Below are positions 1 to 64,000 of a stretch of 64,000 nt of DNA, piece after piece (the stretch's first letter is position 1; every line of letters begins with the position of its first letter). Both the position numbers and the translations under genes were made by a program. The stretch comes from Verrucomicrobiota bacterium (GTDB taxonomy: Bacteria; Verrucomicrobiota; Lentisphaeria; JABSQK01; JAJFLO01). The stretch covers positions 24,782-88,781 of the forward strand of contig JAJFLP010000108.1 of the NCBI GenBank assembly GCA_021772635.1, written 5' to 3'. The notes under the pieces were generated by a model. That model saw only the letters and a program-made list of their open reading frames with translations, was not told the origin of the DNA and made no database searches.

Positions 1-700
1 CCGCCGCGAGTCATGGCGTCACAAGCACCGGCGGCTGAGGACATCCGCCCTCCAGATTACACGGGCGAAGCGCATGTTGGAGTTCACGCTTTAGCGTGCA
101 AGTCAGTATTGCTGCAAGCTAAAGCTTGAACTCCAAAATACCGCCGAACCCAAGTTTCCTTTTGTATTAACCGACTCAGCGGAGCGCGTCGGTCGACGCT
201 CCTCTGAAACTTCGTCATTTTGACACACTAAAGTGTGAACTCCAACGGGTGCTACTTGCATACGAAAAGATAGGTGTTGTTAAGGTCCCCTGTTGGAGTT
301 CATGCTCTTGACACGACATAGCCATTGGCGACGGCGGTTCAGCGTGCCTTAACCTGAGTTTCCTATTATCTTAACCGGGGCGGTACGGCCCGGACGATTG
401 CTCCCTTGAAACGTGGGCATTTTGACACACTGAAGCGTGAACTCCAACGGCCCCGAACACATACCAATCCTTTAACTAAGTGATATTGGTATTGATAGAC
501 CCGGAATTATCGGGCAGTCGCCGCTTTCTTCAAACTTCGCGTATTTCTGATATTATACTGTTAGGTTTTTAACCCAAGATTCCGGATAATCACGCGTTGA
601 TCGCAGTAGCGTTTGAGCTCGCGCTTTGACCCGACGCGGCCCGACCGGCGACGGCAGGTCAGCGTGTTCTAATGAGCTAATAGTTTCTCCCATACTTGAT
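1..700. repeat. Composite array of hairpin repeats (family A). Inverted copies of GTTGGAGTTCACGCTTTAGCGTG / CACGCTAAAGCGTGAACTCCAAC are joined to a CAAGGGAGCAATCGTCCGGGCCGTACCG..CCGGTTAA module.
   Basis: Seen directly. GTTGGAGTTCAC at 76-98 pairs with GCTAAAGCTTGAACTCCAA at 118-136. Further arms lie at 222-247, 290-315 and 432-450. The stretch 340-400 is the reverse complement of 5776-5830 and of 6045-6100. A degenerate copy runs 640-700. Confidence 0.8.
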
Positions 701-794
701 CGGCGTAGCGAACGGCCACCGATGTTCGGGGCACTGAAATTTCGCTGTCCGAATCGATATCCATGTACGCTGCTCCCCGGTCACTCGGTAGGAC

Positions 795-1934
795 TCAAGC
801 GGGGGCTCCCTTCAAGGACCTCGATGCAATCGGTATCGATCCGAGTTCGCCCAGTCGCGGGTTCGCATCCAGGTCTAACTGACTCGTGGAGTCGTTGCAT
901 AAATAATAATATGCAAGTCCGCCTATCATCGCGGCATTGTCAGTGCAGTACTCTAGCGGCGCAATTGCGAGATTTATATCACGCGCGTCGACGGCAGCGC
1001 GGATTTTGGTCCGGAGTCGACTATTACAAGCTACCCCCCCGCAAAGTACTAAAGTTCTCGGTTGGTAATCGTCTATGGCCCAAACGGTTTTTCGCGTTAA
1101 CGCGTCGACGACTGCCTCCTGGTAACTTGCGACCGTATCTAAAAGTATCGGGTCGAGATTTGCAAGATTTTCTTTTACTGCAGAATCAGGCGTTACGAGC
1201 GAGTCGATTCCCGCCAATCCCTGTTTCTTCGCGTGATACAGTAGCGCGGTTTTAACACCGCTGAAGCTGAAGTTTAGTCGGTTTTCGGCACTTACTCGAG
1301 TTCCCGAAGTCCCCAGTAAACCGCGCGGGAATTGGAACTTCTCGGGATCACCGAAGGTCGCCATTTTATCAATCAATGGACCACCCGGATAACTTAAATT
1401 GAGAATTCTAGCGCCTTTGTCAAAGGCCTCGCCAGCGGCATCATCCAGTGTTCTACCGACAATGCGACAATCCCCGTCCAGCTGAATTAGAACTAATGCT
1501 GTGTGTCCGCCTGAAACCACGAGTGCGAGCACGGGAAAATTGCGTGGGTCGGCTATGAGTTCCTGTCTGTCTATGAACGCACCGAATATATGAGCCAGGA
1601 AGTGGTTAATACCGATAACAGGCCGGTCAATAGCCGCGGCCAACCCTTTTGCGTACGATATCCCGACCAGGAGGGCAGGAAGTAATCCGGGGGAGTGAGT
1701 CACTGCGACGGCATCGATATCTTTAAGTCCGACCTTCGCGGCGGCGAGGGCATAATCCACTGCTGGACCGATTGATCTCAGGTGTTCGCGTGCCGCTAAC
1801 TCCGGAATGACTCCTCCGTAGAGAGCGTGCTTATCAATTTGCGAGGTAATGACATTCGAGAGAATATCGTGGCCGTCGACTGCCACCGCGACCGCGGTTT
1901 CGTCGCAACTCGTTTCAATACCGAGAATGTGCAT
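795..1934 (-). CDS. tsaD: tRNA N6-adenosine threonylcarbamoyltransferase TsaD (Kae1/Gcp family)
   Basis: N-terminus MHILGIETSCDETAVAV, with HSPGLLPALLVG and GGVACN motifs typical of TsaD. At 379 aa it is somewhat longer than usual at the C-terminus. Confidence 0.9.
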   Translation of the reverse strand: MHILGIETSCDETAVAVAVDGHDILSNVITSQIDKHALYGGVIPELAAREHLRSIGPAVDYALAAAKVGLKDIDAVAVTHSPGLLPALLVGISYAKGLAAAIDRPVIGINHFLAHIFGAFIDRQELIADPRNFPVLALVVSGGHTALVLIQLDGDCRIVGRTLDDAAGEAFDKGARILNLSYPGGPLIDKMATFGDPEKFQFPRGLLGTSGTRVSAENRLNFSFSGVKTALLYHAKKQGLAGIDSLVTPDSAVKENLANLDPILLDTVASYQEAVVDALTRKTVWAIDDYQPRTLVLCGGVACNSRLRTKIRAAVDARDINLAIAPLEYCTDNAAMIGGLAYYYLCNDSTSQLDLDANPRLGELGSIPIASRSLKGAPA

Positions 1935-2133
1935 ATACTGATCGTCTTCGAGTTTTTTAACGCCATTAAGGCACGCTATAGTTTTGCCGGACAGAAAAAC
2001 GGCGGAAGTTCATGCTGTAGTCCACCACCACGGCGAGACATGTTGCCGGTTAAAAAGTATGATCGGAAAATTCGACTGGCGTGGCGGTCGAAATCTGCAG
2101 CCTAGTACCATGTAATGGTGCTAGACTGAGGGG

Positions 2134-3474
2134 TTACTCCTCGCTTTCGTTACGCTCTAAGGTGTCGTCGGTCGGGAGTTCCGCGGACTTGAGAATCTTA
2201 GCGAAGTCGACCTCTCTTCCTTTCGACATCACCGTGAGTCCTTTCAATACCTCTATTGCACGGCTTAGTTGTTTGTCTTCTATATCCTCGACCTTCAGCT
2301 CCTGGTCGTCAATACTTCCGGCGATTCTCGAACGCTGCAGCGCGAGTTTGTGCGCGTCTTCATCGCTAATATCTACGACAAAATCCGGCTCAATACCGTT
2401 GTCGTGAATTACTCGTCGACTTGGCGTATAGTACTTCGCCGTCGTTAAACGGACCGCGCTACCATCATCAACCTCGATTATACTTTGGACCGAGCCTTTC
2501 CCGAAACTTTTCTCTCCAACAATCAGCGCGCGCCCATAGTCTTGGAGACACCCCGCGACAATCTCCGCGGCGCTGGCGCTCCCTTCGTTTATCAAGACTG
2601 CAATAGGCCAGTCAAGATACTTGTCTTCGGACGACGACCGATATTCCTGCTTACGGCTTTCGGTTCGACCCTCCGTGGACACGATTAGCTGGCGCTTTGG
2701 AATAAACAGGGAACTAACGTCAACGGCAGACGTTAATAAGCCACCTGGGTTGTTACGCAGATCAAGGACAAGCGCCTTTATCTCTTTCCCTTTAAATTTC
2801 TGAAGTTCCTGGCCAAGAGAATCGGCAGATTTTTCGTTAAATTGCGTTATCCGGATATATCCAATTTCAGGCTCTACTATCTTCGTATCCTTTATCGTGG
2901 CAATCTCGATAATTGCGCGTTCGATAGTCAGCGTCTTAGTTTCCTTGGTGGATGGTCGGAAGACCGTTATTTCCACCACAGTCCCGAGGTCTCCCTTTAT
3001 TAAGTTCACTGCCTGATCCAAAGTTAAGTCGGCGGTCTCTTTATCATTGACTTTAATTATCTTATCGCCGGCAAGAATTCCCGCCTTCATCCCCGGTGTA
3101 TTATCCATCGGTGCAACAACGGTCAACACACCATCTTTCATCGATATAACGACGCCGATACCACCGAACTCACCTTCTGTTTCCTCTCGCATTTTCCCAT
3201 ATTCTTCCGGGGTAATAAACGAACTGAAGCGATCCAGCGAAGTCAACATTCCCTGCATAGCGCCGTATATGAGGTCCTGATAATCAATTTTTGATTCGTC
3301 GACGTAGTTCTTGCGAATAAGTTTCAACACATTCGCGAACTGCCTGATCGTCTGATATCCCTTTTCCTGTCCGGTTTCCTTTTCTATTGCGGAGTGGACG
3401 TTAAATCCGATAATCAGATTGCACGTCAAGGCGACGATTATACAATAGAAAATAATATTCAGTCGTTTCGGCAT
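2134..3474 (-). CDS. ctpA: C-terminal processing (tail-specific) peptidase, S41 family, with a PDZ domain
   Basis: N-terminal signal or anchor, a PDZ region (GDKIIKVND) and the S41 core LVLDLRNNPGG...SASAAEI. Confidence 0.85.
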   Translation of the reverse strand: MPKRLNIIFYCIIVALTCNLIIGFNVHSAIEKETGQEKGYQTIRQFANVLKLIRKNYVDESKIDYQDLIYGAMQGMLTSLDRFSSFITPEEYGKMREETEGEFGGIGVVISMKDGVLTVVAPMDNTPGMKAGILAGDKIIKVNDKETADLTLDQAVNLIKGDLGTVVEITVFRPSTKETKTLTIERAIIEIATIKDTKIVEPEIGYIRITQFNEKSADSLGQELQKFKGKEIKALVLDLRNNPGGLLTSAVDVSSLFIPKRQLIVSTEGRTESRKQEYRSSSEDKYLDWPIAVLINEGSASAAEIVAGCLQDYGRALIVGEKSFGKGSVQSIIEVDDGSAVRLTTAKYYTPSRRVIHDNGIEPDFVVDISDEDAHKLALQRSRIAGSIDDQELKVEDIEDKQLSRAIEVLKGLTVMSKGREVDFAKILKSAELPTDDTLERNESEE

Positions 3475-3630
3475 AATCAGCTATTAATCGATTAAAGTTG
3501 GATACTTGTAAATCGGTTCATCGACCACCAATCTACTACGCGAGTAATTATTCGTAAACTGACGGCTGAAAGTATTTCTGCCACATTGGCTGGCGGGGCT
3601 TATTGGGATTTTGACGGCGATCATACGTTA

Positions 3631-3685
3631 ATCCCACCAGTGGGTTTAATTCCCGACGCTTGGCCCGAGGCAGTTGATTTAACAC
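3631..3685. repeat. Repeat module U: CCACCAGTGGGTTTAATTCCCGAC...GGCCCGAGGCAGTTGATTTAA
   Basis: The same bipartite motif recurs at 30563-30668 and 57739-57853. The left half alone recurs at 5965-5980. All four copies sit in 5' or divergent intergenic regions. Confidence 0.6.
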
Positions 3686-3983
3686 GAATGTAATTTGATT
3701 ATTGTCTATTCGCAACGGACAACGACAACACAAAGAGCGACGACATAGTATTATTGGGTACGCTTTTATCCTGCGCCGGATGTTTATTGACGGGAAAGAC
3801 ACCTTCCTATTTCGTGTCGTATGGCGAACCCTAAGACACTCGCAAATTACTAATCCCCGACTGGGGTTCTTTCGCCGGTGCTAACAGCAGCGATCATCCT
3901 CTTTGGGTTACGTCCTTACTTACAGTGTGGAATGAGGCGCCGTAAAAGATATTTTCTCAAGCGGTCCTAATGATTACATACCG

Positions 3984-5432
3984 ATGAAAACCGAAGATCG
4001 TCGAGACGATAACATTAACCATACCATTTCCGGAACAGTTCAAGGGTTCCTCGCCGGCTTGATCAGCCTTCCGACTGGCGTAGTAACTGCCGGATTCCTT
4101 TCGCGGAATCTTGGTCCGGAAAATTACGGGCTATTAACCGTCGCCGCGTCGATAGTGTTAACGGTAGAAGTCATTGTCACGGTCGGGTTTTGCCGGACCG
4201 CTGTAAAGTTCGTCTCTGAATCGGACGATTGGGAAAAGTCGGCATCCGCGATTTTGCATACACAATTCATCGTGAGCTTGGTAGCAGCTGCTGGTTTGTT
4301 CGTCGCGGCACCTTTCTTCGCGTCAATGCTGAACGCTGAAGCGCTAACCTTCTATCTTCGCCTTTTTTCATTAGATATTCCCTTTTTCGCGCTTAGCAAC
4401 GTTCATCAATCTATCCTTGTCGGGCGCGGACGTTACGGGAATCGCGCTTTCCTAATCGGCGGTTACTGGATTATGCGCATGGTTTTCGTAATCGTCCTTG
4501 TCGGCGCCGGACTCTCTGTAAGCGGTGCAATAATTGCGGGGATTTCTGCATCGGCTACGGTGTTAATTGGAGCTAGATGTCTTATTCAATCACCATTTCT
4601 TCGCCGTCAGCCCGCGTTTCCAGTTGCGAGAATATGGAATTACGCGATTCCGCTGTTCGTATACATCATTGGAATTAGTTTGTTCAAGGCGTTGGATTTA
4701 TTAGTCGTAAAAGGTCTCGTAGATTCGCCGGCAGTTGCCGGATATTACGGTGCTGCGCGGAATTTAACGATCGTTCCGATACTATTTGCATCGGCCCTCT
4801 CACCGTTGGTGCTAGCAAAGTTAACGGAATTCCTACGCTCCGACGAGATCGACGCCGCACGGGATTTGACCAAAAGCGCGATGCGTTCGGTCGTGTGCCT
4901 GCTACCATTCGCTGGTATGACTGCAGGAGCGGCCGATGAGATCGTGGTTGCTATATATGGCGGTGATTTCCGGCCGGCCGGCGGGCTGCTCAGCCTGCTT
5001 ATATTCGCTTCTCTCGGGCAGGTGATGATCTCCTTGGTCGTCGGAGTCCTGGTCGCGCTCGAAAGACCCAATTTAACTGCAGTTTTCACCCTGCCATTGG
5101 TGCCCTTAGCATTCGTTTTACACTGGCTCATAGTGCCATCCTACGGTGCCGTCGGTGCTGCCTGGATTACGACTTTTCTGACCACGTTATCTGCTATATT
5201 GCTTATAGTCGCAGTACACAGAATTTTCCAGAGTTTTCCTCCGCTGTGGCCCGGGTTGCGAAGTGTTGCGATCTGCATTGGCGCTTACTTTCTCGCGTCA
5301 GGTTGGTCGACTCCCGGTTTTTTTGTATTTTTCAAAATTACGCTGATTTCCGGTTTAATTCTGTTGACGTATATTTTAGTTGAAGAAGTCAAGATAAACG
5401 ATCTTGCTTCAATAAAGGCATTCGGTAGTTAA
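3984..5432 (+). CDS. Polytopic membrane protein of the MOP/Wzx-like polysaccharide flippase superfamily
   Basis: A 482-aa ORF with about 12-14 hydrophobic segments and no soluble domain, matching the general Wzx/MATE-like topology. The family call rests on composition and architecture only. Confidence 0.5.
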   Translation: MKTEDRRDDNINHTISGTVQGFLAGLISLPTGVVTAGFLSRNLGPENYGLLTVAASIVLTVEVIVTVGFCRTAVKFVSESDDWEKSASAILHTQFIVSLVAAAGLFVAAPFFASMLNAEALTFYLRLFSLDIPFFALSNVHQSILVGRGRYGNRAFLIGGYWIMRMVFVIVLVGAGLSVSGAIIAGISASATVLIGARCLIQSPFLRRQPAFPVARIWNYAIPLFVYIIGISLFKALDLLVVKGLVDSPAVAGYYGAARNLTIVPILFASALSPLVLAKLTEFLRSDEIDAARDLTKSAMRSVVCLLPFAGMTAGAADEIVVAIYGGDFRPAGGLLSLLIFASLGQVMISLVVGVLVALERPNLTAVFTLPLVPLAFVLHWLIVPSYGAVGAAWITTFLTTLSAILLIVAVHRIFQSFPPLWPGLRSVAICIGAYFLASGWSTPGFFVFFKITLISGLILLTYILVEEVKINDLASIKAFGS

Positions 5433-5439
5433 TATTAAT

Positions 5440-6215
5440 CTTGTGCGGCAGAGCACGTCCATAACCGCTCGTTCGTAGCGGCGTAGTGCGTAATATTACC
5501 TCGCGGTATACTGGAGACTTGCGCCGGCGGCAGCCCCCCCTGGCGCACGGATTATCGGTCGTTGTACTGCCCGCGATCTCTCTCCGCATTCTCGGAGTCC
5601 GCTCGTCCGGACCGCATCAGCGAGAGTCTCGGACATTCTGAATCGGGATTAAGAAACAAGCAGTAAAATTTTGGGTCCGTATGAACGGACTCCGCTCGCG
5701 CGGAGCTGACTTTGAATTCATTACTTAAGGGATATCGAATGTGTCATGCAGAAAATAAAATATGGAACAGGAAGGGAGCAACCGTCCGGGCCGTACCGGG
5801 CCGGTTAATAAAATAGGAAACTTGGGTTCGTCGGCATTTTGGAGTTAAAGCTTTAGTTTGCAGTAATACCGACTTACAAGCTGAAGCTTGAACTCCAAAG
5901 GCCGCACAGTCGAGCCGATATTGAATGTGATAAGCAGCCTCAAAATCTTTTAAGTTTCAGAGGAGCCCACCAGTGGGTTTCTTTTTTGACCCACTTATTA
6001 CAATACGAAACGGGCCCACAATATTGAAGATTTCCGCCAAGTTTCAAGGGAGCAATCGTCCGGGCCGTACCGCCCCGGTTAATATAAAAGGAAACTTTAG
6101 ATACGACACGCTAAAGCGCGAACTCCAACAGCGATCACTGCAACACGAATTCGCTGGTATGCTGGAGTGCCCGTTGGAGTTCACACTTTAGTGTGTCAAA
6201 ATGACGAAGTTTCAA
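5440..6215. repeat. Composite repeat array built from modules S, T-reverse and A, plus two copies of the CAAGGGAGCAATCGTCCGGGCCGTACCG module
   Basis: The run 5575-5665 matches 53350-53430. The run 5680-5745 is the reverse complement of 46340-46400. Runs 5776-5830 and 6045-6100 are direct copies of each other. Hairpins GTTGGAGTT..AACTCCAA lie at 5835-5895, 6113-6135 and 6170-6195. Confidence 0.8.
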
Positions 6216-7658
6216 GGGAGTCCTGTGGATTTATATACCCGAATAAACCGATTACGCTTAGACCGTCTGCCAACTGATAACCGAGTATGGATTATCTTGG
6301 TGAGAGCGACTTTCAGTTTTCGGAATCTGGGGCGGTCGGTCTGGGCGTTCGTCCTCCCTGTAATGTTGATTTCACCTGTAACGACCGTCGGACAGGTATT
6401 GGACGACATCGATTTCTCCTTCTCTATCGAGACTCGAGCTCACGTCCGAGACAGCGAGGGCAACGATTTTCCTATCAATTTTCCGACTAACGCCGCATTA
6501 AAAACGGTTGACCCGGGAACTAACCTGGAGATTTCGACAGTTACACTTCGGTCGGATATTGACTACAAGGATCTCCTTCGACTTCGACTAAGAGTTCAGT
6601 TAATAGATTTATATGACCGCAATTCAACATCGGACGACTCGAAGATTGACGTCGACGAATATTCTCTACGCATTGGCACTGAGGTACCTGCTGGCGAAAC
6701 ACCTGTCAACGACGCGCGAAATATATACCTGAAATTGGGGAAATTCGGTAAGTTCGAGCGGCAACGGGATCGTCATCTCGAAAGCTATGGGCTGGTTTCG
6801 ACTGCGTTTAATCGCTTCGAAGACCTGGGACTCGAGATCGGATTCGATATATCACCGCATGTCTATGTGAAGGGCTCATTGACATCGGGCAATCCACTTT
6901 TTATCCGCGACCCCAACGCCCTTGCTGGCGACAATGGAACTTCCGATTTTCTTCGAAAGCGCGATCCCAAGTTGAATAATGGCGTTGTTATACTGTATGA
7001 CGCGGAAGTTGAGAATCTCCAGTTCGATCATGAGTTCGCAGAGATCGGGCTCGGCTTGGGCGTTCGGTTCGTCAACCCGGAGGCAACGCGTTATCTCGAC
7101 TTTCTACTGTTCGCATATGAACGAGACTTGAAACGAGAGGCGAAATTATTTGGGACTTTGTACGGAGGAGATCTCGACGTCCTCGATGCCCCGGGGCCGA
7201 ATACCTTTCAGGATGGAGAGGTCGTATTGAACGGCTTGACCGGGGATTACAAGCGTGAGTATGGTGCTAGTTTATGGATATATCTCGACGATTTCGCTGT
7301 GTTCGGGCAGTTCGTCCAACAGGATGTCGGCGGGCTGGATCGCGAAGGCTGGGAAGTTGAAGTCTCCCGTAAGTATTTTATGCCGGAGACGCTATCTATC
7401 AGAGGAGTTCCAATTCTTATATCTATTACACCGGTAATTCGTTACTCTATAATTGATCCCGACTTCACGGGTCCAGGGGACTTCCCGGCACCGAGCACTT
7501 TCTGGGAATGGGAGAAGGTTGATATCGGGGTGAAATTCGGAATAATGCGGGGGCTGGATGTCACGGTCGAGTATGCGTTCAATGAATTCGTGCGTAGCGG
7601 TCGAGATGAGGAGAATAATGAATGGTTAACTACCTTGCGGTGGCGGTACGGGTTCTAG
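6201..7658 (+). CDS. Putative outer-membrane beta-barrel protein (porin-like). The start codon is uncertain.
   Basis: The C-terminus ends ...LRWRYGF, a terminal aromatic typical of OMP barrels, with alternating hydrophilic and hydrophobic strands. The first ATG at 6201 lies inside a repeat copy (ATGACGAAGTTTCAAGGGAG), so the real start is probably downstream, near 6290-6340, ahead of a signal-like VWAFVLPVMLISPVTTVGQ. Confidence 0.55.
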   Translation: MTKFQGSPVDLYTRINRLRLDRLPTDNRVWIILVRATFSFRNLGRSVWAFVLPVMLISPVTTVGQVLDDIDFSFSIETRAHVRDSEGNDFPINFPTNAALKTVDPGTNLEISTVTLRSDIDYKDLLRLRLRVQLIDLYDRNSTSDDSKIDVDEYSLRIGTEVPAGETPVNDARNIYLKLGKFGKFERQRDRHLESYGLVSTAFNRFEDLGLEIGFDISPHVYVKGSLTSGNPLFIRDPNALAGDNGTSDFLRKRDPKLNNGVVILYDAEVENLQFDHEFAEIGLGLGVRFVNPEATRYLDFLLFAYERDLKREAKLFGTLYGGDLDVLDAPGPNTFQDGEVVLNGLTGDYKREYGASLWIYLDDFAVFGQFVQQDVGGLDREGWEVEVSRKYFMPETLSIRGVPILISITPVIRYSIIDPDFTGPGDFPAPSTFWEWEKVDIGVKFGIMRGLDVTVEYAFNEFVRSGRDEENNEWLTTLRWRYGF

Positions 7659-7725
7659 AGAAAACGTCGCCTGATTCGACTCAGTGAGGCCGCGGAGTAA
7701 GAATCGGAACGCGAGTAATACGCTG

Positions 7726-8349
7726 TTAATTTAGGAGATCGGCGTGTTCGTTATGTCCGTACCGCGCGCCTGGCAGATCTCGGTCGCGCGTATAAGGCGG
7801 TGTTTCAGAGGTGGGCATTTGGTAATCTGGAAAATCCTCCAGCCATTGCGCTCGCGACTCGTCGTCTGCGAAATACCTGAGGTATAACTGGATATCTTCA
7901 TCGCTACCGCTTCCGACGAGGTCAACATAGAAGGCGGAGTGTTCATCCAATGGGATAATTACAGTCTCCTCCCGTAAATGTTTATCCCATAGTCGGCTGT
8001 ATAGAGCGCGGTCATTCAGATGATTCGTGTTCTCCAGAAATACGCGGAATCCAGCTAGTGCCTCGACGAGCAGCCATAAACGAAGGCGCAGCTCTGCCTC
8101 ATTCATTGCGTCAGGCGGAGTAAGTTCGAATCCCGCGTTAACGAGTTCCTGAAAATAGTTTCCTTTCGGCATTTTCTCGAAGTCAACAATTCGTTGCCAG
8201 AATTGCTCTTCGACTTCTGGCGGACAATCTGTTGAATCCGTGAAGAATACCTTCCCGCCGGCTATCCTTTCGGCCTCGCGCTTAAGCTTGCTGATCCGTA
8301 TTTCTATATCGACGCGTTTGAGCTTCTCGTTCAGATTTTCTTCATCCAT
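7726..8349 (-). CDS. Hypothetical acidic cytoplasmic protein
   Basis: A clean 207-aa ORF fills the gap between neighbouring genes. No recognisable motif. Confidence 0.45.
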   Translation of the reverse strand: MDEENLNEKLKRVDIEIRISKLKREAERIAGGKVFFTDSTDCPPEVEEQFWQRIVDFEKMPKGNYFQELVNAGFELTPPDAMNEAELRLRLWLLVEALAGFRVFLENTNHLNDRALYSRLWDKHLREETVIIPLDEHSAFYVDLVGSGSDEDIQLYLRYFADDESRAQWLEDFPDYQMPTSETPPYTRDRDLPGARYGHNEHADLLN

Positions 8350-8459
8350 ATTGCCAGCTATCCATTTGCAGGTTGTTGCGGTACCGATTACCTACGAGTG
8401 TTCGAAATCACTTCTGTATACCGAATAAGGCGGGGGGCGAATATTAGATTACGTACAAT

Positions 8460-9935
8460 TTACATAATGCGTGGTAAATCGCCATCGCCCTTTCCAGGCA
8501 AGTTCGAGGTTGTCCCTAAGTACTGGTCAACACATCTAGCGGCTTCCCGACCCTCGCTAATTGCCCAGACGATAAGTGACTGTCCCCTGCGGGCGTCGCC
8601 AGCGGCGAAAATCCCGGGGACACTGGACATATAGTTCGCGTCACACTTAACATTCGTCCGTGCATCCAGTTCGAGACCAAGTTGATCCACAATAGTATTC
8701 GTTTCCGGGCCCATAAATCCTAACGCCAAGAGTACGAGGTCGGCGGCCCAGTCCTTTTCACTTCCCGGGACTTCTTTCATTGTCGGACGTCCGCCGTTCT
8801 TGGATGGTTCAAATTCTACATTAACTGTCGTTAACTTCTCAATCTTTCCGTTCGATCCCTTAAATTCTTTCGTAAGGATGCTCCAATTCCGTCCGACACC
8901 TTCTTCGTGGGAGGAACTCGAACGCATGCGCATTGGCCAGAAAGGCCAGGGGTATTGTTCCGATCGTCCATCCGGCGGTTGTGGTAGCAGTTCAAAGTTG
9001 GTTACCGATCTTGCACCCTGTCTGTTCGAAGTGCCGATACAGTCGCTCCCGGTATCGCCTCCACCGATTACGATAACATCTTTGCCTGTCGCCGATATTT
9101 GGACAATCCCGCTGGCTGAAAGATCGTCGCCAGCGTCGATTTTATTCTGTTGCGGCAAAAATTTCATTGCCAAATGTACTCCGCTGAGATCCCGACCAGG
9201 AACCGGTAGATCTCTGCCCGTGGTTGCACCGATGCATAGTATTGTCGCATCAAACTTATTCAAATCCTCCGCGGTTAGATCAACTCCGACGTTTACACTC
9301 GGCTCGAATGTCACGCCTTCTTCTTCCATGATCTTGAGCCGCCGATCAATGACCCATTTCTCCATCTTAAATTCGGGGATTCCGTAGCGGAGTAACCCGC
9401 CTATACGATCATCGCGCTCGAATACCTTGACCGTATGTCCCGCACGATTTAGTTGTTGCGCGGCTGCCAATCCCGCTGGGCCGGAACCGATGATGGCGAT
9501 AGTTTTCCCCGATCGCATAGCGGGTGGTTCCGGTTTAATCCAGCCCTCATCGAAGGCACGCTCGACGATCTGCTTTTCAATTTCTTCAATTGTAACCGGA
9601 GAATCGTTAATCCCCAGAACACACGCCTCTTCGCACGGTGCCGGGCATAACCGTCCCGTGAACTCGGGGAAATTGTTTGTCGAATGCAATTGGACGATAG
9701 CAGCTTTCCACTGGTCTTCATATACGAGCTCGTTCCAATCCGGGATAAGGTTCCCGAGTGGGCACCCGGCATGACATGTCGGTACGCCGCAATTCATGCA
9801 ACGTGCGGCTTGGTCTCGAACATGTTCAGCTGGATGCGGAAAGTAGAACTCCTTAAAATTTTTTAGACGTTCATCGACAGGATGCCGTTTCGGCATCTCC
9901 CGCGTGAACTCCATAAATCCGGTTGGCTTTCCCAT
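8460..9935 (-). CDS. gltD: Glutamate synthase (NADPH) small subunit
   Basis: Fe-S cysteine cluster CMNCGVPTCHAGCP, the FAD/NAD Rossmann motif IAIIGSGPAGLAAA and a second VIVIGGGDTGSDC motif. It lies immediately downstream of gltB. Confidence 0.9.
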   Translation of the reverse strand: MGKPTGFMEFTREMPKRHPVDERLKNFKEFYFPHPAEHVRDQAARCMNCGVPTCHAGCPLGNLIPDWNELVYEDQWKAAIVQLHSTNNFPEFTGRLCPAPCEEACVLGINDSPVTIEEIEKQIVERAFDEGWIKPEPPAMRSGKTIAIIGSGPAGLAAAQQLNRAGHTVKVFERDDRIGGLLRYGIPEFKMEKWVIDRRLKIMEEEGVTFEPSVNVGVDLTAEDLNKFDATILCIGATTGRDLPVPGRDLSGVHLAMKFLPQQNKIDAGDDLSASGIVQISATGKDVIVIGGGDTGSDCIGTSNRQGARSVTNFELLPQPPDGRSEQYPWPFWPMRMRSSSSHEEGVGRNWSILTKEFKGSNGKIEKLTTVNVEFEPSKNGGRPTMKEVPGSEKDWAADLVLLALGFMGPETNTIVDQLGLELDARTNVKCDANYMSSVPGIFAAGDARRGQSLIVWAISEGREAARCVDQYLGTTSNLPGKGDGDLPRIM

Positions 9936-10054
9936 AATTTCTTCCGTTAGAGTAGTTTTAATATTTTCGGACTTTTTTGCGCGATTAATCTATACCGCAA
10001 GCGGTACAATTTTCCGACGACTTTGAAATGATTGCGTAAGAGACTCCGAGCGAT

Positions 10055-10085
10055 TTTTCGTCCCGCATGCGGTATGAAGACGCTT
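10055..10085. repeat. Single reverse-orientation copy of hairpin module T (CGTCTTCATaCCGCATGCGGGACGAAAAAT)
   Basis: Contains the palindrome CCGCATGCGG. It matches 46338-46365, 63895-63925 and 54681-54700, and sits in the gltB-gltD spacer. Confidence 0.6.
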
Positions 10086-10120
10086 AGGCTAAATCACTCA
10101 AGAACTGGACTGTTTAAAGT

Positions 10121-13100
10121 CTAACCGGCGATGGGCTCGAGATTACTTTCGGTTTGGTTTTCAGCCTCAGCCGCTTCTCTTGCTAAAGTCGCGAGAGCGC
10201 GCTTATAGTCCGTTGGCATAATCTTCACGAACTTGGCCAGTCGCACATCCCAATTGTCCAGTATATCTTTGGCCGTCGCGCTGCCTGTATACTGGAAATA
10301 GTTGGTGATGAGTCCACGTAGTTCTTCGATATCAGCCGGCTCGGTCATTTCTTCGAAATCGATCATCTCGGTATTGCATTTGTAGTTGCGAAAGTCACCC
10401 GACTCGTCGAGTACATACGCGATGCCGCCACTCATGCCTGCTGCGAAATTTCTCCCGGTTTCTCCCAGAACCACAACACGCCCTCCAGTCATGTACTCGC
10501 AACCGTGGTCACCGACACTTTCAACCACCGCTTTCACACCGCTATTTCGCACACAGAATCGTTCCCCCGCCATGCCGTGTATATACGCTTCTCCACTCGT
10601 CGCGCCATAAAACGCAACGTTGCCGAGGATAACGTTCTCTTCTGCGACGCAGGTCGACTCCTTATGTGGTTGAAGGATCAATTTGGCGCCTGACAAGCCC
10701 TTGCCGAAATAGTCGTTAGCGTCGCCCCTGATTTTCATCGTGATACCACGGGCGCCAAACGCGCAGAAACTTTGGCCTGCAGACCCCGTACAATTAAAAA
10801 CGATCGTATCCGGGGGCAATCCTTTTTCGCCGTATCGCTTCGAGATTTCGCTGCTAAGCATCGTTCCGACGGTACGGTTTATATTGAGGATTTTAATATC
10901 ATTCTCGACTTTATCTCCATTTTCCAAAGCGGGCTTTGCCAGTTTAATCAGCCGATGATCCAGTGCACGATCCAAGCCATGATCTTGTTTTTTTGTGCAA
11001 TACACACCCACAGAATCCGGAACGTCAGGTTTATATAAAATCTTCGAGAGATCCAGTCCGTGCGCTTTCCATTGGTTGACAGCGTCGCCGACTTCGAGTT
11101 TATCGACCTGGCCAATCATTTCATTAATTGTTCGGAATCCTAGACTGGCCATGATTTCACGTAATTCTTCGGCAACGAAATATAGAAAATTAACGACATG
11201 ATCCGGTTTGCCGGCGAACTTCTTTCGTAGCACAGGATCTTGAGTAGCTATACCAACCGGACACGTGTTCAGGTGACATACACGCATCATTATGCAACCA
11301 AGGGTGACCAAGGCGCTTGTTGCGAATCCGAATTCCTCGGCACCAAGGAGACATGCGATAGCGACGTCGCGTCCGGTTTTTAACTGACCGTCACATTCAA
11401 CCACGATTCGACTACGTAAATCGTTGAGTACCAGTGTCTGGTGGGTCTCGGACAAGCCCAGTTCCCAGGGAAGTCCCGCGTGTTTTATCGACGTCTGCGG
11501 AGATGCACCGGTTCCCCCGGAGAAGCCACTTATAAGTACGACGTCGGCCTTCCCTTTTGCGACGCCCGCCGCCACCGTTCCGACTCCAACTTCCGAAACA
11601 AGCTTTACGTTAATTCTCGCATCGGGGTTGGCGTTCTTGAGATCGTGAATAAGTTGTGCGAGGTCCTCTATCGAATAGATATCGTGATGCGGCGGCGGCG
11701 ATATTAGCTGGACATACGGCGTCGCGTGGCGGGTCTTCGCGATCCACGGGTACACTTTAAATCCTGGCAATTGGCCGCCCTCTCCAGGCTTAGCGCCCTG
11801 CGCCATTTTAATCTGTATTTCCGATGCGTTCACTAAATAATTACTTGTTACGCCGAATCGCCCGGAAGCTACTTGCTTTATTGCGCTATTGCGCCAATCT
11901 CCATTTGCGTCCGGGATAAACCGATCCTCGTCCTCGCCACCTTCTCCGCTATTACTTTTTCCGCCGATACGATTCATTGCGATCGCTAGTGATTCGTGGG
12001 ACTCTTTGCTAATCGACCCGTAAGACATTCCTCCCGTCTTAAAACGTTTTGCGATTTCAGTCCATGGCTCGACTTCATCGAGCGGAATCGGTGTCGCTAA
12101 TTTCTTAAACTCCAGAAGGCCGCGAAGTGTCCCTTCCACGCGATTCTGTTCATAAAGAGCCCTTGAGTATTCGCGGTAGGTTTCTACGCTTTTGGTTTTC
12201 GCAGCATGCTGGAGTTTTGCGATAGACAATGGATTGTACTGGTGGACTTCACCATTGCGGCGCCAACGATATTTACCGCCGACATCCAGTTCTATGTTGC
12301 CGGCGATTTTTTGCGGGCAGTACCCCCTATGATGTCTCATTTTTACTTCTTCAGCCAGGATCCCAAGTCCAGCCCCGCTGATTCGGGACGGTGTCCCGAT
12401 AAAATAATTGTCAATAACCTCTTCATTCAGACCGACGCATTCAAAAATTTGGGAGCCGCGGTAACTTTGAAGCGTAGAGATTCCCATTTTAGACATTACT
12501 TTCAGAATGCCCTTGCCTATCGCTTTGATATATCTTCTGTGCGCGGTTTTGGTGTCCGCGATGTTAACACGTTTTTCGATTACCATGTTTTCCAAGGTCT
12601 CGAACGCCAAGTACGGATTGACCGCCCCCGCGCCATAACCGAATAGCAGGCCAAAATGATGAACCTCGCGGGGTTCTCCGCTTTCGACCACGATCCCACA
12701 GCGCGTTCGATTGCCGTTTTTGATAAGATAATGATGAACCGCCGTGGTCGCGAGCAGCGCGGGGATTGGTGCGTTGATGCTGTCGACGTTACGATCGGAA
12801 AGGATTAAAATCGTCACACCATCATCGACCGCACGTGCCGCTTCCTCACACATACGATTTATCGCGGATTTCAGGCCGTCGCCGCCTTTCTCAACCTCGT
12901 ATAGCATCGCGATAGTTGCGGATTTCAGGCTGCCAATTTGAATCTGCTTCAACTGCTCTAGCTCGTTGTTGGTTAGAATCGGCTGGCGCAACTTGAATTG
13001 GTGACAATGTTCTTCCGTCTCCTGAAAAAGGTCTTGTTCAGGGCCGATGTTCGTCGTCAACGAGGTAACCAGTTCTTCGCGCATAGCGTCCAGAGGCGGA

Positions 13101-14716
13101 TTTGTTACCTGCGCAAACAGCTGTTTGAAGTAGTCGTAAATCAGGCGAGGTCGCTTAGATAGAATCGCCGACGGCGTGTCGTCACCCATAGACCCTGTCG
13201 GTTCTTTTCCGGCAACAGCCATCGGGCCGATAATTATTTCCAAGTCTTCTATACTGTAACCAAAGGCTTGCTGTCTGGTTAATAATGTCGACGTATCTGA
13301 TTTGGTACTGGAATCCGTGGCCGGAAGGTCGTCGAATGATTTTAGATTGTTTTTAAGCCAGGTGCGATAGGGCTGTCGGCCTGCCATTCCATCCTTTATC
13401 TCTTCATCGTCGATAATCCGTCCGGCGTCGGTATCGACCAGAAACATGCGGCCGGGTTCAAGGCGGCCCTTATACGACACATTTTCCGGCGGTATATCTA
13501 GGACACCAGTTTCAGATGCCATTACGACGAGGCCGTCTTTGGTAACCGTATACCTTGAGGGACGCAGCCCGTTTCGATCCAGTACCGCTCCAATACAGCG
13601 CCCATCAGTGAAGGGGATAGATGCCGGCCCGTCCCAAGGTTCCATCAGGCAGGAGTGATACTCGTAGAATGCCTTCTTCGCGTCAGACATAGTTTCGTGA
13701 TTCTGCCATGCTTCAGGAATACACATCATAATCGAATGCGGTAAAGACCGACCGGTATGGTAAAGCAACTCGATCGCGTTATCCAGAATTGCCGAATCAC
13801 TTCCACCTGGTGTCGCGATCGGAAATAACTTCGCGATATCGTCTCCGAATAACGGTGACTCGAATAAATACTGGCGTGCGTTCATCCAGTTGATATTCCC
13901 ACGAAGCGTATTTATTTCACCGTTATGACAAAGAAAACGGAAGGGCTGGGCTAGGTCCCACGTTGGGAATGTGTTCGTGCTGTAACGTTGATGGACGAGT
14001 GCCAAACCGCTCACTAAATCCGGATCAGCAAGGTCGATAAAATATGACTCAAACTGTGTTGCTAAGAGCATCCCTTTGTATACCAAGGTGTTGCAGGATA
14101 GACTCGAAATATAAAACGACGATTTTTCAGTCAGATCCGATTCACGAACCTCACGCTCCAGAACCTTTCTGATCATGTAGAGTTTACACTCAAATTCTGC
14201 CGCGTCCTTTAAGTTCGGACCACGGCCAACGAAAATCTGCGCAACGCACGGTTCTACGTCCCTGGCAATTTCGCCTATATCTCGATTGTCGGTTGGCACT
14301 TCGCGCCATCCCAATACAGTTTGGCCCTCGGCTTTAACAACGTCTTCAAACAACGATATACACCGTTGACGTTGTCCCTTATCCTGCGGAAGAAAGACAA
14401 TACCCGTGCCGTAGTCGTGTTCATCGCCGATATCAATACCATTTGCGTCACACATTTTCCGAAGAAATTTATGTGGTATCTGCATCAATAAACCCGCGCC
14501 GTCACCCGTCTTTTCGTCACATCCACAAGCACCGCGATGAGTGAGATTCACGAGTATCTCAAGCGCGTTTTTTACGAGCTTATGAGACTTTCGACCTTGG
14601 AGGTCGCATATGAAACCAGCGCCACATGCGTCGTGCTCAAACTGCGCGTCGTATAGGCCGGACCGAGTTGGCCTGCCATCGGGATATCGAGTGGAAAATT
14701 CATCGAAATTCTTCAT
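10121..14716 (-). CDS. gltB: Glutamate synthase large subunit
   Basis: 1531 aa. The N-terminal amidotransferase has the catalytic Cys in [11 protein letters not shown], followed by FMN and Fe-S central domains and a GXGXG C-terminal domain. Collinear with GltB. Confidence 0.95.
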
Positions 14717-15391
14717 AAGCAGAAATTATCTCTTGATTAAATATGTCAGTTAGCTGTAGTGCCGTCGGAATCCGAGCGAATGTACCCAGGACTTTATCAA
14801 GTCAATGACACTCGAAAAATAATCGACCGCTTGCAGTCTAGATCGTACAACGTATAGCAGTAACGATTGTACTGCCGAATGATGACAACAGCAAATTTGG
14901 AACGAACCGTTAAAAGCACCAAGATCACAAATTCCAGGGTGATCTATAGTTTGCATTTCAGTGGAAAGCCGAATACGAATACCGTATTTTTTTGAATTTT
15001 CAAATGAAATTACCGCTATCGATATGCTTTTGTCTATTACTCCCAACTCACGGAACATTATATGTTTCAGCGCGACGCCCAGTCCGTAATGACAGACTAT
15101 GGAGTCCATTGATTCAATTCACGGAATCCTAAGACGAAAGCACGGCGTTGCGAGGCCGAAGAACCGCAGTTTAAGAATTGAAACTGGACTGCCAGGAGGA
15201 GGTTGGTCGCCAGGAACTAAAGAAAAGAGACCGGGGCACTACCGTTGAAGGGGAAGATGGCTGGAACAAGATTAAGAGAACTTTGTTATTCGTAATCTTA
15301 ATCGTGTTCATACCCGCAATCGATTAAAACTATGATTAAGAATACGTAGCAAGGGCAACTGTTTTCGGAGGCGATGTTTTCTGAGGTTAGG

Positions 15392-15835
15392 TCAGTGTAA
15401 CAGTATCTTTTTTATCGTATTCTTCTGATTGTCCGATAGGGAGGTGTAAACCTTCCGGTACTTCGACATATTCGCACCGGTGTTAAGCTGATTAATTTCT
15501 CTCTCTACGTCCCTTGAGTCATACCCTAACGTTCGCGAACCCCGTGCTACAGAACCTACCAAATCAATCAGAGTACTGTTCTCTTCGTGGAAGTAATCCA
15601 CGTTGTCGACGTCACCATATACCTTTGAATACCACGTCCCGGCCATGATCAAGAATGCTGCCGTGACCGTGAAAAGAGACTTTCGGACGGTCGATTTGTC
15701 CGTACGGAATTTTACCGCTAACTTTCCTGTAATAGTGCGCGGCCGCTGTCGCTGTCGACGTCGCTGTCGCGTCGGTTTTCCCTCCGACTTTGACGACTTC
15801 GTGAAGAATTTCGCTTCATTTTCTTCTCTGGTCAT
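15392..15835 (-). CDS. Hypothetical small protein with an arginine-rich N-terminus (RQRRRQRQRPR) and one transmembrane segment
   Basis: A 147-aa ORF in a lower-GC 1.3-kb gap upstream of gltB. No homology recognised. It could be spurious. Confidence 0.3.
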   Translation of the reverse strand: MTREENEAKFFTKSSKSEGKPTRQRRRQRQRPRTITGKLAVKFRTDKSTVRKSLFTVTAAFLIMAGTWYSKVYGDVDNVDYFHEENSTLIDLVGSVARGSRTLGYDSRDVEREINQLNTGANMSKYRKVYTSLSDNQKNTIKKILLH

Positions 15836-16040
15836 ACGTCGGCTCCTCTAATCGTTATTGAACAAAGACTAAAATACGTTATTTCTATGGCAAAAGCAAG
15901 ATCGGCAAGGTTCCAAGAATGGAGGTTATCAGTTTTTTGAGATACCTCTTGTATGAGTTATGAGAATTCGACGAGACAGCGCTTGCGTATGATTATCTCT
16001 TTAAGTGTAACTCGGCAACCTGGCAGCGGGGAGATATTCG

Positions 16041-18851
16041 ATGGGTAGAAAATTACATTTTTTCGGTTGGGACAGACCGGTTCAAGAGTCAGCGGTCGAG
16101 TTTCTCGTTTCCGACAAAGATAGTGGGCTGATCGATTTGAGTGCGGATCTGGTTATCGTACCCACTCAGCATTCCGGGCGCCGACTGTCAGATCGATTGG
16201 CGCTATTGGCAGCAGTAAAACAAACAGCAGTTTTGCCTGGTTTGATCGTGAGTCCCCGTTACCTTCTTACGCAAGCGTGTAAGACGTCGAGGATCTCCGG
16301 GAAGACTCAGTCCCTGAGTCTCTGGATAGATGTTCTCCTATCCACCGATCTGTCGCGGTTTCCAATTCTTTTCTCATCTCCGCCCGCAAACAAAGATTTT
16401 AGTTGGGCGATGTCAATTGGTCGGCATTTACTATCAATCCAATCCGAGCTCGGGGACAACGGTTACACGATACAAGACCTGTGCACCCTTGATCACGACA
16501 TGTTCGAAGAAGAAAAACGGTGGAACGAACTTGCGGCACTCGCAGAATTATTTTTTAACAGGGTGCATGAGGCAGGGTTAGCGGAGGCTAACCAGACCCA
16601 ACGAGAAGCGATCTCCCGGCTTACGCTACCACCAGAGATAAAACGAATAGTGATGATCGCAGTACCGGATCCGACACCGCTCGCCGTGACTGCGCTCGAA
16701 CATCTTTCCACTGTACTACCCGTTGATATATGTGTTCATGCGCCTTCTTCGATGGCGGATTATTTCGATGATTGGGGGCGTCCGCGATCCGATAAGTGGC
16801 ATAATTTCGAGACCGATATCGCATCAGAGAACATCACGCTTGCAGGTAAGACGGTAGATCAGGCCGATGCCGTGGCGACAATGGTATTGGGAAAGGACGC
16901 AGTCTTAAGGCTTCAAGACACCGCAATCGGCGCTGCTGATGAACTCGTAATTCCGCAGTTGAAGACGCTATTCGCAAGAAACGAAGTGGCTACCTTCAGT
17001 CCACAAGGTGAACCGTTAAGCAATCATCCACTGTTTCTACTTATAACTTCGTTATCTGACATACTCTCGCGACCACAATTCGAGGCTTACGCGAGGCTGC
17101 TCAGGAATCCGTACATACTCGATTATTTAACGAAATCGATCGATAATTTTTCCGTGACGAAACTTATGCATGACCTGGATAGAATCCAAGGTCAGTTTAT
17201 GCCTTATCGATTTTCGGATGTGACGCGGGTACTCAAGAAGGGGCTTTACCCCGGCTCTGACTTACAAAATGCATTGACAAAGGTAGAGAAATGGATCTCC
17301 CAGTTTAGCGGTGCCGATACCTGCCAGACCGTCCGAAGTGTACTTGCAGAGATTTTCAGCGTTAGGGAGTTAAGTATCACGAACGAAAGTGATCGCCTTT
17401 TTCGTGACGTATCTGAATTCATAATTTCAACTTTGGACGAACTGGATTCCCCCGTAATAAAGTCACTCAACGTACCTGCATACGGAATTATGGACCTCCT
17501 CCTCCTGGCGATGCAAACTCAAAGTTACTATCCGGACCGGCACGGGGCGGAGCTCGACTTGCTTGGTTGGCTGGAATTGCCTTGGGAAGACGCTCCGAAC
17601 CTAATAATTACCGGGATGAACGACGGCTGCGTTCCCGCCTCGATTGTAGGAGATTTATTTCTACCCGAGAAACTCCGGCGATTTCTGGGGCTTAAGACCA
17701 ATGACCAGCGATTCGCGAGGGATGCTTACTTGCTGACTGCGATTTGTGAATCCAGAAGGCATACGGGCGACGTCAAGATAATTGTCGGGAAGACCAACGA
17801 CGCTGGAGATATTCTTAAGCCGTCGAGACTTCTATTCCTTTGTGATGACTCATCCTTGTCTGAGCGTGCATCCAGGCTATTTCGTCCGATGGAGTCTATG
17901 GGTGAGATTGCGCCACGAGAAATAGATTGGAAACTCGTTGCAGACTCGAGTATCAACGTTCCCGAGACGATTTCCGTTACTGCGCTTCGAGATTATTTAA
18001 TTTGCCCATACAGGTTTTACTTGAAACGAATTTTGCATATGAAAGAGGTTGGCAACCGCAAGCGGGAGCTGGACCCATCCGAATTCGGCAGTCTCTGTCA
18101 CTATGCCTTGGAAAGATTCGGACGCGACGAAGAGATTCGAGACAGTACCGACGAACAACTGATAGCAGACTTTCTTGCCGATCAATTGAATAAACGCGTT
18201 CGTGAAACATTCGGATCGGCACCGCCGGTCTTAGTCTCAATCCAAACCGAGTCAATCAGACAGCGTCTCGAGCATGCCGCCAGGATTCAAGCCGGTCTGC
18301 GATCTGCGGGATGGCGAATTGCCGAGGTTGAAAAGTCGATTTCGTGTCGGGAACCGTGGTCGACGAATATAATGATTACCGCGAAGTGCGATCGCATTGA
18401 CATCAACGATAATTCCGGGAATATCCGAATATACGACTATAAGACATCGGATCAAAAGCGATGCCCTGTTAAGGCCCATATGGCGACACTTTCGAATTCT
18501 GCAGAGGTGCCCGATTTTATTCGTTTCGAGTCTCGCGGTAGATCCTACCGATGGATGGACTTGCAGCTGCCGCTTTATTTTTTAATGCTATATGGCGAGT
18601 ATCGTGACAATGTTGAATGCGGTTACTTTAATCTCCCTAAAGCAGTCGGCGATACCGGTATCGCGATTTGGGATGACTTCGATCCGGCTCTCATTGAATT
18701 AGCCGCGACATGTGCCGAAGGGATTACGAGCGCAGTTAAGGACAAGCGATTCTGGCCACCGGCGGCGCACGTGGAGTATGACGAGTACAGCCGCATTTTG
18801 TTGGGCGACGCATTGGCTTTTGCCTCTTCACCGGTGCCGACAGTTAAATAA
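16041..18851 (+). CDS. addB: Helicase-nuclease complex subunit AddB (alphaproteobacterial-type, inactive-helicase/nuclease subunit)
   Basis: 936 aa. The N-terminus has a degenerate P-loop region (LVIVPTQHSGRRLSDRL). The C-terminus carries a PD-(D/E)XK nuclease motif ...IDINDNSGNIRIYDYKTSD. It sits directly upstream of an AddA-like UvrD helicase. Confidence 0.7.
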   Translation: MGRKLHFFGWDRPVQESAVEFLVSDKDSGLIDLSADLVIVPTQHSGRRLSDRLALLAAVKQTAVLPGLIVSPRYLLTQACKTSRISGKTQSLSLWIDVLLSTDLSRFPILFSSPPANKDFSWAMSIGRHLLSIQSELGDNGYTIQDLCTLDHDMFEEEKRWNELAALAELFFNRVHEAGLAEANQTQREAISRLTLPPEIKRIVMIAVPDPTPLAVTALEHLSTVLPVDICVHAPSSMADYFDDWGRPRSDKWHNFETDIASENITLAGKTVDQADAVATMVLGKDAVLRLQDTAIGAADELVIPQLKTLFARNEVATFSPQGEPLSNHPLFLLITSLSDILSRPQFEAYARLLRNPYILDYLTKSIDNFSVTKLMHDLDRIQGQFMPYRFSDVTRVLKKGLYPGSDLQNALTKVEKWISQFSGADTCQTVRSVLAEIFSVRELSITNESDRLFRDVSEFIISTLDELDSPVIKSLNVPAYGIMDLLLLAMQTQSYYPDRHGAELDLLGWLELPWEDAPNLIITGMNDGCVPASIVGDLFLPEKLRRFLGLKTNDQRFARDAYLLTAICESRRHTGDVKIIVGKTNDAGDILKPSRLLFLCDDSSLSERASRLFRPMESMGEIAPREIDWKLVADSSINVPETISVTALRDYLICPYRFYLKRILHMKEVGNRKRELDPSEFGSLCHYALERFGRDEEIRDSTDEQLIADFLADQLNKRVRETFGSAPPVLVSIQTESIRQRLEHAARIQAGLRSAGWRIAEVEKSISCREPWSTNIMITAKCDRIDINDNSGNIRIYDYKTSDQKRCPVKAHMATLSNSAEVPDFIRFESRGRSYRWMDLQLPLYFLMLYGEYRDNVECGYFNLPKAVGDTGIAIWDDFDPALIELAATCAEGITSAVKDKRFWPPAAHVEYDEYSRILLGDALAFASSPVPTVK

Positions 18852-18873
18852 ACATTGAAATCTGGAAGGATTC

Positions 18874-21800
18874 ATGGTTTCCGAAGTCTACAATCACGAA
18901 GTTATCTCTGCTTCTGCCGGATCGGGGAAAACGTTTCAGCTGACGAATCGTTATCTTAACCTGGTTCTCGCGAGGAACATCAACCCGGAAGCAATTATAG
19001 CACTCACGTTCTCGCGAAAGGCCGCCTCGGAAATTTTCGATACGATCATTGATCGGCTCGCACTGGGCACACGCTCTTCCGCTGCCGCCCGTCTGTTGGG
19101 ATGCCAGATCAGGGTCCCTGATCTAAACGAAGGTGATTGTATACGTTGTTTGAGGACACTATTGAGTTGCCTTCACAAGAATCGAATCGGTACTTACGAC
19201 AGTTTCTTTATTTGGATACTGAGAACATTCGCGTGGGAATTCGGCGTAACAGGTAACTTTAGAATAGTTGATCCGCTTATGGCGGCGGTCAAGGTTCAAG
19301 ACGTGTTAAACGGCCTGTTCCAGCGCGGCAGAAATTTGGACGATGCTCACCGTGAATTCGTTGAGATATTTAAACGGGCTACATTCGGGCGTCAGGAGAA
19401 AGCGTTATCCAACTTATTGAGTTCGTTCGTTGAAAACTACCATCATATTTATCTCGATTCGCCCAATCGCGAGAATTGGGGCAGCGTCAATACAATTTGG
19501 CCGGATGGTTGCGAATCGTTGGTGGTTGAGTTTGACATAGAAAATGAGATCGCCTCCCTGAAAGCTCAGATACTCGACGATTCCGTCAGTAAAAAGGAAC
19601 GAGAGGCTTGGGAGACGTTCCTGTTCGAGGTCGAAGCATTCTCTCCGTATACGCAGATCGCCCCCGGTTTGCGGTATCTTCTCGAAAAGCTGGTTCCGAA
19701 ACTTGACGATCTCAAGGCCGGCTCAGCGGAGTTGAAGATTAATCGTGAAACCCGCGTACTCTCGTCCAAAGCCTGCCAACACCTCTACAATCTCGTTACC
19801 CATATAGTCGGGATCTGCCTGCGAACACAGATTCAAAAGACCTGCGGGATTCGTGAAATTATTCAACGCTTCGAGACGCGATATAACATAGACGCTCGAT
19901 GCGCGGGAGAATTAACATTTTCCGATGTTCAGACCCTGCTTGATCCCGCGGATACGGGAGTCGGAAATTGCTTGCCATTATCCCAGAAACCAGGCGCAGC
20001 CGATCGGCTATACATCGACTACAGACTCGATAGCCGGTTCGAGCACTGGCTCCTTGATGAATTCCAGGACACAAGTACGCTGCAATGGCGTATCATCGAG
20101 AATCTCATCGACGAGGTCGTACAGGACACGTCGGGAGCCCGGACTTTCTTTTATGTCGGTGACCTGAAGCAAGCTATACATGGCTGGCGCGGCGGCGACT
20201 GGAAGCTTTTCGAAGATGTTGCTGATAAATATAACCACGACGGAGTCGAGCAGATTAAGCGAATTCCGCTCGCAGAATCGTATCGCTCATGCCAGCCCGT
20301 GATCGATACTGTAAATATGGTTTTCGAGCCTGAAAGTCTAGCGACTATCCGCGGCCCCGCATTAAGACGTTGGGAGCGCAACTGGCGTAGGCATACAACT
20401 ACGGTTCACGATAAGAGCGGGTATGCAACATTATTGCGTGTGCCGCGAGAATCCGGGGCGCGCTCGGCGGATCATTCCCGGGCCCGATGGCAGATCCTCG
20501 CGGAAACAATCAAGAAACTGCCATTCGAACGCAATGATCTTTCAGTTGCGGTTCTTGTGAAGACGAATAGAACGGGAAGCTCCTTGACCAGTTTCCTGCG
20601 AGTGAACGGCGTATCAGCGATATGGGAGGGGGATCTCAGAATCTCCGATAACCCGGTGGTAACGGCTTTTGTTTCTTTGATCAAAATTTCCCAGCACCCG
20701 GGGGATAGCATGGCGGAGAAGCATTTGAGGATGACTCCCTTCAGTTCAGTAATGACGCGCTGTTTTGCAGGCTACGATCAGCTGGTTGTCTCATTAAATA
20801 AAGACATTCATGCCGGTGGATTCAGCTATCTAATCGAGAAATGGATTACGCTTTTGGAAAAGGAGATAAACATAACGCGATTCGGGCGCAGAAGGATTGA
20901 TGAGTTGCTCGCGGCGGCTCGGAAGTTTGACGCATCAGGGAGCCGTAGCAGTTTGGATTTTATCGAGTACATCGAACGGTATACAACTACCGAATTGACG
21001 GATCCGACGTCCGTCCGAGTCATGACGATGCACAAATCAAAGGGGTTGGGGTTCGATGTTGTTTTACTTCCGGACCTACAGGACAAGAGCGTTCTCACGT
21101 CGTCCCGGCCGATTGACCTTGCCGTTCGTAAAAGTAAGGGCGCTGAGTCGCGAACCGAGTGGGTATTGGCAATGCCGCTTAAGACGATAAGCAACGCAGA
21201 TCCGGTACTGAAGGACTACATAGAACGACACAACGACGACTATTGTTACGAAGAACTGTGTTTGTTCTATGTCGCAATGACCCGTGCAAAAAGGGGATTA
21301 TACATGATCACAACTGCCAGTGCCCAACGATCGCAGGCGGTTTATCCTGCAACCCTACTTGAGCATGCCCTCGAGCATCGAAGTGACGCCATAGATGCAC
21401 AGAGTGATCAATCTGAGATGATCCGCGTATTCGAGACCGGGGATCCTGATTGGCACCACGATTTACCTGAGATCGAAAATGCTGAGCGTCCCGAACCTGC
21501 CCCAGCAAAGAAGATGTCACCGGAATCCCCGGGGCGACTGGCGAGAAATCTTAAGCGGATAACACCTTCCGGGGTCGAAGATATTACTATCAACGCCGGA
21601 AAGCTGTTCTCCCTGAATAGCACTTTTTCCGCGGAACTAGGGATTAGCGTTCACGAGCTATTTCAACATATCACTTGGCTGGACGATACCGATACCGTTG
21701 GGCTTGTATCTATGTGGGCGCAGGATTGTACTGTGTCTGACGCCGTCAAGTCTGCGGTTCGGGGGGAATTCGAAAACGCTATCCGCAGCCCCGCATTCCG

Positions 21801-22128
21801 GAAACTCCTCGCAAAACCCGAAAGGGACACGGATCTCTGGCGAGAGCAACGGTTTGAAATCGTACTAAATAACGAGTACGTATCAGGTTGCTTCGATCGC
21901 GTTTCGTTCGCTCGGGGGAGTGGGCCAACCGGTGTTGAACAAGCTGAAATCATCGACTATAAGACCGACAATATTAATCCGGATACTGATCTTGCAGCCG
22001 CGAAGAAGAAATATCGGCCGCAACTGGAGTTGTATCGAAAGGTAATTGCGAAAATAACGGACTTACCCGCAAAGAAGATTTCCTGCAAGCTGGCTTTTAC
22101 GAAAACAGGCACGGTCGTAGAAATTTAG
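18874..22128 (+). CDS. addA: ATP-dependent helicase/nuclease subunit AddA (UvrD/Rep superfamily 1 helicase plus a C-terminal RecB-like nuclease)
   Basis: Walker A ISASAGSGKTFQLTNRY at the N-terminus, UvrD helicase motifs, and the C-terminal nuclease motif EIIDYKTD. 1084 aa. Confidence 0.8.
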   Translation: MVSEVYNHEVISASAGSGKTFQLTNRYLNLVLARNINPEAIIALTFSRKAASEIFDTIIDRLALGTRSSAAARLLGCQIRVPDLNEGDCIRCLRTLLSCLHKNRIGTYDSFFIWILRTFAWEFGVTGNFRIVDPLMAAVKVQDVLNGLFQRGRNLDDAHREFVEIFKRATFGRQEKALSNLLSSFVENYHHIYLDSPNRENWGSVNTIWPDGCESLVVEFDIENEIASLKAQILDDSVSKKEREAWETFLFEVEAFSPYTQIAPGLRYLLEKLVPKLDDLKAGSAELKINRETRVLSSKACQHLYNLVTHIVGICLRTQIQKTCGIREIIQRFETRYNIDARCAGELTFSDVQTLLDPADTGVGNCLPLSQKPGAADRLYIDYRLDSRFEHWLLDEFQDTSTLQWRIIENLIDEVVQDTSGARTFFYVGDLKQAIHGWRGGDWKLFEDVADKYNHDGVEQIKRIPLAESYRSCQPVIDTVNMVFEPESLATIRGPALRRWERNWRRHTTTVHDKSGYATLLRVPRESGARSADHSRARWQILAETIKKLPFERNDLSVAVLVKTNRTGSSLTSFLRVNGVSAIWEGDLRISDNPVVTAFVSLIKISQHPGDSMAEKHLRMTPFSSVMTRCFAGYDQLVVSLNKDIHAGGFSYLIEKWITLLEKEINITRFGRRRIDELLAAARKFDASGSRSSLDFIEYIERYTTTELTDPTSVRVMTMHKSKGLGFDVVLLPDLQDKSVLTSSRPIDLAVRKSKGAESRTEWVLAMPLKTISNADPVLKDYIERHNDDYCYEELCLFYVAMTRAKRGLYMITTASAQRSQAVYPATLLEHALEHRSDAIDAQSDQSEMIRVFETGDPDWHHDLPEIENAERPEPAPAKKMSPESPGRLARNLKRITPSGVEDITINAGKLFSLNSTFSAELGISVHELFQHITWLDDTDTVGLVSMWAQDCTVSDAVKSAVRGEFENAIRSPAFRKLLAKPERDTDLWREQRFEIVLNNEYVSGCFDRVSFARGSGPTGVEQAEIIDYKTDNINPDTDLAAAKKKYRPQLELYRKVIAKITDLPAKKISCKLAFTKTGTVVEI

Positions 22129-22405
22129 CAATTTTTCGGTTTTCGAATTTTGACTTGTCATTTTATTGTGACCCGCGGGTCGATCAGCTGCGACTTTATA
22201 CTGTCGGAATTTGCTCAAAAGTTTACGTATGGAAAAGCTGTCGATCGCGGCGTTAGCACTGTAGTGTTCAGATACGAAAGTCAAAGTTTTCGGGGAGGAA
22301 TATTAATCAGCAGCGTATTCGTACTCACTCTCATATTGCTGCTAGCTTTGGCAATGCGTAAATCACGTAGATATAGTTGTTATCACGTTTAATTAGGTTT
22401 CGAAT

Positions 22406-23710
22406 ATGAAAATTCTGATTACTGCGGATATTCACCTCGGCAAACGTCCTTCCAGAATTCCCATTGACGTCGCTGCCGATTTTTCGAGCGCACAAATGTG
22501 GAGGCGCCTCGTCGATTTCGCGATTGAAACGGAGGTTGACGCGGTGATTCTCGCTGGCGATATCGTGGACGAGGCGAATCGGTTTTACGAGGCGATCGGG
22601 CCGCTGGAATCGGGAGTGAATCGACTGGTAGATCGACAGATTATGGTGTATGCGGTTTCCGGGAATCACGACTATGACGTCCTGCCGCGACTCACAGATT
22701 CTATTGGTGCCGATAAATTTCGTCTACTCGGGAGGGGCGGTAGTTGGCAAAGAGAGGTCCTGTTGAGAAACGACCGACCTGTCCTGCAGCTATTCGGTTG
22801 GTCCTTCCCGGGGCAACACGTTCGAAAAAGTCCGTTATCTACTTTCCCAACTGATCTTGTCGACAACTCGATACCGGCTTTGGGTATTTTGCACGCTGAT
22901 TTGGATAATCCCGAGAGTCAATATTGTCCGGTTCGTCGTGACGAGTTCGCGAAGTGTGGAGTTCCTCTATGGATTCTTGGACATATACACAAGCCGAGTG
23001 AATTCGATGCGGGCGCACATCCCATCGTAATGTATCCCGGCTCACCACAGGGTATGGATCCAGGACCGGGAGAGGTTGAAGTTCATGGTCCATGGATTTT
23101 GGAATATGAGAAGGGGGCGCCTCAGCTACGGCACCAGAATTTTGCGCCTGTTGCTTATGTTAATCTAACCATCGACATCACCGATATTGCCGACTCGGTG
23201 ACTCTCCAAACAAAGATTACTGATGCGCTTACGAATTCCGCCGAAGAGTACGCGGCGAACAACTCCCATTTAAAGGTACTATCCTATCGCCTTGAGGTTG
23301 CGGGTCGGACGTCGATGCGGTATGCGGAGGTCGAGAGTCAGTTGGATTTGCTTCAACAGACAGGGATGATGCGGAACGGAATCGACGTGTTCGTAAATAA
23401 ATACGTAATTCATGTTCAACCGCGAATCAATTTAGCGGAGTTGGTCAGTGGCAAGAATCATCTCGCGGAATTAAGTCAATTGCTACTTGCCCTCGACGGG
23501 TCACAATCCACGCCGGACGACCACCACGAATTAGTAAAGTCGTTACAGCTTCAGTTATCGAGCGCGCGTAATAGTGGGCCATTCCTGCAGCTTTCGGTCG
23601 CGAACCCGACTCACGAATCAGACGAGGAAATCGCCCGGCAACTGATCTTAGAGCAGGCGTGGCGTTTGGTAGAAGAATTGACAGGTCAAAAGGAAACCTA
23701 TGGAGAATAA
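22406..23710 (+). CDS. Mre11/SbcD-family metallophosphoesterase nuclease (YhaO/SbcF-like)
   Basis: Calcineurin-like motifs in order: ADIHLG, AGDIVD, SGNHDY, LHAD, LGHIHK. The 3' end overlaps the next gene by 11 bp. Confidence 0.8.
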   Translation: MKILITADIHLGKRPSRIPIDVAADFSSAQMWRRLVDFAIETEVDAVILAGDIVDEANRFYEAIGPLESGVNRLVDRQIMVYAVSGNHDYDVLPRLTDSIGADKFRLLGRGGSWQREVLLRNDRPVLQLFGWSFPGQHVRKSPLSTFPTDLVDNSIPALGILHADLDNPESQYCPVRRDEFAKCGVPLWILGHIHKPSEFDAGAHPIVMYPGSPQGMDPGPGEVEVHGPWILEYEKGAPQLRHQNFAPVAYVNLTIDITDIADSVTLQTKITDALTNSAEEYAANNSHLKVLSYRLEVAGRTSMRYAEVESQLDLLQQTGMMRNGIDVFVNKYVIHVQPRINLAELVSGKNHLAELSQLLLALDGSQSTPDDHHELVKSLQLQLSSARNSGPFLQLSVANPTHESDEEIARQLILEQAWRLVEELTGQKETYGE

Positions 23711-26700
23711 ATCTCTAGCGATTCGCGAAATTGAGATCCGCCGATTTCTGGGATTTCAGCGGCAGGAGGACGAATTCAGAATCGGTAAGGACTCGATATC
23801 CTCCGGTATCAATATTCTATTCGGTCCAAACGGATCTGGCAAAACCACGACAGCATTGGCTCTTCAGACTCTCATGTGGCCTCAGGTTAACGGGGGCCCA
23901 CCGCCAACATTAAATGGGAATTGGAGTCTTAACGATGACGAGTGGGATGTTAGTATCGACGCGGGGTTCACACGTTTTCGCTGCAACGGATCGGAAGCTT
24001 CGCCTCCGGCACTTGCACCCGCGGATTGGAAGGATCGCTACCGGTTGTCGCTGCACGAGCTGTTACATACTGATGATCAGCATCTCGCCGCGCAGATCCA
24101 GAACGAAATAGATGGTGGCTATGACCTCCGGGCAGCGAGTGAGGCGTTAGGCTTCACCAAAGCGATCCCGAGCCTAAACGTACGTCAATTCCGCGAACTA
24201 AAGGATGCCAATCGAAAAGTGGAAGAACTTACACGTACACAGCGTGCGCTTGCTAGCGAAGAAAGTGAACTGAGCAAGCTCGAAAGCAAACGAACTCAAG
24301 CTTCTAAGTCTCAGAATCACTACGAATCCCTAAAAATAGCGGTCGAGTATTGTGACGCACGGGAAAGACTCGATAGTGACACGGGGAAACTGGAGGTTTT
24401 CGATGCGTCCATTGGCAATCTGACCGGTGAAGAACAAGACCATCTCACCGAGTTGAAAAATGATATTCAGGCGCGAGAAATCGCCAGAGAGAAAAAACAA
24501 TTGGAGCTGGCCGATGCGGAGCGACGACAGACCGATACGAAACTCCCCACTGACACCGGAATACCGGACGGGCTCGTTGCAACTTTAGAATCGTATTCGC
24601 GAAAATTCCGGCAGCTCGAACTCGAACGGGAGGCGCGGGAGAAAGAGGTCGGAAAGCAACGGGCACTGACGGACGGGTTGCGTCGGAAATTGGGCGAGTC
24701 GTTGACCGACGCGCAGCTTGCGGACCTGAAGTTGGATGATCTGACTGAATTGGGCGAGTGGTTTAGGGCAGTAACCGCGTATCATGCCGACGACCAGGCC
24801 TTCGAAACTCTCAGCAATTTGTTGAGAACGTCCGATACCGTCAGTGACGGAGACTCGGTCGTTGAAATCTCCAAGGGTAAAGACTTACTCAACGAATGGC
24901 TGCGATCTTTGGATTCCGCGGGCAGCCGCGACCACGCGTTCAATATCACCGCGGTATTGGCGACGACCTTGATGACAATCGGAATTGTTCTGCTTGCGAT
25001 ACTTGTTCATCCCGCCTTCTTTCCCGCACTCATTCTATCAATTATTTTCTTTCTTTTCGTATTCCGTAATACAAAAAATCATCAAATTCGCTCGCGTGAT
25101 GCGATTATTGTCGATTACCTGAAACTGGAACTGAGAGCTCCGGAAACATGGGAGCGGGACCAGGTCAGTAAGCGGATCGAAGAATTCGATAAAAACTTGG
25201 CAGCCCATTCGGTCCAACAGGAAAAAGCGGATCTGTTACGGACAGTAAAAGCCACAACTGCCGAAGAGCTGGAGAAGAAACAAAAGAAAATCGATGAGAT
25301 TAGAAAATGTATAACGGAACGACTCCCGATAGACCTTAAACCTAGTGACTCCGGTTACTATTTGCTGATTGAAAATATCCGGCAGTGGCAATCTACGCAT
25401 ATTGGATTAGTTGCGGAAGAAGCGGACTTAGAGAATTTGAGCAAAAGATTGGCCATCACCCTAAACGACTTTAACGAACACCAACAAGAGTATACCGGGC
25501 AGGTCGCGAAGAATAGCCATGATGCTGACGGGATTGTAACCGAGATTTCCAAGCGCGTCACCGAGTTTAACGAGGCCCGGTCGGCGATTGATCATTCGAG
25601 TATAGAAATAAAGCGGCTATCGGCCGATATCGCTGATTATAAGAAAAGGCAACGGGCAATATTTCGAAAACTTAATGAAGACGTCGATGTTGAGGACGAC
25701 GAACAACTGGAAAATTGTGAACGCAAGTTAGTTGATTTATTGGGTCAACGAGAATCGTTTGCCGCAGTGAGGCAGGAAGTCGAAAGCAGTAAAATTAGAT
25801 TGCGCGAATTAGATCAGAAGATCCGGAAATATTCAGACGTTGATCCCGATCTCCTTGAGTTATCCAGGGAGGTTCTCATAGAAAAACGAGATCAGGCAAA
25901 AATTGAAGCTGAAGGTTTAGAATCGGTTATCGAGGAAATCACAAAGTTAACGACGAGGATTAGCGAAGCGAAGAAAAAGCATGACGTCGAAACGGCGCTC
26001 GCCGAAAAGACTGACGCGGAGTTCGAGTTGCATCAATTGTGGACCCGAACTCAATCGGCAATTGCCGGAAACGTCTTAGCGGAATTCTTAAATCGTCGTT
26101 CGCAGAAGAATGCGTCAGGTGTCTTGGCTCGCGCTCGGCAGACGTTCGCCGAGATCACGCGCCACCGGTTCGAATTGGTCGTAACTGACAGCAGTAATCC
26201 CGAGTTTCGAGCCCGCGATACGGCCAGCAGTGAACTGCGGTCGCTAAATGAATTGTCGAGTGGAACCCGGATCCAACTGTTGTTGGCAGTCCGTATAGCG
26301 TTTATCGAAGAGCAGGAGGGCAATGGCCCGCAATTGCCACTGATACTGGATGAGGTTCTTGCCAACAGTGATGACGCTAGAACCGAAGCGATCATTAACG
26401 CGGTGGTCACGATTGCGTCGAAAGGGCGACAGGTGTTTTACTTCACTGCTCAGTCAGATGAAGTTGGGAAGTGGATGGGGATACTCAAGAAACAGAAGGT
26501 AGTCAGTTATCAGGCGCCGATTATTCTTCCACCGTCCGCGCCGGCACGAGAGTTTCTGAAGTCGTCTGTTGCGACCGTCGAGTCAATAAACATCCCCATA
26601 CCGGACAAGATGACGCATTGCGAGTACGGCGAAGTTCTCAATGTTCCGCCGCTAAACCCCTGGCGGTCTTTCAGAGAAGCGCATCTCTGGCATATCGTTA

Positions 26701-27254
26701 ATAACGATGAAGTGTTATACCGACTACTTGTGCTCGGGTACACAAACTGGGGGCAGTTGGAATACCTCGTTCATGATACGGATGCAACGGCGATCAGTCG
26801 ATTGGGGATCAGCGAGGATCCCGCTTTCTATGACACGTGTCTTGCTTATGCCGAGATTCTAAAGGAAGGATTGAATCTATGGCGCATTGGCCGAGGCAAG
26901 CCTGTCGACCGTCAGACCCTACTCGACTCAGGCGCAGTAAGCGAGAAATTTGTTAACCGGATTTCTAATCAGGCGAAAGAAGTAGACGGATTCGCGAAGA
27001 AGATTATTCGGCGCCTGAAGGATAAGGCGGTGAAGGGGTTCTTGTCGAAGAAAATCGAAGAACTTGAAGGTTATTTGATTGATCAAGGATACCTGGATCA
27101 AAGAGAACCTTTAACTGCGGATGAATTTAAGATTAAACTCGACGGCATCGCGTCCGAATACGTTGGATCCGGGATGTTGTCATATCCTCAATTAGAAAAA
27201 ATACGGAATAGGCTGCTTTCCGATTTAGCATCGTATGCCGAAGCCCAAAATTGA
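23700..27254 (+). CDS. Rad50/SbcC-family ABC-type ATPase with an internal transmembrane hairpin (YhaN/SbcE-like) and a roughly 300-aa C-terminal extension
   Basis: N-terminal Walker A FGPNGSGKTT, long coiled-coil regions, an ABC signature LSSGTRIQ, and Walker B/D-loop LPLILDEVLANSDD. No CxxC zinc hook is present. Instead two hydrophobic helices (ITAVLATTLMTIGIVLLAILVHPAFFPALILSIIFFLFVF) sit mid-protein. Confidence 0.75.
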   Translation: MENKSLAIREIEIRRFLGFQRQEDEFRIGKDSISSGINILFGPNGSGKTTTALALQTLMWPQVNGGPPPTLNGNWSLNDDEWDVSIDAGFTRFRCNGSEASPPALAPADWKDRYRLSLHELLHTDDQHLAAQIQNEIDGGYDLRAASEALGFTKAIPSLNVRQFRELKDANRKVEELTRTQRALASEESELSKLESKRTQASKSQNHYESLKIAVEYCDARERLDSDTGKLEVFDASIGNLTGEEQDHLTELKNDIQAREIAREKKQLELADAERRQTDTKLPTDTGIPDGLVATLESYSRKFRQLELEREAREKEVGKQRALTDGLRRKLGESLTDAQLADLKLDDLTELGEWFRAVTAYHADDQAFETLSNLLRTSDTVSDGDSVVEISKGKDLLNEWLRSLDSAGSRDHAFNITAVLATTLMTIGIVLLAILVHPAFFPALILSIIFFLFVFRNTKNHQIRSRDAIIVDYLKLELRAPETWERDQVSKRIEEFDKNLAAHSVQQEKADLLRTVKATTAEELEKKQKKIDEIRKCITERLPIDLKPSDSGYYLLIENIRQWQSTHIGLVAEEADLENLSKRLAITLNDFNEHQQEYTGQVAKNSHDADGIVTEISKRVTEFNEARSAIDHSSIEIKRLSADIADYKKRQRAIFRKLNEDVDVEDDEQLENCERKLVDLLGQRESFAAVRQEVESSKIRLRELDQKIRKYSDVDPDLLELSREVLIEKRDQAKIEAEGLESVIEEITKLTTRISEAKKKHDVETALAEKTDAEFELHQLWTRTQSAIAGNVLAEFLNRRSQKNASGVLARARQTFAEITRHRFELVVTDSSNPEFRARDTASSELRSLNELSSGTRIQLLLAVRIAFIEEQEGNGPQLPLILDEVLANSDDARTEAIINAVVTIASKGRQVFYFTAQSDEVGKWMGILKKQKVVSYQAPIILPPSAPAREFLKSSVATVESINIPIPDKMTHCEYGEVLNVPPLNPWRSFREAHLWHIVNNDEVLYRLLVLGYTNWGQLEYLVHDTDATAISRLGISEDPAFYDTCLAYAEILKEGLNLWRIGRGKPVDRQTLLDSGAVSEKFVNRISNQAKEVDGFAKKIIRRLKDKAVKGFLSKKIEELEGYLIDQGYLDQREPLTADEFKIKLDGIASEYVGSGMLSYPQLEKIRNRLLSDLASYAEAQN

Positions 27255-27315
27255 AGTTCAGAATACGGCGGCTCGTGGTAATAGTATTTCGTCCTCAAAC
27301 TCTCGAATCCATCCC

Positions 27316-28482
27316 ATGACTGACAACGACCTCGCACTACGATACTTGCTTGAACTACTCCCTATAATTGGCGTAAGTGGGGGCGAAGTGAAGATTGCTG
27401 ATGCGGTGGTCGCTCGGCTGACTGCTGCCGGTTGTCGCCATGACTGGATCTCGCGCGACGACGTGGGCCAACAATTCCCGGATCGATTGGGGATCGGCAA
27501 TGTTATCGTCAAACTCCCGGGAACCTTGGACAGTCGGCGGCAACTTTTCGTCGCTCATCTTGACACGGTTCCGCTCTGCCTGGGATGCGAACCGGTCCGC
27601 GACGGAAATCGCATTGTCGCGCGGGGAAAAACAGCAGTCGGTGCTGATAATCGGACTGGTGTCGCGTGCCTGATCTCGGTCATTAAGACGATCCTTACCG
27701 ACAGGGTGCCGCATCCGCCGTTAACATTTCTATTCACCGTCGCGGAAGAGATTGGATTATTGGGCGCCCGCCACGTGGATTTGGATATGCTGGGTAACCC
27801 GGAGATCGGGGTTAATATCGACTCCGGTGATCCGGAAAAGCTGATCATCGGTGCAGTCGGCGCGGATCGGTGGGAGATTGAGGTTTCAGGTATTTCTGCT
27901 CATGCGGGCGTGCATCCCGAAGATGGCGTGTCCGCGTCGTTGATCGCGAGTATTGCAATAACGGATGTCCACGAACAAGGATACTTCGGGAAGATTACGA
28001 AGAACGGCCACACCGGGACTTCGAACGTTGGAGTAATTCGAGGGGGTGACGCCCTGAATCAGGTCACGGATAGCGTCATTGTCAAGGGCGAATCACGTAG
28101 TCACGACATTAAATTCATCGACGAAATTACCGAGGTATATCGAAACGCATTTGAAAAAGCCGCGACCGGTGTCGCGAATTCGCAGGGGAAAAGCGGTTGG
28201 ATTGACCTCAAAGTATCTCGGGATTATCAACCGTTTGCGCTGGACATGAATTCCGCGGCTATCAAGTACGCAACGGGCATTGCTGCCGACGCCGGGCTGA
28301 CAGCTCAGTGCATGACCGTGAACGGCGGCTTGGACGCGAGTGCGCTGAATGCGCGAGGTATTCCGACGATCACAATTGGCGCCGGTCAGCATAATGCGCA
28401 TACGATCGATGAATATGTCGATATAGACGAGTTTCTCACAGGTTGCCGATTTGCGCTTGCACTGGCGACCGGACAGGTATAG
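27316..28482 (+). CDS. M20-family metallopeptidase (peptidase T/tripeptidase-like)
   Basis: HLDTV...GADN metal-binding region, TVAEEIG and GAVGADRWE motifs typical of M20/M42. The ORF opens at 27235, but the M20-like N-terminus begins at the ATG at 27316. Confidence 0.7.
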   Translation: MTDNDLALRYLLELLPIIGVSGGEVKIADAVVARLTAAGCRHDWISRDDVGQQFPDRLGIGNVIVKLPGTLDSRRQLFVAHLDTVPLCLGCEPVRDGNRIVARGKTAVGADNRTGVACLISVIKTILTDRVPHPPLTFLFTVAEEIGLLGARHVDLDMLGNPEIGVNIDSGDPEKLIIGAVGADRWEIEVSGISAHAGVHPEDGVSASLIASIAITDVHEQGYFGKITKNGHTGTSNVGVIRGGDALNQVTDSVIVKGESRSHDIKFIDEITEVYRNAFEKAATGVANSQGKSGWIDLKVSRDYQPFALDMNSAAIKYATGIAADAGLTAQCMTVNGGLDASALNARGIPTITIGAGQHNAHTIDEYVDIDEFLTGCRFALALATGQV

Positions 28483-28651
28483 AAGAACGTACAAAAAGAT
28501 TTACCACGAAGGCGCGGAGAGAATAAGAAGGAGATTTTTTAGTTTGACGATACGCCAAATTAAAAAATGACTTTGACTACGAAATCGGAGCGAGATATGA
28601 CTCATAGTGTACCGCTTGCCGTATATATCTTGGTGCCCTCACTAATAAGTA

Positions 28652-28697
28652 ATCATTGACGTTGACGCAAAGCTCTGTTTGCGCCAACGTCAATGAT
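28652..28697. terminator. 20-bp near-perfect inverted repeat (ATCATTGACGTTGACGCAAA-6 nt-TTTGCGCCAACGTCAATGAT) between convergent genes. It is a possible bidirectional terminator or operator.
   Basis: Seen directly. One mismatch in 20 bp. Located between the peptidase stop (28482) and the bioC stop (28908). Confidence 0.45.
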
Positions 28698-28907
28698 CTC
28701 TATTCTTCATCTCCGCGCCTCCGTGGTATATTATTTGTTTATCTTTCTTTCGTCTGGTGTAGCTTCCCCGTTCGCCCCGAGGTCGTTCTGCAGTCTGGCG
28801 CGAATGAAAACAGGTGATATTACTTCTTTTTCGACTTCGTTTCTTCCAGGATCCAGAAGCGAGCATCCAGGATCCAGGATCGAGAAGTGAGCATCTGTTC
28901 CCGTTCG

Positions 28908-29741
28908 TCACTTCCGCCGCAGGACGACATAAATCATATGATAAGTCGCGGTTACACCGTCCGAACCATCGAGACACCAACGCGTGTTGTACTCTTCCTG
29001 TAGTTTCTGATAAAACTGTTTACCCATCGTGAATGATTTTTGTGCGTACGGAGTACTTGCCCCTGACATTTTTATACTCAGCAGAAACTGCGTTACGGTT
29101 GAATATTCAAGCTCGCTTGATTTCTCGATAATTTCCACGTCGTAATCCGAGTTGGGCGGCAGACTTTCTTTCCACTCGTCCGCAGACGCGAAACGCAGTA
29201 AATGCGGGGTATGTTCTCGATTCAGCGCATTCTCCGTGGCTTCCAGCGCGTATCTTAATTCCATAAACGTCCCTGGACCGAACGTCGAGAAAGCCAATAT
29301 CCCGTTGTCCGATAAAAGATTAAGGTATTTTCTTACAGTAACTTCCGGTTGACTGAACCATTGAATGGCCGCGTTCGTAATTATCAGATCAAACTTAGAT
29401 CCCGCAAGGACGTCGACTACCGCTTCTTCCGCGTCCGCGACCATAAATTTAATACGATCGTCTACGCCAATCCGCTTCTTTGCCGTTTCAACCATAGCTG
29501 GTGAAATATCAACGGCCATGATTTCAGCGTTCACGTACGAAATAGAGAGGTTGACGGTCAAATTTCCTGTGCCGCATCCTAACTCGATAATAGAATTCGG
29601 CGCGAAGTCCGGGGTTTTCGTTTTTATATTGTCCAACAAGACCTCACCCATCGCACGTTGGACGGGTGCAACGTCGTCATACTGGCTGGCATTCCTGCTG
29701 AAATGCCGCTCTACTAACCGTTTATCAATCGTTGGTTTCAT
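28908..29741 (-). CDS. bioC: Malonyl-ACP O-methyltransferase BioC
   Basis: The VERHFSRNASQYD start and SAM motif ELGCGTGNLT match BioC. It lies downstream of, and overlaps, bioH. Confidence 0.8.
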   Translation of the reverse strand: MKPTIDKRLVERHFSRNASQYDDVAPVQRAMGEVLLDNIKTKTPDFAPNSIIELGCGTGNLTVNLSISYVNAEIMAVDISPAMVETAKKRIGVDDRIKFMVADAEEAVVDVLAGSKFDLIITNAAIQWFSQPEVTVRKYLNLLSDNGILAFSTFGPGTFMELRYALEATENALNREHTPHLLRFASADEWKESLPPNSDYDVEIIEKSSELEYSTVTQFLLSIKMSGASTPYAQKSFTMGKQFYQKLQEEYNTRWCLDGSDGVTATYHMIYVVLRRK

Positions 29742-30477
29742 TTAAAAAATCTTTGATTATTTCCAGTGTCTCGTCGGCTTTCTCGAAAAAACTAACGTGC
29801 CCGGTATTTGGGAGTGCTTTGAATTGGTGGTTTGAGTGCCCCGCATATCGTTCCTTCAATTCATCGAAGCGATCAATCGGGCATATGGTATCCCGCTCTC
29901 CATGAATCCACAACACCGGTTGACGGAGTGATTCAATTTCACCGTTGAGATCGACATTCTTAAGATAGTCTAAGCCCGCTGCGAGCCCGTCAACTGAAAA
30001 ATCACACTCTGCCGAATCACGGCGAATGGAATCCTTGCCTGGCAGCAAAGCCTCGAAAGGTGCTCCGGACGTTTCCGTCTCGAATACTAGCGAGTCAATA
30101 AACGCGGATAAAGTCCTACTCGGATCCTGCATCAGGGACTGTTTCATTTTCGATATTACAGAAGGTGACCACCCTAGATTTCTATCACGATCTGCGAATC
30201 GGAATGACGTGTTAAAGCATATCAATCGGTTAATGCGAGTAGGGTATTCGGCCGCCGCTTCGATTGCCAGCATCGCGCCCATTGACCATCCGATTACGGT
30301 ACAGCCGCTCGTCGGGAGCTGTGCCGTCACGCACTTCAGAAATTCATCAGGTGTTCCAGCCGACCCAAAGGAGGGGAATATATGATGGCAATCAGGGAAC
30401 TGACTGACCAGTTTGCTCCACACGTTTGCGTTGCTTCCCCAACCGTGAATCCAGAGAATGGTGTTTTTTTGTTTCAT
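29725..30477 (-). CDS. bioH: Pimeloyl-ACP methyl ester carboxylesterase BioH (alpha/beta hydrolase)
   Basis: LWIHGWGS oxyanion region and the GWSMGA nucleophile elbow, paired with bioC. Confidence 0.75.
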   Translation of the reverse strand: MKQKNTILWIHGWGSNANVWSKLVSQFPDCHHIFPSFGSAGTPDEFLKCVTAQLPTSGCTVIGWSMGAMLAIEAAAEYPTRINRLICFNTSFRFADRDRNLGWSPSVISKMKQSLMQDPSRTLSAFIDSLVFETETSGAPFEALLPGKDSIRRDSAECDFSVDGLAAGLDYLKNVDLNGEIESLRQPVLWIHGERDTICPIDRFDELKERYAGHSNHQFKALPNTGHVSFFEKADETLEIIKDFLNETND

Positions 30478-30562
30478 TGAAGAGTTAAATTAGAGACTGC
30501 AAGAAGTCGATTCTTGAAGCGCGCCCTTTGGTTGTATATACCCGGATTTAATGAGGTCTTTT

Positions 30563-30668
30563 TAATCCCAACAGTAGGTTCAATTCCCGGTTCTGCTGTC
30601 CAGCACGAACGTAGTAAAGCTTTAAGAGTCTTTCATCCCGTGGGCTTGCCCCGAGGCAGTTGATTCAA
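30563..30668. repeat. Repeat module U copy (variant AATCCCAACAGTAGGTTCAATTCCCGG ... CCCGAGGCAGTTGATTCAAT) in the bioH/cupin divergent region
   Basis: Shares both halves with 3631-3685 and 57739-57853. Confidence 0.55.
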
Positions 30669-30683
30669 TAAAAGTGGACCCGG

Positions 30684-31145
30684 GTGGTCCCCGGCAGGCA
30701 TTTCTTTACGATGATTAAACGATACATATTGCTTATACTCGTCACACCCTTAGCCTGCAGTTCCTGTGTATCCATTCGCCGCGGGGCAATCATTTCGACG
30801 GGCAAGACAATATATCACGCGAACTGGAGCGAAGAGGAACACGGAGACGAAATAGTCGTTAAAACGTTGAATGTCACAGATACAGCCAGTTATCACGTCA
30901 TTCGATTGGTGACCGCGGAGAAGCCCCATATACATGACTATCACGATTTGACGGTATTCGTACTTAAAGGGAGGGCGAGAATGAATCTCGGCGATCGTAC
31001 TGAAATCGTTAAGGCAGGAGACGTTATTGAAATCCCTCGCGGTGTCGTTCATTGGGCGGAGAACATCGGCCGGCAAGCCAGTGAAGTTTACGCGGTATTC
31101 AGTCCGCCATTTGACGGGGTTGACCGAAGATTCGTGGCGGAGTAG
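30684..31145 (+). CDS. Cupin-domain protein with an N-terminal lipoprotein-like signal
   Basis: LLILVTPLACSSC lipobox-like signal, and a cupin motif with a conserved His pair (HIHDYHD...GDVIEIPRGVVHWAEN). Confidence 0.6.
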   Translation: MVPGRHFFTMIKRYILLILVTPLACSSCVSIRRGAIISTGKTIYHANWSEEEHGDEIVVKTLNVTDTASYHVIRLVTAEKPHIHDYHDLTVFVLKGRARMNLGDRTEIVKAGDVIEIPRGVVHWAENIGRQASEVYAVFSPPFDGVDRRFVAE

Positions 31146-31149
31146 ACCG

Positions 31150-31240
31150 ATGGTCTTCAGGTTTTTGAAATATTGTTCGATATCCCTTAGGTAATGAATT
31201 CAAAGTCGTCAAAAAATTGCAATGCCTGCAGTATGAAATT
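31150..31240. repeat. Composite repeat copy (T-like, the GATATCCCTTAGGTAATGAATTCAAAGTCGTC module, and a degenerate palindrome TTGCAATGCCTGCAGTA)
   Basis: Matches 46340-46400 and 63900-63965. Confidence 0.6.
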
Positions 31241-33409
31241 CAGGTGAACAACTTCGATACCAATATGGATTCATGTGTCTTCGCCCGACTTGAACGATAT
31301 CTACTGTATTGCCTCGTTCCGATCGCGGTACTGACTCCGCCGTTCTGGCATCATGATCACGGTTATTCGGCTGATCTGCAAATGACGGCTGTAGTTCAAA
31401 CCGGTGTCTTGGCTGTCCTCGTCCTTTTCTTCGTCGGCAGATTGCGGTCGGGGTTACTGGTTGCGCGGTCCAGCATCAGTTTGCCGTTCGTCGCTTTTGT
31501 GTCATGGGTAGCATTGTCGCTTTTTTGGGCGCATAATCGCTACGAGGCGACGGTGCAGGTTATGCAGTGGGGGGCCGGATTGATCTTTTTCTTTCTGGTG
31601 GCGAACGCGTTAAGATCCCAGTGTCACACCGTCACGCTCCTGGCCTATCTATTCTATACCGGTTTTGCCGTCGCTTTGATTGGTCTCTGTCAATTCCGTT
31701 TCGGACTGACCTGGATACCACAACATATCCCCCCCGCCGCAAGCTTCGGGAATAAGAATATGGCCGCACATTTCGTGGTATTCACGATACCACTGGGGCT
31801 TGGTATCTATAGTCGACTTGGATCCGGGTCCAGATTCTGGCGCTACGGAGTTATCGGAGTGCCCATCGTCTGCCAGGTCGTCTACGTCGTCTGCACACGG
31901 ACACGAGCCGCCTGGATCGCGCTTTTTATAGAAGCAACCCTTATTTTCGCCTGGCTCATTTGCAGTCGAGTGATTCGAAAGGACGGTGCCGTATCCAGGA
32001 AGCCAAGATTCGTCGAGACGGTTTGTCTCCTATTTGCTATCGTGATTATCGTTTCTCTCGGCGGTTCTCGTATCAACGAGAAATTGATCGGTACCATCCA
32101 AACCACTGTCCGGGAGGCAGGAATCAATCACGACGCTAATCCCAGAATCAGATGGTGGCTCGCATCGGTGCGAATGATAGTAGATCGGCCCGTCAAGGGA
32201 GTTGGAGTTGGCAATTGGTATGTACAGTACCCATTCTATGGAGACCGGATACGTCTGCCGGCGAGTTCAGACACGGGCGATATAGCTCTTCGAGATCCAT
32301 CCGAATACACGGCGCCGCTCAGAGCACATAACGACTACCTCCAAATCATGGTTGAACTTGGAGTCGTCGGCTTTGCGCTATTCTCTCTCCTGCTCGTGTA
32401 CACCTGTCGACCATTGACTCAAGTTCGAAAAGTCCGGCCCGAATCCGCAATCCTGATCATCTCGGTCCTCGTCTCGTTCGCTGGTATACTGATCACCGCG
32501 ATCTTTAGTTTTCCGTTACAGTTAATGATCCCGGTAGCTGTTTTCGCAATTTATGCCGCTGCGTTACGAAATCTGACTGGGGACTCTGGTTCCAGTCATC
32601 CGTTCGTCCTACCGAAACAGTTTATTCCTATTTGTCTCGCGGTCGCAGCATTACTGTTGGTTGTGGTTTCGATCGTAAATTTTAGAACGTACAAAGCCGA
32701 TTCGCACTATTATCGGGCGTACGACGCGATGCAGGCAGGCGACTTAACCGCTTCCATATCAGAGGCGCGTATCGCTCATCAGTATAGACCGGATCACGAT
32801 TTGCTTCTTCACGGATTCGGATTCGGGAGCTTACAGTTATCCGACTACCCCCAGGCTGCTGAAGTTTTCGTAAAGATATTAGAAAGCTACCCGTACATGG
32901 CATCCGCACTCGATCATTTGAGTACAGCCTACCTTAAAATGAACCAGTTGGATGCAGCAGTCGATGCAATCGAATCGTGGCTGGGAATCCGACCTGATTC
33001 GAGACGTGCGCGTGAAAAAATCGCGCAGGTATATTCGGAAATTGCAAAGAAACGCTCGAATGAGGGCGATTGGGATGGGACTTTAGAAGCGTTTAAGATC
33101 GCTTCTGAATATCTCCCTGGAAAATTCAGCTACCATTACAATGTGGGCACATCAGCCTTCAAAGCGGGACGACATCAAGAAGCAAGGGAGGTATGGCTAG
33201 ACGTTCTAACTCACTGGCCGCAGTCCAGCGTTGTACATAACAGCCTGGCGATACTTAATTTTCGTTATCTGGACAACAAATCTGTAGCGGTAGAACATAT
33301 GAAAGAAGCACTTAAACTTGATCCAAATTTGGAATCGACCCCCGCTACTCGAGCGATTAGAGAATACGAGGCGTCCCGGCAAAAAATTGAACCATATACG
33401 GCACGTTAA
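31217..33409 (+). CDS. O-antigen ligase (Wzy_C)-family membrane protein fused to C-terminal TPR repeats. The start codon is uncertain.
   Basis: About 12 transmembrane segments, with a large periplasmic loop containing RAHNDYLQIMVELG (Wzy_C/O-antigen ligase signature). The C-terminal 250 aa are TPR-like. The first ATG lies inside a repeat. Confidence 0.6.
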   Translation: MQCLQYEIQVNNFDTNMDSCVFARLERYLLYCLVPIAVLTPPFWHHDHGYSADLQMTAVVQTGVLAVLVLFFVGRLRSGLLVARSSISLPFVAFVSWVALSLFWAHNRYEATVQVMQWGAGLIFFFLVANALRSQCHTVTLLAYLFYTGFAVALIGLCQFRFGLTWIPQHIPPAASFGNKNMAAHFVVFTIPLGLGIYSRLGSGSRFWRYGVIGVPIVCQVVYVVCTRTRAAWIALFIEATLIFAWLICSRVIRKDGAVSRKPRFVETVCLLFAIVIIVSLGGSRINEKLIGTIQTTVREAGINHDANPRIRWWLASVRMIVDRPVKGVGVGNWYVQYPFYGDRIRLPASSDTGDIALRDPSEYTAPLRAHNDYLQIMVELGVVGFALFSLLLVYTCRPLTQVRKVRPESAILIISVLVSFAGILITAIFSFPLQLMIPVAVFAIYAAALRNLTGDSGSSHPFVLPKQFIPICLAVAALLLVVVSIVNFRTYKADSHYYRAYDAMQAGDLTASISEARIAHQYRPDHDLLLHGFGFGSLQLSDYPQAAEVFVKILESYPYMASALDHLSTAYLKMNQLDAAVDAIESWLGIRPDSRRAREKIAQVYSEIAKKRSNEGDWDGTLEAFKIASEYLPGKFSYHYNVGTSAFKAGRHQEAREVWLDVLTHWPQSSVVHNSLAILNFRYLDNKSVAVEHMKEALKLDPNLESTPATRAIREYEASRQKIEPYTAR

Positions 33410-33963
33410 AGCTCGATTGTTTCTGACTTCATAGGTGGGTCCGACTGCAAAGACCGGGTACTTGCAGGCATCGCAACCCATACGCGTTATCTCACTTCTA
33501 ACATTACCGAACCATATGCATGCACCCAATAGGCGCGACCGCTTCGCATCCGATCAGGGGTCTCGAATTTATCGTTCTGCCAACCTAATACATTGAGAGC
33601 TGGTGGGAGGATAACGGAAGTGGAACCGGAAACGACTCCAACCGTCGGGAAGATTAATGAGGAAAGTTGTACTGTGCTTACGTAGGATACGTCAGAAACC
33701 AGTGCTTGCACGTCATCGATAATACCGTTAACGTCGAGGAAATAATCAACAATACCAGGCTGAACAGCCATTCGATACCGCCTATCGCACTATTGTCCGC
33801 CGAATCCGTTCGCGTAATCCCGACGAAAACTCCATGACGTTCGGTATATTACGATCGGAAGCTACGCCTCTCAAGATCGTCGTCGAGTTCGGGATTGAAA
33901 GTAAGTCGATAGCCATTCCGATTTCGATCCCGAAAACCTTAAATCTCAAGGGAATCCACAAAG

Positions 33964-34617
33964 ATGAAAATACTTACGAATATACTTTTTATTACCACGG
34001 TCGCCTTAACATCGTCGTGTATCGGCTCGGATGAATCGAGTCACAATCGGCTAGAGAAGGTTCCCGCTGCAGAGCTCAATAAATTCGAAAAAGCATATTT
34101 TGCGAGCGGATGTTTCTGGTGTGTCGAAGCTATATTCGAATCCGTAAATGGCGTAAAGGAAGCGGTTTCCGGATATGCCGGGGGTAAGATTAAGAATCCC
34201 ACTTATCGGCAGATCAGCTCTGGACGAACGCAGCACGCAGAAGCGGTTGAAGTCTATTACGATCCGAAAGAGGTGAATTACGACACATTGTTAACGGTTT
34301 TCTTCGGGTCACATGATCCCACGACGCTGAACCGCCAAGGCCCGGATTCCGGACCCCAATATCGATCAGCGATCTTTTATCGCAATGAGGAGGAGAGAAA
34401 GCTCATAGTGAATCACATCACCGAATTAAATGCACCTGACCATTTTAACGGGAGAATCGTGACGCAGGTCTCGAAATTGGATGTTTTCTATGAAGCGGAG
34501 GATTATCACCAAGACTATGAGAGGAAGAATCCCAATAACTCCTATGTCCGCGCCGTTTCGATTCCACGACTAAACCGTTTCAAAGCGAAGTTCCCGGAAC
34601 TGCTGATAGGGCATTAG
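33964..34617 (+). CDS. msrA: Peptide methionine sulfoxide reductase MsrA (secreted or periplasmic form)
   Basis: Catalytic motif GCFWCVEA, with an N-terminal signal and lipobox (LTSSC). Confidence 0.9.
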   Translation: MKILTNILFITTVALTSSCIGSDESSHNRLEKVPAAELNKFEKAYFASGCFWCVEAIFESVNGVKEAVSGYAGGKIKNPTYRQISSGRTQHAEAVEVYYDPKEVNYDTLLTVFFGSHDPTTLNRQGPDSGPQYRSAIFYRNEEERKLIVNHITELNAPDHFNGRIVTQVSKLDVFYEAEDYHQDYERKNPNNSYVRAVSIPRLNRFKAKFPELLIGH

Positions 34618-34783
34618 CGTAACGCAGCTATCGGTTAGGCATTAAATTGAATTTCAACGTCTATTAGACGGGCGGGTTCCGACATCTTCCGAGGAGCGAT
34701 CCTGAATCGTCCCGCTATGCTTTAGGAAGGTTTGGGACAGCGCCGCCGACGCGCTGTTTCTTATGCGAACCCAAAAATACGAT

Positions 34784-35125
34784 CTATCTGAATCGTACCC
34801 TGATGGGCTTTAGCGATTCATTTCCAGATTGTCTTGCCTGGCGATAAGTAACAACTTGTGCACGAATTTTATCCTGCAGTATGGAATCCCGGACTCCAAG
34901 AATCACGACCTCCGTATCTTTTAACTGCGGAGTTACGCGGATCCTTTCGGGTGATATTCTGAGATAACCAGGTAATGTTTTCGCGATCTCGTCCGCCTCC
35001 TCAATGTCCTCTACCAATACGACGCCCATGGTTTTCTTGAAGTCCCGAACGATCCCCTTATATGACGCACATCCCGAGGAAAGACATATCGCTAAACCGA
35101 TTACAAAAAGGATAAATTTAGTCAT
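34784..35125 (-). CDS. Hypothetical lipoprotein
   Basis: Signal with lipobox LSSGC. 113 aa. Confidence 0.4.
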   Translation of the reverse strand: MTKFILFVIGLAICLSSGCASYKGIVRDFKKTMGVVLVEDIEEADEIAKTLPGYLRISPERIRVTPQLKDTEVVILGVRDSILQDKIRAQVVTYRQARQSGNESLKPIRVRFR

Positions 35126-35239
35126 CTTGTTGTTCCTTCTAAGGCGGTTCCTAATGAACTACCCCGCCGCAGAGCAGACGGGGTATCGGCTTTGGAAATG
35201 GTTTTGATATCGCGGTAAACCGCGGGGAATGAAACCCCA

Positions 35240-36265
35240 CTATGTGGGTTCAAACTTACAACAATCTGGCGAGCATTGGTCCGGCGTTAGTCCCAACTCT
35301 CCCAGATAACTGCAAGTTGTTTCCGGATCAATGCGCTCTCGAATCAAATCTGCGACCATCGAAACAAACAGCGGATCGTCACCGATCGTCCCAGCTCGAA
35401 TCATCTTAATATTTTGCTCGTCGCATACCTCGCGCGCCTCGGTGTCGAGGTCGAAGAGCACCTCAATATGATCGGTAAGAAAACCGATCGGAGCGATGAT
35501 AACTTCTTGAAAACCAAACTTTTTCAAGCGGATGAGTTCGTCGCATATATCAGGTTCCAACCACGGTTGCGTCGGCGAACCGCTTCGACTCTGATATACG
35601 AGATTCCAACTTGTTACACCAAGTTTTTCCGCCGTCAACCGGCAGCTTTCCGCGAGTTGGTCTGCGTATTGGCAGTTATTCGCCATTGAAACAGGTATAC
35701 TATGCGCAGTGAATGTTACAGCGACCGCTTGTCTGTGATCCTCGGGGAACTCGTTTAGGGCAGACTCGATTTTTCTAACATTGCACTCGATGAAATCCGG
35801 ATGATTATAAAATAGCCGGATTTTATCGATTTCCGGTGCATTTGCGCCAACGATTTCGCGGGCAGCATCGATGTTCTCTCGGTACTGGCGGCAGCTCGAG
35901 TATGACCCGAACGCAGACGTAACGAAGGCAACCGCACGTTTGACACCGTCATCGGCCATTCGCTGAATTGTATCGGGCAGAAGCGGATGCCAATTACGAT
36001 TTCCGATGTATATCGGAAGGCCAAAGCCGCGACTCTCAAGCTCTGTCTTCAGTTGCCCGGCAAGTTTTCGATTGTAATCATTTATTGGGCTGACGCCGTT
36101 GAACAGCGCATAGTGCTCAGCAACTTCCAGCTTTCGTTCCGTCGGGACGTTGCGTCCCCGAAGAACATTATCCAGAAAAGGCATCACATCGTCCATCCCC
36201 TCCGGACCACCGAAGGAAACGATTAAAACGGCGTCATATTCTTGAGACATTGCCACGGATCGCAT
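35240..36265 (-). CDS. hemH: Ferrochelatase
   Basis: N-terminus AVLIVSFGGPEG, followed by YIGNRNWHP and the C-terminal catalytic motif IGFLTDHIEVLFDLD. Confidence 0.9.
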   Translation of the reverse strand: MRSVAMSQEYDAVLIVSFGGPEGMDDVMPFLDNVLRGRNVPTERKLEVAEHYALFNGVSPINDYNRKLAGQLKTELESRGFGLPIYIGNRNWHPLLPDTIQRMADDGVKRAVAFVTSAFGSYSSCRQYRENIDAAREIVGANAPEIDKIRLFYNHPDFIECNVRKIESALNEFPEDHRQAVAVTFTAHSIPVSMANNCQYADQLAESCRLTAEKLGVTSWNLVYQSRSGSPTQPWLEPDICDELIRLKKFGFQEVIIAPIGFLTDHIEVLFDLDTEAREVCDEQNIKMIRAGTIGDDPLFVSMVADLIRERIDPETTCSYLGELGLTPDQCSPDCCKFEPT

Positions 36266-36278
36266 ATTGGGTTCTACT

Positions 36279-36698
36279 TTATTTGAAAGGGTTATAGATT
36301 GTTACGCCGTCAATGATTTGCCCATCATTCATACCTTCTGTATAAAGAATCTCGCAGTTCGCGAAAATCGCAGCCGATACAATAAGAGAATCCCAATAAG
36401 AAATTTGATTGGTGGTGTGTATCTTATTCGCATCGATAATCATATCCACGTCGATCTCAATGATATTAAACGCTCTGAACAGTTCTATCTCTGTTACCGC
36501 CTTGTCCACTGTTAACGGTACTTCAATCTTCCGGGTAATCGTCACGAGATATTCGCTTATTACTTGGGTAGAGATGACCGCGGATTCGTCCCGTAGTCCC
36601 TGGAAAATAAGATCCTGCGCGATCGTCTGCCGCGATCGTGACTTTTGGTCATGGGCATAAACCAGTATGTTCGTATCCAGGAAGTATTTGTTACTCAT
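36279..36698 (-). CDS. vapC: PIN-domain toxin VapC
   Basis: N-terminus YFLDTNILVYA (first PIN acidic residue), followed by downstream conserved Asp residues. It overlaps the upstream antitoxin by 8 bp. Confidence 0.75.
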   Translation of the reverse strand: MSNKYFLDTNILVYAHDQKSRSRQTIAQDLIFQGLRDESAVISTQVISEYLVTITRKIEVPLTVDKAVTEIELFRAFNIIEIDVDMIIDANKIHTTNQISYWDSLIVSAAIFANCEILYTEGMNDGQIIDGVTIYNPFK

Positions 36699-36921
36699 AT
36701 AATTCCTCTCGTGTCCAGTCGATATTGCCAACACGTATATCAGGACTAGAGTAGAGGCGCTTTAGCTTTGTTATCGTCGCATTCTTAGAATCCTCCGCTC
36801 GGTACGTCACTTGCTCAAGATAATTACGGACTAGACTCGTCACCGATGTGTTCTTTTCGATAGCGACTTTTCGAGCCTTTTTAAGCAGAGAGTCATCGAT
36901 TTTTAAAGTCAAATTCGCCAT
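36691..36921 (-). CDS. vapB: VapB-type antitoxin (ribbon-helix-helix or AbrB-like DNA-binding)
   Basis: A 76-aa protein (MANLTLKIDDSLLKKARKVAIEKNTSVTSLVRNYL...) lies immediately upstream of, and overlaps, the PIN gene. Confidence 0.65.
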   Translation of the reverse strand: MANLTLKIDDSLLKKARKVAIEKNTSVTSLVRNYLEQVTYRAEDSKNATITKLKRLYSSPDIRVGNIDWTREELYE

Positions 36922-36952
36922 CCTGAAGGCTCCTCGTAATTCGCTTAATATA

Positions 36953-36984
36953 ATAGCACGTAATACGTATAGCACGTAATACGT
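36953..36984. promoter_or_regulatory. Perfect tandem 16-bp direct repeat (ATAGCACGTAATACGT x2), 32-63 bp upstream of vapB. It is the likely autoregulatory operator.
   Basis: Seen directly. A third partial copy, ATCACGTAATCCG, lies at 37030-37042. Confidence 0.5.
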
Positions 36985-37054
36985 GATTGCGCAACCGAAC
37001 AATCGGTCGTTTCTCAGCACATGACACGAATCACGTAATCCGAATCAAAAAATT

Positions 37055-37432
37055 ATGTCGAGAGAACTCATTTATATCCGGTGTATTCAGGTGATAATCT
37101 CGATAAATACTCTTATATTCACTTATTCGATAATTCAGGCAAGAAAAGGGAACATAGGCTTACACCGCCGGCTGAATACATTCGCACTAACAACGACATT
37201 CTTTGGTATTGCCGGGTTGTTAGGAACGCTCGTCCTTGGTTGGAATTATCAAAGTTTAACGACGCCGGAAAGGTTGCTCTTCCACAGGTATCTATCGTGT
37301 CCGTTAGCAGTCGTGCTGCCTTTCACTGCGTATTTCGGATGGAAAGGCAAACGGAGGCCGCATTTGGTCTGTGTTTCGATCGCGATTCCTCTATGGATCG
37401 GCGTCCTGATAACGGGGCTGATATTCTTCTGA
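37055..37432 (+). CDS. Small polytopic membrane protein (DUF420-like)
   Basis: A 125-aa protein with four predicted transmembrane helices. Confidence 0.45.
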   Translation: MSRELIYIRCIQVIISINTLIFTYSIIQARKGNIGLHRRLNTFALTTTFFGIAGLLGTLVLGWNYQSLTTPERLLFHRYLSCPLAVVLPFTAYFGWKGKRRPHLVCVSIAIPLWIGVLITGLIFF

Positions 37433-37487
37433 TAGGTGAGAATTATTCGGTGACTCTCAACGTCAATTAAAATTACGGGCGCGTCAA

Positions 37488-37583
37488 TGTATACCGAAAA
37501 TCATCAGGTTTTCGAAATATCGTTCGAATTCTCTTGCGCGGTTAGTTGAGAGTTATCCAAAAATTGTACTGCATGCAGTATAG
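37488..37583. repeat. Composite repeat copy ending in TTGTACTGCATGCAGTATAG (14-bp palindrome)
   Basis: The palindrome sits at 37567-37580. The upstream part resembles 45079-45126 and 54695-54745. Confidence 0.65.
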
Positions 37584-37676
37584 AAGGCAGACCCCGCTGG
37601 CGATGTTCGCTACTGTTCGCCAGCAGGTGCTGCCACCCAACTTGGCAACCGGCCTATCGCTTTACCGGGAAGGTTC

Positions 37677-39116
37677 TTGCGTGCCCGAAATCACTTAAAA
37701 TCATTTATCATGAACCAACAAACACAAGTAGATCACGAGGAAAACGGTGAGCAAACGCCTGACGCCTCCGTAGCGCTACCAACGATCGCTATTGTCGGCC
37801 GGCCGAACGTCGGGAAGTCCGCGTTATTTAATCAGATCGTTGGGCGCCGCAAAGCTATCGTTCACGAAGAAAGCGGGGTCACACGCGACCGGATCGTGTC
37901 GATCGCCGACTGGTTCGGCAAACGCTTTATGATCATCGACACGGGAGGACTTGGCCTATTTAAGGGTGAACGGTCAGCGGAGAAATTCGATGGCCTTATC
38001 CGTGAACAGCTTTGTGTCGCCCTTGACAGCGCGGATCAGGTAATTTTGGTGGTCGACGTGCAGGCCGGACTCACCCCGTTAGATGAGGAAGTCGGTCGCC
38101 TTCTCAGAGAAACCGAGAAAAGCGTCACCGTTGCGGCGAATAAATCGGACAACGCCGACCTTGCGGACCAGCGTTTCGAATTCGATAAAATGGGGTTCAG
38201 CCCGGTAATCCCGATATCCTGCGTGCAAAAGTCCAATATCGGCGAATTACTGGATAGTGTGACCGAAGATTACCCGACCTACGGCGCGGCTGATTCGGAT
38301 AAGGAACTTCCCGTGTTGAATATTGCGATCGTCGGTCGCCCGAATGTCGGAAAATCGTCGATCATTAATCGGTTGCTGAATGAAGAACGCGTGATTGTCA
38401 GCGATGTCCCCGGGACGACCCGCGATGCGATCGACGTTCCGTTTTTCATTAATTTTGAGGGGGAATCCGTCCCGATGAGCCTTGTAGATACTGCTGGGAT
38501 TCAGAGAAAACGAAGTATAAAAACTGCTGTCGAGTTTTACAGCTTTGCACGCACGCAGGCAGCGATAAAAAGGTCACACATCGTTTTGATCGTACTCGAC
38601 GCCGCCGACCAGCTTACGAATCTGGATAAAAAGATAGGACGAGAAGTCTGCGATGAAGCAAAAGCGTGTATACTTTTATTGAATAAGTGGGATATCGCTT
38701 CGAAAGATACGAAACAAATAGACTTGATCGCGGAGATCCAGGATACGCTGCCATATTTGGCGTACGCCCCGATTCAAACCTGTTGCGCCGTGAGCGGCTA
38801 TAATTTTAAGGATATCCTGTTAAACATAGCCGAGTTATACAAACGGCTAACCGTCACGATCCCGACCCCGCTGGTGAATCGCGTGATTCGCGATATCGTT
38901 GCACGGCAGCCACCGCTGGCGAAAGGGACGGGTGAGTTGAAGGTTTACTACAGTGTATTCGTAAAGAATAACCCACCAACCTTCCGTCTTTTTATTAACA
39001 AACGCCGTAATTGCCCGCGAAATTATTTGACGTACCTAAAGAAACAGTTTCGTCGCGCCTTCGACCTTCAAGGATTGCCAATCGTAATTCAACTCAATGA
39101 GAAGACAAGGGACTAG
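37677..39116 (+). CDS. der: Ribosome-biogenesis GTPase Der (EngA), double GTPase
   Basis: Two G domains (IAIVGRPNVGKSALFN and IAIVGRPNVGKSSIIN) plus a C-terminal KH-like domain. An alternative start lies at 37710. Confidence 0.9.
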   Translation: MRARNHLKSFIMNQQTQVDHEENGEQTPDASVALPTIAIVGRPNVGKSALFNQIVGRRKAIVHEESGVTRDRIVSIADWFGKRFMIIDTGGLGLFKGERSAEKFDGLIREQLCVALDSADQVILVVDVQAGLTPLDEEVGRLLRETEKSVTVAANKSDNADLADQRFEFDKMGFSPVIPISCVQKSNIGELLDSVTEDYPTYGAADSDKELPVLNIAIVGRPNVGKSSIINRLLNEERVIVSDVPGTTRDAIDVPFFINFEGESVPMSLVDTAGIQRKRSIKTAVEFYSFARTQAAIKRSHIVLIVLDAADQLTNLDKKIGREVCDEAKACILLLNKWDIASKDTKQIDLIAEIQDTLPYLAYAPIQTCCAVSGYNFKDILLNIAELYKRLTVTIPTPLVNRVIRDIVARQPPLAKGTGELKVYYSVFVKNNPPTFRLFINKRRNCPRNYLTYLKKQFRRAFDLQGLPIVIQLNEKTRD

Positions 39117-39334
39117 TGACGCCTGTGACGCTCAGAGAATTCCAGTAATCGGTTTAAGAAAGCTGTCTACTGGATACGCCGCCGGTGTACAAGATCTTGC
39201 TCGCCTCTCGCGAGTGGGAATTTTTCAATATCGATGAAGCGGCAGTGTTGCAGATTGTCGGCCGCATATGGAATAATCTGTGGTTACTGTTGTATACCGT
39301 CCAATTGAACATAATGGGCTCGGAAACGGTTCGA

Positions 39335-39931
39335 ATGAGAAAGATTATACTCGCCTCAAGATCGCCACGACGGATGGAACTTCTTAAGGACGCGGGGATC
39401 CCGTTTGACGCGATTCCCGCGGATATTCCAGAGACCGCAATGCCTGACGAAGGCCCGATAGAATTCGTCCGCCGTCTGGCTGCTGCTAAAGCAGATCATG
39501 TTTCTGCCCAGCGTCCCAATGACATCGTGCTGGGTGCCGATACGATCGTTTACCTCGACGGAAGAATAATTGGAAAGCCAAAGGATATCGAAGACGCGAA
39601 AGCGATTTTGACTCAGCTAAGCGGCAATAAGCACCTGGTGTATACAGGAGTGTCCCTTTCTCGGCGAAACACGGAATTCAAACTCACCTGGCACTCTGCC
39701 ACCGCGGTCACTTTCAAGACTTTATCATCCGCTGATATTCGGCAGTGTTTGTCGACCGGCGATCCTTTGGATAAGGCTGGGGCATACGCGATTCAAGAGC
39801 ATGAGGGGCGACTTATCGCCGAATACGATGGGCTTCGAAGCAACGTGATCGGCCTTCCGATCGAGGAAGTGCTCGATAAGTTGATTCAATTCGCGTCGCC
39901 TGCGATACAGACTCACGTGCAGAATCAATAA
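39335..39931 (+). CDS. maf: Maf-family nucleoside triphosphate pyrophosphatase (septum formation protein Maf)
   Basis: ILASRSPRRMELL start, with GADTIV and KAGAYAIQ motifs. The upstream 50 codons of the ORF are probably not translated. Confidence 0.8.
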   Translation: MRKIILASRSPRRMELLKDAGIPFDAIPADIPETAMPDEGPIEFVRRLAAAKADHVSAQRPNDIVLGADTIVYLDGRIIGKPKDIEDAKAILTQLSGNKHLVYTGVSLSRRNTEFKLTWHSATAVTFKTLSSADIRQCLSTGDPLDKAGAYAIQEHEGRLIAEYDGLRSNVIGLPIEEVLDKLIQFASPAIQTHVQNQ

Positions 39932-40104
39932 GACGCAGAGCCGACGACTACTGCTGTTGCCGCAAAGAGAGTAGCACCTTGCTCTGCGATCGACAGCTTA
40001 GTGAGTGGAATGTCTCGATTACGGGACGACACCATTCGAATCATATTCTCGAAGCTCCCGGATTATCTTATCCCGTGGAATCCAATGCAGGATTAAACTT
40101 GCGC

Positions 40105-40716
40105 ATGAAGATACGTCTAAAACTAATATTGAGTTTTCTTGTCGTTACGGGCTTCGTTGCGGTTTCAGGAGTACTCGGAGTACGTTTGGCCGACCAAATT
40201 AGTCGGTTCCGACATCAAGAGTTATCGATGGAACAGAGTCTTGGTGAGTTAAAGTTAGTCAGTTTCGTCGACGCTTTACAGAACGCTCTTGTACTTACAG
40301 GTGCACATCTGGGCACAAATAATATCGAAGTAAAGTGCCAAAATTTGGATAAGATTCCTCCACTATATGCGGATCAGAACATGTTGGAGGAGGTCTTGCT
40401 GAATCTATTGATTAACGCGAAGGATGCCATTTTGGCGGGAACGGATGGCGGCGGCGAGATCATTTTCTCCGCCGAATCAACCGACCCGCCAGTCATAGCG
40501 GTCAGTGATTCGGGAATCGATATTCCGAGAGACGTTGAAAATAAAATTTTCGATCCGTTTTTTAGTACCAAAGAAGTTGGTTGCGGTACGGGGCTTGGAA
40601 TGTCCGTGACATACGGTATTATGCAGACAATGGGGGGGAGGATTGATTTTCTGAGAGATGAAAATATGAAAAAGACGTTTCTACTTACCTTCAAATCGAC
40701 GGATCTCGTGTCATGA
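40105..40716 (+). CDS. Atypical or truncated sensor histidine kinase: one transmembrane segment plus an HATPase_c domain, with no recognisable DHp or H-box
   Basis: N, G1, F and G2 boxes are present (LLNLLINAKDA, DSGIDIP, FDPFFSTK, GTGLGMS), but only about 60 aa lie between the transmembrane helix and the ATPase domain. The stop overlaps the response-regulator start (ATGA). Confidence 0.6.
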   Translation: MKIRLKLILSFLVVTGFVAVSGVLGVRLADQISRFRHQELSMEQSLGELKLVSFVDALQNALVLTGAHLGTNNIEVKCQNLDKIPPLYADQNMLEEVLLNLLINAKDAILAGTDGGGEIIFSAESTDPPVIAVSDSGIDIPRDVENKIFDPFFSTKEVGCGTGLGMSVTYGIMQTMGGRIDFLRDENMKKTFLLTFKSTDLVS

Positions 40717-41075
40717 GAAAGATACTCTGTGTCGACGACGATCCCGTGATTCACAAAGTTTTTAAGCGATTGCTCAACAAGGTTGGACTTGAAGTTGTCA
40801 CTTGTCTTAATGCCCGTGAAGCGCTAGCCGTATTCAAACCGGGGGAGTTCGTTTTATTAACGGATATCACGATGCCCGGCATCAGTGGCATTGAACTGGC
40901 GCGGCAGATTCTTGAAATTGAGGAAAATGTTCCGGTTGTTCTGGTATCGGGTAACGCCCTCGAGGAACACGTGCTCGCTGAATTGCCGTCAACCGCCAAC
41001 GTTCAGTTCCTTACGAAACCGTTTGTTGCCATGAGAGACGTGCTGGCGTTGCTCGAGAAATATGCGGGATATTAG
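40713..41075 (+). CDS. Single-domain response regulator (CheY-like receiver)
   Basis: VDDD...TDITMPGISG...LVSG receiver motifs. 120 aa. Confidence 0.8.
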   Translation: MRKILCVDDDPVIHKVFKRLLNKVGLEVVTCLNAREALAVFKPGEFVLLTDITMPGISGIELARQILEIEENVPVVLVSGNALEEHVLAELPSTANVQFLTKPFVAMRDVLALLEKYAGY

Positions 41076-41117
41076 CCCAGACCGTCGCCACCCACCTTCA
41101 GGCTGCGTTGATGGCCG

Positions 41118-41423
41118 CTAAAATAACCCCGGAATATTCAGGCCGCCCGTAATACCAGCGAGTTTGGATTCTGTACGGACGCGGACTTTCTTAACCGCTC
41201 CGTTGACTGCAACCAAGACCACGTCTTCGATCATTTCCTTGTCCTGAGAACTCGCGAGATCATCGCTAATCGTAATAGATTTGATAGAGAAATCTCCGTT
41301 AGCGACAACGTCGACTCCGTTACACGAATACGAAACTTCCATTTCCGAAAGCTCGCTCTGCGCTTTCTGGACGTCATTCTGCATTTTCTGTGCTTGTTCC
41401 AGCATTTTACTAATATCTGTCAT
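41118..41423 (-). CDS. ybaB: Nucleoid-associated protein YbaB/EbfC
   Basis: MLEQAQKMQNDVQKAQ...GLNIPGLF matches the YbaB family. It lies downstream of dnaX, the conserved arrangement. Confidence 0.9.
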   Translation of the reverse strand: MTDISKMLEQAQKMQNDVQKAQSELSEMEVSYSCNGVDVVANGDFSIKSITISDDLASSQDKEMIEDVVLVAVNGAVKKVRVRTESKLAGITGGLNIPGLF

Positions 41424-41546
41424 ATTCTACCCCTGGGGTGTGATTCGTGTGACGTGTCGTCCGTGAATATTGCGTTACTTCAGTGATACGCAATTCGTGG
41501 CGCGATATCCGGACGATAACTATATCTCCGAAATGCTGCGTACTTA

Positions 41547-41581
41547 GAAAATCGAAAATCAGAAATCAGAAATCGAAAATT
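41547..41581. repeat. Tandem heptamer-like repeat (GAAAATC/AGAAATC x about 5) in the dnaX-ybaB spacer
   Basis: Seen directly: gaaaatcgaaaatcagaaatcagaaatcgaaaatt. Confidence 0.6.
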
Positions 41582-41586
41582 AAAGA

Positions 41587-43596
41587 TCATCCCCGAACAT
41601 CGACGATCTCGCCGTTAAACATTTTTAAGACCGTTTTAACGAACTCGTTCTTCGCCAGAGCTTCCCAAATGTCTGCGTTGGATTCCAGGTCCTTGCCCGT
41701 TTCGATGTTGAATGACGAGCTGAAATTCTCGGTGACATCTTGAAACTCGATTTTCGGTTCAGGGTGCTTCGTGATTCGAGATAAACAGCGCGTCAATGTT
41801 TGAATAACGTCTTGATTAGTAAAATCTCTCGCATGCTCCGGCGAAAATTCATCGGATATCCCAATAGTAAGAGACTGGCCGTCGTAAGACAACGGAATAG
41901 CCTCTCGCATGTGCATGTGCAAGGCGGCACGCCCCGGCAATTTTCCGACTTCCTCCGTAAGAATATGCCAATACGTTGTCGCAGATTCTCTCGATGATTT
42001 TTTATCGATTTCAGGGATAGACGGGGCATTGTCTTGATCGTTGATGCTTAGCGAAGAACGTAGATCCGCCGCGTCGATTTCAGTTGTCGTATCCGGTGCG
42101 ATTTCCATCTCTGTCGGTTCACGCATCCCATGGTGCTCGTCCGATTGCGAGGCGAATTGCTCCTCAGTTGTGTGATAAGAAACTGGCGTCTCAGTCACGG
42201 GTGCGTTTTGTTGGGGGTGGCGTATGGACGAAGATTCCTCGATAGACGCCCGCTGAGACGTCCGCGGTTCAAGCGGCGCGCTGGCATCGGATTCCGGATG
42301 ACTCTGGCCCTCCACCGGCGCCAGATCGGGAGGCGGGGGTGTTTCGTCCACAGAGGATGATGGAGCCTGTTCAGCGAGCGGTGGCGGTGTGCCCGTGTCG
42401 TTGTCGTTCCGAGAAATATCACCTTTGCGTTGCCGAAGTTGGTCTATTACCGCGTCTAAGGAAACCGAATGTGCATCGCGCATGACCCGCAGAAACGTGA
42501 CTTCTATAAATACTTGTTTGTTTAGGTAACTGCGGATACTACTTTCAAATGACATCAATCCTTCCAGCACTCTTCCGACAACTTCCGGTGTGCTCGCCTT
42601 CGCCATGCATTGATATTCGTCGAACTCAGTGTCGCTCAAGTCTATTATTTTCTTTGGATCATCGACCGTCTGAAAAATCATGACGTTGCGGAAGCATAAA
42701 AGTAAGTCTGCGTATAAACGTTCCAGGTTTTTACCCTGGTTCACTAAGTCATGCACAATGGAGATCACTTTATTCGGGTCATTGCCGATAATCGCATTGC
42801 CTAAGGCTCGAAGGTCGGTGTCAGAACTTAATCCGAAAACGTCGGTGACATCCGATTCCGTGATAGTTGAGTCTTTGTCCCCCTCACTGTGTCCACAAAA
42901 CGAAATCATCTGATCAAATATGGACTGAGCATCGCGCATCCCTCCGTCCGCTGCCCGTGCGATTACGTTAAGCGCACCTTCGTTTACGCCGATCTTTTCT
43001 TTCTCCGCGATCTCGCGTAAACGTCTGACTATCGTTGGTACCGCGATCCGTTTGAGATCGAATCGTTGGCAGCGGGAGACAATGGTCGGTAAAACTTTGT
43101 GGGCTTCTGTGGTTGCGAAAAGGAACTTGATATGCGGCGGGGGTTCTTCGAGAGTCTTTAATAAGGCGTTCCACGCTGCCTGAGAGAGCATATGAACTTC
43201 GTCAATGATATAGATTTTATATTTTCTGCCGTTTGTCGGTGTATACTGGACATGGTCCCGAAGTTCACGAATATCATCAACTTTGTTGTGCGACGCGCCA
43301 TCGATCTCCACTACATCCAGGCAGTTTCCGTTGGCGATTTCGGTGCACGATTGACACTTGCAACAGGGTTCTAAACTTTCGTCCGTATCCGAAACTGGCG
43401 AAGTGCAATTCAGGGCCTTCGCGAAAATTCGTGCAGAAGTTGTCTTCCCGATTCCACGGGGGCCGACGAAGAGATATGCGTGAGCGACCCGGTCTTTTAT
43501 GATTGCGTTCTGCAATGTTCGGGTGATGTGTTCTTGATCTAGTACGTCACTGAACTTTTGCGGACGCCATTTGCGCGCGATTACTTGATAGGACAT
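41587..43596 (-). CDS. dnaX: DNA polymerase III subunits gamma/tau
   Basis: N-terminus MSYQVIARKWRPQKFSDVLDQEHI and the AAA+ Walker A GPRGIGKTTSARIFAKALNC, plus a zinc module CCKCQSC. Confidence 0.95.
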   Translation of the reverse strand: MSYQVIARKWRPQKFSDVLDQEHITRTLQNAIIKDRVAHAYLFVGPRGIGKTTSARIFAKALNCTSPVSDTDESLEPCCKCQSCTEIANGNCLDVVEIDGASHNKVDDIRELRDHVQYTPTNGRKYKIYIIDEVHMLSQAAWNALLKTLEEPPPHIKFLFATTEAHKVLPTIVSRCQRFDLKRIAVPTIVRRLREIAEKEKIGVNEGALNVIARAADGGMRDAQSIFDQMISFCGHSEGDKDSTITESDVTDVFGLSSDTDLRALGNAIIGNDPNKVISIVHDLVNQGKNLERLYADLLLCFRNVMIFQTVDDPKKIIDLSDTEFDEYQCMAKASTPEVVGRVLEGLMSFESSIRSYLNKQVFIEVTFLRVMRDAHSVSLDAVIDQLRQRKGDISRNDNDTGTPPPLAEQAPSSSVDETPPPPDLAPVEGQSHPESDASAPLEPRTSQRASIEESSSIRHPQQNAPVTETPVSYHTTEEQFASQSDEHHGMREPTEMEIAPDTTTEIDAADLRSSLSINDQDNAPSIPEIDKKSSRESATTYWHILTEEVGKLPGRAALHMHMREAIPLSYDGQSLTIGISDEFSPEHARDFTNQDVIQTLTRCLSRITKHPEPKIEFQDVTENFSSSFNIETGKDLESNADIWEALAKNEFVKTVLKMFNGEIVDVRG

Positions 43597-43706
43597 GGAT
43601 CGAAGTTTTTTTGTTGTTGTGGCAGTTTACGCGATTGCCGACCAATTAAAGTGGTACGTTTTTGTTCGAACGGATACTACGAGGGGATGGAGCGTTGGCG
43701 ATGCTG

Positions 43707-43838
43707 AAAATCGTTGTAGTCGACCCGCAGGTGTTCCTACAGCGCATAACATTGGCGCTTAGAGCTGCTCGGTTCCCCGTCTGACCCGGTTCACGTAATA
43801 CTATCGCATAGGTCCCACGGGTCGACTACAACGATTTC
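43707..43838 (-). ncRNA. ffs: Probable signal recognition particle RNA (4.5S/ffs), small bacterial type
   Basis: The minus-strand read GGGUCAGACGGGGAACCGAGCAGC (plus 43765-43788) matches the SRP domain IV consensus CAGG-UCC-GGAA-GGA-AGCAGC. The apical stem shows a compensatory change (UCC/GGA to CGG/CCG) and keeps the GGAA tetraloop. An 18-bp perfect terminal helix pairs 43710-43727 with 43818-43835. It lies immediately upstream of dnaX, the common ffs position. Confidence 0.6.
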
Positions 43839-44112
43839 GGGAGACTCTATTGCGCGACGTGATTGAATTCAAGAACTGGGACGAAAGTTAAGAAAATTTC
43901 GATACGCAACAGGCGTACAAAACTCTATTCGCGTTAACCAGTTCGTTTGACATTATGTTGCCCCTTATGTACAGGCCCTTCTCATTCCACTGCCGATTTG
44001 GCGCTGCGCTCCACGCAGTCGCAGGACCGTCTCTCGCTGTTGTTACTTAAGTAGAAGATCAAGAATGAAGATGTTTCTCTCAACGTCAATAGGCTCGGTA
44101 ACCGGAGATTAA

Positions 44113-44808
44113 TCAGCCTCGTGCGATCGTAAGTATATCCAAGTTTGCGGCTCCAGCATCCAACAGGATCTTGGCGCAGGCGGTGAGCGTCGCGCCTGTC
44201 GTAAAAACATCGTCGATCATCAAGACCGCGGCACCTTCCATGTCTGGCCCGGGGTTCACACTAAACGCATTTTTAAGGTTCTTTTCACGTTGTTTAAGGT
44301 TAAGTTTTGATTGTGAAGCCGTCCAACGTTTCCGTCTGAGTATATCCAAACACGGTATGCCGGTAATTGCGCTGAACTCCTGTGCAAGTATCCAAGCTTG
44401 ATTGTATCCCCGTTGCATTCTTCGGAGCCAATGCATCGGCACCGCTACGATGTACCGATAACGATCGGTTGGAGTATTGCCGTTGTCCCAGGAGCTTACT
44501 GCTTCGCTGACGAGAACACCCGTCAGGGCAAGGTCCCCGGCGTACTTAAATCGGTGAATTAATTCGCGTGATACGCCTTTTAACTCGAATACCGTGTACG
44601 CCTGTCTCCATGGGCGAACGTTCTGGATACACTCGCCACATACCTCCAGGACGCCATCTATGCGACCGCCGCAACCTCGGCAGTAGGGCGGTGTTATATA
44701 GGCCAGTTGCGCTTGACAGGGGCGGCAAACACCGCGTTTGGTTGTTGGCGCATTTCGTTTGCAAATTACGCATAGATCGGGAAACATTATATTAAGAGGT
44801 TTATTCAT
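44113..44808 (-). CDS. comFC: ComF-family protein (ComFC-like phosphoribosyltransferase with an N-terminal zinc finger)
   Basis: Two CxxC pairs (CVICKR...CRPC, CRGCGG...CGEC) and the C-terminal PRTase motif VLMIDDVFTTGATL. Confidence 0.8.
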   Translation of the reverse strand: MNKPLNIMFPDLCVICKRNAPTTKRGVCRPCQAQLAYITPPYCRGCGGRIDGVLEVCGECIQNVRPWRQAYTVFELKGVSRELIHRFKYAGDLALTGVLVSEAVSSWDNGNTPTDRYRYIVAVPMHWLRRMQRGYNQAWILAQEFSAITGIPCLDILRRKRWTASQSKLNLKQREKNLKNAFSVNPGPDMEGAAVLMIDDVFTTGATLTACAKILLDAGAANLDILTIARG

Positions 44809-44894
44809 TGCGCTTAACTATATCGAAGACTACAAGACATCCAGTTTCCCGGTCGTGTTGCGACAACCCCAAAATTAATCACGCACCTGATTCC

Positions 44895-45150
44895 GGATGA
44901 TATTTTAACCGGCATTCTGCTGGCGGGCAGTAACGCCGGGTCGAAAACCTAAGGATAATCAGAATAGCTCCCTGTGCTCTTGCGGGACTTGAGGCACCGG
45001 CGAAATTTATTCGGCGATATATACCGAAAGTCATGGAGTTTTCGTCCGGATTACCCGAGACTCTCGCTTTTGCGGAGAAATATCGTTCGGAAATTCTTGG
45101 CTGATAAACTCGAAGCCATCCCGAAATTGTACTGCATGCAGTAAAACTAT
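44895..45150. repeat. Composite repeat array: palindrome Q variant (CCGGCATTCTGCTGGCGGGCAG..), module V (TATACCGAAAGTCATGGAGTTTTCGTCCGGATTAC), module R (ATCGTTCGGAAATTCTTGGCTGATAAACTCGAAGCCATCCC) and the palindrome TTGTACTGCATGCAGTA
   Basis: Q at 44903-44955, V at 45008-45060, R at 45079-45126, P at 45127-45143. Module V matches the reverse complement of 33786-33860. Confidence 0.75.
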
Positions 45151-45165
45151 CGAAGTACACTTCCA

Positions 45166-46311
45166 ATGACTAAACACCGTAACGATCCCCACTCAGACAA
45201 TATCAGACTGGCAATCTCGTGCGGCGGGACCGGCGGACACTTTTACCCCGGGCTGACGATTGCGAAAGAATTCAATCGACGTGGCGGGCGGGCGATATTA
45301 TTTATTGCCGGGAATCATACCGATGAACATATCGCAATCGCGCGAAAAGAAAACGTAGAGGCAGTCGAATCAAGGGCTATAAAGCTCCCGCGTGAGTCTT
45401 ACCTGCTACCGGTATTCGCCGTTCATTTTCTCATTGCTTTAGTCTTGAACTTAAAACTTCTGGTTCATCATAGAATCACCGTTGCATTGGGGATGGGGAG
45501 TTTCGCCAGCGCCCCTTTCGGCCTAGCCGCTAGATTAAGCGGCAGGCCGTTGTTCCTTCACGAGGGGAACGCAGTTCTTGGTCGAACAAATCGAGAATTG
45601 TCCCGTTTTGCAACGGTTCTAATGCTTTCGTTTCCGCTGAGAAACCAGGAAAAAACGCGAGCCCGGCAGAAGCTCGTCGGAATGCCAATCAGGGATCGGT
45701 TGATAGAGGCCGGACGCGACGGGCTAACGTCAGAGGAGCGCACTCAATTGTACCGCGAGCGTGGGCTCGACCCGGAATTACCAACTCTTTTAGTGTTCGG
45801 CGGCAGTCAGGGCGCGAAACGACTCAACGATTTGATGACTGAAACCGTAAAAACCTCGGAGTTAGCGACGAATAGATTTCAAATAATTCATATCACCGGG
45901 ACGCCTGACAATTCGGTTTTTATTGATCTTTACAAAGACCGCGGTATAGGAAATATGGTAATTGCCAGTGAATCGCGCATAGAAAACTTATTTTTAATGG
46001 CCGATCTGATTCTATGTCGTGCCGGAGGTTCGACAATTTCTGAACTTGCCTTTTTCGGGAAACCTGCCTTATATGTTCCCCTGGCGTCGGCTTTGGACGA
46101 TCACCAAAGTGCGAACGCAGCCATCGCGGTCGAGAATAACGGAGGGTACCTACTCCAAGAAAAAGAGTGTTCCACATCCGCATTTTCGGGATATATTAAA
46201 AGATTAGTAAGTGACCGCGAGCAATTTCAAGAAATCGGCCGGAACCTGAAAGCAATCGCGAAACCAAAAGCAGCCTGCGATATTGTTAACGTGATTTTGG
46301 AATCTACGTAG
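45166..46311 (+). CDS. murG: Undecaprenyldiphospho-muramoylpentapeptide beta-N-acetylglucosaminyltransferase MurG
   Basis: N-terminal G-loop SCGGTGGHFYPGL and a GT-B C-terminal domain. It stands alone, not inside a dcw cluster. Confidence 0.85.
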   Translation: MTKHRNDPHSDNIRLAISCGGTGGHFYPGLTIAKEFNRRGGRAILFIAGNHTDEHIAIARKENVEAVESRAIKLPRESYLLPVFAVHFLIALVLNLKLLVHHRITVALGMGSFASAPFGLAARLSGRPLFLHEGNAVLGRTNRELSRFATVLMLSFPLRNQEKTRARQKLVGMPIRDRLIEAGRDGLTSEERTQLYRERGLDPELPTLLVFGGSQGAKRLNDLMTETVKTSELATNRFQIIHITGTPDNSVFIDLYKDRGIGNMVIASESRIENLFLMADLILCRAGGSTISELAFFGKPALYVPLASALDDHQSANAAIAVENNGGYLLQEKECSTSAFSGYIKRLVSDREQFQEIGRNLKAIAKPKAACDIVNVILEST

Positions 46312-46320
46312 ACTTTGGGG

Positions 46321-46490
46321 CTTGATGTATACCGAACGTCTTCATCCCGCATGCGGGACGAAATATTGTTTGATATCCCTTAAGTAATGAATTCAAAGTC
46401 GTCTCTCCGTATTCTCGGAGTCCGCTTATGCGGACCGCACGAGCGGAGTCCGTCCATACGGACCAAAAATTGTACTGCTTGCAGTATGTT
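46321..46490. repeat. Composite repeat array: T hairpin (TCCCGCATGCGGGA), the GATATCCCTTAAGTAATGAATTCAAAGTC module, the S double hairpin (TCTCGGAGTCCGCTTATGCGGACCGCACGAGCGGAGTCCGTCCATACGGACC) and the palindrome TTGTACTGCTTGCAGTA
   Basis: Nearly identical to 63881-64000. The S module also occurs at 5582-5640 and 53350-53410. Confidence 0.8.
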
Positions 46491-46815
46491 TTTCGACTGT
46501 ACAGCGGTAGCCCAACGTACACGATACACTACCTGAATAATTCACCAGAATTCTGTTGCGGGCACTTATCTCTGCTCAAATCAGCGACGTTTATCGAAAT
46601 CGGCTGCCAACGTATTTCAATACGTTTTCCACCCGATTTCTTCACTAACTCACTGATATTGAACAAGCTAAGCACTCTCGCGACGAATCGCGTGAATCAA
46701 TCAGGCTAAAGTCCGAACAATCGCTTGTTGCGGGGCCGGATATAACATTAGCCCAGGGCGTGAGGGCAGATGTTATATCTTCAACATTCATCAGTTAATC
46801 GAATTTAATAACCGT

Positions 46816-48282
46816 GTGAATCGAGTCCTTTACATACCTATTATATTCGCTACCCTGCAATCTCATATTGCGTTGGCAGTGCCGTTGTCGGTCGGGAGTC
46901 ACCTGGTCGATGACTTCGATGGTAGCGGTCTACCCGGAGAATATAAGACGTTCGGCTATGGAAATTCTGCGTTAGTCGAAGAACACGCACATTCCGGCCG
47001 CTTTTCGAAGAAAATTTCGTTTGTTGGTAGAGGCTGGGGATGTCTTATTCTAAAGACGCTCAACGAACCTCTAGATGTTTCATCAGGTCAGATTTCGCTT
47101 TGGTTGCGCAGCACCGCCACCGGGGGCCCGGGATCCGTCGCGGTCAAGTTCTATTTCGCGAACCGCAGCGAATGGGTTCAAGTACCTGGAGTGAGGCTCG
47201 AACTAAATAGTATTAGGGATAAATGGACGCCGCTGACGATTGATTCCGCGAAGTCCGGGTTTCAGTGGGACGGCGGAACTGACATCAACCTCGGCGGCAC
47301 GTTCGACGCGTCGGAGTTGGTGAAAATAGGTATCGTGTTGTTCTCTGCCGGGGCGGCCGCTGAGGTTTATGTTGACGATATTTATGTTATTTCGCGGGCA
47401 CCGATTGAAGGATCGAGAAGTTCCCAGGGCGCCAGAAGAGACCCGGGGACTGCGGTCGAGAACTCCCGTGCCCGGGAAACGCCGCTGAACAGACATAGTT
47501 TAACTGGATTGATCGACGACTTCAGCCCACCGGAACAGTACAATCTAAAAAACAGGAACGATGTCATCGTCGCGTCCCAGCCCGATGGCGGGCTTACAGA
47601 TTTAGATTGTACGATGTTCGTGTCCAGTACAAATAATTGCGTTGCGAAGGACGGAATCCTGTCTCTTACCTGGAACGCGCCCGGCGTGTGTTGGTTCACT
47701 ACGCTATCATCGACGGGTATTGACCTGACGATAAATAAATTTCTCATTCTCCGCATGAAAAGCCGATCCGCGGCTGGAAAAATAAGGGCAAAGTTCGAAT
47801 CGGTTGATGGGGACGAGTACGTCACTGAAGTCCCCCCTTCTGCGGTGCGAACCGAATTTACAACCATCAATTTGCCGTTGACGTCTTTTGTGTCTGAGTC
47901 AGCAAGTGAATCGGCGTTAACGGATATCAAGGCCTTCGCACTCACTTTCGACGATCCAAACGGTTACGTGGAAATCGATCAGGTCGCGCTCGCCCCGTTT
48001 AGGTGTCCAAATACAATCGCGCTGACCCTACCGGGTGGGACAACGGTTTATCAAGGATACGGAATTGTAATCGAATTTTTACTATGGGATGAGACAGGTA
48101 ATCGAGTAACCGATTTCGCGGGTATTATAAACGTATCTGTAGACAAAGGATTTATCGCGCCCTCGACGATTTCCGGATTTCGAAACGGCGAGTTGTCTGG
48201 TGAGTTCGTCATCGATGGCAAAGGCGTTCAGGAACTGACGGCACGTGAGCCCTTATCGGGAGCAACTGACAGTCAAGAATAG
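46816..48282 (+). CDS. Secreted hypothetical protein with two beta-sandwich, carbohydrate-binding-like regions
   Basis: N-terminal signal peptide. The composition suggests a CBM or jelly-roll fold, but the family was not recognised. Confidence 0.4.
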   Translation: MNRVLYIPIIFATLQSHIALAVPLSVGSHLVDDFDGSGLPGEYKTFGYGNSALVEEHAHSGRFSKKISFVGRGWGCLILKTLNEPLDVSSGQISLWLRSTATGGPGSVAVKFYFANRSEWVQVPGVRLELNSIRDKWTPLTIDSAKSGFQWDGGTDINLGGTFDASELVKIGIVLFSAGAAAEVYVDDIYVISRAPIEGSRSSQGARRDPGTAVENSRARETPLNRHSLTGLIDDFSPPEQYNLKNRNDVIVASQPDGGLTDLDCTMFVSSTNNCVAKDGILSLTWNAPGVCWFTTLSSTGIDLTINKFLILRMKSRSAAGKIRAKFESVDGDEYVTEVPPSAVRTEFTTINLPLTSFVSESASESALTDIKAFALTFDDPNGYVEIDQVALAPFRCPNTIALTLPGGTTVYQGYGIVIEFLLWDETGNRVTDFAGIINVSVDKGFIAPSTISGFRNGELSGEFVIDGKGVQELTAREPLSGATDSQE

Positions 48283-48469
48283 CGTTCCGAGCCTTGGATC
48301 AACTAATTTTATAAGCCTCGCACCGAACATTCAATTCTACCTGATCGAATTCCCCGGAGGCAGTATTCCACGTAGTTCTTCCTTCCCAAAGGGCACCGAA
48401 ATTCTTCGACAACGCTCAATTTTTTCAATACATGCAACATAGGCTTGTGACCTATGTCAAAGACGTAGA

Positions 48470-48706
48470 CTGCCCCGATCGCTGTCCGAATCGGGATTAA
48501 GAAACAAGCAGTCCGATTTTCAAACGGCTTGGATGCATTCGCGCAAGGGATTCCGAACGATTTTGCAAAATTCCAAGGCGATCAAGATAAACTGCAAGCA
48601 GTTGAAATTATGAATGATTTAAATCCAACTGCGTATAAGATTTCGAACCATATTTTTTAACCGGCATTCTGCTGGCCAGCAGAACGCCTGGTCGAAAACT
48701 CGAAGG
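48470..48706. repeat. Repeat array: the GAATCGGGATTAAGAAACAAGCAG module, an AACTGCAAGCAGTT palindrome variant and the 30-bp palindrome Q (CCGGCATTCTGCTGGCCAGCAGAACGCCTGG)
   Basis: The run 48485-48508 matches 5641-5665. Palindrome Q at 48655-48706 matches 53492-53545, and 60159-60203 in reverse orientation. Confidence 0.75.
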
Positions 48707-48743
48707 TGTGTCGGTATTGTAATATTACAACGTTAAGGGAATC

Positions 48744-49619
48744 ATGCCGCCGAATTCGCTGAAGAGTACTGGTCGATGCGATCCACGTTTGTATCAGATT
48801 ACAGTTTTGACGGTCCTGCTCATCTATGGAGTTTTTCGCCTTGATTTCGACGTCAGAACTGTCCAGGTGCTTGTAATCCTCGCGGTCGTTATCATCACCC
48901 AATACGTCTGTTCGCGGGTCGTCAAATTGCCCCGGTTCGATATACGGAGTCCGCTGATCTCCGGATTATCGTTGTGTCTGTTGCTAAGAACAAATTCGTT
49001 ATTGATCGCCGGGGTCGCAGGGCTGGTTGCTGTCGCCAGTAAATTTATTTTGCGTTGGAACGGAAAACATTTTTTTAATCCGACTAATTTTGGCCTGATA
49101 GTGATGTTAATACTTACCGAGGGCGCTTGGGTATCTCCGGGGCAATGGGGTAGTGTTGCATTCTTCGGGTTCCTCCTTGCTTGTATCGGTGGATTAGTGG
49201 TTAATCGTGCAACGCGCAGTGACGTTACTTATGCATTTCTGGCTTCGTATATAGTGTTGCTATTTGGGAGAGCATTTTGGCTTGGAGACCCGGTCAGTAT
49301 TCCAGTCCACCAACTCCAGAACGGGGCATTCCTCATCTTTGCATTTTTCATGATTTCCGACCCTAAAACGACTCCTGATTCTCGCCCGGGACGAATTCTT
49401 TTCGCGTTTCTTGTAGCCAGTGGTGCGGTTGGTATACAGTACGGCTTATACCGGACTAACGCATTACTTTGGTCATTGGCTGTGTTTGCTTTCCTCGTAC
49501 CGGTTATCGACTATTTAACACCTGGAATTCGTTATCAATGGCAGCAGCGTTTTTCGCTAAACGAGTTTCTGATATCAAACACCGATGTTAGGACTGCCGC
49601 CACCGGGCGCTCCACTTAA
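48744..49619 (+). CDS. Polytopic membrane protein (NqrB/RnfD-like?)
   Basis: A 291-aa protein with about 8 transmembrane helices. An FMISDPKTTP segment is reminiscent of the RnfD/NqrB TDP region. The assignment is weak. Confidence 0.35.
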   Translation: MPPNSLKSTGRCDPRLYQITVLTVLLIYGVFRLDFDVRTVQVLVILAVVIITQYVCSRVVKLPRFDIRSPLISGLSLCLLLRTNSLLIAGVAGLVAVASKFILRWNGKHFFNPTNFGLIVMLILTEGAWVSPGQWGSVAFFGFLLACIGGLVVNRATRSDVTYAFLASYIVLLFGRAFWLGDPVSIPVHQLQNGAFLIFAFFMISDPKTTPDSRPGRILFAFLVASGAVGIQYGLYRTNALLWSLAVFAFLVPVIDYLTPGIRYQWQQRFSLNEFLISNTDVRTAATGRST

Positions 49620-49662
49620 AGTAGGATCAACACGAACTCCCGACCCACCTGTGGCGTTGAGA

Positions 49663-49700
49663 CACGAATCACGAAACACGAATCACGAATCACGAAACAC
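49663..49700. promoter_or_regulatory. Tandem heptamer array (CACGAAT/CACGAAA x5), 24-60 bp upstream of the DUF2330-like gene
   Basis: Seen directly: cacgaatcacgaaacacgaatcacgaatcacgaaacac. Confidence 0.5.
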
Positions 49701-49723
49701 ATACTAAATCCAAGGAGAGTAAA

Positions 49724-51073
49724 ATGAGAGGAATGATTGTAAAACTATTCACCGCAACATGTTTAATCGCATTAACTAATACCGGATTCAGTTTCTGTGG
49801 CTTCTACGTCGCGAAGGCGGATACGAAGCTTTTCAACAAGGCGTCACAAGTCGTATTGGTCCGAGATGAGGATCGCACGGTATTGACGATGGCCAATGAT
49901 TTTAGCGGTGATCTCAAAGAATTCGCGATTGTGATACCTGTTCCCACGTTCTTAGAAAGGGAGCAGATTCATATTGGCGATAAAGCGATAATCGAACATC
50001 TGGATGCATACTCTGCTCCGCGGTTAGTTGAGTATTTCGATGAGGATCCATGCAGAGTGACACGTTACATGGAAATGAATATGATGAAGTCGGCAGGTGC
50101 CAAGCGACAAAGGGACGACGCAAAGGCGGCTAGCCTCGGAGTCACGATTGAGGCTGAATATACAATCGGCGAATATGATATTCTTATTCTCTCTGCGAAA
50201 CAGAGCGACGGGCTCCAAACCTGGTTGGTAGACAGCGGGTATAAGATGCCGAAAGGGGCTGAGAAGGTCCTGGGAAGTTATATTAAGCAAAAGATGCGAT
50301 TTTTCGTAGCGAAAGTGAACCTCACGGAACAATCGAAATTGGGATATACTTTCTTGCGCCCGATTCAAGTGGCGTACGAATCGCCGAAATTCATGTTGCC
50401 GATTCGATTGGGTACACTGAATGCCGATGGCGCTCAGGAGCTGTACGTATACGCGCTGACGCGTAAGGGAAGAGTCGAAACTACGAATTACCGAACCGTG
50501 AAATTGCCGACAGGGATGGATTTACCGATATACATAAAGAACGACTTCGGTGATTTCTATCGCGATATGTTCGCGGAACAGGTTAAGAGAGAGAACAATA
50601 GCGTTGTGTTCCTGGAGTACGCGTGGGATATGAACTGGTGTGACCCGTGCGCCGCTGATCCGTTGTCGGAAAAGGAGCTTAGGGAGTTAGGCGTATTTTG
50701 GATATCCGACGGCACACAGAAAGGCGGTCCGGGTAAATTGCGCGCGCCGCCGACGGCTGCGCGCGACGTTTTCGTTACACGGTTGCATGTGCGTTACGAT
50801 GCCGACCGCTTTCCTGAAGATCTCTTTTTCCAAGTCACTGGCGATCGCCAGAACTTCCAGGGACGTTACGTACTTCGTCATCCGTGGAAGGGAGATGAAG
50901 ACTGCGATGAGGCAGTACGATATCGTGAAGGATTACGTGACCGGTTCGAACGCGAAGCCAAGCAACTCGCAAACCTGACAGGCTGGGATATCAACGAGAT
51001 TCGAGGCAAAATCGACTTCGGAAGAGTTCCTGAACCACCGGAGCCGTGGTGGCGCAAATTATGGCGGCGCTGA
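49724..51073 (+). CDS. Secreted hypothetical protein (DUF2330-like)
   Basis: Signal peptide, the conserved FAIVIPVP segment and a Cys-containing region. The DUF2330 call is from memory of the family and is not verified. Confidence 0.4.
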   Translation: MRGMIVKLFTATCLIALTNTGFSFCGFYVAKADTKLFNKASQVVLVRDEDRTVLTMANDFSGDLKEFAIVIPVPTFLEREQIHIGDKAIIEHLDAYSAPRLVEYFDEDPCRVTRYMEMNMMKSAGAKRQRDDAKAASLGVTIEAEYTIGEYDILILSAKQSDGLQTWLVDSGYKMPKGAEKVLGSYIKQKMRFFVAKVNLTEQSKLGYTFLRPIQVAYESPKFMLPIRLGTLNADGAQELYVYALTRKGRVETTNYRTVKLPTGMDLPIYIKNDFGDFYRDMFAEQVKRENNSVVFLEYAWDMNWCDPCAADPLSEKELRELGVFWISDGTQKGGPGKLRAPPTAARDVFVTRLHVRYDADRFPEDLFFQVTGDRQNFQGRYVLRHPWKGDEDCDEAVRYREGLRDRFEREAKQLANLTGWDINEIRGKIDFGRVPEPPEPWWRKLWRR

Positions 51074-51124
51074 TCTATCGCCATTTTGCTGTTCGGACGG
51101 CAATGTCATCAAGTTAAGGAATTA

Positions 51125-51235
51125 TATATATTGGGGACCGTTGGAGTTCGCGCTTCAGCGTGGTATTTCTTACCAGGAACTTAAGAACCACGCCCCGCGA
51201 CTGCGTGGGCGCGAACTCCAACATGCGCCTTGAAC
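51125..51235. repeat. Family A hairpin copy (GTTGGAGTTCGCGCTTCAGCGTGG ... CGCGAACTCCAAC)
   Basis: Arms at 51135-51150 and 51211-51226. Confidence 0.65.
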
Positions 51236-51601
51236 CTGTCTCGTTTCCTTAACTTAGATGTAAAGTTGAGCTAATCGGCTTATTCGAGCAGAGATTAGGG
51301 CTTGTAGCAGAATACTGATGAATTATTCAGGTTAGGTGGCTCTTTGCGAGAAATGGAAATTTTCGGGTTGAAAATAGTCCCGAATTCGTTCACTATATGT
51401 AACTATTCAGGTTGTCTGATTCAGACGTTTAACGGCTAAGTTAAGAACTAAGAGGGTCGAACCGTTGTTTAGGTTTGTTCTTCCAATTACCAGGTTTTTA
51501 ACCGCTGAACGGTGAACCCTGAACCCTGAACCGTTAACGTTTCAATTCTCATACCGCGTGGGTGTTTTCCACGGAGGCTGAAGAATATTCTTACCAATTA
51601 T

Positions 51602-51678
51602 GGGGCTGTAGCTCAGTTGGCTAGAGCGGCTGGTTCGCAATCAGCAGGCCACCGGTTCGAGCCCGGTCAGCTCCACCA
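51602..51678 (+). tRNA. tRNA-Ala (anticodon CGC)
   Basis: Cloverleaf folded by hand. Acceptor GGGGCUG/CAGCUCC carries the G3:U70 alanine identity pair. D arm GCUC-AGUUGGCUA-GAGC, anticodon loop UUCGCAA, T arm ACCGG-UUCGAGC-CCGGU, encoded CCA. Confidence 0.85.
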
Positions 51679-51844
51679 GCCTTCGCTCTGAACTTGTGAA
51701 TAGCGAAGGCGGGCGTTAATCCCAAGCTTCGGCCTGGCAAGGCATCATCCGCTTTGAAATTGTAAAAGTGAAGGCAAACTTCCCCCACGTATCCGTATCA
51801 GGCGAATTCCGTTCCACTCGCGCCAATATTTCTATTGATTCGGA

Positions 51845-51935
51845 AAATATACTGCAAGCAGTACAGTTTTTTGCCAACTTTGAATTCGTTACCTAAGATG
51901 ATCTATGTTGAGCCTAGCGAAATCCGCCGCGGTGG
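51845..51935. repeat. Degenerate reverse-orientation repeat copy (ATACTGCAAGCAGTACAG plus TTGAATTCGTTACCTAAG)
   Basis: Reverse complement of the TTGTACTGCTTGCAGTAT module, plus a degenerate copy of GACTTTGAATTCATTACTTAAGGG. Confidence 0.5.
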
Positions 51936-52240
51936 AAACGATATTTCGAAAACCCGACGGTGTTGCATATAGCGTCGTTGCGATATCGCCGTACCTCATG
52001 GCGTAAATCGAAATAAATTTTCCCTGACTGCTATTTCAATTTGATCATTTCGTCAATACAGTCCACTCGTTGAGTTTTACGCCATTAGCGCAATTTCGAG
52101 AATCGCGTTCGATGTAAACTCCTGGTTTTGCTGACCAGGGCAATCCGAATTGCATAGTGGCCCGGAATTAATCACACACTAGACCCCAAAACCGAAGGCC
52201 ATTTCATTCCTCCACGCGGGGCCGAGGCGATCAGGACAAT

Positions 52241-52612
52241 ATGACACAAATACTGCTAGTAGAAGATGACAAAATGCTTCGAACGGCGATTCGTAAGGGA
52301 TTGGACCGTGATGATCTGGAATTGCACGAAGCTTCGAACGGCGCGGAGGGGCTGCAGTTGTTTCGCGAGAAGCCCACTGATATCGTAATTACAGATATTT
52401 TTATGCCAGAGAAAAGTGGTGTAGCGGTAATCAGTGAACTTCGAGAGGAGTTTCCTGATGTGAAGATTATCGCTATGTCGGGCGCACATGGTGGTACCTG
52501 CAAACTAAGTTCTGTTCTGATGATTGGAGCCGACAGATACCTTCAGAAGCCGTTCCAAATATCTGAATTGCTGGTATTGATAGATGAATTGATCGTGGAG
52601 ATAGATTGTTAG
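52241..52612 (+). CDS. Single-domain response regulator (CheY-like receiver)
   Basis: ILLVEDD...VITDIFMPEKSG...IIAMSG. Paralogous to the regulator at 63319-63690. Confidence 0.8.
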   Translation: MTQILLVEDDKMLRTAIRKGLDRDDLELHEASNGAEGLQLFREKPTDIVITDIFMPEKSGVAVISELREEFPDVKIIAMSGAHGGTCKLSSVLMIGADRYLQKPFQISELLVLIDELIVEIDC

Positions 52613-52802
52613 CCCCAATTCCAACGAACCTTTCGTTGGATTTTCTTCGTAATCGAACTCGAAATCATAATCGTAATCTCTTTCCGAATTTCACCTCGAA
52701 AAACTAGAGATACTATGATTACGAGTAAGTGTAAGATTACGAATCGGAATGTTCGCTTATTTAGAGTGTTAGCAGTCAATTTCTCAGAAGAAGGGGTAAT
52801 AG

Positions 52803-53204
52803 ATGAGCGCACTACGTATACTAATAGTTGACGACGAATCCTTTAGCCGAAAAATACTAGAGCAATGTCTGAGAGAGTACGGGGAATGTGATACTGTCAC
52901 CGATGGCCTCGGAGCGGTTCAGGCCGTACGAGCGGCTCACGTTGAGGGCCGTCGGTACGATTGTGTAATGCTTGACATCGACATGCCCAGCATGAACGGG
53001 CATGAAGCCTTAGCGACAATACGTAAATTCGAGGATGATGAGGGGATCGAAAAAGACGACTCCGTTAACGTAATTATGGTTACGGGGTGTGAAGAGACCG
53101 ATGACTATCGTCAATCATTTGATCAAAGATGTTCGGCGTACATCGTGAAACCTATTAAGAAACAGAATCTTGACGTAGCGTTGAAGCGACTAGGATTGAT
53201 TTAG
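52803..53204 (+). CDS. Single-domain response regulator (CheY-like receiver)
   Basis: ILIVDDE...VMLDIDMPSMNG...VIMVTG receiver motifs. 133 aa. Confidence 0.8.
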   Translation: MSALRILIVDDESFSRKILEQCLREYGECDTVTDGLGAVQAVRAAHVEGRRYDCVMLDIDMPSMNGHEALATIRKFEDDEGIEKDDSVNVIMVTGCEETDDYRQSFDQRCSAYIVKPIKKQNLDVALKRLGLI

Positions 53205-53545
53205 TTTGCCCGATCTAATTTTGAATCGGGATTTGGAAACAAGAAGCCCCATTCTCGGTTTGGTATCGACGTATAGGCGACTTAAGGTTCTGTCACGTAA
53301 GAGATCCTTAACGATCGAAAACTCCGAGGCGGAATGGATATCGCCCACGATCTCTCCCCGTATTCTCGGAGTCCGCTCGTGCGGACCGCATAAGCGCGAG
53401 TCTCGGACATTCTGAATCGGGATTTGATAACAGGCAGTACAATTCTTGGAAGACTTTTAACTTATCACCTAAAGGTTTCCGAACGGTCTATTTTTAACCG
53501 GCATTCTGCTGGCCAGCAGGACGCTTAATCGAAAACCCAATGAAG
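53205..53545. repeat. Repeat array: the GAATCGGGATTTGGAAACAAGAAG module, the S double hairpin, GAATCGGGATTTGATAACAGGCAG and palindrome Q
   Basis: The run 53225-53250 and the run 53413-53438 match 5641-5665 and 48485-48508. The run 53350-53410 matches 5582-5640. Q lies at 53492-53545. Confidence 0.75.
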
Positions 53546-53808
53546 ATGGGTATGTATATGGGTTCTCCAAGCCCCGAACCTCTGTTTCCGGGAACGGCGT
53601 CACGATCGAATACTCAATAAATCGATCAGTAGAATCCAATGCTTTCCGCGGTGGCGTCGCGCTTTCGAAATTCCCTCCCGCGTTTAAGGTTCTTTTGCAA
53701 AGGACTATCCATTACAAAAAATCGAATTTGATTACCGACTTAGACTCCAAGTGGTCAAAATCCAAGATTTCGCAACTATCGGTATAACTCCTAACGTTCT
53801 TAATCGCG

Positions 53809-54594
53809 ATGCGACGTAAAAATATCCAAAATCCGGATCAACTCGAATTATTTTCGCTTGATGCAAGCCGCGAAGTCGAATCATCAACTGCGACCGATAA
53901 TGCGGCTCAGGATCAGGAAGCGCCTCCGAAGTTGATCAATGATGATAATTTTGAGGACCCTTCCATCGAACTTAGCGAAGGCGATATCTCAAACGGAGAT
54001 TCTGATACCGAACAGGTCGTAATCACAATTCCTGATGACGGCGGAAAGACAGTTGGAAAGACACTGCGCGAGACCCGTGAACGCCTGAATCTTAGTATAA
54101 GCGCGGTAGCTGAGGCAACGCGTATTCGGGCAGATTATATCGAATATCTGGAAGCAGATGACTTTCAGAAACTCCCGGCGGCATCTATTTATACGAAATC
54201 TTACCTTAAATCGTTGTGTCGAGAATATGATTTACCCTACGAGGCACTGAGGGATAAATACGAAAACTCCAGTCACAAAAAGAGAACTCCGGCCCCGATT
54301 ACGGTTAGCGACCGGATTTTGCCGCAGACCAGGGAGAATCCTCCCGAGGAGCAGCCGGCGGTGCCAGATAAAGACGCTGATTATGAGTCCGCCCTCAAAT
54401 TGGCGTGGGTAATTACGGGCCTGGTCTTTTCCGTGGCCGTTATCGTTCTCGTGTATGTAATAGGAAGTCGCGATGGAATCAATGTTAAGCAGGGCAGTGA
54501 ACTGAATACGGTAATTACAGATAGTGATCTCGAACGGTTCATCCCGCCGGAGCAACTGACTTTTGAGGAGCTTCCGCTCGACGGTCAAGATTAA
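53809..54594 (+). CDS. RodZ-like cytoskeleton protein (N-terminal HTH, one transmembrane helix, C-terminal periplasmic region)
   Basis: HTH region TLRETRERLNLSISAVAEATRIRADYIEYLE, then a transmembrane helix LAWVITGLVFSVAVIVLVYVIG. Confidence 0.55.
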   Translation: MRRKNIQNPDQLELFSLDASREVESSTATDNAAQDQEAPPKLINDDNFEDPSIELSEGDISNGDSDTEQVVITIPDDGGKTVGKTLRETRERLNLSISAVAEATRIRADYIEYLEADDFQKLPAASIYTKSYLKSLCREYDLPYEALRDKYENSSHKKRTPAPITVSDRILPQTRENPPEEQPAVPDKDADYESALKLAWVITGLVFSVAVIVLVYVIGSRDGINVKQGSELNTVITDSDLERFIPPEQLTFEELPLDGQD

Positions 54595-54680
54595 TGGATT
54601 AGTCACGAGCCTGATCCATGCGTAAGGCGAGCAAGTGATGGAGAATATGGTATTCCTTGGTGTCTACCGAAAGTAATGGT

Positions 54681-54766
54681 CCCACATGCGGGACGAAATA
54701 TCGTTCGGAAATTCTTGGCTGATAAATTCGAAGCTATCCCAAAAATGTACTGCTTGCAGTATAAGA
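54681..54766. repeat. Composite repeat (partial T hairpin, module R and the palindrome ATGTACTGCTTGCAGTAT) between convergent genes
   Basis: Matches 45079-45143 and 60205-60270. Confidence 0.7.
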
Positions 54767-54837
54767 TGCGCTTCGTTCGAGTATATGTTCCGTATTACAT
54801 ACCACGTATGTAACCTTATACAGTTCCCGCCACTATC

Positions 54838-57411
54838 TCAACTTCCTTCGCGCGGTCGTCCTTCTCCCGCGGTTCCGTCGCCCGTCTCCGCGGGAGCTTC
54901 TTCGAACATGAACGCCCAGTCCTCGGAAAACGTTGTATCGGATTCCGTTCCCAGACGCTTATAATATGCATCGAGAAGAGTCTGTTGCTCCTGTCGACGA
55001 TATTGCGGCAGCCAGAAACTTTTTATGCTGGTATAGTCCTCTTCCTTGGGAAGCGAGTGTGACGTAATAAAAACGAGAATTGCACCGTTTGAAGTGTCCG
55101 TCGGCGCAGCCAGAGATTTGGATTTCGTCGTTTGCGCGATCGTTTTTATGACTTCTTTGTTTCGACCAGCCGGCCCCTGATTTAAGGAGAACTCTTTCGT
55201 TTCAATGAATTCGTAATCTCCTATGGCTTCCTCGAATGCGACTCCTTCTGCCAACTTGCCACTTATCTTGTCGTACGCGGCGCGGCACCCCGTCCTGGCG
55301 GCGGCAACAGCCCGCTCGTTTAGAAGGTCGGCTCGGGCCTTCTTGGCTTGTCGCGTCAAGACCAGGACGGGGGTGGTTTCTTCATCCGATGCCGCGTCGT
55401 TTGCGACGTTTGTCGCTTCCTGAGTTTCCATAAAACTAGGTAGATATGAATCTCGCGATCCCTGCCAGCAGGCAACGTAGAAATACCGACCAGACTTGAT
55501 TACCTCAGACAATGGATTTTCAATACCGAGTTTACTTGCCTCTTTAGCCAGAGTTCCGGTGACGCCTGGCACGTCGGGAACATTGTATTGGTCCGGCGTG
55601 AAAAATCCGGATGTGTAAGGAATCGTCGGTATCTTGGCGTCCTTATATGATTTGGCAAACGTCGAGAAACCGCCAGCTTTCTGTTTATCTGGAGTTCCGG
55701 ATAGACGCGAATGTACCGCGATCGCGAAGTTTAACGCATCCTCTGATGCGGAGGCTTCTGCGAGATTCTTACGTTCTTGCGCTAGTTTACGAACAATCTC
55801 CACTTTAACATCGGCGAATGCCTGCTCTGAACGCGAATCAATTTTCTCTATGATATGAAACCCGAACTGAGTTTCAACAACGTCGCTTATCTTCCCGTTC
55901 TCTAAACCGAATACAGCATCTTCGAACGTCTTAACCATTCTCCCGCGTCCAAAGTAGCCAAGGTCACCGCCTTTATCCGCATTGCTGTCGTCCTCACTGT
56001 GTAGCCGGGCAAGCTCTTTGAAATTTTTCTTCTCTCGTGCCTCACTCAGGATCTCCTGCAGTTTTTTGCGTTTTTCATTTTTCGATTCTATCGATTCGCC
56101 AGCTTCGGCTTTGATCAAGATATGTCGGGCGTGTACCTCTTCGTTGGAATAGAGCTTAGCTTTGTTCTTTTCGTAATACGCTTTCGCAAGTTCTGTATCA
56201 CGTTCATTGATGAGCAACGTGCGAATACGATGCTTAACGTCGTCGAACGGTATGGTATCTCGTTCGCCGGCTTTTCTGATTATGTGGAACCCCGATTTGC
56301 CTTCAATAACTTCACTGATGCCGCCGTGCTTCAGCTCCATCGCAGCTTTCTCAAATGCATCGCCATAACGAAGTTTCAGTAGCTGCGGAGCCGTAAATCC
56401 TGTGTCACCCCCTTTATTTTTCCCAGATGCATCTTCCGTGAAGGTGTCGGCAAGCTTCTTGAAATCACCGCCATTGCGAACTTCTAATAGTATTTTTTGC
56501 AATTCCCCGCGTCGCGCTTCTTTCTCTTCGTCTGTGGCGCCAGCTTCGATTTTTAAAAGGATATGATTAAGGCGAACTTGTTTGCGGGAATATTTTTCGG
56601 ACTTATTCGCCTCGTAGTACGCCTTCAGTTCTGTTTCAGAAACCAACGGCTCTTCCTCATATTCCGCACTGTCGAAAACGACAACCTGGAATTGGTTCTG
56701 GATTGCGACACGATACTTTTCCTCAACATTCTCGTTGAAATATATTTCGAGCTCTTCCTCGGTTATTTCTATGTCACTGGAATACTTATATGAGGTAAAC
56801 TCGGATACCTGCGCATTACACTTTGTAAAATACTCAAGGTACGCGGCGCGCGCATCGGTTTCTGAAACGGTCACGGTCGCGGTTACCCGCTTTTCGATCC
56901 TTTCAACAATGATATTATCGCGGATAATTTCGTCGAAGTCTTTCGCGGAAAGGTTGTTGACTGACAGGATGGAGTTCTTGAAGTTGTTGAATTTGGCCCG
57001 GTCGAATGCGTTATTTGTCTGGAACAGCGGACGCTTGAGAATATGATCTCTAATTTCGTCCTGGGTCACGGAGTCGCAGCCGAGTACGCGTGCCTGGTGT
57101 ATTGCCCGCATCCTATTTAATACTTCCTGTGCAAGGATTCGAGTGATTCGGTCATTGTTGGAACCAAGGTAGCGCTGGTAATCGACGAAGAATTTAACGC
57201 GGACCGCGGTCAATTGCCGAAAAAAATCAATTCGGTTAATCGGTTTCCCGTACATGGTTCCGATTTTTACGTCGCGACCTGAGCCGCCTTGGAAGCTACC
57301 ACCCCAATCTCCGTATAAAAAGACGAATGGCAGGATGATCGCGCCGCCAATGAAAAAGTAAGTAATTCGTCCGTGTTTCGCACAGAATCTGTTAATACTG
57401 GAGATTATCAT
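54838..57411 (-). CDS. ppiD: PpiD/SurA-like membrane-anchored chaperone with two parvulin-type PPIase domains
   Basis: N-terminal transmembrane anchor. Two rotamase domains (VRLNHILLKIEAG...GFHIIRK and VHARHILIKAEAG...GFHIIEK). 857 aa. Confidence 0.7.
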   Translation of the reverse strand: MIISSINRFCAKHGRITYFFIGGAIILPFVFLYGDWGGSFQGGSGRDVKIGTMYGKPINRIDFFRQLTAVRVKFFVDYQRYLGSNNDRITRILAQEVLNRMRAIHQARVLGCDSVTQDEIRDHILKRPLFQTNNAFDRAKFNNFKNSILSVNNLSAKDFDEIIRDNIIVERIEKRVTATVTVSETDARAAYLEYFTKCNAQVSEFTSYKYSSDIEITEEELEIYFNENVEEKYRVAIQNQFQVVVFDSAEYEEEPLVSETELKAYYEANKSEKYSRKQVRLNHILLKIEAGATDEEKEARRGELQKILLEVRNGGDFKKLADTFTEDASGKNKGGDTGFTAPQLLKLRYGDAFEKAAMELKHGGISEVIEGKSGFHIIRKAGERDTIPFDDVKHRIRTLLINERDTELAKAYYEKNKAKLYSNEEVHARHILIKAEAGESIESKNEKRKKLQEILSEAREKKNFKELARLHSEDDSNADKGGDLGYFGRGRMVKTFEDAVFGLENGKISDVVETQFGFHIIEKIDSRSEQAFADVKVEIVRKLAQERKNLAEASASEDALNFAIAVHSRLSGTPDKQKAGGFSTFAKSYKDAKIPTIPYTSGFFTPDQYNVPDVPGVTGTLAKEASKLGIENPLSEVIKSGRYFYVACWQGSRDSYLPSFMETQEATNVANDAASDEETTPVLVLTRQAKKARADLLNERAVAAARTGCRAAYDKISGKLAEGVAFEEAIGDYEFIETKEFSLNQGPAGRNKEVIKTIAQTTKSKSLAAPTDTSNGAILVFITSHSLPKEEDYTSIKSFWLPQYRRQEQQTLLDAYYKRLGTESDTTFSEDWAFMFEEAPAETGDGTAGEGRPREGS

Positions 57412-57570
57412 GAGTTATAACCAAACTTTTGTTGGATTTGCAGTGGTGTATCTCGAATTTCCAAGGAACAGTCGTTATACTTTAACAGGCTACCCGGAAA
57501 TGGATGGTATCGAGACGTTTCGCTGTCGCGAGCCGCATAAAAAAGGAACCTTTGCAAGCGGTATCTACGG

Positions 57571-57732
57571 CTAATCTAACGGCTCGAACTCGGTTTTGTT
57601 CGCGAAGCATAACGGGCAGACCCAGTCGTCTGGAATCTCATCAAATGGTGTATCCGTTTGTATTCCCTGCGTTGGATCCCCGATTGCTGGATCGTAAATA
57701 TAGCCGCAGAGCAGGCATACATAACATTCCAT
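57571..57732 (-). CDS. Rubredoxin
   Basis: CLLCGYIYDP ... DWVCPLC, the classic two CxxC rubredoxin knuckles. The start is taken at MECYVC rather than the upstream ATG. Confidence 0.85.
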   Translation of the reverse strand: MECYVCLLCGYIYDPAIGDPTQGIQTDTPFDEIPDDWVCPLCFANKTEFEPLD

Positions 57733-57738
57733 TGAATT

Positions 57739-57853
57739 CCACCAGTGGGTTTCATTCGCCGACCGTTGACGTGCCAATCAGCGCTCTCGTCGGAGACGAA
57801 CAGTCTCATTCCGGGTGACAGCGGAATTCGGCTGCGTCGAGGCAGTTGATTCC
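57739..57853. repeat. Repeat module U copy immediately upstream of rubredoxin
   Basis: CCACCAGTGGGTTTCATTC at 57739-57757 and CGAGGCAGTTGATTCC at 57838-57853. Confidence 0.55.
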
Positions 57854-58113
57854 GGACTGCTGGCTCATGTGCGCGCGAACTGAAAAATTCGCCCATACAC
57901 TATGGTTAGTTTCCATTAATACAAATTGATTTTCCAGGCTGTTCTTGATCAGGTCGCTCGATCAATAGGGAGGTTTTTCCACGGTGTCATTTCTCGGGGT
58001 TGTTCGTATAGAATCGGATGCTTTGGACTATCACACGCGAGTTCGAAGGTGTATTCTGGCAGTCGGGGAATAGCGGTATTTTCGCCAACAGTATTACTTA
58101 AATATTAGCGGGG

Positions 58114-59259
58114 ATGATTTTTAGAATGCTCTGGTGGCCTACTTATTTTATCATCGCTGCAGGCGCGGCCGTGATCACGGCGGTATTCACCCCGGCGTGC
58201 CGCTACTTCAGTTGGAAACTTGATATCCTCGATAAGCCCCTGGGCGAGTTTCATAAGAAGCACGACGCTGCGACACCGCTTCTCGGAGGATTGGCGTTGC
58301 TGGCGGGATGGACGGCTACAATTTTCGTTGGAGTCTGGTTAATATTGATTTCGAAACATCATCTTCCTCCTCCGGTTAGTGAGTTAGTGCCTGGCATACG
58401 TTCCGTGTTACCCCTTCTCTACGTAATCACTGCCGGCGCCGTTGCGCTAACATGCGTTGGGCTTATCGACGATTGGAAGCCGATGGGCCCATTTGTAAAA
58501 CTCTTACTCCAGTTACTAATATGCGCCGCCGTCGCTGCATACCCGAAGATCCGAATTACTGTATTTATCAGCACACCGTTCGTAACATGGGCGATTACTA
58601 CATGCTGGTTCATGCTGATAATAAACGCTTTTAATTTTTTCGACAATATGGACGGTTTGGCCTCTGGCATTGCGTTGATCGCAGCAATGTTATTCACCTT
58701 GGTCGCCGTGTTACGTTGCCAGTATTTGGTCGGTGCGCTCGGCGCGGTCACGGCAGGAACCGCGTTCGGCTTTTATCTGTACAATAGATATCCCGCATCG
58801 ATTTTTATGGGCGATTCCGGTAGCCATTTTCTCGGTTATATCTTGGCTGTGATAGGGGCCCTGACTTTGTTCTACCAGCCCGAGTCTTCCCCTACAGTCG
58901 CGCCGCTCCTGATACCTATACTGGTAATGGCGGTCCCGATCTTCGACGCCTTTGCCGTGATTGTGATAAGATTCAAATCCGGTAACCCGATTTACTACGG
59001 AGATCACAATCATATATCTCACCGGTTTCATCATATGGGGCTGGATCGGGAAACTTCGGTGTTTCTCGTACATTTATTGTCGCTGACGATTGGGCTTGGC
59101 GCAGTAACTCTTCTGTGGCTGGAAACGAAAGGTGCAGTAATCGTCATTGTACAGTCTACAGCGATACTAACGTTGGTAACTGTATTACACACGAATAACT
59201 CCAGAAGAATCTCGCGGAATAACGGTAATAATGACTCTGACATCGACGGAACTGAATAA
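58114..59259 (+). CDS. Glycosyltransferase family 4 polyprenyl-phosphate sugar-1-phosphate transferase (WecA/MraY family)
   Basis: The signature NAFNFFDNMDGLASG and about 10 transmembrane helices. Confidence 0.8.
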   Translation: MIFRMLWWPTYFIIAAGAAVITAVFTPACRYFSWKLDILDKPLGEFHKKHDAATPLLGGLALLAGWTATIFVGVWLILISKHHLPPPVSELVPGIRSVLPLLYVITAGAVALTCVGLIDDWKPMGPFVKLLLQLLICAAVAAYPKIRITVFISTPFVTWAITTCWFMLIINAFNFFDNMDGLASGIALIAAMLFTLVAVLRCQYLVGALGAVTAGTAFGFYLYNRYPASIFMGDSGSHFLGYILAVIGALTLFYQPESSPTVAPLLIPILVMAVPIFDAFAVIVIRFKSGNPIYYGDHNHISHRFHHMGLDRETSVFLVHLLSLTIGLGAVTLLWLETKGAVIVIVQSTAILTLVTVLHTNNSRRISRNNGNNDSDIDGTE

Positions 59260-60121
59260 TATCATTCGACAAGCGCTTGCAGAAGATATCGGAAGCGGCG
59301 ACTCGACGTCGACTGCGATCATACCGCGTGTTGTCAGTATAACCGGCCACATCAGGGTACGGGAGAATTGTATAATTGCGGGACTCCCAGTCGTCGAGCA
59401 AGTTTATAGTGAACTGGATCCGTCTCTGTCGATCGACTGTTTGGTCGTAGACGGTGACTGTTGCGAAGCGCATTCCACCGTTGCAACCATTTCCGGGAGC
59501 GCACGTTCAGTCCTGACTGGTGAACGAACTGCCTTGAATTTTCTACAAAGATTATCCGGTGTTGCAACTGTTACGAGTCAATACGTAGCAGCTTTGGGAG
59601 ATTCCACCGATACTAAAATCCTTGATACACGCAAAACGACTCCCGGCCTTCGGATTCTCGAAAAATACGCGGTACGGATGGGCGGCGGAACGAACCATAG
59701 GATGGGGCTTCATGACCGAATAATGATCAAGGATAACCACCGGTATATTGCGTCACTTGAGGGGCCCGGTGGTATTACACGTGCAATCGATATTTGCCGG
59801 AAAGAGTACCCGGCCTTGGAAGTCGAGGTTGAAGCAGACACACTCGAACAGGTCCGAGAAGCACTGCAAGGGAAAGCCGACTATGTTTTGTTGGATAACA
59901 TGTCGAATGTCGAACTTATTGAGGCCGTCGAGTTGAGAGATACGTTCCGTTCACAAGCTCTACTTGAAGCTAGCGGCGGGATCACGATGTCACGGATCCC
60001 TGAAATTCGCGGTATCGGTCTCGATTTTATATCGGTTGGCGCGATAACGCATTCTGCTGGTGCCATTGATATTGGATTAGACTTTCATGAGCAAGCTTGT
60101 TACCCGGAAACACCGGAATAA
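59231..60121 (+). CDS. nadC: Nicotinate-nucleotide diphosphorylase (quinolinate phosphoribosyltransferase)
   Basis: N-terminus IRQALAEDIGSGD, then LDTRKTTPGLR and IMIKDNH motifs. Confidence 0.85.
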   Translation: MTLTSTELNNIIRQALAEDIGSGDSTSTAIIPRVVSITGHIRVRENCIIAGLPVVEQVYSELDPSLSIDCLVVDGDCCEAHSTVATISGSARSVLTGERTALNFLQRLSGVATVTSQYVAALGDSTDTKILDTRKTTPGLRILEKYAVRMGGGTNHRMGLHDRIMIKDNHRYIASLEGPGGITRAIDICRKEYPALEVEVEADTLEQVREALQGKADYVLLDNMSNVELIEAVELRDTFRSQALLEASGGITMSRIPEIRGIGLDFISVGAITHSAGAIDIGLDFHEQACYPETPE

Positions 60122-60158
60122 CACGACATGAGGAGAAATTTATCCCAACAATCGCGGA

Positions 60159-60270
60159 GTTTTCGACTAATCGTTCTGCTGGCCAGCAGAATGCCGGTTA
60201 AAAATGTATCGTTCGGAAATTCTTGGCTGATACCTTCAATGCTACCCCAAAATTGTACTGCTTGCAGTAT
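60159..60270. repeat. Repeat array: palindrome Q in reverse orientation, module R and the palindrome TTGTACTGCTTGCAGTAT, ending 27 bp before fetA
   Basis: Q at 60159-60203, R at 60205-60250, P at 60253-60270. Confidence 0.75.
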
Positions 60271-60296
60271 ATCCCTGAATCATCAGCACGCAATTA

Positions 60297-60971
60297 GTGG
60301 GACCTTTGATGCAACTTGAGTTAAAAGATATCGTAATTCAGTATAAAGCGGATTCGCCGGTTCTTGCCGATGTGAATCTCGTTTTAAATGCCGGAGATTT
60401 CGTTGTTATACACGGAGATTCCGGCAGCGGGAAGTCAAGTCTATTCCGGGTAATGACTACCCTCCAGTCGCCGCATTCGGGTGATATCGAGATAGACGGG
60501 CGGAGTATCAGCGAGTTATATATTCCCGGGGTACGTAGAGATATCGGGTACGTTCAGCAAGTTCCTGTAATGATCGCAGGATCCGTTCTCGACAACCTTA
60601 GATTTCCGTTCCAATTCCGAGCCAGCCGACGGATTCCATGTCCGACGTGCGAAGACTTCCGTAGGTCTTTGGATGAGTTCCGACTGAATGACGTCTGCTT
60701 TGAAGATGATGCTACCAAATTGTCCATCGGACAACAACAGCGGCTCGCATTAATCCGAAATATTTCCGTCGATCGACGGGTCCTCCTATGTGACGAACCA
60801 GTTTCGGCGTTGGATATAGATTCTCGAAAAGTCGTTGAAAGTAAACTCCAGCAGATTAATCGAGACCAGGGAACGACGGTCGTTTTGGTTACCCATACCG
60901 GCTTCGCTAGCAATGAATCAAGAGTTAGGTCTTATCGACTAACGGGGCATACCCTGGCTGGAGGGGAATAG
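60297..60971 (+). CDS. fetA: ABC transporter ATP-binding protein, FetA/YbbL-like
   Basis: Walker A GDSGSGKSS, signature LSIGQQQRLAL, Walker B LLCDEP. Followed by a UPF0014 permease. Confidence 0.7.
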   Translation: MGPLMQLELKDIVIQYKADSPVLADVNLVLNAGDFVVIHGDSGSGKSSLFRVMTTLQSPHSGDIEIDGRSISELYIPGVRRDIGYVQQVPVMIAGSVLDNLRFPFQFRASRRIPCPTCEDFRRSLDEFRLNDVCFEDDATKLSIGQQQRLALIRNISVDRRVLLCDEPVSALDIDSRKVVESKLQQINRDQGTTVVLVTHTGFASNESRVRSYRLTGHTLAGGE

Positions 60972-60972
60972 A

Positions 60973-61746
60973 ATGCAGATCGTTGAAATTACATCAGCGC
61001 AACTCGTCCTGTGTCTCCTGTTCGTGTTGATCGCGGGGGTTACCTCACTGGCGATGAATCTGCGCCTCGAAAAGGACCTTCTTATAGGCACACTTCGAAC
61101 CTTTGCGCAGTTGTTCCTTGTAGGATACGTACTGAAAATCGTATTCCAAATCAATGATGTATTTCTGATTCTACTATTGTATGTGTGGATGATTTTCTGG
61201 GCCGCGTATACGATTTATAGTAGGGTCAACGAACGAACGGTCCCCCTGTTCCTGCCGATATTTATTTCGATGGTTATCAGTTACATGGCAGTTTCGATTA
61301 TCGTAACCGCAGTTATCCTGCAGGTTAAACCGTGGTATACGCCGCAGTATTTCATTCCCTTGGGGGGAATGATAATTGGAAATTCTATGAACGCTATTGC
61401 GATTGCACTCGACCGATTATTTGCGGATTTGCGCAACCGGCGAAACGAAATTGAGTTGGCGTTCTCATTCGGGGCGACTTACCAGGAGGCGACGATTCAG
61501 ATTTTTCGTGACGTCGTCAAAGCGGGCATGATTCCGTCGATAAACGCGATGATGACAGTGGGGCTCGTCTTTCTCCCAGGAATGATGACCGGTCAAATCC
61601 TCGCGGGCGTGGATCCTATGACAGCAGTCGAGTATCAGATTATTATCATGCTAATGCTCGTCGCTTCAACAACCATCGGGAGTATTTTGGTTGTTTATAC
61701 GATACGAAGATTTTGTTTTACGAAGCAGCATCAACTTAGAATTTGA
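60973..61746 (+). CDS. fetB: ABC transporter permease, FetB/YbbM (UPF0014) family
   Basis: A 257-aa membrane protein with FetB-like topology, directly downstream of the ATPase. Confidence 0.6.
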   Translation: MQIVEITSAQLVLCLLFVLIAGVTSLAMNLRLEKDLLIGTLRTFAQLFLVGYVLKIVFQINDVFLILLLYVWMIFWAAYTIYSRVNERTVPLFLPIFISMVISYMAVSIIVTAVILQVKPWYTPQYFIPLGGMIIGNSMNAIAIALDRLFADLRNRRNEIELAFSFGATYQEATIQIFRDVVKAGMIPSINAMMTVGLVFLPGMMTGQILAGVDPMTAVEYQIIIMLMLVASTTIGSILVVYTIRRFCFTKQHQLRI

Positions 61747-61761
61747 GGATTTGCGAGGACT

Positions 61762-62730
61762 ATGGGACGTTGTGAGCATAACTACCTAACCTGTATCGAT
61801 CGTTTTCTGCGGTATTTGAGAACGGAGCGCGATGCATCCGAGCATACGATAAACAGTTATCGCCGTGACCTTCTGCAGTACATGGAATCAATCGGCGCAA
61901 CGGCTACGGGCGATACGAGATCTTCAGATGAGCTTTTTAATCTCCTCCTGGCGCGGAAGTTTCTGGCAGACTTGACAGAGCGACAGCTGACCCGAACGTC
62001 GATATTGCGAAAGATATCGAGCTTACATTCTTTCTGCCGATTTCTGATTAGAGAGGGTGTATTAGACAACAATCCATTTCTCGGGTTAAGTACCCCAAGA
62101 AAACCCCGCAGCCTACCGAGTATTTTTTCGTTAGAGGAGGTTGAATGCTTACTTGCGGCTCCGGCTGCATACTGGCAGCGGAGGTCGGAAACCACTACGA
62201 ACGACCACAACTCTGCGGAATTTTCATTTAAGCGGGACACCGCGATCCTGGAAGTAATCTATAGCGCTGGCTTGCGTATTAGCGAGGTAACCGGGTTCAA
62301 GTTCGAGGATTTGAACCTGCATGCCGGGAGTCTTCTTGTTCGGGGTAAGGGGAAGAAGGAGAGAATTGGACTGTTGGGGAAGCCGGCAATCCGCGCGTTG
62401 GACGCGTACCTGGAATCGCGTGAACTTAAGGGGTTTGGAAAGAAGCATTCGAACGGACCAATATTCCTCAATCAAAAGGGAAAGTCGATTACGCCGCGGT
62501 CTATACAACGATTCTTTAAGGTATACCTGATGGAGGCAGGGCTTCCGGCCGAATTAACGCCCCACGCTCTCCGGCACTCGTTCGCAACTCATCTCCTCGA
62601 TTGCGGAGCCGATCTCCGAAGCGTGCAAGAAATGCTTGGACATGCAAGCCCGTCGACGACCCAAATCTATACTCATATTAGCGCCGAGCGACTGATCGCT
62701 GTCTACGAAAAAAACCATCCGCGAGCATGA
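61762..62730 (+). CDS. xerC: Tyrosine recombinase XerC/XerD family
   Basis: N-terminal SAM-like core-binding domain (YLRTERDASEHTINSYRRDL) and the catalytic C-terminus HALRHSFATHLL...LGHASPSTTQIYTHI. It carries an internal insertion of about 30 aa relative to typical Xer proteins. Confidence 0.75.
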   Translation: MGRCEHNYLTCIDRFLRYLRTERDASEHTINSYRRDLLQYMESIGATATGDTRSSDELFNLLLARKFLADLTERQLTRTSILRKISSLHSFCRFLIREGVLDNNPFLGLSTPRKPRSLPSIFSLEEVECLLAAPAAYWQRRSETTTNDHNSAEFSFKRDTAILEVIYSAGLRISEVTGFKFEDLNLHAGSLLVRGKGKKERIGLLGKPAIRALDAYLESRELKGFGKKHSNGPIFLNQKGKSITPRSIQRFFKVYLMEAGLPAELTPHALRHSFATHLLDCGADLRSVQEMLGHASPSTTQIYTHISAERLIAVYEKNHPRA

Positions 62731-62938
62731 CCCCCCCCAAAAAAAACGGTTTTATTCTCGGACCGTTGCCGTGTTTGCTACGCTTGACGACGATGCGACA
62801 GTATCGCCTTACATGTGACGCTGCACCTGACAAGGTAAAAATACGACTCGCAAAATATCAATTATTCATGCAATCAGGCTAGTGTGCATAATGTAGGCTA
62901 GTGTGGTGTCCCTTGCGGGCTTGTCTCGCGATCGTTTG

Positions 62939-63322
62939 TTACGGCGAACGAGTGCTATCCAACTGCACGCGTAGCATTTTTACTCGATACCAACCGATGA
63001 ATAACGCGAAGGCCAGCGCGCAGAAGTAAAACCCGTAATGATCATGGTCTACAGGCAGGACTGTTTCCAAGAGAATATCGAGTATGACCAGGAATCGCCA
63101 ACTTAGCTCCCATCTGTTAATGAAATATCCGTCAGCATTGAATCGGTGGACTGCGATCAACAGAATCACTACGACAATAATTCCGCTACCGACAATGTAA
63201 GTGCGATCCATCCACATCCAGATGTGGAACACCGCTAGATACACGGCAAGCAGGATTAGATCGAAGGTCCAGTTTTTCAAACTTGGAATTGCCGTGTTCG
63301 TCCCGGACGGTTCGGAAATCAT
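62939..63322 (-). CDS. Hypothetical membrane protein (about 3 transmembrane helices)
   Basis: ORF coupled to the upstream receiver gene by a 4-bp overlap. Confidence 0.4.
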   Translation of the reverse strand: MISEPSGTNTAIPSLKNWTFDLILLAVYLAVFHIWMWMDRTYIVGSGIIVVVILLIAVHRFNADGYFINRWELSWRFLVILDILLETVLPVDHDHYGFYFCALAFALFIGWYRVKMLRVQLDSTRSP

Positions 63323-63690
63323 GTCTCCTCGAGAAGTTCTTTCGTGATCGCGATCAAGGCAACGGACGAAATAGGCTTGGGATGACAGCGATCCGCGCCC
63401 ACGTCAAGTGCGGATTCCAGAACGCTTTCCGAATCTACAATTCCGCCGCCTGAGAGCGCTAAGATCTTAATCAGCGGAAACTCGCGGCGAATTTCGGCGG
63501 TGATCTCCAGTCCGTCTTTCCCGGGCATAAATATATCGGTAATAACTAAATCAACCGATCGGGCGCGTAATTTCTCCATCACCAACATTCCGTTCTCGGC
63601 AATATCGACTGCGTAGCCCTTTGCTTCCAGGATCGCACGGATTGACCGTCTGACCAACTCGTCGTCATCTATGAGTAAGATATTAGCCAT
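63319..63690 (-). CDS. Single-domain response regulator (CheY-like receiver)
   Basis: ILLIDDD...VITDIFMPGKDG...ILALSG. Paralogous to the regulator at 52241-52612. Confidence 0.8.
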   Translation of the reverse strand: MANILLIDDDELVRRSIRAILEAKGYAVDIAENGMLVMEKLRARSVDLVITDIFMPGKDGLEITAEIRREFPLIKILALSGGGIVDSESVLESALDVGADRCHPKPISSVALIAITKELLEET

Positions 63691-63791
63691 AACTTCGGCA
63701 GCCTCGATTTATGGCGGGATTCGCGAGGGATGGACCACACGTTTCTGTGAGGTATCGCAGATTACCAGTAGAGCCGCCGTACCGTATATAA

Positions 63792-63865
63792 TGGAGCGGG
63801 TGGAGGGAATCGAACCCTCGTAATCAGCTTGGAAGGCTGGGGCTCTACCATTGAGCTACACCCGC
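63792..63865 (-). tRNA. tRNA-Gly (anticodon UCC)
   Basis: Reverse complement reads GCGGGUG-UA-GCUC-AAUGGUA-GAGC-C-CCAGC-CUUCCAA-GCUGA-UUAC-GAGGG-UUCGAUU-CCCUC-CACCCGC-U-CCA. It resembles bacterial tRNA-Gly isoacceptors. Confidence 0.85.
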
Positions 63866-63880
63866 CGCGACTGGTACTGG

Positions 63881-64000
63881 TTAGCACTATAATTTACCGA
63901 ACGTCTTCATCCCGCATGCGGGACGAAATATTTTCGATATCCCTTAGGTAATGAATTCGAAGTCGGCTCTCAGTATTCTCGGAGTCCGCTTATGCGGACC
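63881..64000. repeat. Composite repeat (T hairpin, the GATATCCCTTAGGTAATGAATTCGAAGTC module and the S hairpin), truncated by the window edge
   Basis: Near-identical to 46325-46445. Confidence 0.75.

Follow-up and report, generated by a model that had tools for sequence, protein, structure and literature searches.

The intergenic DNA of the 64,000-nt stretch analysed here (the window), which belongs to an uncultured Verrucomicrobia/Lentisphaeria-like bacterium, carries two families of short hairpin repeats. We take both to be non-coding dispersed repeats of the REP/BIME kind (probability about 0.7), family A being tied to REP-associated tyrosine transposases (RAYTs) and family B being lineage-specific. 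The eight modules named in an earlier, sequence-only reading collapse into these two families: A, together with module U, and B, together with T, P30, S and G.

Repeat content of the window

All of the named modules proved to be multi-copy, with several copies each and almost none expected by chance. The family A 23-mer has seven matches at ≤3 mismatches, TACTGCATGCAGTA has six, the S unit five, the T hairpin and the GATATCCC... module four each, and the GAATCGGG... module three (chance ~0 in each case). Self-alignment of the window by BLAST returned 24 repeated segments covering 1,768 nt, 100% of them in spacers, and the total rose to ~2.2-2.4 kb once profile and pattern searches were added. 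The total amounts to 3.5-3.8% of the window, or ~21-23% when the 10.5 kb of intergenic DNA alone is considered, and is below the ~3 kb that had been claimed.

The proposed mosaic of modular palindromic repeats was partly confirmed as an observation, and its interpretation partly supported: the repeats are multi-copy and confined to spacers, but spacer coverage, total length and module tally had all been set too high. Modules occur in 14 of the 33 spacers of at least 80 nt, not in nearly every spacer over 80 bp, and a search of the spacers found none between ~10.1 and 31.1 kb. Within the window the density is high. The spread may be genome-wide, as had been proposed; indirect evidence for this comes from four contigs of a second, independent assembly of the same sequencing run, which agree with the window at 100% and have six of their eight ends inside repeat modules. 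Variable internal modules do exist, although "at least five modules" is better expressed as two element families, and their combinations vary on both strands, as had been described. Coding sequence is not invaded, with no copy inside a convincing CDS; the sole ORF overlaps are two mechanically called starts (6201 and 31217) extending ~20 nt over element ends. The 30-bp palindrome is present in imperfect copies only, the best with two mismatches and three others more diverged. Rfam gave no hits for the repeats at gathering or permissive thresholds, in agreement with the statement that they match no nameable family.

Table 1. Repeat elements of the window, with folding energies (kcal/mol), profile E values and ends of Logan contigs (independent assembly of the same run)
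Feature	Position	Strand	Details
Family A inverted doublet (REPIN-like)	76-137	.	GTTGGAGTTCACGCTTTAGCGTG 76-98 (+), partner 115-137 (-); -32.9, z -7.3
Module U and single family A unit	154-246	-	U 154-210, unit 224-246; joins 76-137 as one composite, 76-246
Long family A element	292-448	-	degenerate arm 292-314 and good arm 426-448 around U 358-412; L001 ends at 435, in a family A arm
Reversed family B copy	5565-5746	-	palindrome TACTGC 5565-5570 / GCAGTA 5660-5665 split by ~87-nt insertion (S leader, S unit, G module); second S unit 5674-5694 in slot 2
Module U, then degenerate family A doublet	5772-5899	+	U 5772-5821, doublet 5838-5899; -28.2, z -7.0
U-like copy, module U, family A unit	5954-6129	+	5954-6010, 6041-6095, 6107-6129 (-)
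Family A unit and left end of U	6173-6221	+	unit 6173-6195; overlaps mechanically called ATG 6201
Family B copy with T hairpin	9991-10090	-	between gltD and gltB; E 3.5e-20; compensatory change in terminal palindrome, TACCGC..GCGGTA
Family B copy, both slots empty	31143-31235	+	E 5e-21
Family B left-end fragment	33814-33849	-	GGAGTTTTCG... insert
Family B copy, both slots empty	37490-37583	+	upstream of der; E 2.9e-21; L133 ends at 37529
Diverged P30 palindrome and GGTCGAAAAC tail	44903-44950	+	likely remnant of a reversed B copy
Family B copy, 31-nt hairpin in slot 1	45020-45145	+	23 nt upstream of murG; E 4.1e-21; L118 end at 45087
Family B copy, T in slot 1, S double hairpin in slot 2	46328-46488	+	S -35.1, z -5.9; other L118 end at 46357
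Reversed family B core	48466-48567	-	GACTGC 48468-48473 / GCAGTC split by 34-nt insertion that includes G module 48488-48512; E 4.3e-9
Reversed family B copy, P30 in slot 1	48591-48701	-	P30 48657-48690, -19.6, z -4.3
Family A doublet, enlarged interior	51140-51222	.	66 nt 3' of stop codon; -44.2, z -7.4
Reversed family B copy	51848-51948	-	E 4e-11
Isolated diverged G module	53223-53247	+	
S leader, S unit and G-like module capping reversed B copy	53343-53540	-	P30 53494-53525 in slot 1; E 3.1e-11
Family B copy with T hairpin	54662-54763	+	convergent genes on either side; E 2.6e-22
Family B copy, P30 (inverted) in slot 1	60153-60271	+	26-38 nt upstream of ABC ATPase gene; E 1.2e-18; L132 ends at 60178
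Family B copy with T and S	63893-64000	+	truncated by window end

Family A is a REP/REPIN-type repeat

The unit of family A is 23 nt long and combines a sequence-conserved arm, (GTT)GGAGTT, with a 5-bp hairpin of variable stem sequence, closed by a TTYA loop. Units are mostly paired as inverted doublets, most copies measure 50-75 nt, and module U is the internal spacer of the long form. Among 49 distinct doublets both local 5-bp hairpins covary, with double changes at six pairs (37 cells), a level reached in 0 of 500 shuffles, while slid controls gave 4-12 cells; in the same doublets the outer arm of 9 nt shows no covariation at all. Folding of the doublet as a single long hairpin is not supported, its score being no higher than that of shuffles, and the pairs 12-39 and 21-30 of that putative hairpin are broken in about half of the sequences. 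The doublets fold at -28 to -44 kcal/mol and, like S and P30, do so far better than shuffled sequences (z -4 to -7). Family A is nearly strand-symmetric.

The spacer orthologous to that of the doublet at 51140 is 99 nt long in the nearest relative versus 528 nt in the window, and holds no family A element there. Degeneration of several copies in the window (292-314, 5838-5899) suggests that family A may have ceased to be active in this genome.

Family A units flank RAYT genes in other genomes

The exact 23-mer was found at more than 116 loci among the matches listed, in many Planctomycetota and Verrucomicrobiota genomes, with MAGs assigned to Pirellulaceae, Planctomycetaceae, Fimbriiglobus, Limisphaerales, Verrucomicrobiales, Terrimicrobiaceae and Lentisphaeria among the carriers. 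Doublets in these other genomes typically lie 35-50 nt from the flanking genes. At all seven loci examined, out of more than 1,800 RAYT homologues in all, the homologue has inverted family-A-type units on both sides. One of them (L080/L121) encodes a Y1 transposase (NHYH...YIHHNP) with two doublets upstream and a third overlapping its 3' end, and the units there include the exact 23-mer of the window, identical to that at 76-98. The six further homologues are 49-53% identical, come from loci of 43-70% GC, and are flanked by close variants of the 23-mer, namely RGAGT(T/C/G)(C/G), a stem and TTYA, inverted on either side; a structural scan of these loci placed such units solely beside the RAYT genes (0.0 expected per 64 kb).

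The NCBIfam model NF047646 'REP-associated tyrosine transposase' is matched along its entire length by all seven proteins (E 1e-20 to 1e-24), in five cases at 70-80 bits, just below the curated cut-off of 80 bits. Their top solved-structure match is E. coli TnpA-REP (4ER8), and the match to Pfam Y1_Tnp is weak. The sequence-only reading, which had drawn a REP/BIME analogy and hinted at a cognate RAYT, was thus right for family A: in one Verrucomicrobiota genome a RAYT homologue is flanked by this very 23-mer. RAYTs of the clade with family-A-type REPs are found widely in Verrucomicrobiota and Planctomycetota, with members in some other phyla as well, and family A is of a known type (REP/BIME-like) with an unusually deeply conserved REP.

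Because no RAYT gene is present in the 64-kb window read, the link to RAYT is made by REP homology with other genomes only. If E. coli TnpA-REP and IS200/IS605 are a guide, this genome would encode a single-copy RAYT (an HUH/Y1 enzyme) elsewhere; the enzyme would recognise hairpin and arm on single-stranded DNA, for instance at replication forks, and would then cut and rejoin, spreading and maintaining the doublets in trans.

Family B is a modular, lineage-specific element

Alignment of nine copies revealed an unstructured AT-rich scaffold of ~90-100 nt with two slots for T, P30 or S hairpins, ending in the 14-bp palindrome TACTGCWTGCAGTA; the profile of this alignment detects 13-14 copies. 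Both fixed slots, as well as the middle of the terminal palindrome, can be occupied by GC-rich hairpins (T, P30, one of 31 nt, the S doublet and the S+G insertion); the G module is part of the insertion that splits the palindrome. Pairing within the palindrome is kept through double changes at 9991 and 48468, and no conserved structure was found in the core. Pairwise differences among copies are 10-35%. Within the window, family B could be linked to no transposase, and neither a clear terminal inverted repeat nor a target duplication or an empty site was established for it.

Neither family B nor any of its modules was seen in JGI metagenomes or in 1.05 Mb of sequence from other genomes, nearly all of them PVC, and the nearest relative, one of the genomes sampled, also lacks them; within this sampling, the family is lineage-specific, and the comparison gives mobility no support. 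That B, T, S, P30 and G are non-autonomous structured repeats is plausible but unproven. The likeliest origin would be that small hairpin elements inserted, in nested fashion, into an older element, itself non-autonomous. S units share the arm GGAGTC with RAYT-flanking REPs of other genomes, and S may therefore be a second REP class. If transcripts are affected at all, through 3' end protection, processing or attenuation at the very stable hairpins, this would be a secondary effect.

Alternative explanations

A different origin is possible for family B, if improbable: it, perhaps with the S/G insertion, could be a MITE or PATE unrelated to RAYT, derived by deletion from an IS elsewhere in the genome, either of DDE type with TA duplication (for example IS630) or of IS200/IS605 type with subterminal hairpins. 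Its size (~90-160 nt) and the hairpins close to either end in most copies suit such an element, as do its short, imperfectly inverted ends (TACCGAAAG vs TACTGCAAG, 7/9). TA adjoins the left end in three copies and the right end in six, and in two copies the palindrome halves enclose an insertion, for which they could equally serve as terminal repeats. However, the inversion of the ends is weak, TA may just be element sequence, the window holds no parent IS or transposase, and the divergence among copies argues against a recent burst. It is less probable still that the repeats are mainly RNA devices for termination, 3' end protection or intra-operon processing, repeated through selection for that role and not through mobility. 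The stability of the hairpins (S at -35 and P30 at -20 kcal/mol, besides the family A doublets), the short distance of the doublets to genes in other genomes and the sense orientation to an adjacent gene of all seven palindrome-ended B copies with judgeable flanks would fit, but when all B copies are counted ~7 are sense and 6 antisense, without overall bias relative to transcription. Moreover, stem-plus-T-run terminators are not in excess (20 vs 22 in shuffles), nor are sigma-70-type promoters, most hairpins lack a U tract, and divergent spacers are also occupied (45020, and 8 of 52 classified family A doublets of other genomes, on crude gene calls). The near strand symmetry of family A also speaks against this reading; its invariant arm with a covarying stem fits hairpin recognition by a protein, and its repetition is explained by the RAYT association.

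We consider it very unlikely that the palindromes are sites for DNA-binding proteins, be it the 14-bp TACTG-N4-CAGTA as a LexA-type global-repressor operator or nucleoid-protein or gyrase sites like those of E. coli BIMEs. This palindrome is a perfect dyad and recalls the CTGT-N8-ACAG box of gammaproteobacteria, though its spacer is shorter, and in three cases (der, murG and the ABC ATPase gene) a start codon follows 23-130 nt downstream. Yet it invariably stands at the end of a ~100-nt repeat, including one copy between convergent genes and one in the gltBD operon, the genes downstream are not SOS genes, and for Verrucomicrobia the LexA box has been determined as TGTTC-N4-GAACA (PMC4951493); the double changes that keep its halves complementary fit a hairpin, though also a dyad. 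Least credible is an assembly artefact, in which joins within the metagenome-assembled contig would be chimeric or collapsed, even though the source run (SRR15505516) holds a related genome as well and contigs from k-mer graph assembly break at repeats, six of the eight ends of the four Logan contigs falling inside repeat modules. Over 13.9 kb, up to the repeat edges, these independent contigs are 100% identical to the window, a relative keeps gene order across two repeat-bearing spacers (der-maf and DUF2330-tRNA-Ala), and family A is found in more than 100 other assemblies. Since the copies are 60-97% identical and differ in their internal modules, they are not the product of duplication artefacts, and for the existence of the repeats this explanation is ruled out.

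Relation to known repeat systems

Like E. coli BIMEs, the repeats form spacer-restricted mosaics in both orientations, with hairpin units and conserved non-hairpin motifs, but there is no sequence relationship, and a ~100-nt scaffold with fixed slots replaces alternating REPs and short linkers. Family B shares with ERIC/IRU, BOX (A-B-C modules), RUP and Correia/NEMIS a length of ~100-150 nt, an intergenic, non-coding nature, restriction to one lineage, modular or insertion-bearing variants and possible TA flanks, as in Correia. It has no 26-nt terminal inverted repeats, no sequence similarity to these elements and no known cognate IS, and unlike ERIC and Correia its core is not an overall imperfect palindrome. 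It agrees with PATEs and other IS200/IS605-derived miniatures in having hairpins close to each end but no long terminal inverted repeats, and possibly in depending on a Y1 transposase; unlike in PATEs, the left hairpin is missing from some copies, and for B this comparison identified neither a relative of TnpA or TnpB nor a target tetranucleotide that is conserved.

Family A resembles the REP/REPIN and RAYT systems of E. coli and Pseudomonas fluorescens (PMC3116915, PMC3337134, PMC6006769) in that its units are short, extragenic and provided with a conserved 5' arm, in its covarying hairpin stem and frequent inverted doublets, the single Y1/HUH gene among housekeeping genes with inverted units on both sides (7/7 loci), and proteins that match both the RAYT model and TnpA-REP. 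It differs from canonical REPs in its arm, (GTT)RGAG followed by 2 nt as against GT[AG]G at the hairpin foot, and in a stem of just 5 bp with a conserved TTYA loop; whereas described REP/REPIN are mostly species- or genus-specific, its 23-mer is conserved across at least two phyla. In the survey by Di Nocera et al. 2013 (PMC3733652), the GTAG- and CGTC-tagged REP superfamilies likewise show a tagged stem-loop and dimers with variable spacers, and PVC genomes (R. baltica, O. terrae) carry several coexisting families and RAYT genes. The tag of family A fits neither GTAG (nor the listed degenerate forms GYAG, GYRG, GTRG, GTMG and GTGG) nor CGTC, although the family may yet coincide with one of the 28 families of that survey. 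With NHYH as HUH motif and YIHHNP around the tyrosine, the RAYTs associated with family A are nearest to subclass 2.8 of PMC6006769, which in the sample of that study comprises Cyanobacteria only.

Intergenic repeats of the window form two families

The window is a bacterial chromosome segment with 49% GC and ordinary housekeeping genes (tsaD, a C-terminal protease, gltBD, addAB-like, sbcCD, der-maf, dnaX-ybaB, murG, the SRP RNA and two tRNAs). The Der protein of the window has an identical counterpart at NCBI and in a Logan assembly of run SRR15505516. When Der proteins were compared, the closest relative, at 58% identity, was the MAG 'Verrucomicrobia bacterium OFTM300', from that run as well, and the next named relatives were Lentisphaeria (47-50%), so by sequence the organism is an uncultured PVC-group bacterium near Lentisphaeria.

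Each module named in the sequence-only reading was present in several copies, while dinucleotide-preserving shuffles gave almost none. Self-BLAST returned 24 repeated segments, 1,768 nt in total and confined to spacers, and profile and pattern searches gave approximately 2.2-2.4 kb of repeats in 23 composite intervals, equivalent to 3.5-3.8% of the window and to just over one fifth of the 10.5 kb that lies between its genes. The statement that nearly every spacer carries modules was too strong, since they occur in 14 of the 33 spacers of at least 80 nt and are absent from the stretch between 10.1 and 31.1 kb; nor does the window contain a perfect copy of the proposed 30-bp palindrome (P30). 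That copies avoid coding sequence was borne out, with no element inside a convincing CDS. The first start codons of two mechanically listed ORFs lie inside repeats, and translation probably begins downstream of them, one candidate start being a GTG at 6226.

Four contigs assembled independently from the same run matched the window at 100%, with six of their eight ends inside repeat modules, as k-mer graph assembly breaks at multi-copy sequence. At least three of the breaks fall where the window holds no long identical copies to explain them.

Alignment reduced the eight original modules to two families: family A, a 23-nt hairpin unit with a (GTT)GGAGTT arm and a TTYA loop, which includes module U, and family B, an AT-rich scaffold of ~90-100 nt that ends in a 14-bp palindrome, together with its inserts.

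Features of the window and of loci from other genomes (L-numbers)
Feature	Position	Sequence or layout	Remark
Family B layout		TATACCGAA..GTC.TCA - slot 1 - CGAAATATCGTTCGGAA.TCTCTTAGGTAAT.AATTCAAAGTCGTC - slot 2 - CAAAATTGTACTGCWTGCAGTATA	alignment of copies
Split palindrome	5565/5660	TACTGC...GCAGTA	reversed B copy
Split palindrome	48468/48508	GACTGC...GCAGTC	reversed B copy
Long doublet of family A	292-448		interior is U
Listed ORF, first start codon	6201		inside left end of U
Listed ORF, first start codon	31217		inside right end of B
Contig breaks lacking long identical copies	435; 3657; 37529		
Exact 14-mer, three copies	3666-3679; 30652-30665; 57838-57851	CGAGGCAGTTGATT	+ strand; genes at 3984, 30684, 58114
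Short tandem repeats in spacers	28845-28895; 41547-41589; 49663-49700; 51500-51532; 52647-52678		last: period-12 unit, 2.7 copies
Inverted repeat around SRP RNA gene (43722-43820)	43708-43727 / 43818-43837		20 nt
Switch of gene orientation	~15,100-16,040		- to +
Direct tandem arrays of family A units, Pirellulaceae	L034 6527-7100; L094 ~7841-7960; L096 ~3468		39-40 nt period
Family A doublets nested in or beside a second palindromic repeat	L010 ~420-560; L020 ~6290-6420; L073 ~3240-3290	GGAGCGCCGG(C/T)CTCCG(G/A)CCCGGC	Limisphaerales and other Verrucomicrobiae
Family A doublets inside ORFs of 2.4-3.3 kb	L022 5417-6138; L040 4357-4418; L065 1762-1816; L097 3292-3347		GC-rich genomes
RAYT gene beside cas cluster	L121 1-3814		Verrucomicrobiota contig

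Family A combines an invariant arm with a hairpin kept by structure

Family A contributes 10-11 units to the window, some of them degenerate, in five spacer clusters that include three doublets and one long doublet. Module U was found only beside family A arms and corresponds to the interior of long doublets. The common form reads GTTGGAGTTCA-hairpin-spacer (10-60 nt)-hairpin-TGAACTCCAAC, 50-75 nt in total, and at the foot of the hairpin the arm GGAGTT, with variants AGAGTG, AGAGTT and GGAGTC, meets the stem strand CACGC.

In the half of the doublet that our search pattern leaves free, stem changes were compensated, CACGC/GCGTG being replaced by CAAGC/GCTTG, CAGCC/GGCTG, CAACC/GGTTG or CATGC/GCATG, or by a longer unrelated hairpin. 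With a model of two local hairpins, the 49 distinct doublets gave six pairs and 37 cells changed on both sides, a result matched by none of 500 shuffles and to be set against 4-12 cells in slid controls. The nine outer-arm pairs showed zero covariation in these 49 doublets, the arm being invariant. A single long hairpin for the whole doublet was rejected, with a covariation score at or below that of shuffles, as was a conserved RNA structure for U, which folded no better than shuffles. An invariant arm next to a small hairpin that is kept by structure and whose loop is conserved is what characterises a REP, and the design points to recognition by a protein on single-stranded nucleic acid.

Among GTDB representative genomes, over 116 stretches contain an exact match to the family A 23-mer, a lower bound obtained with a pattern carrying four two-fold degenerate positions. 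The matches listed were overwhelmingly from Planctomycetota (Pirellulaceae, Planctomycetaceae, Fimbriiglobus) and Verrucomicrobiota (Limisphaerales, Verrucomicrobiales, Terrimicrobiaceae, an Akkermansia MAG and Lentisphaeria), with a few bins under other labels, and the loci concerned have nothing else in common with the window. Loci from other genomes contained 93 doublets. Of the 52 doublets whose gene context was classified, 27 lay between tandem, 17 between convergent and 8 between divergent genes, which, with crude ORF calls in GC-rich DNA, is no clear difference from background. ORFs trapped between nearby units were only ordinary genes. A BLAST search of PLSDB plasmids with a doublet returned no match, and a scan of IMG/VR gave six hits in 2.9 million contigs, so that phages are no major carrier of family A.

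The closest relative carries family A at two other loci. Its DUF2330-tRNA-Ala spacer is 99 nt long and holds no element, versus 528 nt and a doublet in the window, a difference consistent with gain or loss between genomes whose divergence is too great for an empty-site call.

Three arrangements of the unit in other genomes deserve description. In some Pirellulaceae it forms direct tandem arrays with similar 17-nt linkers, unlike the usual inverted doublet, and these arrays adjoin a sequence of ~45 nt kept between two of the genomes (L034 and L094). In Limisphaerales and other Verrucomicrobiae the doublets are nested in or beside a second palindromic repeat, so that other PVC genomes make their own mosaics around the common unit. 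Finally, some doublets in GC-rich genomes lie inside long ORFs that, given crude ORF calling, may be spurious or may contain in-frame REP insertions; such insertions are reported for Opitutus terrae (PMC3733652).

A RAYT gene lies between family A-type units in other genomes

The sequence-only reading proposed looking for a cognate REP-associated tyrosine transposase (RAYT). A motif scan found none within the 64-kb window, and in the loci from other genomes returned one Y1-transposase-like ORF (NHYH...YIHHNP), on a Verrucomicrobiota contig (L121). Two family A doublets and extra arms lie 5' of this gene and a third doublet overlaps its 3' end, and the units include the exact 23-mer of the window. 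Homologues of the protein number more than 1,800, with lengths of ~200 aa. In the six further loci that we compared (homologues 49-53% identical, genomes of 43-70% GC, one labelled Candidatus Electryonea), the gene is single-copy amid housekeeping genes, and on either side of it, no more than tens of bases away, stand inverted units of the design RGAGT(T/C/G)(C/G), with a stem of 4-5 bp and TTYA as the loop. The partner sought was found, in genomes other than this one, between inverted units at seven of seven loci. In a structural scan, the only units of this kind in those loci were the ones beside the RAYT genes; shuffled sequence gave an expectation of 0.0 per 64 kb.

All seven proteins matched the entire length of the NCBIfam model NF047646 (REP-associated tyrosine transposase) with E values of 1e-20 to 1e-24, two lying above the curated cut-off and five just below it, and the best PDB match was 4ER8, the E. 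coli TnpA-REP. The HUH motif NHYH, the Y motif YIHHNP and the Y---NP signature expected of a RAYT are all present, and in the scheme of PMC6006769 they correspond to class 2 (Y---NP), with subclass 2.8 the nearest. That subclass has NHYH and YIHYNP and comprised only Cyanobacteria in the sample used there, although relatives in other phyla were remarked (PMC6006769).

Taken together, the flanking arrangement and the profile matches identify family A, by sequence and through an association read in other genomes, as the REP of a RAYT clade, and its conservation across phyla goes with that of its enzyme. In L121 the RAYT gene and its doublets also stand directly 3' of a cas cluster (Cas3-like helicase, Cas_GSU0053, Cas_GSU0054).

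Family B is one scaffold with two slots

The aligned family B copies form one scaffold, not a set of separate modules. The sequence-only reading had listed a "GATATCCC..." module and a TTG leader with the 14-bp palindrome as distinct elements; both are indeed repeated, but as parts of this scaffold. A profile search found 13-14 copies on both strands. Slot 1 may be empty or hold hairpin T, the P30 palindrome (found in this context every time) or a 31-nt hairpin, and slot 2 may be empty or hold the double hairpin S. Two reversed copies have the halves of their terminal palindrome parted by an insertion carrying the S leader, the G module or both, so that G is part of an inserted piece and not an independent module.

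S, P30 and T are stable hairpins. For the core of B, a conserved RNA structure was rejected because RNAalifold supported the terminal palindrome alone, with one compensatory change, and folding was no better than in shuffles. B copies as a whole show no orientation bias (~7 versus 6); those ending in the palindrome are all sense to a neighbouring gene, and every reversed or G-capped copy is antisense.

The S unit reads CGGAGTC-CGC-TTAT-GCG-GAC. Since it shares its GGAGTC arm with the units flanking the RAYT gene at two loci (L125 and L128), and its stems covary between copies (GTCCGC/GCGGAC versus GTCCGT/ACGGAC), S may represent a second REP class. It differs from the RAYT-type unit in that its loop is not TTYA and its two units are in direct orientation, and we saw no link between S and a RAYT. 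S also has CGGA at its foot, and Verrucomicrobial right arms have CCGA, which may correspond to the 'CnGA foot' of class 3 TnpA-Y1 (PMC6006769).

B, T, S, P30, G and U were all absent from 1.05 Mb of other genomes, almost all PVC and including 34 kb of the closest relative, whose 21-kb der locus carries repeats at chance level only. Two matches to the right end of B in a scan of JGI metagenomes were set aside as chance, lying on contigs of 39% GC with nothing else in common with the window.

Comparison with known repeat systems

Family A shares with REPs and REPINs a conserved 5' tag, a hairpin kept by structure, and multi-copy extragenic units that are often inverted doublets, as well as, at the seven loci from other genomes, the REPtron arrangement of a RAYT between inverted copies. 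Its tag is RGAG plus 2 nt. The tetranucleotide GT[AG]G, which canonically stands at the foot of the hairpin or 1-2 nt from it, is absent, and only the final AG is common with GTAG. The arm thus differs from the GT[AG]G foot of PMC6006769, and from the GTAG/CGTC tags that appear in the portion of PMC3733652 available to us. These two papers were the only REP or MITE literature on PVC bacteria that our search returned, and a full-text search for the arm sequence found unrelated primer matches only. The window scored in Rfam, at gathering and permissive thresholds, only on the two tRNAs and the SRP RNA, and no element scored in eight loci from other genomes. The remark that the modules match no named family therefore holds for Rfam, and fails for family A in so far as it belongs to a known REP/RAYT system. 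The sequence-only interpretation was broadly sound and the finding real, if less exotic than that remark implied: family A is a new REP family within a system already known, notable for its atypical arm and cross-phylum conservation, and family B is a new modular repeat that is specific to this lineage and belongs to a known general kind.

Several other identities were considered for the elements. Intrinsic terminators were rejected because the window has 20 terminator-like sites versus 22.1 in shuffles, few of them overlapping elements, and sigma-70 promoter-like sites were not enriched in a window scan. A CRISPR array does not fit the irregular repeat spacing, and the window has no cas genes. 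In integron attC sites, R''-L''...L'-R', RYYYAAC precedes GTTRRRY and the sites bound cassettes; the arms of family A, GTTGGAG...CTCCAAC, stand in the reverse order and bound no cassette. The 14-bp dyad is unlike the LexA box determined for Verrucomicrobia, and a hammerhead-like three-way junction, a sigma-54 promoter, an IHF site and a tRNA T-arm mimic were dropped on sequence grounds.

For family B a serious rival is a MITE or PATE derived from an insertion sequence elsewhere in the genome. TA flanks occur on some copies only, the ends have as their only inverted match one of 7/9 positions, and the window contains no IS; no empty site was found. BIMEs, defined here as REPs alternating in orientation with defined linker motifs and bound by IHF, gyrase or Pol I, share the mosaic architecture of the window and differ in the scaffold logic. 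Family B is best read as a non-autonomous element that is specific to this lineage, comparable to BIME, ERIC or BOX, and has received insertions of small hairpin elements at preferred places; we infer this nesting from anatomy only.

Proposed mechanism and significance

By analogy with E. coli TnpA-REP and the Y1 transposases of IS200/IS605, the RAYT would recognise the folded family A unit and its arm on single-stranded DNA, and would cleave and rejoin at the unit, so that doublets could be spread or maintained in trans. E. coli REPs stabilise or terminate upstream messages, and the RNA hairpins predicted for family A doublets (-28 to -44 kcal/mol) could act likewise.

To our knowledge, work on REP/REPIN-RAYT systems has dealt almost exclusively with Proteobacteria, and there each REP family is restricted to one species or genus. 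A 23-nt unit shared without change by Planctomycetota and Verrucomicrobiota would extend the time axis much further back for asking whether REPs are vertically inherited host partners or mobile parasites, which positions the enzyme reads (invariant arm and loop versus free stem), and whether this RAYT clade could serve as a sequence- and structure-specific nuclease of single-stranded DNA. A bolder reading, which we consider unlikely, is that family A and its RAYT are an ancient, PVC-wide and largely vertical partnership, its arm and loop near-frozen across at least two phyla, which in this lineage also produced the REP-like hairpins S, T and P30, inserting preferentially into the fixed slots and terminal palindrome loop of resident family B copies. 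If true, such hairpin-into-hairpin nesting would expose the target choice of a Y1 enzyme. The slotted scaffold would itself, if the nesting reading is correct, be a compact natural record of nested insertion. On a practical level, these repeats break short-read assemblies of PVC genomes, as seen here in contigs that ended inside them, and create false ORF starts, so that recognising them improves annotation.

Other features of the window

The exact 14-mer CGAGGCAGTTGATT is present in three spacers, in each case upstream of a + strand gene and with weak similarity in the preceding 60-80 nt, and may be a regulatory site or a further small repeat; an independently assembled contig ends beside its first copy. 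Short tandem repeats in spacers include four heptamer arrays (TCCAGGA, GAAAATC, CACGAAT and AACCCTG, 4.6-5.4 copies each); several of the tandem arrays lie just upstream of start codons and recall cyanobacterial STRR repeats. Two repeat-free spacers (282 and 205 nt) lie beside the switch in gene orientation, and the minimum of cumulative GC skew falls at ~12-16 kb; the switch could be a replication-related boundary or merely a divergent promoter region. Finally, the inverted repeat that brackets the SRP RNA gene lengthens the terminal helix of this RNA past the Rfam model.

Follow-up and report, generated by a model that had tools for sequence, protein, structure and literature searches.

Two clusters of miniature palindromic repeats in a Verrucomicrobiota genome and the widespread hairpin module on which they are built

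The first kilobases of a 64,000-nt stretch of a Verrucomicrobiota contig (JAJFLP010000108.1), hereafter the window, contain two regions rich in hairpin-forming repeats that enclose a small group of genes. In an initial annotation, these regions were described as a 700-bp array (1-700) and a twin array (5440-6215) that bracket ctpA and the MOP flippase gene in the manner of inverted terminal structures. The locus raises two questions: whether the repeats form the ends of a larger unit, and, if they do not, what kind of element they represent.

Both regions are repetitive, but over shorter distances than those first proposed. In the first region, the shared repeat family (modules Y and X, described below) occupies 74-470 in minus orientation (cluster A), and the flanks at 1-73 and 471-700 have no copy elsewhere in the window. 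In the second, the shared family occupies 5772-6220 in plus orientation (cluster B) and 5440-5568 has no copy elsewhere in the window. The stretch between these two parts, 5569-5745, is also repetitive, but it consists of other repeat families and has no Y/X kinship with the first array. The module proposed to occur in opposite orientations, CAAGGGAGC..GTCCGGGCCGTACCG..CGGTTAA, is indeed present at 351-407 (minus) and at 5772-5828 and 6046-6097 (plus), with 88-90% identity. Hairpins are likewise reused by the two regions, with nine GTTGGAGTTCA/TGAACTCCAAC units within 76-448 and 5838-6195. An additional pair of these units is located at 51140-51222, and the window as a whole contains 11 Y units. 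The sequence TTGGAGTTCA, with one mismatch at most, has 14 matches compared to 4.2 expected (0 of 100 shuffles reached 14), and AAGTTTCAAGGGAG has 6 matches in the window compared to 0.4 expected. Folded as single-stranded DNA, both regions are far more stable than shuffled sequences (z = -5.1 for 1-700 and -4.1 for 5433-6220; -0.5 for a coding control), in agreement with the hairpins first noticed. A CRISPR or other tandem array was ruled out: Tandem Repeats Finder (TRF) detected no tandem array in either cluster, the units are in mixed orientation and the linkers recur. The positions of the genes and repeat elements are listed in Table 1. Repeats of this kind break short-read assemblies, and one short-read Logan contig (L136) terminates at the repeat in the ctpA/flippase gap.

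Table 1. Genes and repeat elements of the 64-kb window
Feature	Position	Strand	Details
A1, composite element	74..253	-	Y-left 224-246; ATG-bearing linker 213-223; X 147-212; short Y doublet 76-98 + 115-137
A2, composite element	290..470	-	Y-left 426-448; linker 415-425; X with CCGGGCCGTACCG hairpin 351-414; degenerate Y-right 292-306
tsaD	795..1934	-	Pfam TsaD, E = 2e-82; adjoins ctpA in relatives
ctpA, S41 C-terminal processing peptidase with PDZ domain	2134..3474	-	
Different palindromic repeat, CCCACCAGTGGG and flank	3630..3682	.	In the ctpA/flippase divergent gap; copies at 5963, 30564-30668 and 57735
Polysaccharide-synthesis (MOP-type) flippase gene	3984..5432	+	Pfam Polysacc_synt_3 and Polysacc_synt
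Other palindromic repeat families, unrelated to Y/X	5569..5745	.	Copies at 53343-53449 (88%), 46369-46481, 63933-64000, 31176-31207 and 48485-48520
B1	5772..5900	+	X 5772-5828; short Y doublet 5838-5860 + 5877-5899; without Y-left
B2	5950..6135	+	Partial X 5' end 5952-5965; CCCACCAGTGGG hairpin 5966-5980; full X 6039-6097; Y-right 6107-6129; without Y-left
B3, truncated	6165..6220	+	Y-left 6173-6195; linker with ATG 6201; first 14 nt of X; unique sequence starts at its end
Secreted/outer-membrane protein (OMP) gene	6300..7658	+	From the likely start GTG 6300 or TTG 6297; other starts ATG 6201 (longest ORF) and ATG 6363; no Pfam match
Isolated Y doublet without X	51140..51222	.	380 nt upstream of tRNA-Ala; fold -29.8 kcal/mol

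Alignment of the copies yields a palindromic element of approximately 180 nt, in which a Y unit is followed by a core, X, and by an inverted Y unit. The left Y unit has the sequence (C)CGTTGGAGTTCAC(A/G)CTT(T/C)AGTGTG and is followed by the linker TCAAAATG(A/C)C. Module X consists of AAGTTTCARRGGAGC, a G+C-rich hairpin and CGGTTAA.A.AA.AGGAAACTT, and the inverted right Y unit terminates in TGAACTCCAAC. A1 and A2 are complete elements, each of which folds as a single long hairpin closed by its Y ends; in A1 this hairpin is closed by GTTGGAGTTCA/TGAACTCCAAC and has a predicted energy of -41.8 kcal/mol (DNA parameters). A2 is a direct repeat of A1 (147-248 compared to 351-450, 76%). The pieces in cluster B match different parts of cluster A: B1 is 88% identical to the reverse complement of 351-407 and of 77-173, B2 is 82% identical (6037-6135 compared to 318-416) and B3 is 96% identical to the reverse complement of 199-249, the left part of A1. 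Within the 64 kb, module X is found only in clusters A and B, and the two clusters are for this reason each other's closest relatives there. X has no match in 135 other loci; a single match in the JGI metagenome collection (L144), located in an AT-rich carA gene, was attributed to chance. X is thus far best described as a putative lineage-specific core of approximately 110 nt between two Y units.

The proposal that the clusters form inverted terminal structures around ctpA and the flippase gene is not supported. Read in this way, tsaD, ctpA and the flippase gene would be the cargo of a segment that has the arrays as its inverted ends, and recombination between the arrays would move or flip the entire block. 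The two arrays are oppositely oriented and 5.3 kb apart, they alone share X within the 64 kb, and homologous inversion is conceivable in principle between inverted repeats of this length (50-100 nt) and identity (88-96%). They also share an inverted collinear stretch of 218 nt (gapped, 199-416 compared to 6220-6037, 71%). This stretch is, however, the sole collinear one, and the clusters are otherwise mosaics rather than mirror copies: the left part of A1 is closest to B3 (199-249 with 6170-6220, 96%), the right part of A1 to the right part of B1 (77-173 with 5802-5898, 88%) and the X module of A2 to those of both B1 and B2 (88-90%), such that the pieces that match best come in a different order in the two arrays. 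Opposite orientation of two clusters has a prior of 50%, and further repeat clusters lie both inside the bracket (in the ctpA/flippase gap) and across the window, where they occupy approximately 18 intergenic gaps. No transposase, integrase, recombinase or Y1/HUH gene was found in the 64-kb window, and base composition is uniform across it.

The genes that are enclosed also argue against a mobile block. Although ctpA and the flippase gene are bracketed as first described, tsaD is enclosed as well and had been missed. The named homologues of TsaD are from Lentisphaerae (55-60% identity), which places the source organism in a deep PVC-type lineage. In two relatives (TsaD approximately 60% identical), ctpA and tsaD are adjacent and are followed by an enoyl-CoA hydratase gene, and these loci have no Y units, no arrays and no flippase or OMP gene nearby. 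The ctpA-tsaD pair is thus core synteny that is kept in relatives lacking the arrays. Synteny of the OMP gene is not conserved at 57% identity and is therefore uninformative on the presence or absence of the block. A composite transposon or invertible segment was rejected on the same grounds (clusters that are not collinear, no recombinase and a conserved ctpA-tsaD pair as cargo), and the terminal-structure interpretation is considered very unlikely. On balance, both regions are probably BIME-like pile-ups of miniature palindromic elements, similar to REPINs or to Rickettsia palindromic elements (RPEs), and not the ends of a larger unit.

One consequence of cluster B for gene annotation was correctly anticipated. 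The initial annotation warned that these repeats can mislead start-site calls, and pointed to ATG 6201 as a repeat-borne and probably false start of the OMP gene. The linker GTGTCAAAATG(A/C)C carries an ATG in all three of its copies (6201-6203, 215-213 and 417-415), and the OMP reading frame opens only at 6192. A start at 6201 would add 33 N-terminal residues that have no support from homologues. Because the ATG lies within the repeat linker and this N-terminus is without homologue support, the repeat creates a misleading start, and with it a probably false long ORF. The OMP protein has 1629 homologues (best 57%), in which signal peptides of 20-35 aa directly precede the conserved core; in the 6201 ORF, residue 67 is the first of this core. 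Translation from GTG 6300 (or TTG 6297) gives MRATFSFRNLGRSVWAFVLPVMLISPVTTVGQ, a canonical signal peptide, and one of these two codons is likely to be the true start. The public annotation (P0001, 431 aa) places the start at ATG 6363, which would leave the signal peptide without its charged N-region and with only half of its hydrophobic core; this call also looks wrong.

The part of the elements that extends beyond this genome is the Y unit. Y is 23 nt long and consists of an 11-mer, GTTGGAGTTCA, abutting a mini-hairpin with a 5-bp stem and a 4-nt loop (CANNC-TTYA-GNNTG, 14 nt). It has the dimensions of a REP-type stem-loop (an imperfect palindrome of 20-40 nt). The 11-mer is invariant across four phyla, and the stem varies in a compensated manner. 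Across 178 units taken from other genomes, Watson-Crick pairs fill 348 of the 356 cells at the free stem positions (98%), with 8 stem types represented; under independence, 32% and 59% would be expected at the two positions. G-T pairs make up approximately 1% of pairs in the Y stems, which fits a structure formed at the DNA level or one that is needed on both strands. Judged from this comparison of sequences, the Y mini-hairpin is under selection.

Y units are usually paired. An inverted partner is present within 150 nt for 126 of 167 units, with a median spacer of approximately 17 nt, which is the form of a REPIN. For a test of the folding of such doublets, the left and right arms of 79 of them were joined with the spacer removed. 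Under a model with an outer stem and two mini-hairpins, 96.5% of cells are paired; pairing at the four free positions is seen in 75-79 of the 79 doublets, with changes on both sides in 19-50 sequences each. Under a model with a single continuous hairpin, those same positions are paired in only about 50% of cases, the level of shuffled sequences. The two arms have different stems in 62 of 90 doublets. The clean covariation, together with arms that carry different stems, provides a precise handle for finding a protein that reads Y.

Y is not confined to the source genome. A scan with TTGGAGTTCANNCTTNAGNNTG, using one genome per species, identified at least 119 loci. Among the 80 matches listed, approximately 40 are from Planctomycetota, 27 from Verrucomicrobiota, 6 from Acidobacteriota and 4 from Lentisphaerota. 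Small palindromic repeats are usually genus-specific, and a 23-nt hairpin module that is nearly unchanged over Planctomycetota, Verrucomicrobiota, Lentisphaerota and Acidobacteriota is unusual. Some Y loci are on contigs of 0.4-3.5 Mb, on which the strict Y pattern occurs one or two times per contig among the matches listed. This low density, unlike that of REPINs with their hundreds of copies, could signal a conserved host function. Twelve genuine Y units are located on IMG/VR contigs, and annotated plasmids and phages contain no match to the consensus Y doublet. With respect to genomic context, Y loci are mostly intergenic and divergent gaps are not avoided. No association with tRNA genes was found. 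Clustering of the flanking ORFs returned only large planctomycete paralogue families and no recurrent gene family; Y is not linked to particular genes. Rfam 15 has no family for Y at the gathering threshold or at E <= 10, with only sub-threshold matches to generic microRNA hairpins. Full-text literature searches for the Y motif and for palindromic repeats of the PVC group returned only primers and general REP papers, and GGAGTTCA is absent from the REP tables of Di Nocera 2013 and Quentin 2018. The Y core module thus appears to be unusually widespread, cleanly structured and undescribed.

In other genomes, Y doublets are also found in frame within long ORFs, with Pfam domains on both sides. 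A glycogen debranching enzyme (L064) contains two doublets, at residues 597 and 819. In an HrpB-type helicase (L061), the doublet is between the DEAD and Helicase_C domains. The doublet of a glycine dehydrogenase, GcvP (L109), is in a loop between blocks that are nearly identical to PDB 4LGL, and that of a Hanks-type Ser/Thr kinase (L082) is between DFG and APE, in the activation loop. The right arm of a doublet has a single open frame (xLKxELQ), and the usual translation of the whole doublet is VGV(Q/H)A(L/S)AC...xLKxELQ. The presence of VGV(Q/H)A(L/S)AC...LKxELQ peptide inserts in real enzymes is relevant both to annotators and to structure predictors.

These properties bear on what Y might do. 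One possibility is that Y doublets serve the host as structured RNA, for instance as terminators, as 3' hairpins that stabilise mRNA, as targets of an RNase or as a small RNA, and that the arrays are multiplied regulatory modules. An intrinsic terminator consists of a G+C-rich hairpin followed by a T/U run. No terminator-like site was found in either cluster (the region contains 5 such sites compared to 7.2 expected) and no T-run follows the hairpins, and this function was rejected. More generally, a role in RNA is consistent with the mostly intergenic location, with the low copy number and with a sequence and structure that are kept across phyla, and REPs and Correia elements are established to have secondary roles of this type (PMC3733652). 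It is difficult to reconcile with the in-frame copies in coding regions, the near absence of G-U pairs and the symmetry of the element, which leaves it without a defined strand. Y neither avoids divergent promoter gaps nor goes with a gene family, and even the relaxed Rfam threshold gave no match to a known family. An RNA-level function as the primary explanation is therefore regarded as unlikely.

A second possibility is that Y is the site of a conserved chromosomal DNA-binding protein (involved in nucleoid organisation, parS/matS-like, or binding as at a gyrase site), for which the clusters would be high-affinity landing pads. The invariant 11-mer, the few copies per genome and the lack of gene specificity are all compatible with such a site. 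Binding to duplex DNA, however, does not explain covariation that reflects intrastrand pairing, the spacers between Y half-sites range from 5 to 118 nt, and the copies within genes and on viral contigs resemble insertions. This interpretation is highly improbable.

If Y doublets are insertions, they could be MITEs, that is, deletion derivatives of a DDE-type insertion sequence that have Y as their terminal inverted repeats and are moved by cut-and-paste by the transposase of that IS. The 180-nt elements, with terminal inverted repeats of approximately 23 nt and long-hairpin folds, have the appearance of MITEs, and they are dispersed and clustered between genes. The flanks of clean doublets, however, show no target-site duplication, and no transposase-bearing parent with Y ends was found in the 135 loci. 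DDE terminal repeats have neither a covarying mini-hairpin within each end nor arms that differ in their stems, and the terminal sequence here is invariant over four phyla. An origin as MITEs is accordingly judged doubtful, to about the same degree as an RNA-level function. Integron attC sites or a cassette array were rejected. The core sites of attC are 5'-RYYYAAC ... GTTRRRY-3', with single ORF cassettes between them; the polarity of Y is the opposite (5'-GTTGGAG ... CTCCAAC-3'), the genes between doublets are housekeeping genes (PolX, a GTPase, a T2SS ATPase) and the clusters in the window have no ORFs between repeat copies.

In the favoured model, which treats the clusters as pile-ups of miniature elements, two inverted Y units form a doublet in which, in single-stranded nucleic acid, the outer 9-11 nt pair and each unit retains its mini-hairpin. 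Such doublets may be non-autonomous mobile DNA, as are REPINs and RPEs, that is inserted by a trans-acting enzyme recognising a DNA hairpin and the adjacent sequence tag. The leading candidate for this enzyme is a HUH/Y1 (RAYT-like) transposase acting on single-stranded DNA. Doublets would persist where they are harmless, either between genes or in frame in tolerant protein loops. In the source genome, the spacer between the Y units would have grown into the X module of approximately 110 nt, giving elements of approximately 180 nt, and these may then have piled up, recombined and been truncated in intergenic gaps. One truncated copy puts an in-frame ATG upstream of the next gene. Since no pair of empty and filled sites was found, insertion, like mobility itself and the class of the enzyme, is something that we infer rather than observe.

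RAYT genes were sought in six-frame ORFs with an HUH/Y regular expression, by tblastn with RayT and with an HMM built from 80 RayT homologues. These searches, which covered 0.84 Mb of Y loci and the 64-kb window, found no Y1/HUH or other transposase gene beside Y units. Four RayT-like genes were identified in distant genomes (Planctomycetes, Victivallales and others), and all four are flanked by GGGTCACACCTAC (reverse complement GTAGGTGTGACCC) and not by Y. Planctomycetes, Victivallales and a relative of the source organism all have members of this RayT-like family, which carries a DnaA_C-like tail; the relative has a REPtron with 12 copies of GGGTCACACCTAC around its RayT-like gene. GGGTCACACCTAC did not co-occur with Y in the 0.84 Mb of Y loci. 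These RayT-like genes, with a GGGTCACACCTAC repeat that crosses phyla, show that a repeat recognised by a Y1 enzyme can remain the same in different phyla, which makes the conservation of Y less mysterious. As a tentative extension of the model, Y may be recognised by an undescribed enzyme, common to Acidobacteriota and the PVC superphylum, that reads a hairpin together with a tag; such an enzyme could belong to a new RAYT-like/HUH class or process single-stranded DNA in another way. The Y doublets may then be an ancient, phylum-spanning mobile family that can colonise protein loops. Alternatively, the conservation of Y could be due to a host function of the three-way DNA or RNA junction. Should the protein that reads Y prove to be a new transposase or nuclease of single-stranded DNA, the story of REPs and RAYTs would reach phyla with barely explored mobile elements.

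Among known systems, Y shares several features with REP and REPIN elements, which are mobilised by HUH-Y1 RAYT enzymes (PMC3116915, PMC3733652, PMC6006769). In both cases, a short palindrome has a conserved unpaired tag at one end, the elements are found mainly as inverted doublets, which form a hairpin across a short spacer, and the copies form extragenic clusters, with no target duplication. Occasional in-frame intragenic copies are also shared, REPs of this type being known from Opitutus terrae (PMC3733652). The tag of REPs is GT[AG]G or CGTC at the foot of the hairpin, whereas Y has none of GTAG, GTGG and CGTC at that place and instead has an 11-mer tag, with GTTGGAGTT directly 5' of the stem. 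Y is further unlike REPs and REPINs in that its stem is only 5 bp, its sequence is kept across phyla, its copy number appears low in many genomes and no Y-flanked RAYT gene (REPtron) was found in the loci sampled. Because there is no GT[AG]G tag and the density on large contigs is seemingly low, Y is classified here as REPIN/RPE-like and not as a proven REP. The TIRtrons/TIRYT and the RayT-DnaA_C family, with its GGGGWSAS-type repeat GGGTCACACCTAC, are found in the same phyla as Y, including the relative of the source organism (PMC3733652), but this repeat differs from Y in sequence and Y units do not flank those genes.

RPEs and ERIC/Correia-type repeats (100-200 nt) are comparable to the Y/X elements in that the latter are also self-complementary, at approximately 180 nt, although there is no sequence relationship. 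Correia elements are characterised by TA duplications and IHF sites. RPEs resemble Y in their behaviour: they are inserted in intergenic DNA and also within essential genes, where they keep the frame and become part of the translated protein, much as Y doublets are found in frame in the enzymes described above. To our knowledge, no transposase is known for RPEs. Unlike the Y core, which is found in four phyla, RPEs occur in a single genus.

At the level of whole clusters, 74-470 and 5569-6220 resemble enterobacterial BIMEs, as both are intergenic mosaics of palindromic units that alternate in orientation and are joined by recurring linker motifs. The classes of BIMEs are defined by IHF and gyrase binding. 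The unit sequences differ between the two systems, and the linkers here (X) are approximately 110 nt long and have hairpins of their own. The clusters are an ordinary kind of object, namely miniature palindromic repeats.

Besides the Y units, the intergenic regions of the window hold palindromic repeats of at least five further families (cores TCCCGCATGCGGGA, CTGCTGGCCAGCAG, TACTGCWTGCAGTA, GGAGTCCGC..GCGGAC and CCCACCAGTGGG). They are recombined into mosaics and occupy most of the longer intergenic gaps. A Logan short-read contig of 3223 bp (L136), which carries ctpA and tsaD and matches window positions ~435-3657, ends on one side within the Y unit of element A2 and on the other at the CCCACCAGTGGG palindrome. 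Repeats of these kinds thus break up short-read assemblies. The public call for the OMP gene (P0001, 431 aa) places the start at ATG 6363 rather than at the likelier 6297-6300. Starting there, the protein lacks the positively charged N-region of the signal peptide seen in homologues, along with some of its hydrophobic core.

Two other features of the window were recorded. The long ORF at 54841-57414 (-) contains an internal duplication of ~190 nt. GC skew changes sign and gene orientation switches at ~14000-16000: most genes lie on the minus strand up to ~15.8 kb, and on the plus strand from 16.0 kb onward. The switch may mark a replication landmark or simply reflect gene strand bias.

Direct tandem runs of Y units are found in some Pirellulaceae and Planctomycetaceae MAGs, so local Y amplification is not unique to the lineage of the window. 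In one such run (L095), the Y repeats have a 40-nt period with an identical 17-nt spacer.

Some genes carrying Y doublets have additional inserts. A glycogen-debranching-enzyme gene with two Y doublets (locus L064) also has three in-frame tandem-heptamer inserts, (ATCACGC)3-4, translated as HASRITH; ACGAATC-type repeats in the window bear a loose likeness to this heptamer. Beyond its Y doublet, the GcvP encoded at L109 has three inserts relative to the solved Synechocystis enzyme (PDB 4LGL), and these may be other translated repeat elements.

Coordinates of repeats, inserts and associated genes
Feature	Location	Coordinates	Strand
Palindromic repeat	window	9991-10096
Palindromic repeat	window	31167-31234
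Palindromic repeat	window	37513-37582
Palindromic repeat	window	44873-45146
Palindromic repeat	window	46321-46585
Palindromic repeat	window	48586-48717
Palindromic repeat	window	53343-53557
Palindromic repeat	window	54656-54764
Palindromic repeat	window	60157-60282
Palindromic repeat	window	63892-64000
ACGAATC-type repeat	window	37023-37047
ACGAATC-type repeat	window	49661-49699
Duplication, copy	window	56008-56200
Duplication, copy	window	56449-56638
Tandem Y run	L095	6527-7099
Tandem Y run	L097	4386-4484
Tandem Y run	L121	7173-7228
Debranching-enzyme gene	L064	4699-7923	-
GcvP gene	L109	3627-6971	-
GcvP insert	L109	about residues 430-450
GcvP insert	L109	about residues 527-580
GcvP insert	L109	about residues 947-981
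RayT-like gene locus	L137	17100-19200
RayT-like gene locus	L139	3650-3930
RayT-like gene locus	L141	1570-2710
RayT-like gene locus	L142	3900-5035

The repeat GGGTCACACCTAC (reverse complement GTAGGTGTGACCC) flanks RayT-like genes in all four distant genomes examined (GC 46-67%), Planctomycetes and Victivallales among them. The encoded proteins (~335 aa) have a Y1_Tnp domain and a DnaA_C-like tail. At L137, 12 copies of the repeat are arrayed on both sides of the gene. The RayT-like gene and its flanking repeat thus amount to a cross-phylum conserved REPtron. The repeat agrees with GGGGWSAS, the TIR motif in Di Nocera 2013.

Follow-up and report, generated by a model that had tools for sequence, protein, structure and literature searches.

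AddAB is the enzyme that resects double-strand breaks (DSBs). In Bacillus subtilis the genes are arranged in the order addB-addA-sbcD-sbcC, with a canonical sbcDC pair (PMC1533848). The B. subtilis SbcE protein has a hydrophobic, proline-containing central domain without a CxxC motif, interacts with SbcF and has roles in DSB repair and transformation; in competent cells it gathers at the poles, foci of SbcE-YFP are also seen on the nucleoids of growing cells, and the central domain has been called hydrophobic and insoluble but not membrane-spanning (PMC2811018). The region described here lies in a window of 64,000 nucleotides, the whole stretch of DNA analysed, and comprises two functional units that happen to be neighbours in this genome: AddB-AddA, and a cassette of a nuclease and an ATPase gene (Table 1). 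The coordinates of the four co-oriented open reading frames given in an earlier, sequence-only reading of this DNA were reproduced exactly, as was the 11-bp overlap of the nuclease and ATPase genes (23700-23710), although the spacer between addA and the cassette is one base longer than the 276 bp given there.

Table 1. Positions of genes, spacer and ATPase features in the window.
Feature	Position	Strand	Size or basis
AddB-like ORF	16041-18851	+	936 aa
AddA-like ORF	18874-22128	+	1084 aa
Spacer addA/cassette	22129-22405	+	277 bp
Mre11/SbcD-family nuclease ORF	22406-23710	+	434 aa
Rad50-like ATPase ORF	23700-27254	+	1184 aa
Walker A GPNGSGKT, residues 42-49	23823-23846	+	G42, P43, N44, G47, K48 invariant
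Hydrophobic helical hairpin at coiled-coil apex, residues 413-458	24936-25073	+	Hydropathy, AlphaFold
Signature LSSGT (852-856) and Walker B LPLILDE (879-885)	26253-26354	+	Sequence, family alignment
Gln918 at ABC H-loop histidine position (GRQVFYFTAQ)	26451-26453	+	Alignment with YhaN-like proteins (His there)
Family-specific C-terminal domain, residues 966-1184	26595-27251	+	Family alignment, AlphaFold

The first unit, an AddB-AddA helicase-nuclease, is divergent but intact. It shares with the alphaproteobacterial and Bacillus forms of AddAB an addB gene upstream of addA, a UvrD-type SF1 helicase as AddA and a PD-(D/E)XK nuclease domain at the C-terminus of each protein; it differs from them in that the scores of both proteins fall far short of the NCBIfam equivalog cut-offs (addB_alphas, 71 bits against 486; addA_alphas, 238 bits against 861). 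The nuclease domain of the AddB-like protein has a DYK motif and matches Pfam PDDEXK_1 at residues 643-867 (1.9e-24), the N-terminus lacks a Walker A motif, no sequence match was obtained in the PDB, and no cysteine pattern of the CxxCxxxxxC type was seen on reading the sequence alone. The AddA-like protein carries the Walker A motif GSGKT, matches Pfam UvrD-helicase (2.1e-34) and UvrD_C (1.9e-19), and is identical to a protein whose record is annotated with PDDEXK_1; its closest solved structure is B. subtilis AddA (3u44, E 3e-17). Full-length AddA homologues number in the thousands, the nearest being just 43-44% identical, and a PDDEXK gene lies immediately 5' of addA in the three nearest relatives also.

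The second unit was previously described as a pair of the Mre11/Rad50 kind, and this is supported by matches of the nuclease to Pfam Metallophos (3.8e-13) and, among solved structures, to Mre11 (1ii7, E 5e-6), and by profile and Foldseek comparisons of the ATPase. As in SbcCD and Mre11-Rad50, nuclease and ATPase are encoded by two overlapping genes, and all five phosphoesterase motifs are present in the nuclease (DIH, GDIVD, GNHD, LHADL and GHIH). In contrast to SbcD itself, the nuclease is matched by SbcD models over its first ~90 residues only (NCBIfam sbcd TIGR00619, residues 1-89, 52.8 bits, below the 77.65 cut-off), its C-terminal half being specific to the cassette's family; a haloarchaeal plasmid orthologue is 34% identical across the full length. 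A nuclease orthologue is found immediately 5' of the ATPase gene at ~35 loci, and the stop and start codons of the two genes usually overlap. The pair is conserved at every locus with enough upstream DNA. The conserved unit is the nuclease-ATPase pair and not the AddAB linkage.

The ATPase is a complete ABC head divided by two long coiled-coil arms, arranged as head N-lobe, coiled coil, hydrophobic hairpin, coiled coil, head C-lobe, linker and C-terminal domain. The Walker A, signature and Walker B motifs noted earlier were all confirmed, with L852, S853, T856, P880, L881, D884 and E885 invariant in the latter two. These motifs, and a head interrupted by antiparallel coiled coils, are shared with Rad50, the best solved relative (family profile against P. 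furiosus Rad50, E 2e-13, two stretches matched). The AlphaFold model of the full-length protein has a pLDDT of 79.7, and Foldseek places the ATPase in the SMC/Rad50 superfamily, JetC and LmuB being among the matches. Unlike in Rad50, the H-loop position is occupied by glutamine, as it is in 107 of 124 family sequences (N in 4, R in 4 and D in 3), which could mean an ATPase cycle different from that of Rad50. The assignment of the cassette to the YhaN/SbcE-YhaO/SbcF type was correct in that this type, rather than canonical SbcCD, is the closest described relative: common to both are an SMC-like ABC ATPase with ~300-aa arms, a CxxC-free hydrophobic centre in which a proline is conserved, an Mre11-like nuclease gene immediately upstream, and whole-ATPase profile homology detected by hhalign (residues 5-910, E 4e-39) to AAA_27/YhaN-named proteins, metagenomic sequences taken in place of that of B. 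subtilis. Against Pfam AAA_27 the window ATPase scores under the gathering threshold. The cassette is not YhaN proper, however: YhaN-type proteins stop after the ATPase C-lobe and YhaN-like proteins have an H-loop histidine, whereas the cassette family adds a C-terminal domain, has glutamine, and occurs in Gram-negative lineages and on haloarchaeal plasmids, not in Firmicutes.

The additional domain, which also distinguishes the cassette ATPase from SbcC/Rad50, is continuous, helical and ~220 aa long (AlphaFold pLDDT 86.6). It starts with a conserved stretch, PxP...EY..L.VP, and continues as an all-helical part that has the motifs WRIGRGxPVDR, SGAVS and GF...L..YL..GYLD. It had been left without an assignment and this still holds, as no Pfam or PDB match covers the domain; a resemblance to HhH modules is weak. 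That the region is a frameshifted separate gene was ruled out by its being in the same frame, by the model confidence and by the fusion to the ATPase in the same way in bacterial and archaeal homologues. A search with the domain gave 1,969 clusters at 50% identity, nearly all with the ~1,160-aa architecture. The ATPases form a very large family, separate from YhaN proper and defined by the C-terminal domain together with the H-loop glutamine. Gemmatimonadota and Proteobacteria supply the named members, and the family extends to haloarchaeal plasmids, contradicting the view that such a system is rare outside Firmicutes.

Where SbcC/Rad50 has a zinc hook, the cassette ATPase has a hydrophobic hairpin, so that the earlier description of two hydrophobic helices in place of a CxxC is upheld. 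None of its six cysteines forms a CxxC, the maximum Kyte-Doolittle value over 19 residues reaches 2.63 within the hairpin, and D, E, K and R are all absent from residues 414-457, a run of 44 uncharged residues with basic residues flanking the hairpin on both sides. AlphaFold places helices at 413-435 and 438-458 (21-23 residues) around an H-P turn, with low confidence (pLDDT about 45-55). Of 115 full-length family representatives, 113 have a central hydrophobic segment (median span 45 aa) and one has a central CxxC; the sequence of the hairpin is not conserved across the family, except for the xP turn. Since length and hydrophobicity are conserved and sequence is not, lipid-facing helices are indicated rather than a specific protein interface, and the apex hairpin is a predicted membrane anchor replacing the zinc hook. 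We know of no described defence SMC with an apex membrane hairpin. We consider it improbable that the hydrophobic centre is instead a buried cytoplasmic hinge or dimerisation domain, joining the arms as a substitute for the zinc hook in a soluble SbcCD variant. The discrete nucleoid foci of SbcE-YFP, the description of its central domain as only hydrophobic and insoluble (PMC2811018) and the low AlphaFold confidence would suit such a hinge, but the long uncharged helices with their basic flanks, the retention of length and hydrophobicity with so little sequence kept, and the polar accumulation of SbcE in competent cells (PMC2811018) argue against it. The low hairpin confidence and the nucleoid foci likewise count against a membrane-anchored nuclease, the foci because even the B. 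subtilis relative may not reside strictly at the membrane.

The linkage to AddAB reported earlier is present in the window but does not belong to the system as such, being found at 2 of ~40 cassette loci. At the other, L005, genes for Ku, LigD, the cassette, AddB and AddA lie inside 19 kb, in reversed order relative to the window and with an extra gene between the cassette and addBA. The three closest AddA relatives keep addB-addA, and the cassette is downstream in none of them. Because the linkage is rare and absent in these relatives, it argues only weakly for a shared pathway. The cassette-addBA adjacency is a lineage-specific juxtaposition. The repair genes near the cassette at these two loci (addB-addA just upstream in the window; Ku, LigD and addBA in L005) favour DSB repair, as does the matching B. 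subtilis arrangement with its canonical sbcDC (PMC1533848). Both dyads described in the spacer exist, namely the 12-bp palindrome GACCCGCGGGTC at 22170-22181 and AGCAGC (22309-22314) pairing with GCTGCT (22338-22343), the second shifted by one base; they are unremarkable, because RNA folding of the spacer was not above that of shuffled sequence (z = -0.78) and a search for inverted repeats (8 bases or more, from a 6-base exact seed) reported none in it. A promoter scan identified the promoter-like site TTGGCA-18-TATAGT at 22348-22377, the number of such sites in the region not being above chance, and the spacer showed no terminator-like site. A putative 74-codon ORF with a TM-like stretch spans 22168-22392. 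The cassette is probably transcribed from its own promoter within the spacer. The sequence-only reading had implied a single ancestral four-gene operon, encoding a dedicated AddAB-SbcEF break-processing machine. Co-orientation, a gene order like that of B. subtilis, the proximity of cassette and addBA in L005 and the lack of a terminator-like site are consistent with this, but the separation of the units by a spacer with a promoter-like site, the scarcity of the linkage, the rearranged order in L005 and the cassette-free AddA relatives make it very unlikely.

Around metagenomic copies of the cassette, 131 neighbouring ORFs represent 103 different Pfam families, none with more than three ORFs, and are mostly housekeeping or ordinary metabolic genes. 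Collinear copies are present on 10 haloarchaeal plasmids beside primase, PrimPol-like, Avs-like STAND, DUF3883 and Piwi genes, and the occurrence of the same plasmid block in different genera implies horizontal transfer. Some bacterial loci adjoin NACHT, SIR2/NB-ARC or restriction-modification S subunit genes, some adjoin toxin-antitoxin genes (HigB, PIN/Phd) and one adjoins LmuB/LmuC. No copies were found in phage records or IMG/VR viral contigs, or on bacterial plasmids. The mostly housekeeping neighbours and the absence from viral sequences favour an accessory DSB role, whereas the haloarchaeal plasmid and some of the bacterial neighbours are more typical of conflict systems and count against it.

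These latter contexts speak for a reading of the cassette as a defence or conflict module, which is unlikely though a serious candidate, and in which a membrane-resident SMC-like sensor and an Mre11-like effector would recognise and cut linear or free-ended incoming DNA. Lamassu, Wadjet and SbcCD act comparably on foreign DNA. Entry would be through the membrane, by phage injection, conjugation or transformation, and the position next to addBA would be incidental or would reflect cooperation with AddAB, which would help degrade the cut DNA. The cassette is autonomous, has variable neighbourhoods and is absent from the nearest AddA relatives, and a membrane anchor would station the complex at the point of entry of foreign DNA. 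Like Lamassu LmuB, Wadjet JetC and PARIS AriA it combines a coiled-coil ABC ATPase with a nuclease, and it is patchily distributed, horizontally mobile and in some copies located in defence-rich regions; weak PADLOC hits to LmuB, mad3 and AriA point the same way. However, these PADLOC matches are low-scoring and cover only local ATPase or coiled-coil stretches, the window lacks the partner genes of known SMC-based defence systems (LmuA/LmuC, JetA/B/D and AriB), and the cassette effector is an Mre11-type phosphoesterase. The predominance of housekeeping neighbours, the lack of phage, viral and bacterial plasmid copies and the two loci that tie the cassette to dedicated DSB-repair genes also argue against defence, as do the repair and competence phenotypes of SbcEF, the sole studied relative (PMC2811018); closeness to defence genes is an observation on individual loci. 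Given the archaeal plasmid contexts, the defence alternative is somewhat more credible than the earlier reading implied.

The explanation we favour, with slightly better than even confidence, is that the cassette encodes a membrane-anchored SbcCD-like DNA-end nuclease involved in accessory end processing alongside AddAB. Nuclease and ATPase would assemble into an SbcCD-like complex in which ATP drives the heads to engage, clamping DNA ends or hairpins and licensing the nuclease. The hydrophobic hairpin would lie in the cytoplasmic membrane with both its ends inside, so that the complex would hang from the membrane by arms estimated at 30-40 nm. The C-terminal domain may give each head a DNA-binding or partner-binding surface, and the H-loop glutamine may slow or modify ATP hydrolysis. 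Accessory DNA-end processing beside AddAB is probably the cassette's role in this genome, as it is that of SbcE/SbcF in B. subtilis.

The Rad50-like ATPase of the window is no oddity of this genome but one member of a large, unannotated family. A profile of its residues 930-1184, used as search query for the C-terminal domain, matched 1,969 clusters at 50% identity (E<=1e-3), 1,366 of them at E<=1e-30. Among the best 150 of the 1,969 the domain was always C-terminal, in proteins of ~1,150-1,200 aa or N-truncated fragments thereof. Source labels for the family are 'SMC family ATPase', 'EcfA2' or hypothetical, with no specific annotation. The C-terminal domain had been left without assignment in the sequence-only reading and remains so: no Pfam family was detected over it in 15 members (E<=0.001) and nothing relevant was detected for the domain alone in 13 members (E<=5), a profile search of PDB sequences gave no match, and Foldseek against PDB returned nothing (best E 0.6). 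Alignment by hhalign to YhaN-type comparators likewise found no counterpart to the C-terminal ~270 residues of the ATPase. Modelled alone, the domain is all-helical with a pLDDT of 86.6, mostly >90 over construct residues 31-255. The stretch LLDSGAVSEKFVNRI...AVKGFLSKKIEELEGYL looks like two helix-hairpin-helix motifs, the second of which is the part that hhalign aligned to the E. coli RpoA CTD, at a probability of 0.4% that is not significant. The domain could, speculatively, bind DNA.

The C-terminal region is not a frameshifted separate gene, an alternative ruled out by a continuous ORF and an architecture that is collinear in >100 full-length representatives and in archaeal orthologues. 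Proteins that seemed to consist of the C-terminal domain alone were also rejected: they are N-truncated fragments or come from long-read assemblies in which frameshifts split the gene. A further protein search with the profile of this domain yielded unnamed fragments only. Two loci from long-read metagenome assemblies (L061 and L062) carry the ATPase gene in two or three ORFs, yielding false stand-alone domain proteins; these splits are most likely frameshift errors. A member naturally without the domain, P0014 (919 aa; 8001-10760 of locus L008, on a 3.55-Mb contig), ends just past the ATPase C-lobe, retains the nuclease partner and the hydrophobic hairpin, and has a gene context that looks Bacteroidota-like.

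The order of domains was taken from a full-length AlphaFold model of the ATPase (pLDDT 79.7) and is listed with the other features of the region in the table below. Walker A (GPNGSGKT, residues 42-49), signature (LSSGT, 852-856) and Walker B (LPLILDE, 879-885) motifs are invariant across 15 homologues, the family profile matched P. furiosus Rad50 in two stretches (E 2e-13), and the ABC head is split by long antiparallel coiled coils, as in SbcCD. Foldseek with the full-length model returned the SMC/Rad50 superfamily broadly (Smc5/6, condensin, Rad50, MukB, JetC), and head-only matches were most alike to Rad50 and SbcC. The NCBIfam SbcC models gave no match to the ATPase, and Pfam SMC_N scored 25.5 bits on it against a cut-off of 40. 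The H-loop His, kept in YhaN-like comparators, is replaced by Gln918 (window 26451-26453), and across the family this position is Q in 107/124 sequences, N in 4, R in 4 and D in 3. These data show that the nucleotide-binding site is intact apart from the H-loop change. On sequence grounds the ATPase family is distinct, both in this change and in a C-terminal domain without counterpart in YhaN-type proteins, Pfam or PDB.

Features of the cassette and its surroundings (window positions) and domain order of the Rad50-like ATPase (residues)
Feature	Window position	ATPase residues	Strand	Basis
1531-aa ORF	10121-14716		-	
AddB-like, 936 aa	16041-18851		+	
AddA-like, 1084 aa	18874-22128		+	
74-codon ORF	22168-22392		+	
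12-bp palindrome GACCCGCGGGTC	22170-22181			
AGCAGC...GCTGCT dyad	22309-22343			
Promoter-like TTGGCA-18-TATAGT	22348-22377			
Mre11/SbcD-like, 434 aa	22406-23710		+	
Rad50-like ATPase, 1184 aa	23700-27254		+	
Head N-lobe		1-150		AlphaFold
Coiled coil		161-405		AlphaFold
Hydrophobic hairpin, two helices		413-435 + 438-458		AlphaFold
Coiled coil		486-819		AlphaFold
Head C-lobe		824-932		AlphaFold
Linker, low confidence		933-965		AlphaFold
Helical C-terminal domain		973-1183		AlphaFold
PepT-like M20 peptidase ORF	27235-28482		+	
Inverted repeat, 20-bp stem	28651-28698			

The partner protein is a calcineurin-like phosphoesterase (Pfam Metallophos 3.8e-13) in which the five Mre11/SbcD metal-binding motifs are readable (DIH, GDIVD, GNHD, LHADL and GHIH). 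Its best solved relatives are Mre11 structures (1ii7, E 5e-6), and the NCBIfam sbcd model TIGR00619 reached 52.8 bits against a cut-off of 77.65, over residues 1-89 only. Judged from its sequence, the nuclease belongs to the Mre11/SbcD family as a divergent member.

The zinc hook is thought to be necessary for Rad50/SbcC-type complexes. The sequence-only reading had seen no CxxC where the hook is expected, and none occurs anywhere in the window ATPase; across the family a central CxxC is present in 1/115 full-length representatives. The two hydrophobic helices proposed to stand in its place were recovered in the AlphaFold model as helices of 23 and 21 residues, with low model confidence over the hairpin. 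They are parted by H-P and have basic residues on either flank, and D, E, K and R are all absent from residues 414-457; the Kyte-Doolittle maximum is 2.63 (19 residues). A central hydrophobic segment, with a median span of 45 residues and constant relative position, was found in 113/115 full-length family representatives. Its sequence is unconserved except for the xP turn (family alignment A1) and in this respect looks like that of lipid-facing helices. There is thus a strong case for predicting that the hairpin is inserted in the membrane, and both of its ends must be cytoplasmic because each leads into a coiled coil running back to the same head.

A hydrophobic centre of this kind has a precedent. 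The central domain of SbcE has a hydrophobic first half and a conserved proline, is without CxxC and is fully insoluble when expressed (Krishnamurthy et al., PMC2811018). In that work SbcE was an interaction partner of SbcF/YhaO with roles in DSB repair and transformation; it gathered at the poles of competent cells, and nucleoid foci were seen in 10% of growing cells (PMC2811018). The window ATPase resembles YhaN/SbcE in its proline-containing hydrophobic centre instead of a hook and in the absence of CxxC, and the cassette resembles YhaN/SbcE-YhaO/SbcF in having a Mre11-like gene immediately 5' of the ATPase gene. By hhalign the family matched five YhaN-named/AAA_27 proteins with a probability of 99.96% (E 4e-39, 886 columns) over residues 5-910 only, a score of a kind that coiled coils inflate and one obtained with metagenomic comparators, not B. 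subtilis YhaN. A hydrophobic, proline-containing centre is also present in 2 of these five comparators. Pfam AAA_27 (PF13514) scored 16 bits on the window ATPase against a gathering cut-off of 22; among 15 family members it was matched by seven (E<1e-3), and AAA_23 was matched equally well by 12. The profile match and the shared central domain agree with the initial placement of the pair near SbcE/SbcF rather than canonical SbcCD. With canonical SbcCD the cassette shares an ABC head split by coiled coils and an adjoining gene for a five-motif phosphoesterase, but it differs in lacking the zinc hook and the H-loop His and in scoring under the curated SbcC/SbcD cut-offs. The system is a new variation on the Rad50/Mre11 (SbcE/SbcF-like) theme, a kind of system already known.

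ORF calls matched exactly the four gene positions originally proposed for an addB-addA pair followed by the nuclease and ATPase genes, and the 11-bp overlap described for the latter two was reproduced from the ORF coordinates. The addB-addA gap is 22 bp, and base composition is flat over all four genes. The window carries a bacterial SRP RNA and tRNAs and is therefore considered chromosomal and bacterial. The AddA-like protein has, like AddA, a UvrD-type SF1 helicase and a C-terminal PD-(D/E)XK nuclease, and among solved structures B. subtilis AddA (3u44, E 3e-17) is the one it matches best. The AddB-like protein has the C-terminal PD-(D/E)XK domain (PDDEXK_1 1.9e-24) and the position directly upstream of addA that are characteristic of AddB; no Walker A was found in it. 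Both proteins fell far short of the NCBIfam equivalog cut-offs (addA_alphas, 238 bits against 861; addB_alphas, 71 against 486). The closest AddA homologues share only 43-44% identity, and named ones (37-40% identity) belong to Lentisphaeria, Victivallales, Kiritimatiellae and Dehalococcoidia. This points to a source lineage outside Firmicutes that is poorly sampled and probably related to the PVC group.

The spacer that follows addA and precedes the nuclease gene was confirmed, at a length of 277 rather than 276 bp. It contains a 12-bp palindrome and an AGCAGC...GCTGCT dyad, and as a regulatory element these were rejected: RNA folding of the spacer was no better than that of shuffled sequence (z = -0.78), for which reason the dyads were given no weight, a repeat finder run on the spacer reported nothing, and counts of promoter-like and terminator-like sites were at chance level. 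The scan that placed a promoter-like site 29 bp 5' of the nuclease ATG was itself at chance level overall. The spacer also holds a 74-codon ORF with a GTG start, which encompasses the AGCAGC/GCTGCT dyad and is annotated as a gene in the public record; its product would have a TM-like stretch ILISSVFVLTLILLLALAM followed by RKSRR, and the ORF may be spurious. Downstream, the ORF for a PepT-like M20 peptidase has an apparent 20-bp overlap with the ATPase gene, which may not be real because Met28 (27316) is the likelier start; the family profile begins only at residue 36. The peptidase was rejected as a fifth member of the unit, being missing from all other cassette loci. The M20 peptidase gene converges with a methyltransferase gene, and the inverted repeat located between the two probably serves as a bidirectional terminator. 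A 1531-aa ORF upstream of addB encodes a product cut by the contig end.

Wherever a locus extended far enough 5', the gene immediately preceding that of the ATPase was Mre11-like, and the two usually overlap by 4 bp (about 35 related loci; 6 from exact look-up and about 30 of 51 metagenomic ones). AddA or AddB adjoins the cassette only in the window and in L005 among the loci surveyed. The conserved unit is the two-gene cassette, because the nuclease is constant and adjacency to addB-addA is confined to these two loci. The linkage to AddAB noted at first is not a property of the system: the addB-addA pair is kept in 3/3 of the closest AddA relatives and none of the three has the cassette downstream of it. 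The addBA-adjoining position is specific to the window's lineage and is the least general part of the finding. In B. subtilis, addB-addA-sbcD-sbcC is a known putative operon (PMC1533848); the window has the same arrangement but a different Rad50-like pair at the sbcDC position.

Within 19 kb of L005 (positions 1-19498, from a 434-kb metagenomic contig) there are, in order, Ku, LigD, ..., nuclease, ATPase, a SEC-C protein, AddB and AddA, in what looks like a DSB-repair gene neighbourhood. A weakly UvrD-like gene of about 980 aa is present on the opposite strand in two other cassette loci. The cassette of the closest homologue is directly preceded by two co-oriented genes of the Band_7/SPFH type, flotillin-like membrane scaffolds (L002, 5098-8402), and the same pair recurs upstream of it in L003 and L004; this proximity is suggestive in that it fits the predicted membrane anchor.

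Named bacterial members of the family are Gemmatimonadota (including Longimicrobiales) and Proteobacteria MAGs. A tblastn search of 72,556 plasmids with the C-lobe and C-terminal domain returned 10 records, all from Halobacteria (including Natrinema, Haloarcula, Halosimplex and Haloferax), at 36-40% identity over 87-98% of the query. In the 5 of these 10 plasmid regions that were inspected, a 'DNA repair exonuclease' (about 430 aa) is followed by the ATPase (about 1,160-1,190 aa) with an overlap of 4-8 bp; the ATPase is annotated as 'SMC family ATPase', 'AAA family ATPase' or 'hypothetical protein' (loci L063-L068: NZ_CP100447.1, NZ_CP010531.1, NZ_CP118159.1, NZ_CP085333.1 and NZ_CP106967.1). 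The Natrinema and window pairs are collinear over their full length, with 30% identity over 1,175 residues for the ATPase (E 2e-149; the VHP turn, FTAQ and the C-terminal domain all lie within the alignment) and 34% for the nuclease (E 1e-77). An identical multi-gene block is present in Natrinema and Haloarcula plasmids, and since the same block occurs on plasmids of different genera the cassette moves horizontally. No phage or proviral copy turned up in searches of 50,697 phage records and of IMG/VR viral contigs.

A repair-type role for the cassette is on balance probable, and is favoured because of the SbcE/SbcF precedent and the two loci linked to AddAB and Ku/LigD. The other role considered, to process DNA that enters through the membrane or to defend against it, is possible if somewhat unlikely. 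It would fit the mobility of the cassette and the company it keeps on archaeal plasmids and in defence islands: neighbours on these plasmids include a NrS-1-type polymerase helix-bundle (PrimPol-like) protein, an Avs-like STAND ATPase, DUF3883, a primase and a Piwi-domain protein, and by inspection defence or mobile genes were abundant in all five inspected haloarchaeal contexts (of 10 matches) and in several other loci. The bacterial neighbourhoods, however, are mostly housekeeping, and 131 cassette-flanking ORFs fell into 103 different Pfam families, mostly metabolic or housekeeping and each in <=3 loci. Matches by PADLOC among cassette neighbours were to LmuB/LmuC in one locus and to mads components in up to two ORFs. 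The likeness of the ATPase to SMC-based defence systems (Lamassu, Wadjet, PARIS) is confined to local PADLOC matches, to LmuB at residues 8-50 and mad3 at 680-916, and no partner genes of these systems were found among the ORFs flanking the window cassette. In its fullest form the proposal is of a hitherto unrecognised membrane-embedded Rad50-Mre11 machine which, with its apex in the bilayer, would watch over the membrane's inner face and catch DNA ends entering or leaving the cell, aided by a DNA-binding C-terminal domain; shared by Bacteria and Haloarchaea, it would serve as a mobile anti-invader or DNA-uptake processing system and not in housekeeping repair. In this form the proposal is unlikely. 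If true, the defence reading would add a new membrane-based SMC-like immune system.

For the favoured repair-type role the following mechanism can be proposed. The nuclease and ATPase would form an SbcCD-like heterotetramer whose heads, on engaging in an ATP-dependent manner, clamp DNA ends or hairpins and bring the nuclease into position. The hydrophobic hairpins would lie in the cytoplasmic membrane, perhaps pairing there, and would replace hook-mediated dimerisation, with an estimated cytoplasmic reach of 30-40 nm for the heads. The C-terminal domain may supply an extra DNA or partner contact, and the H-loop Gln may alter the rate or control of hydrolysis.

For Rad50/SMC specialists three features are real and testable: the hairpin at the apex, the private domain of the head and the changed H-loop. 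A membrane hairpin offers a testable explanation for the insolubility of the SbcE central domain and for the polar gathering of SbcE in competent cells. Many environmental genomes and haloarchaeal plasmids would be better annotated once the family is defined. With about 2,000 clusters (50% identity) that have a lipid-type helical hairpin in place of the hook, an altered H-loop His and a private head domain, the cassette family would be a natural experiment on the contribution of the apex and the ATPase cycle to mechanism.
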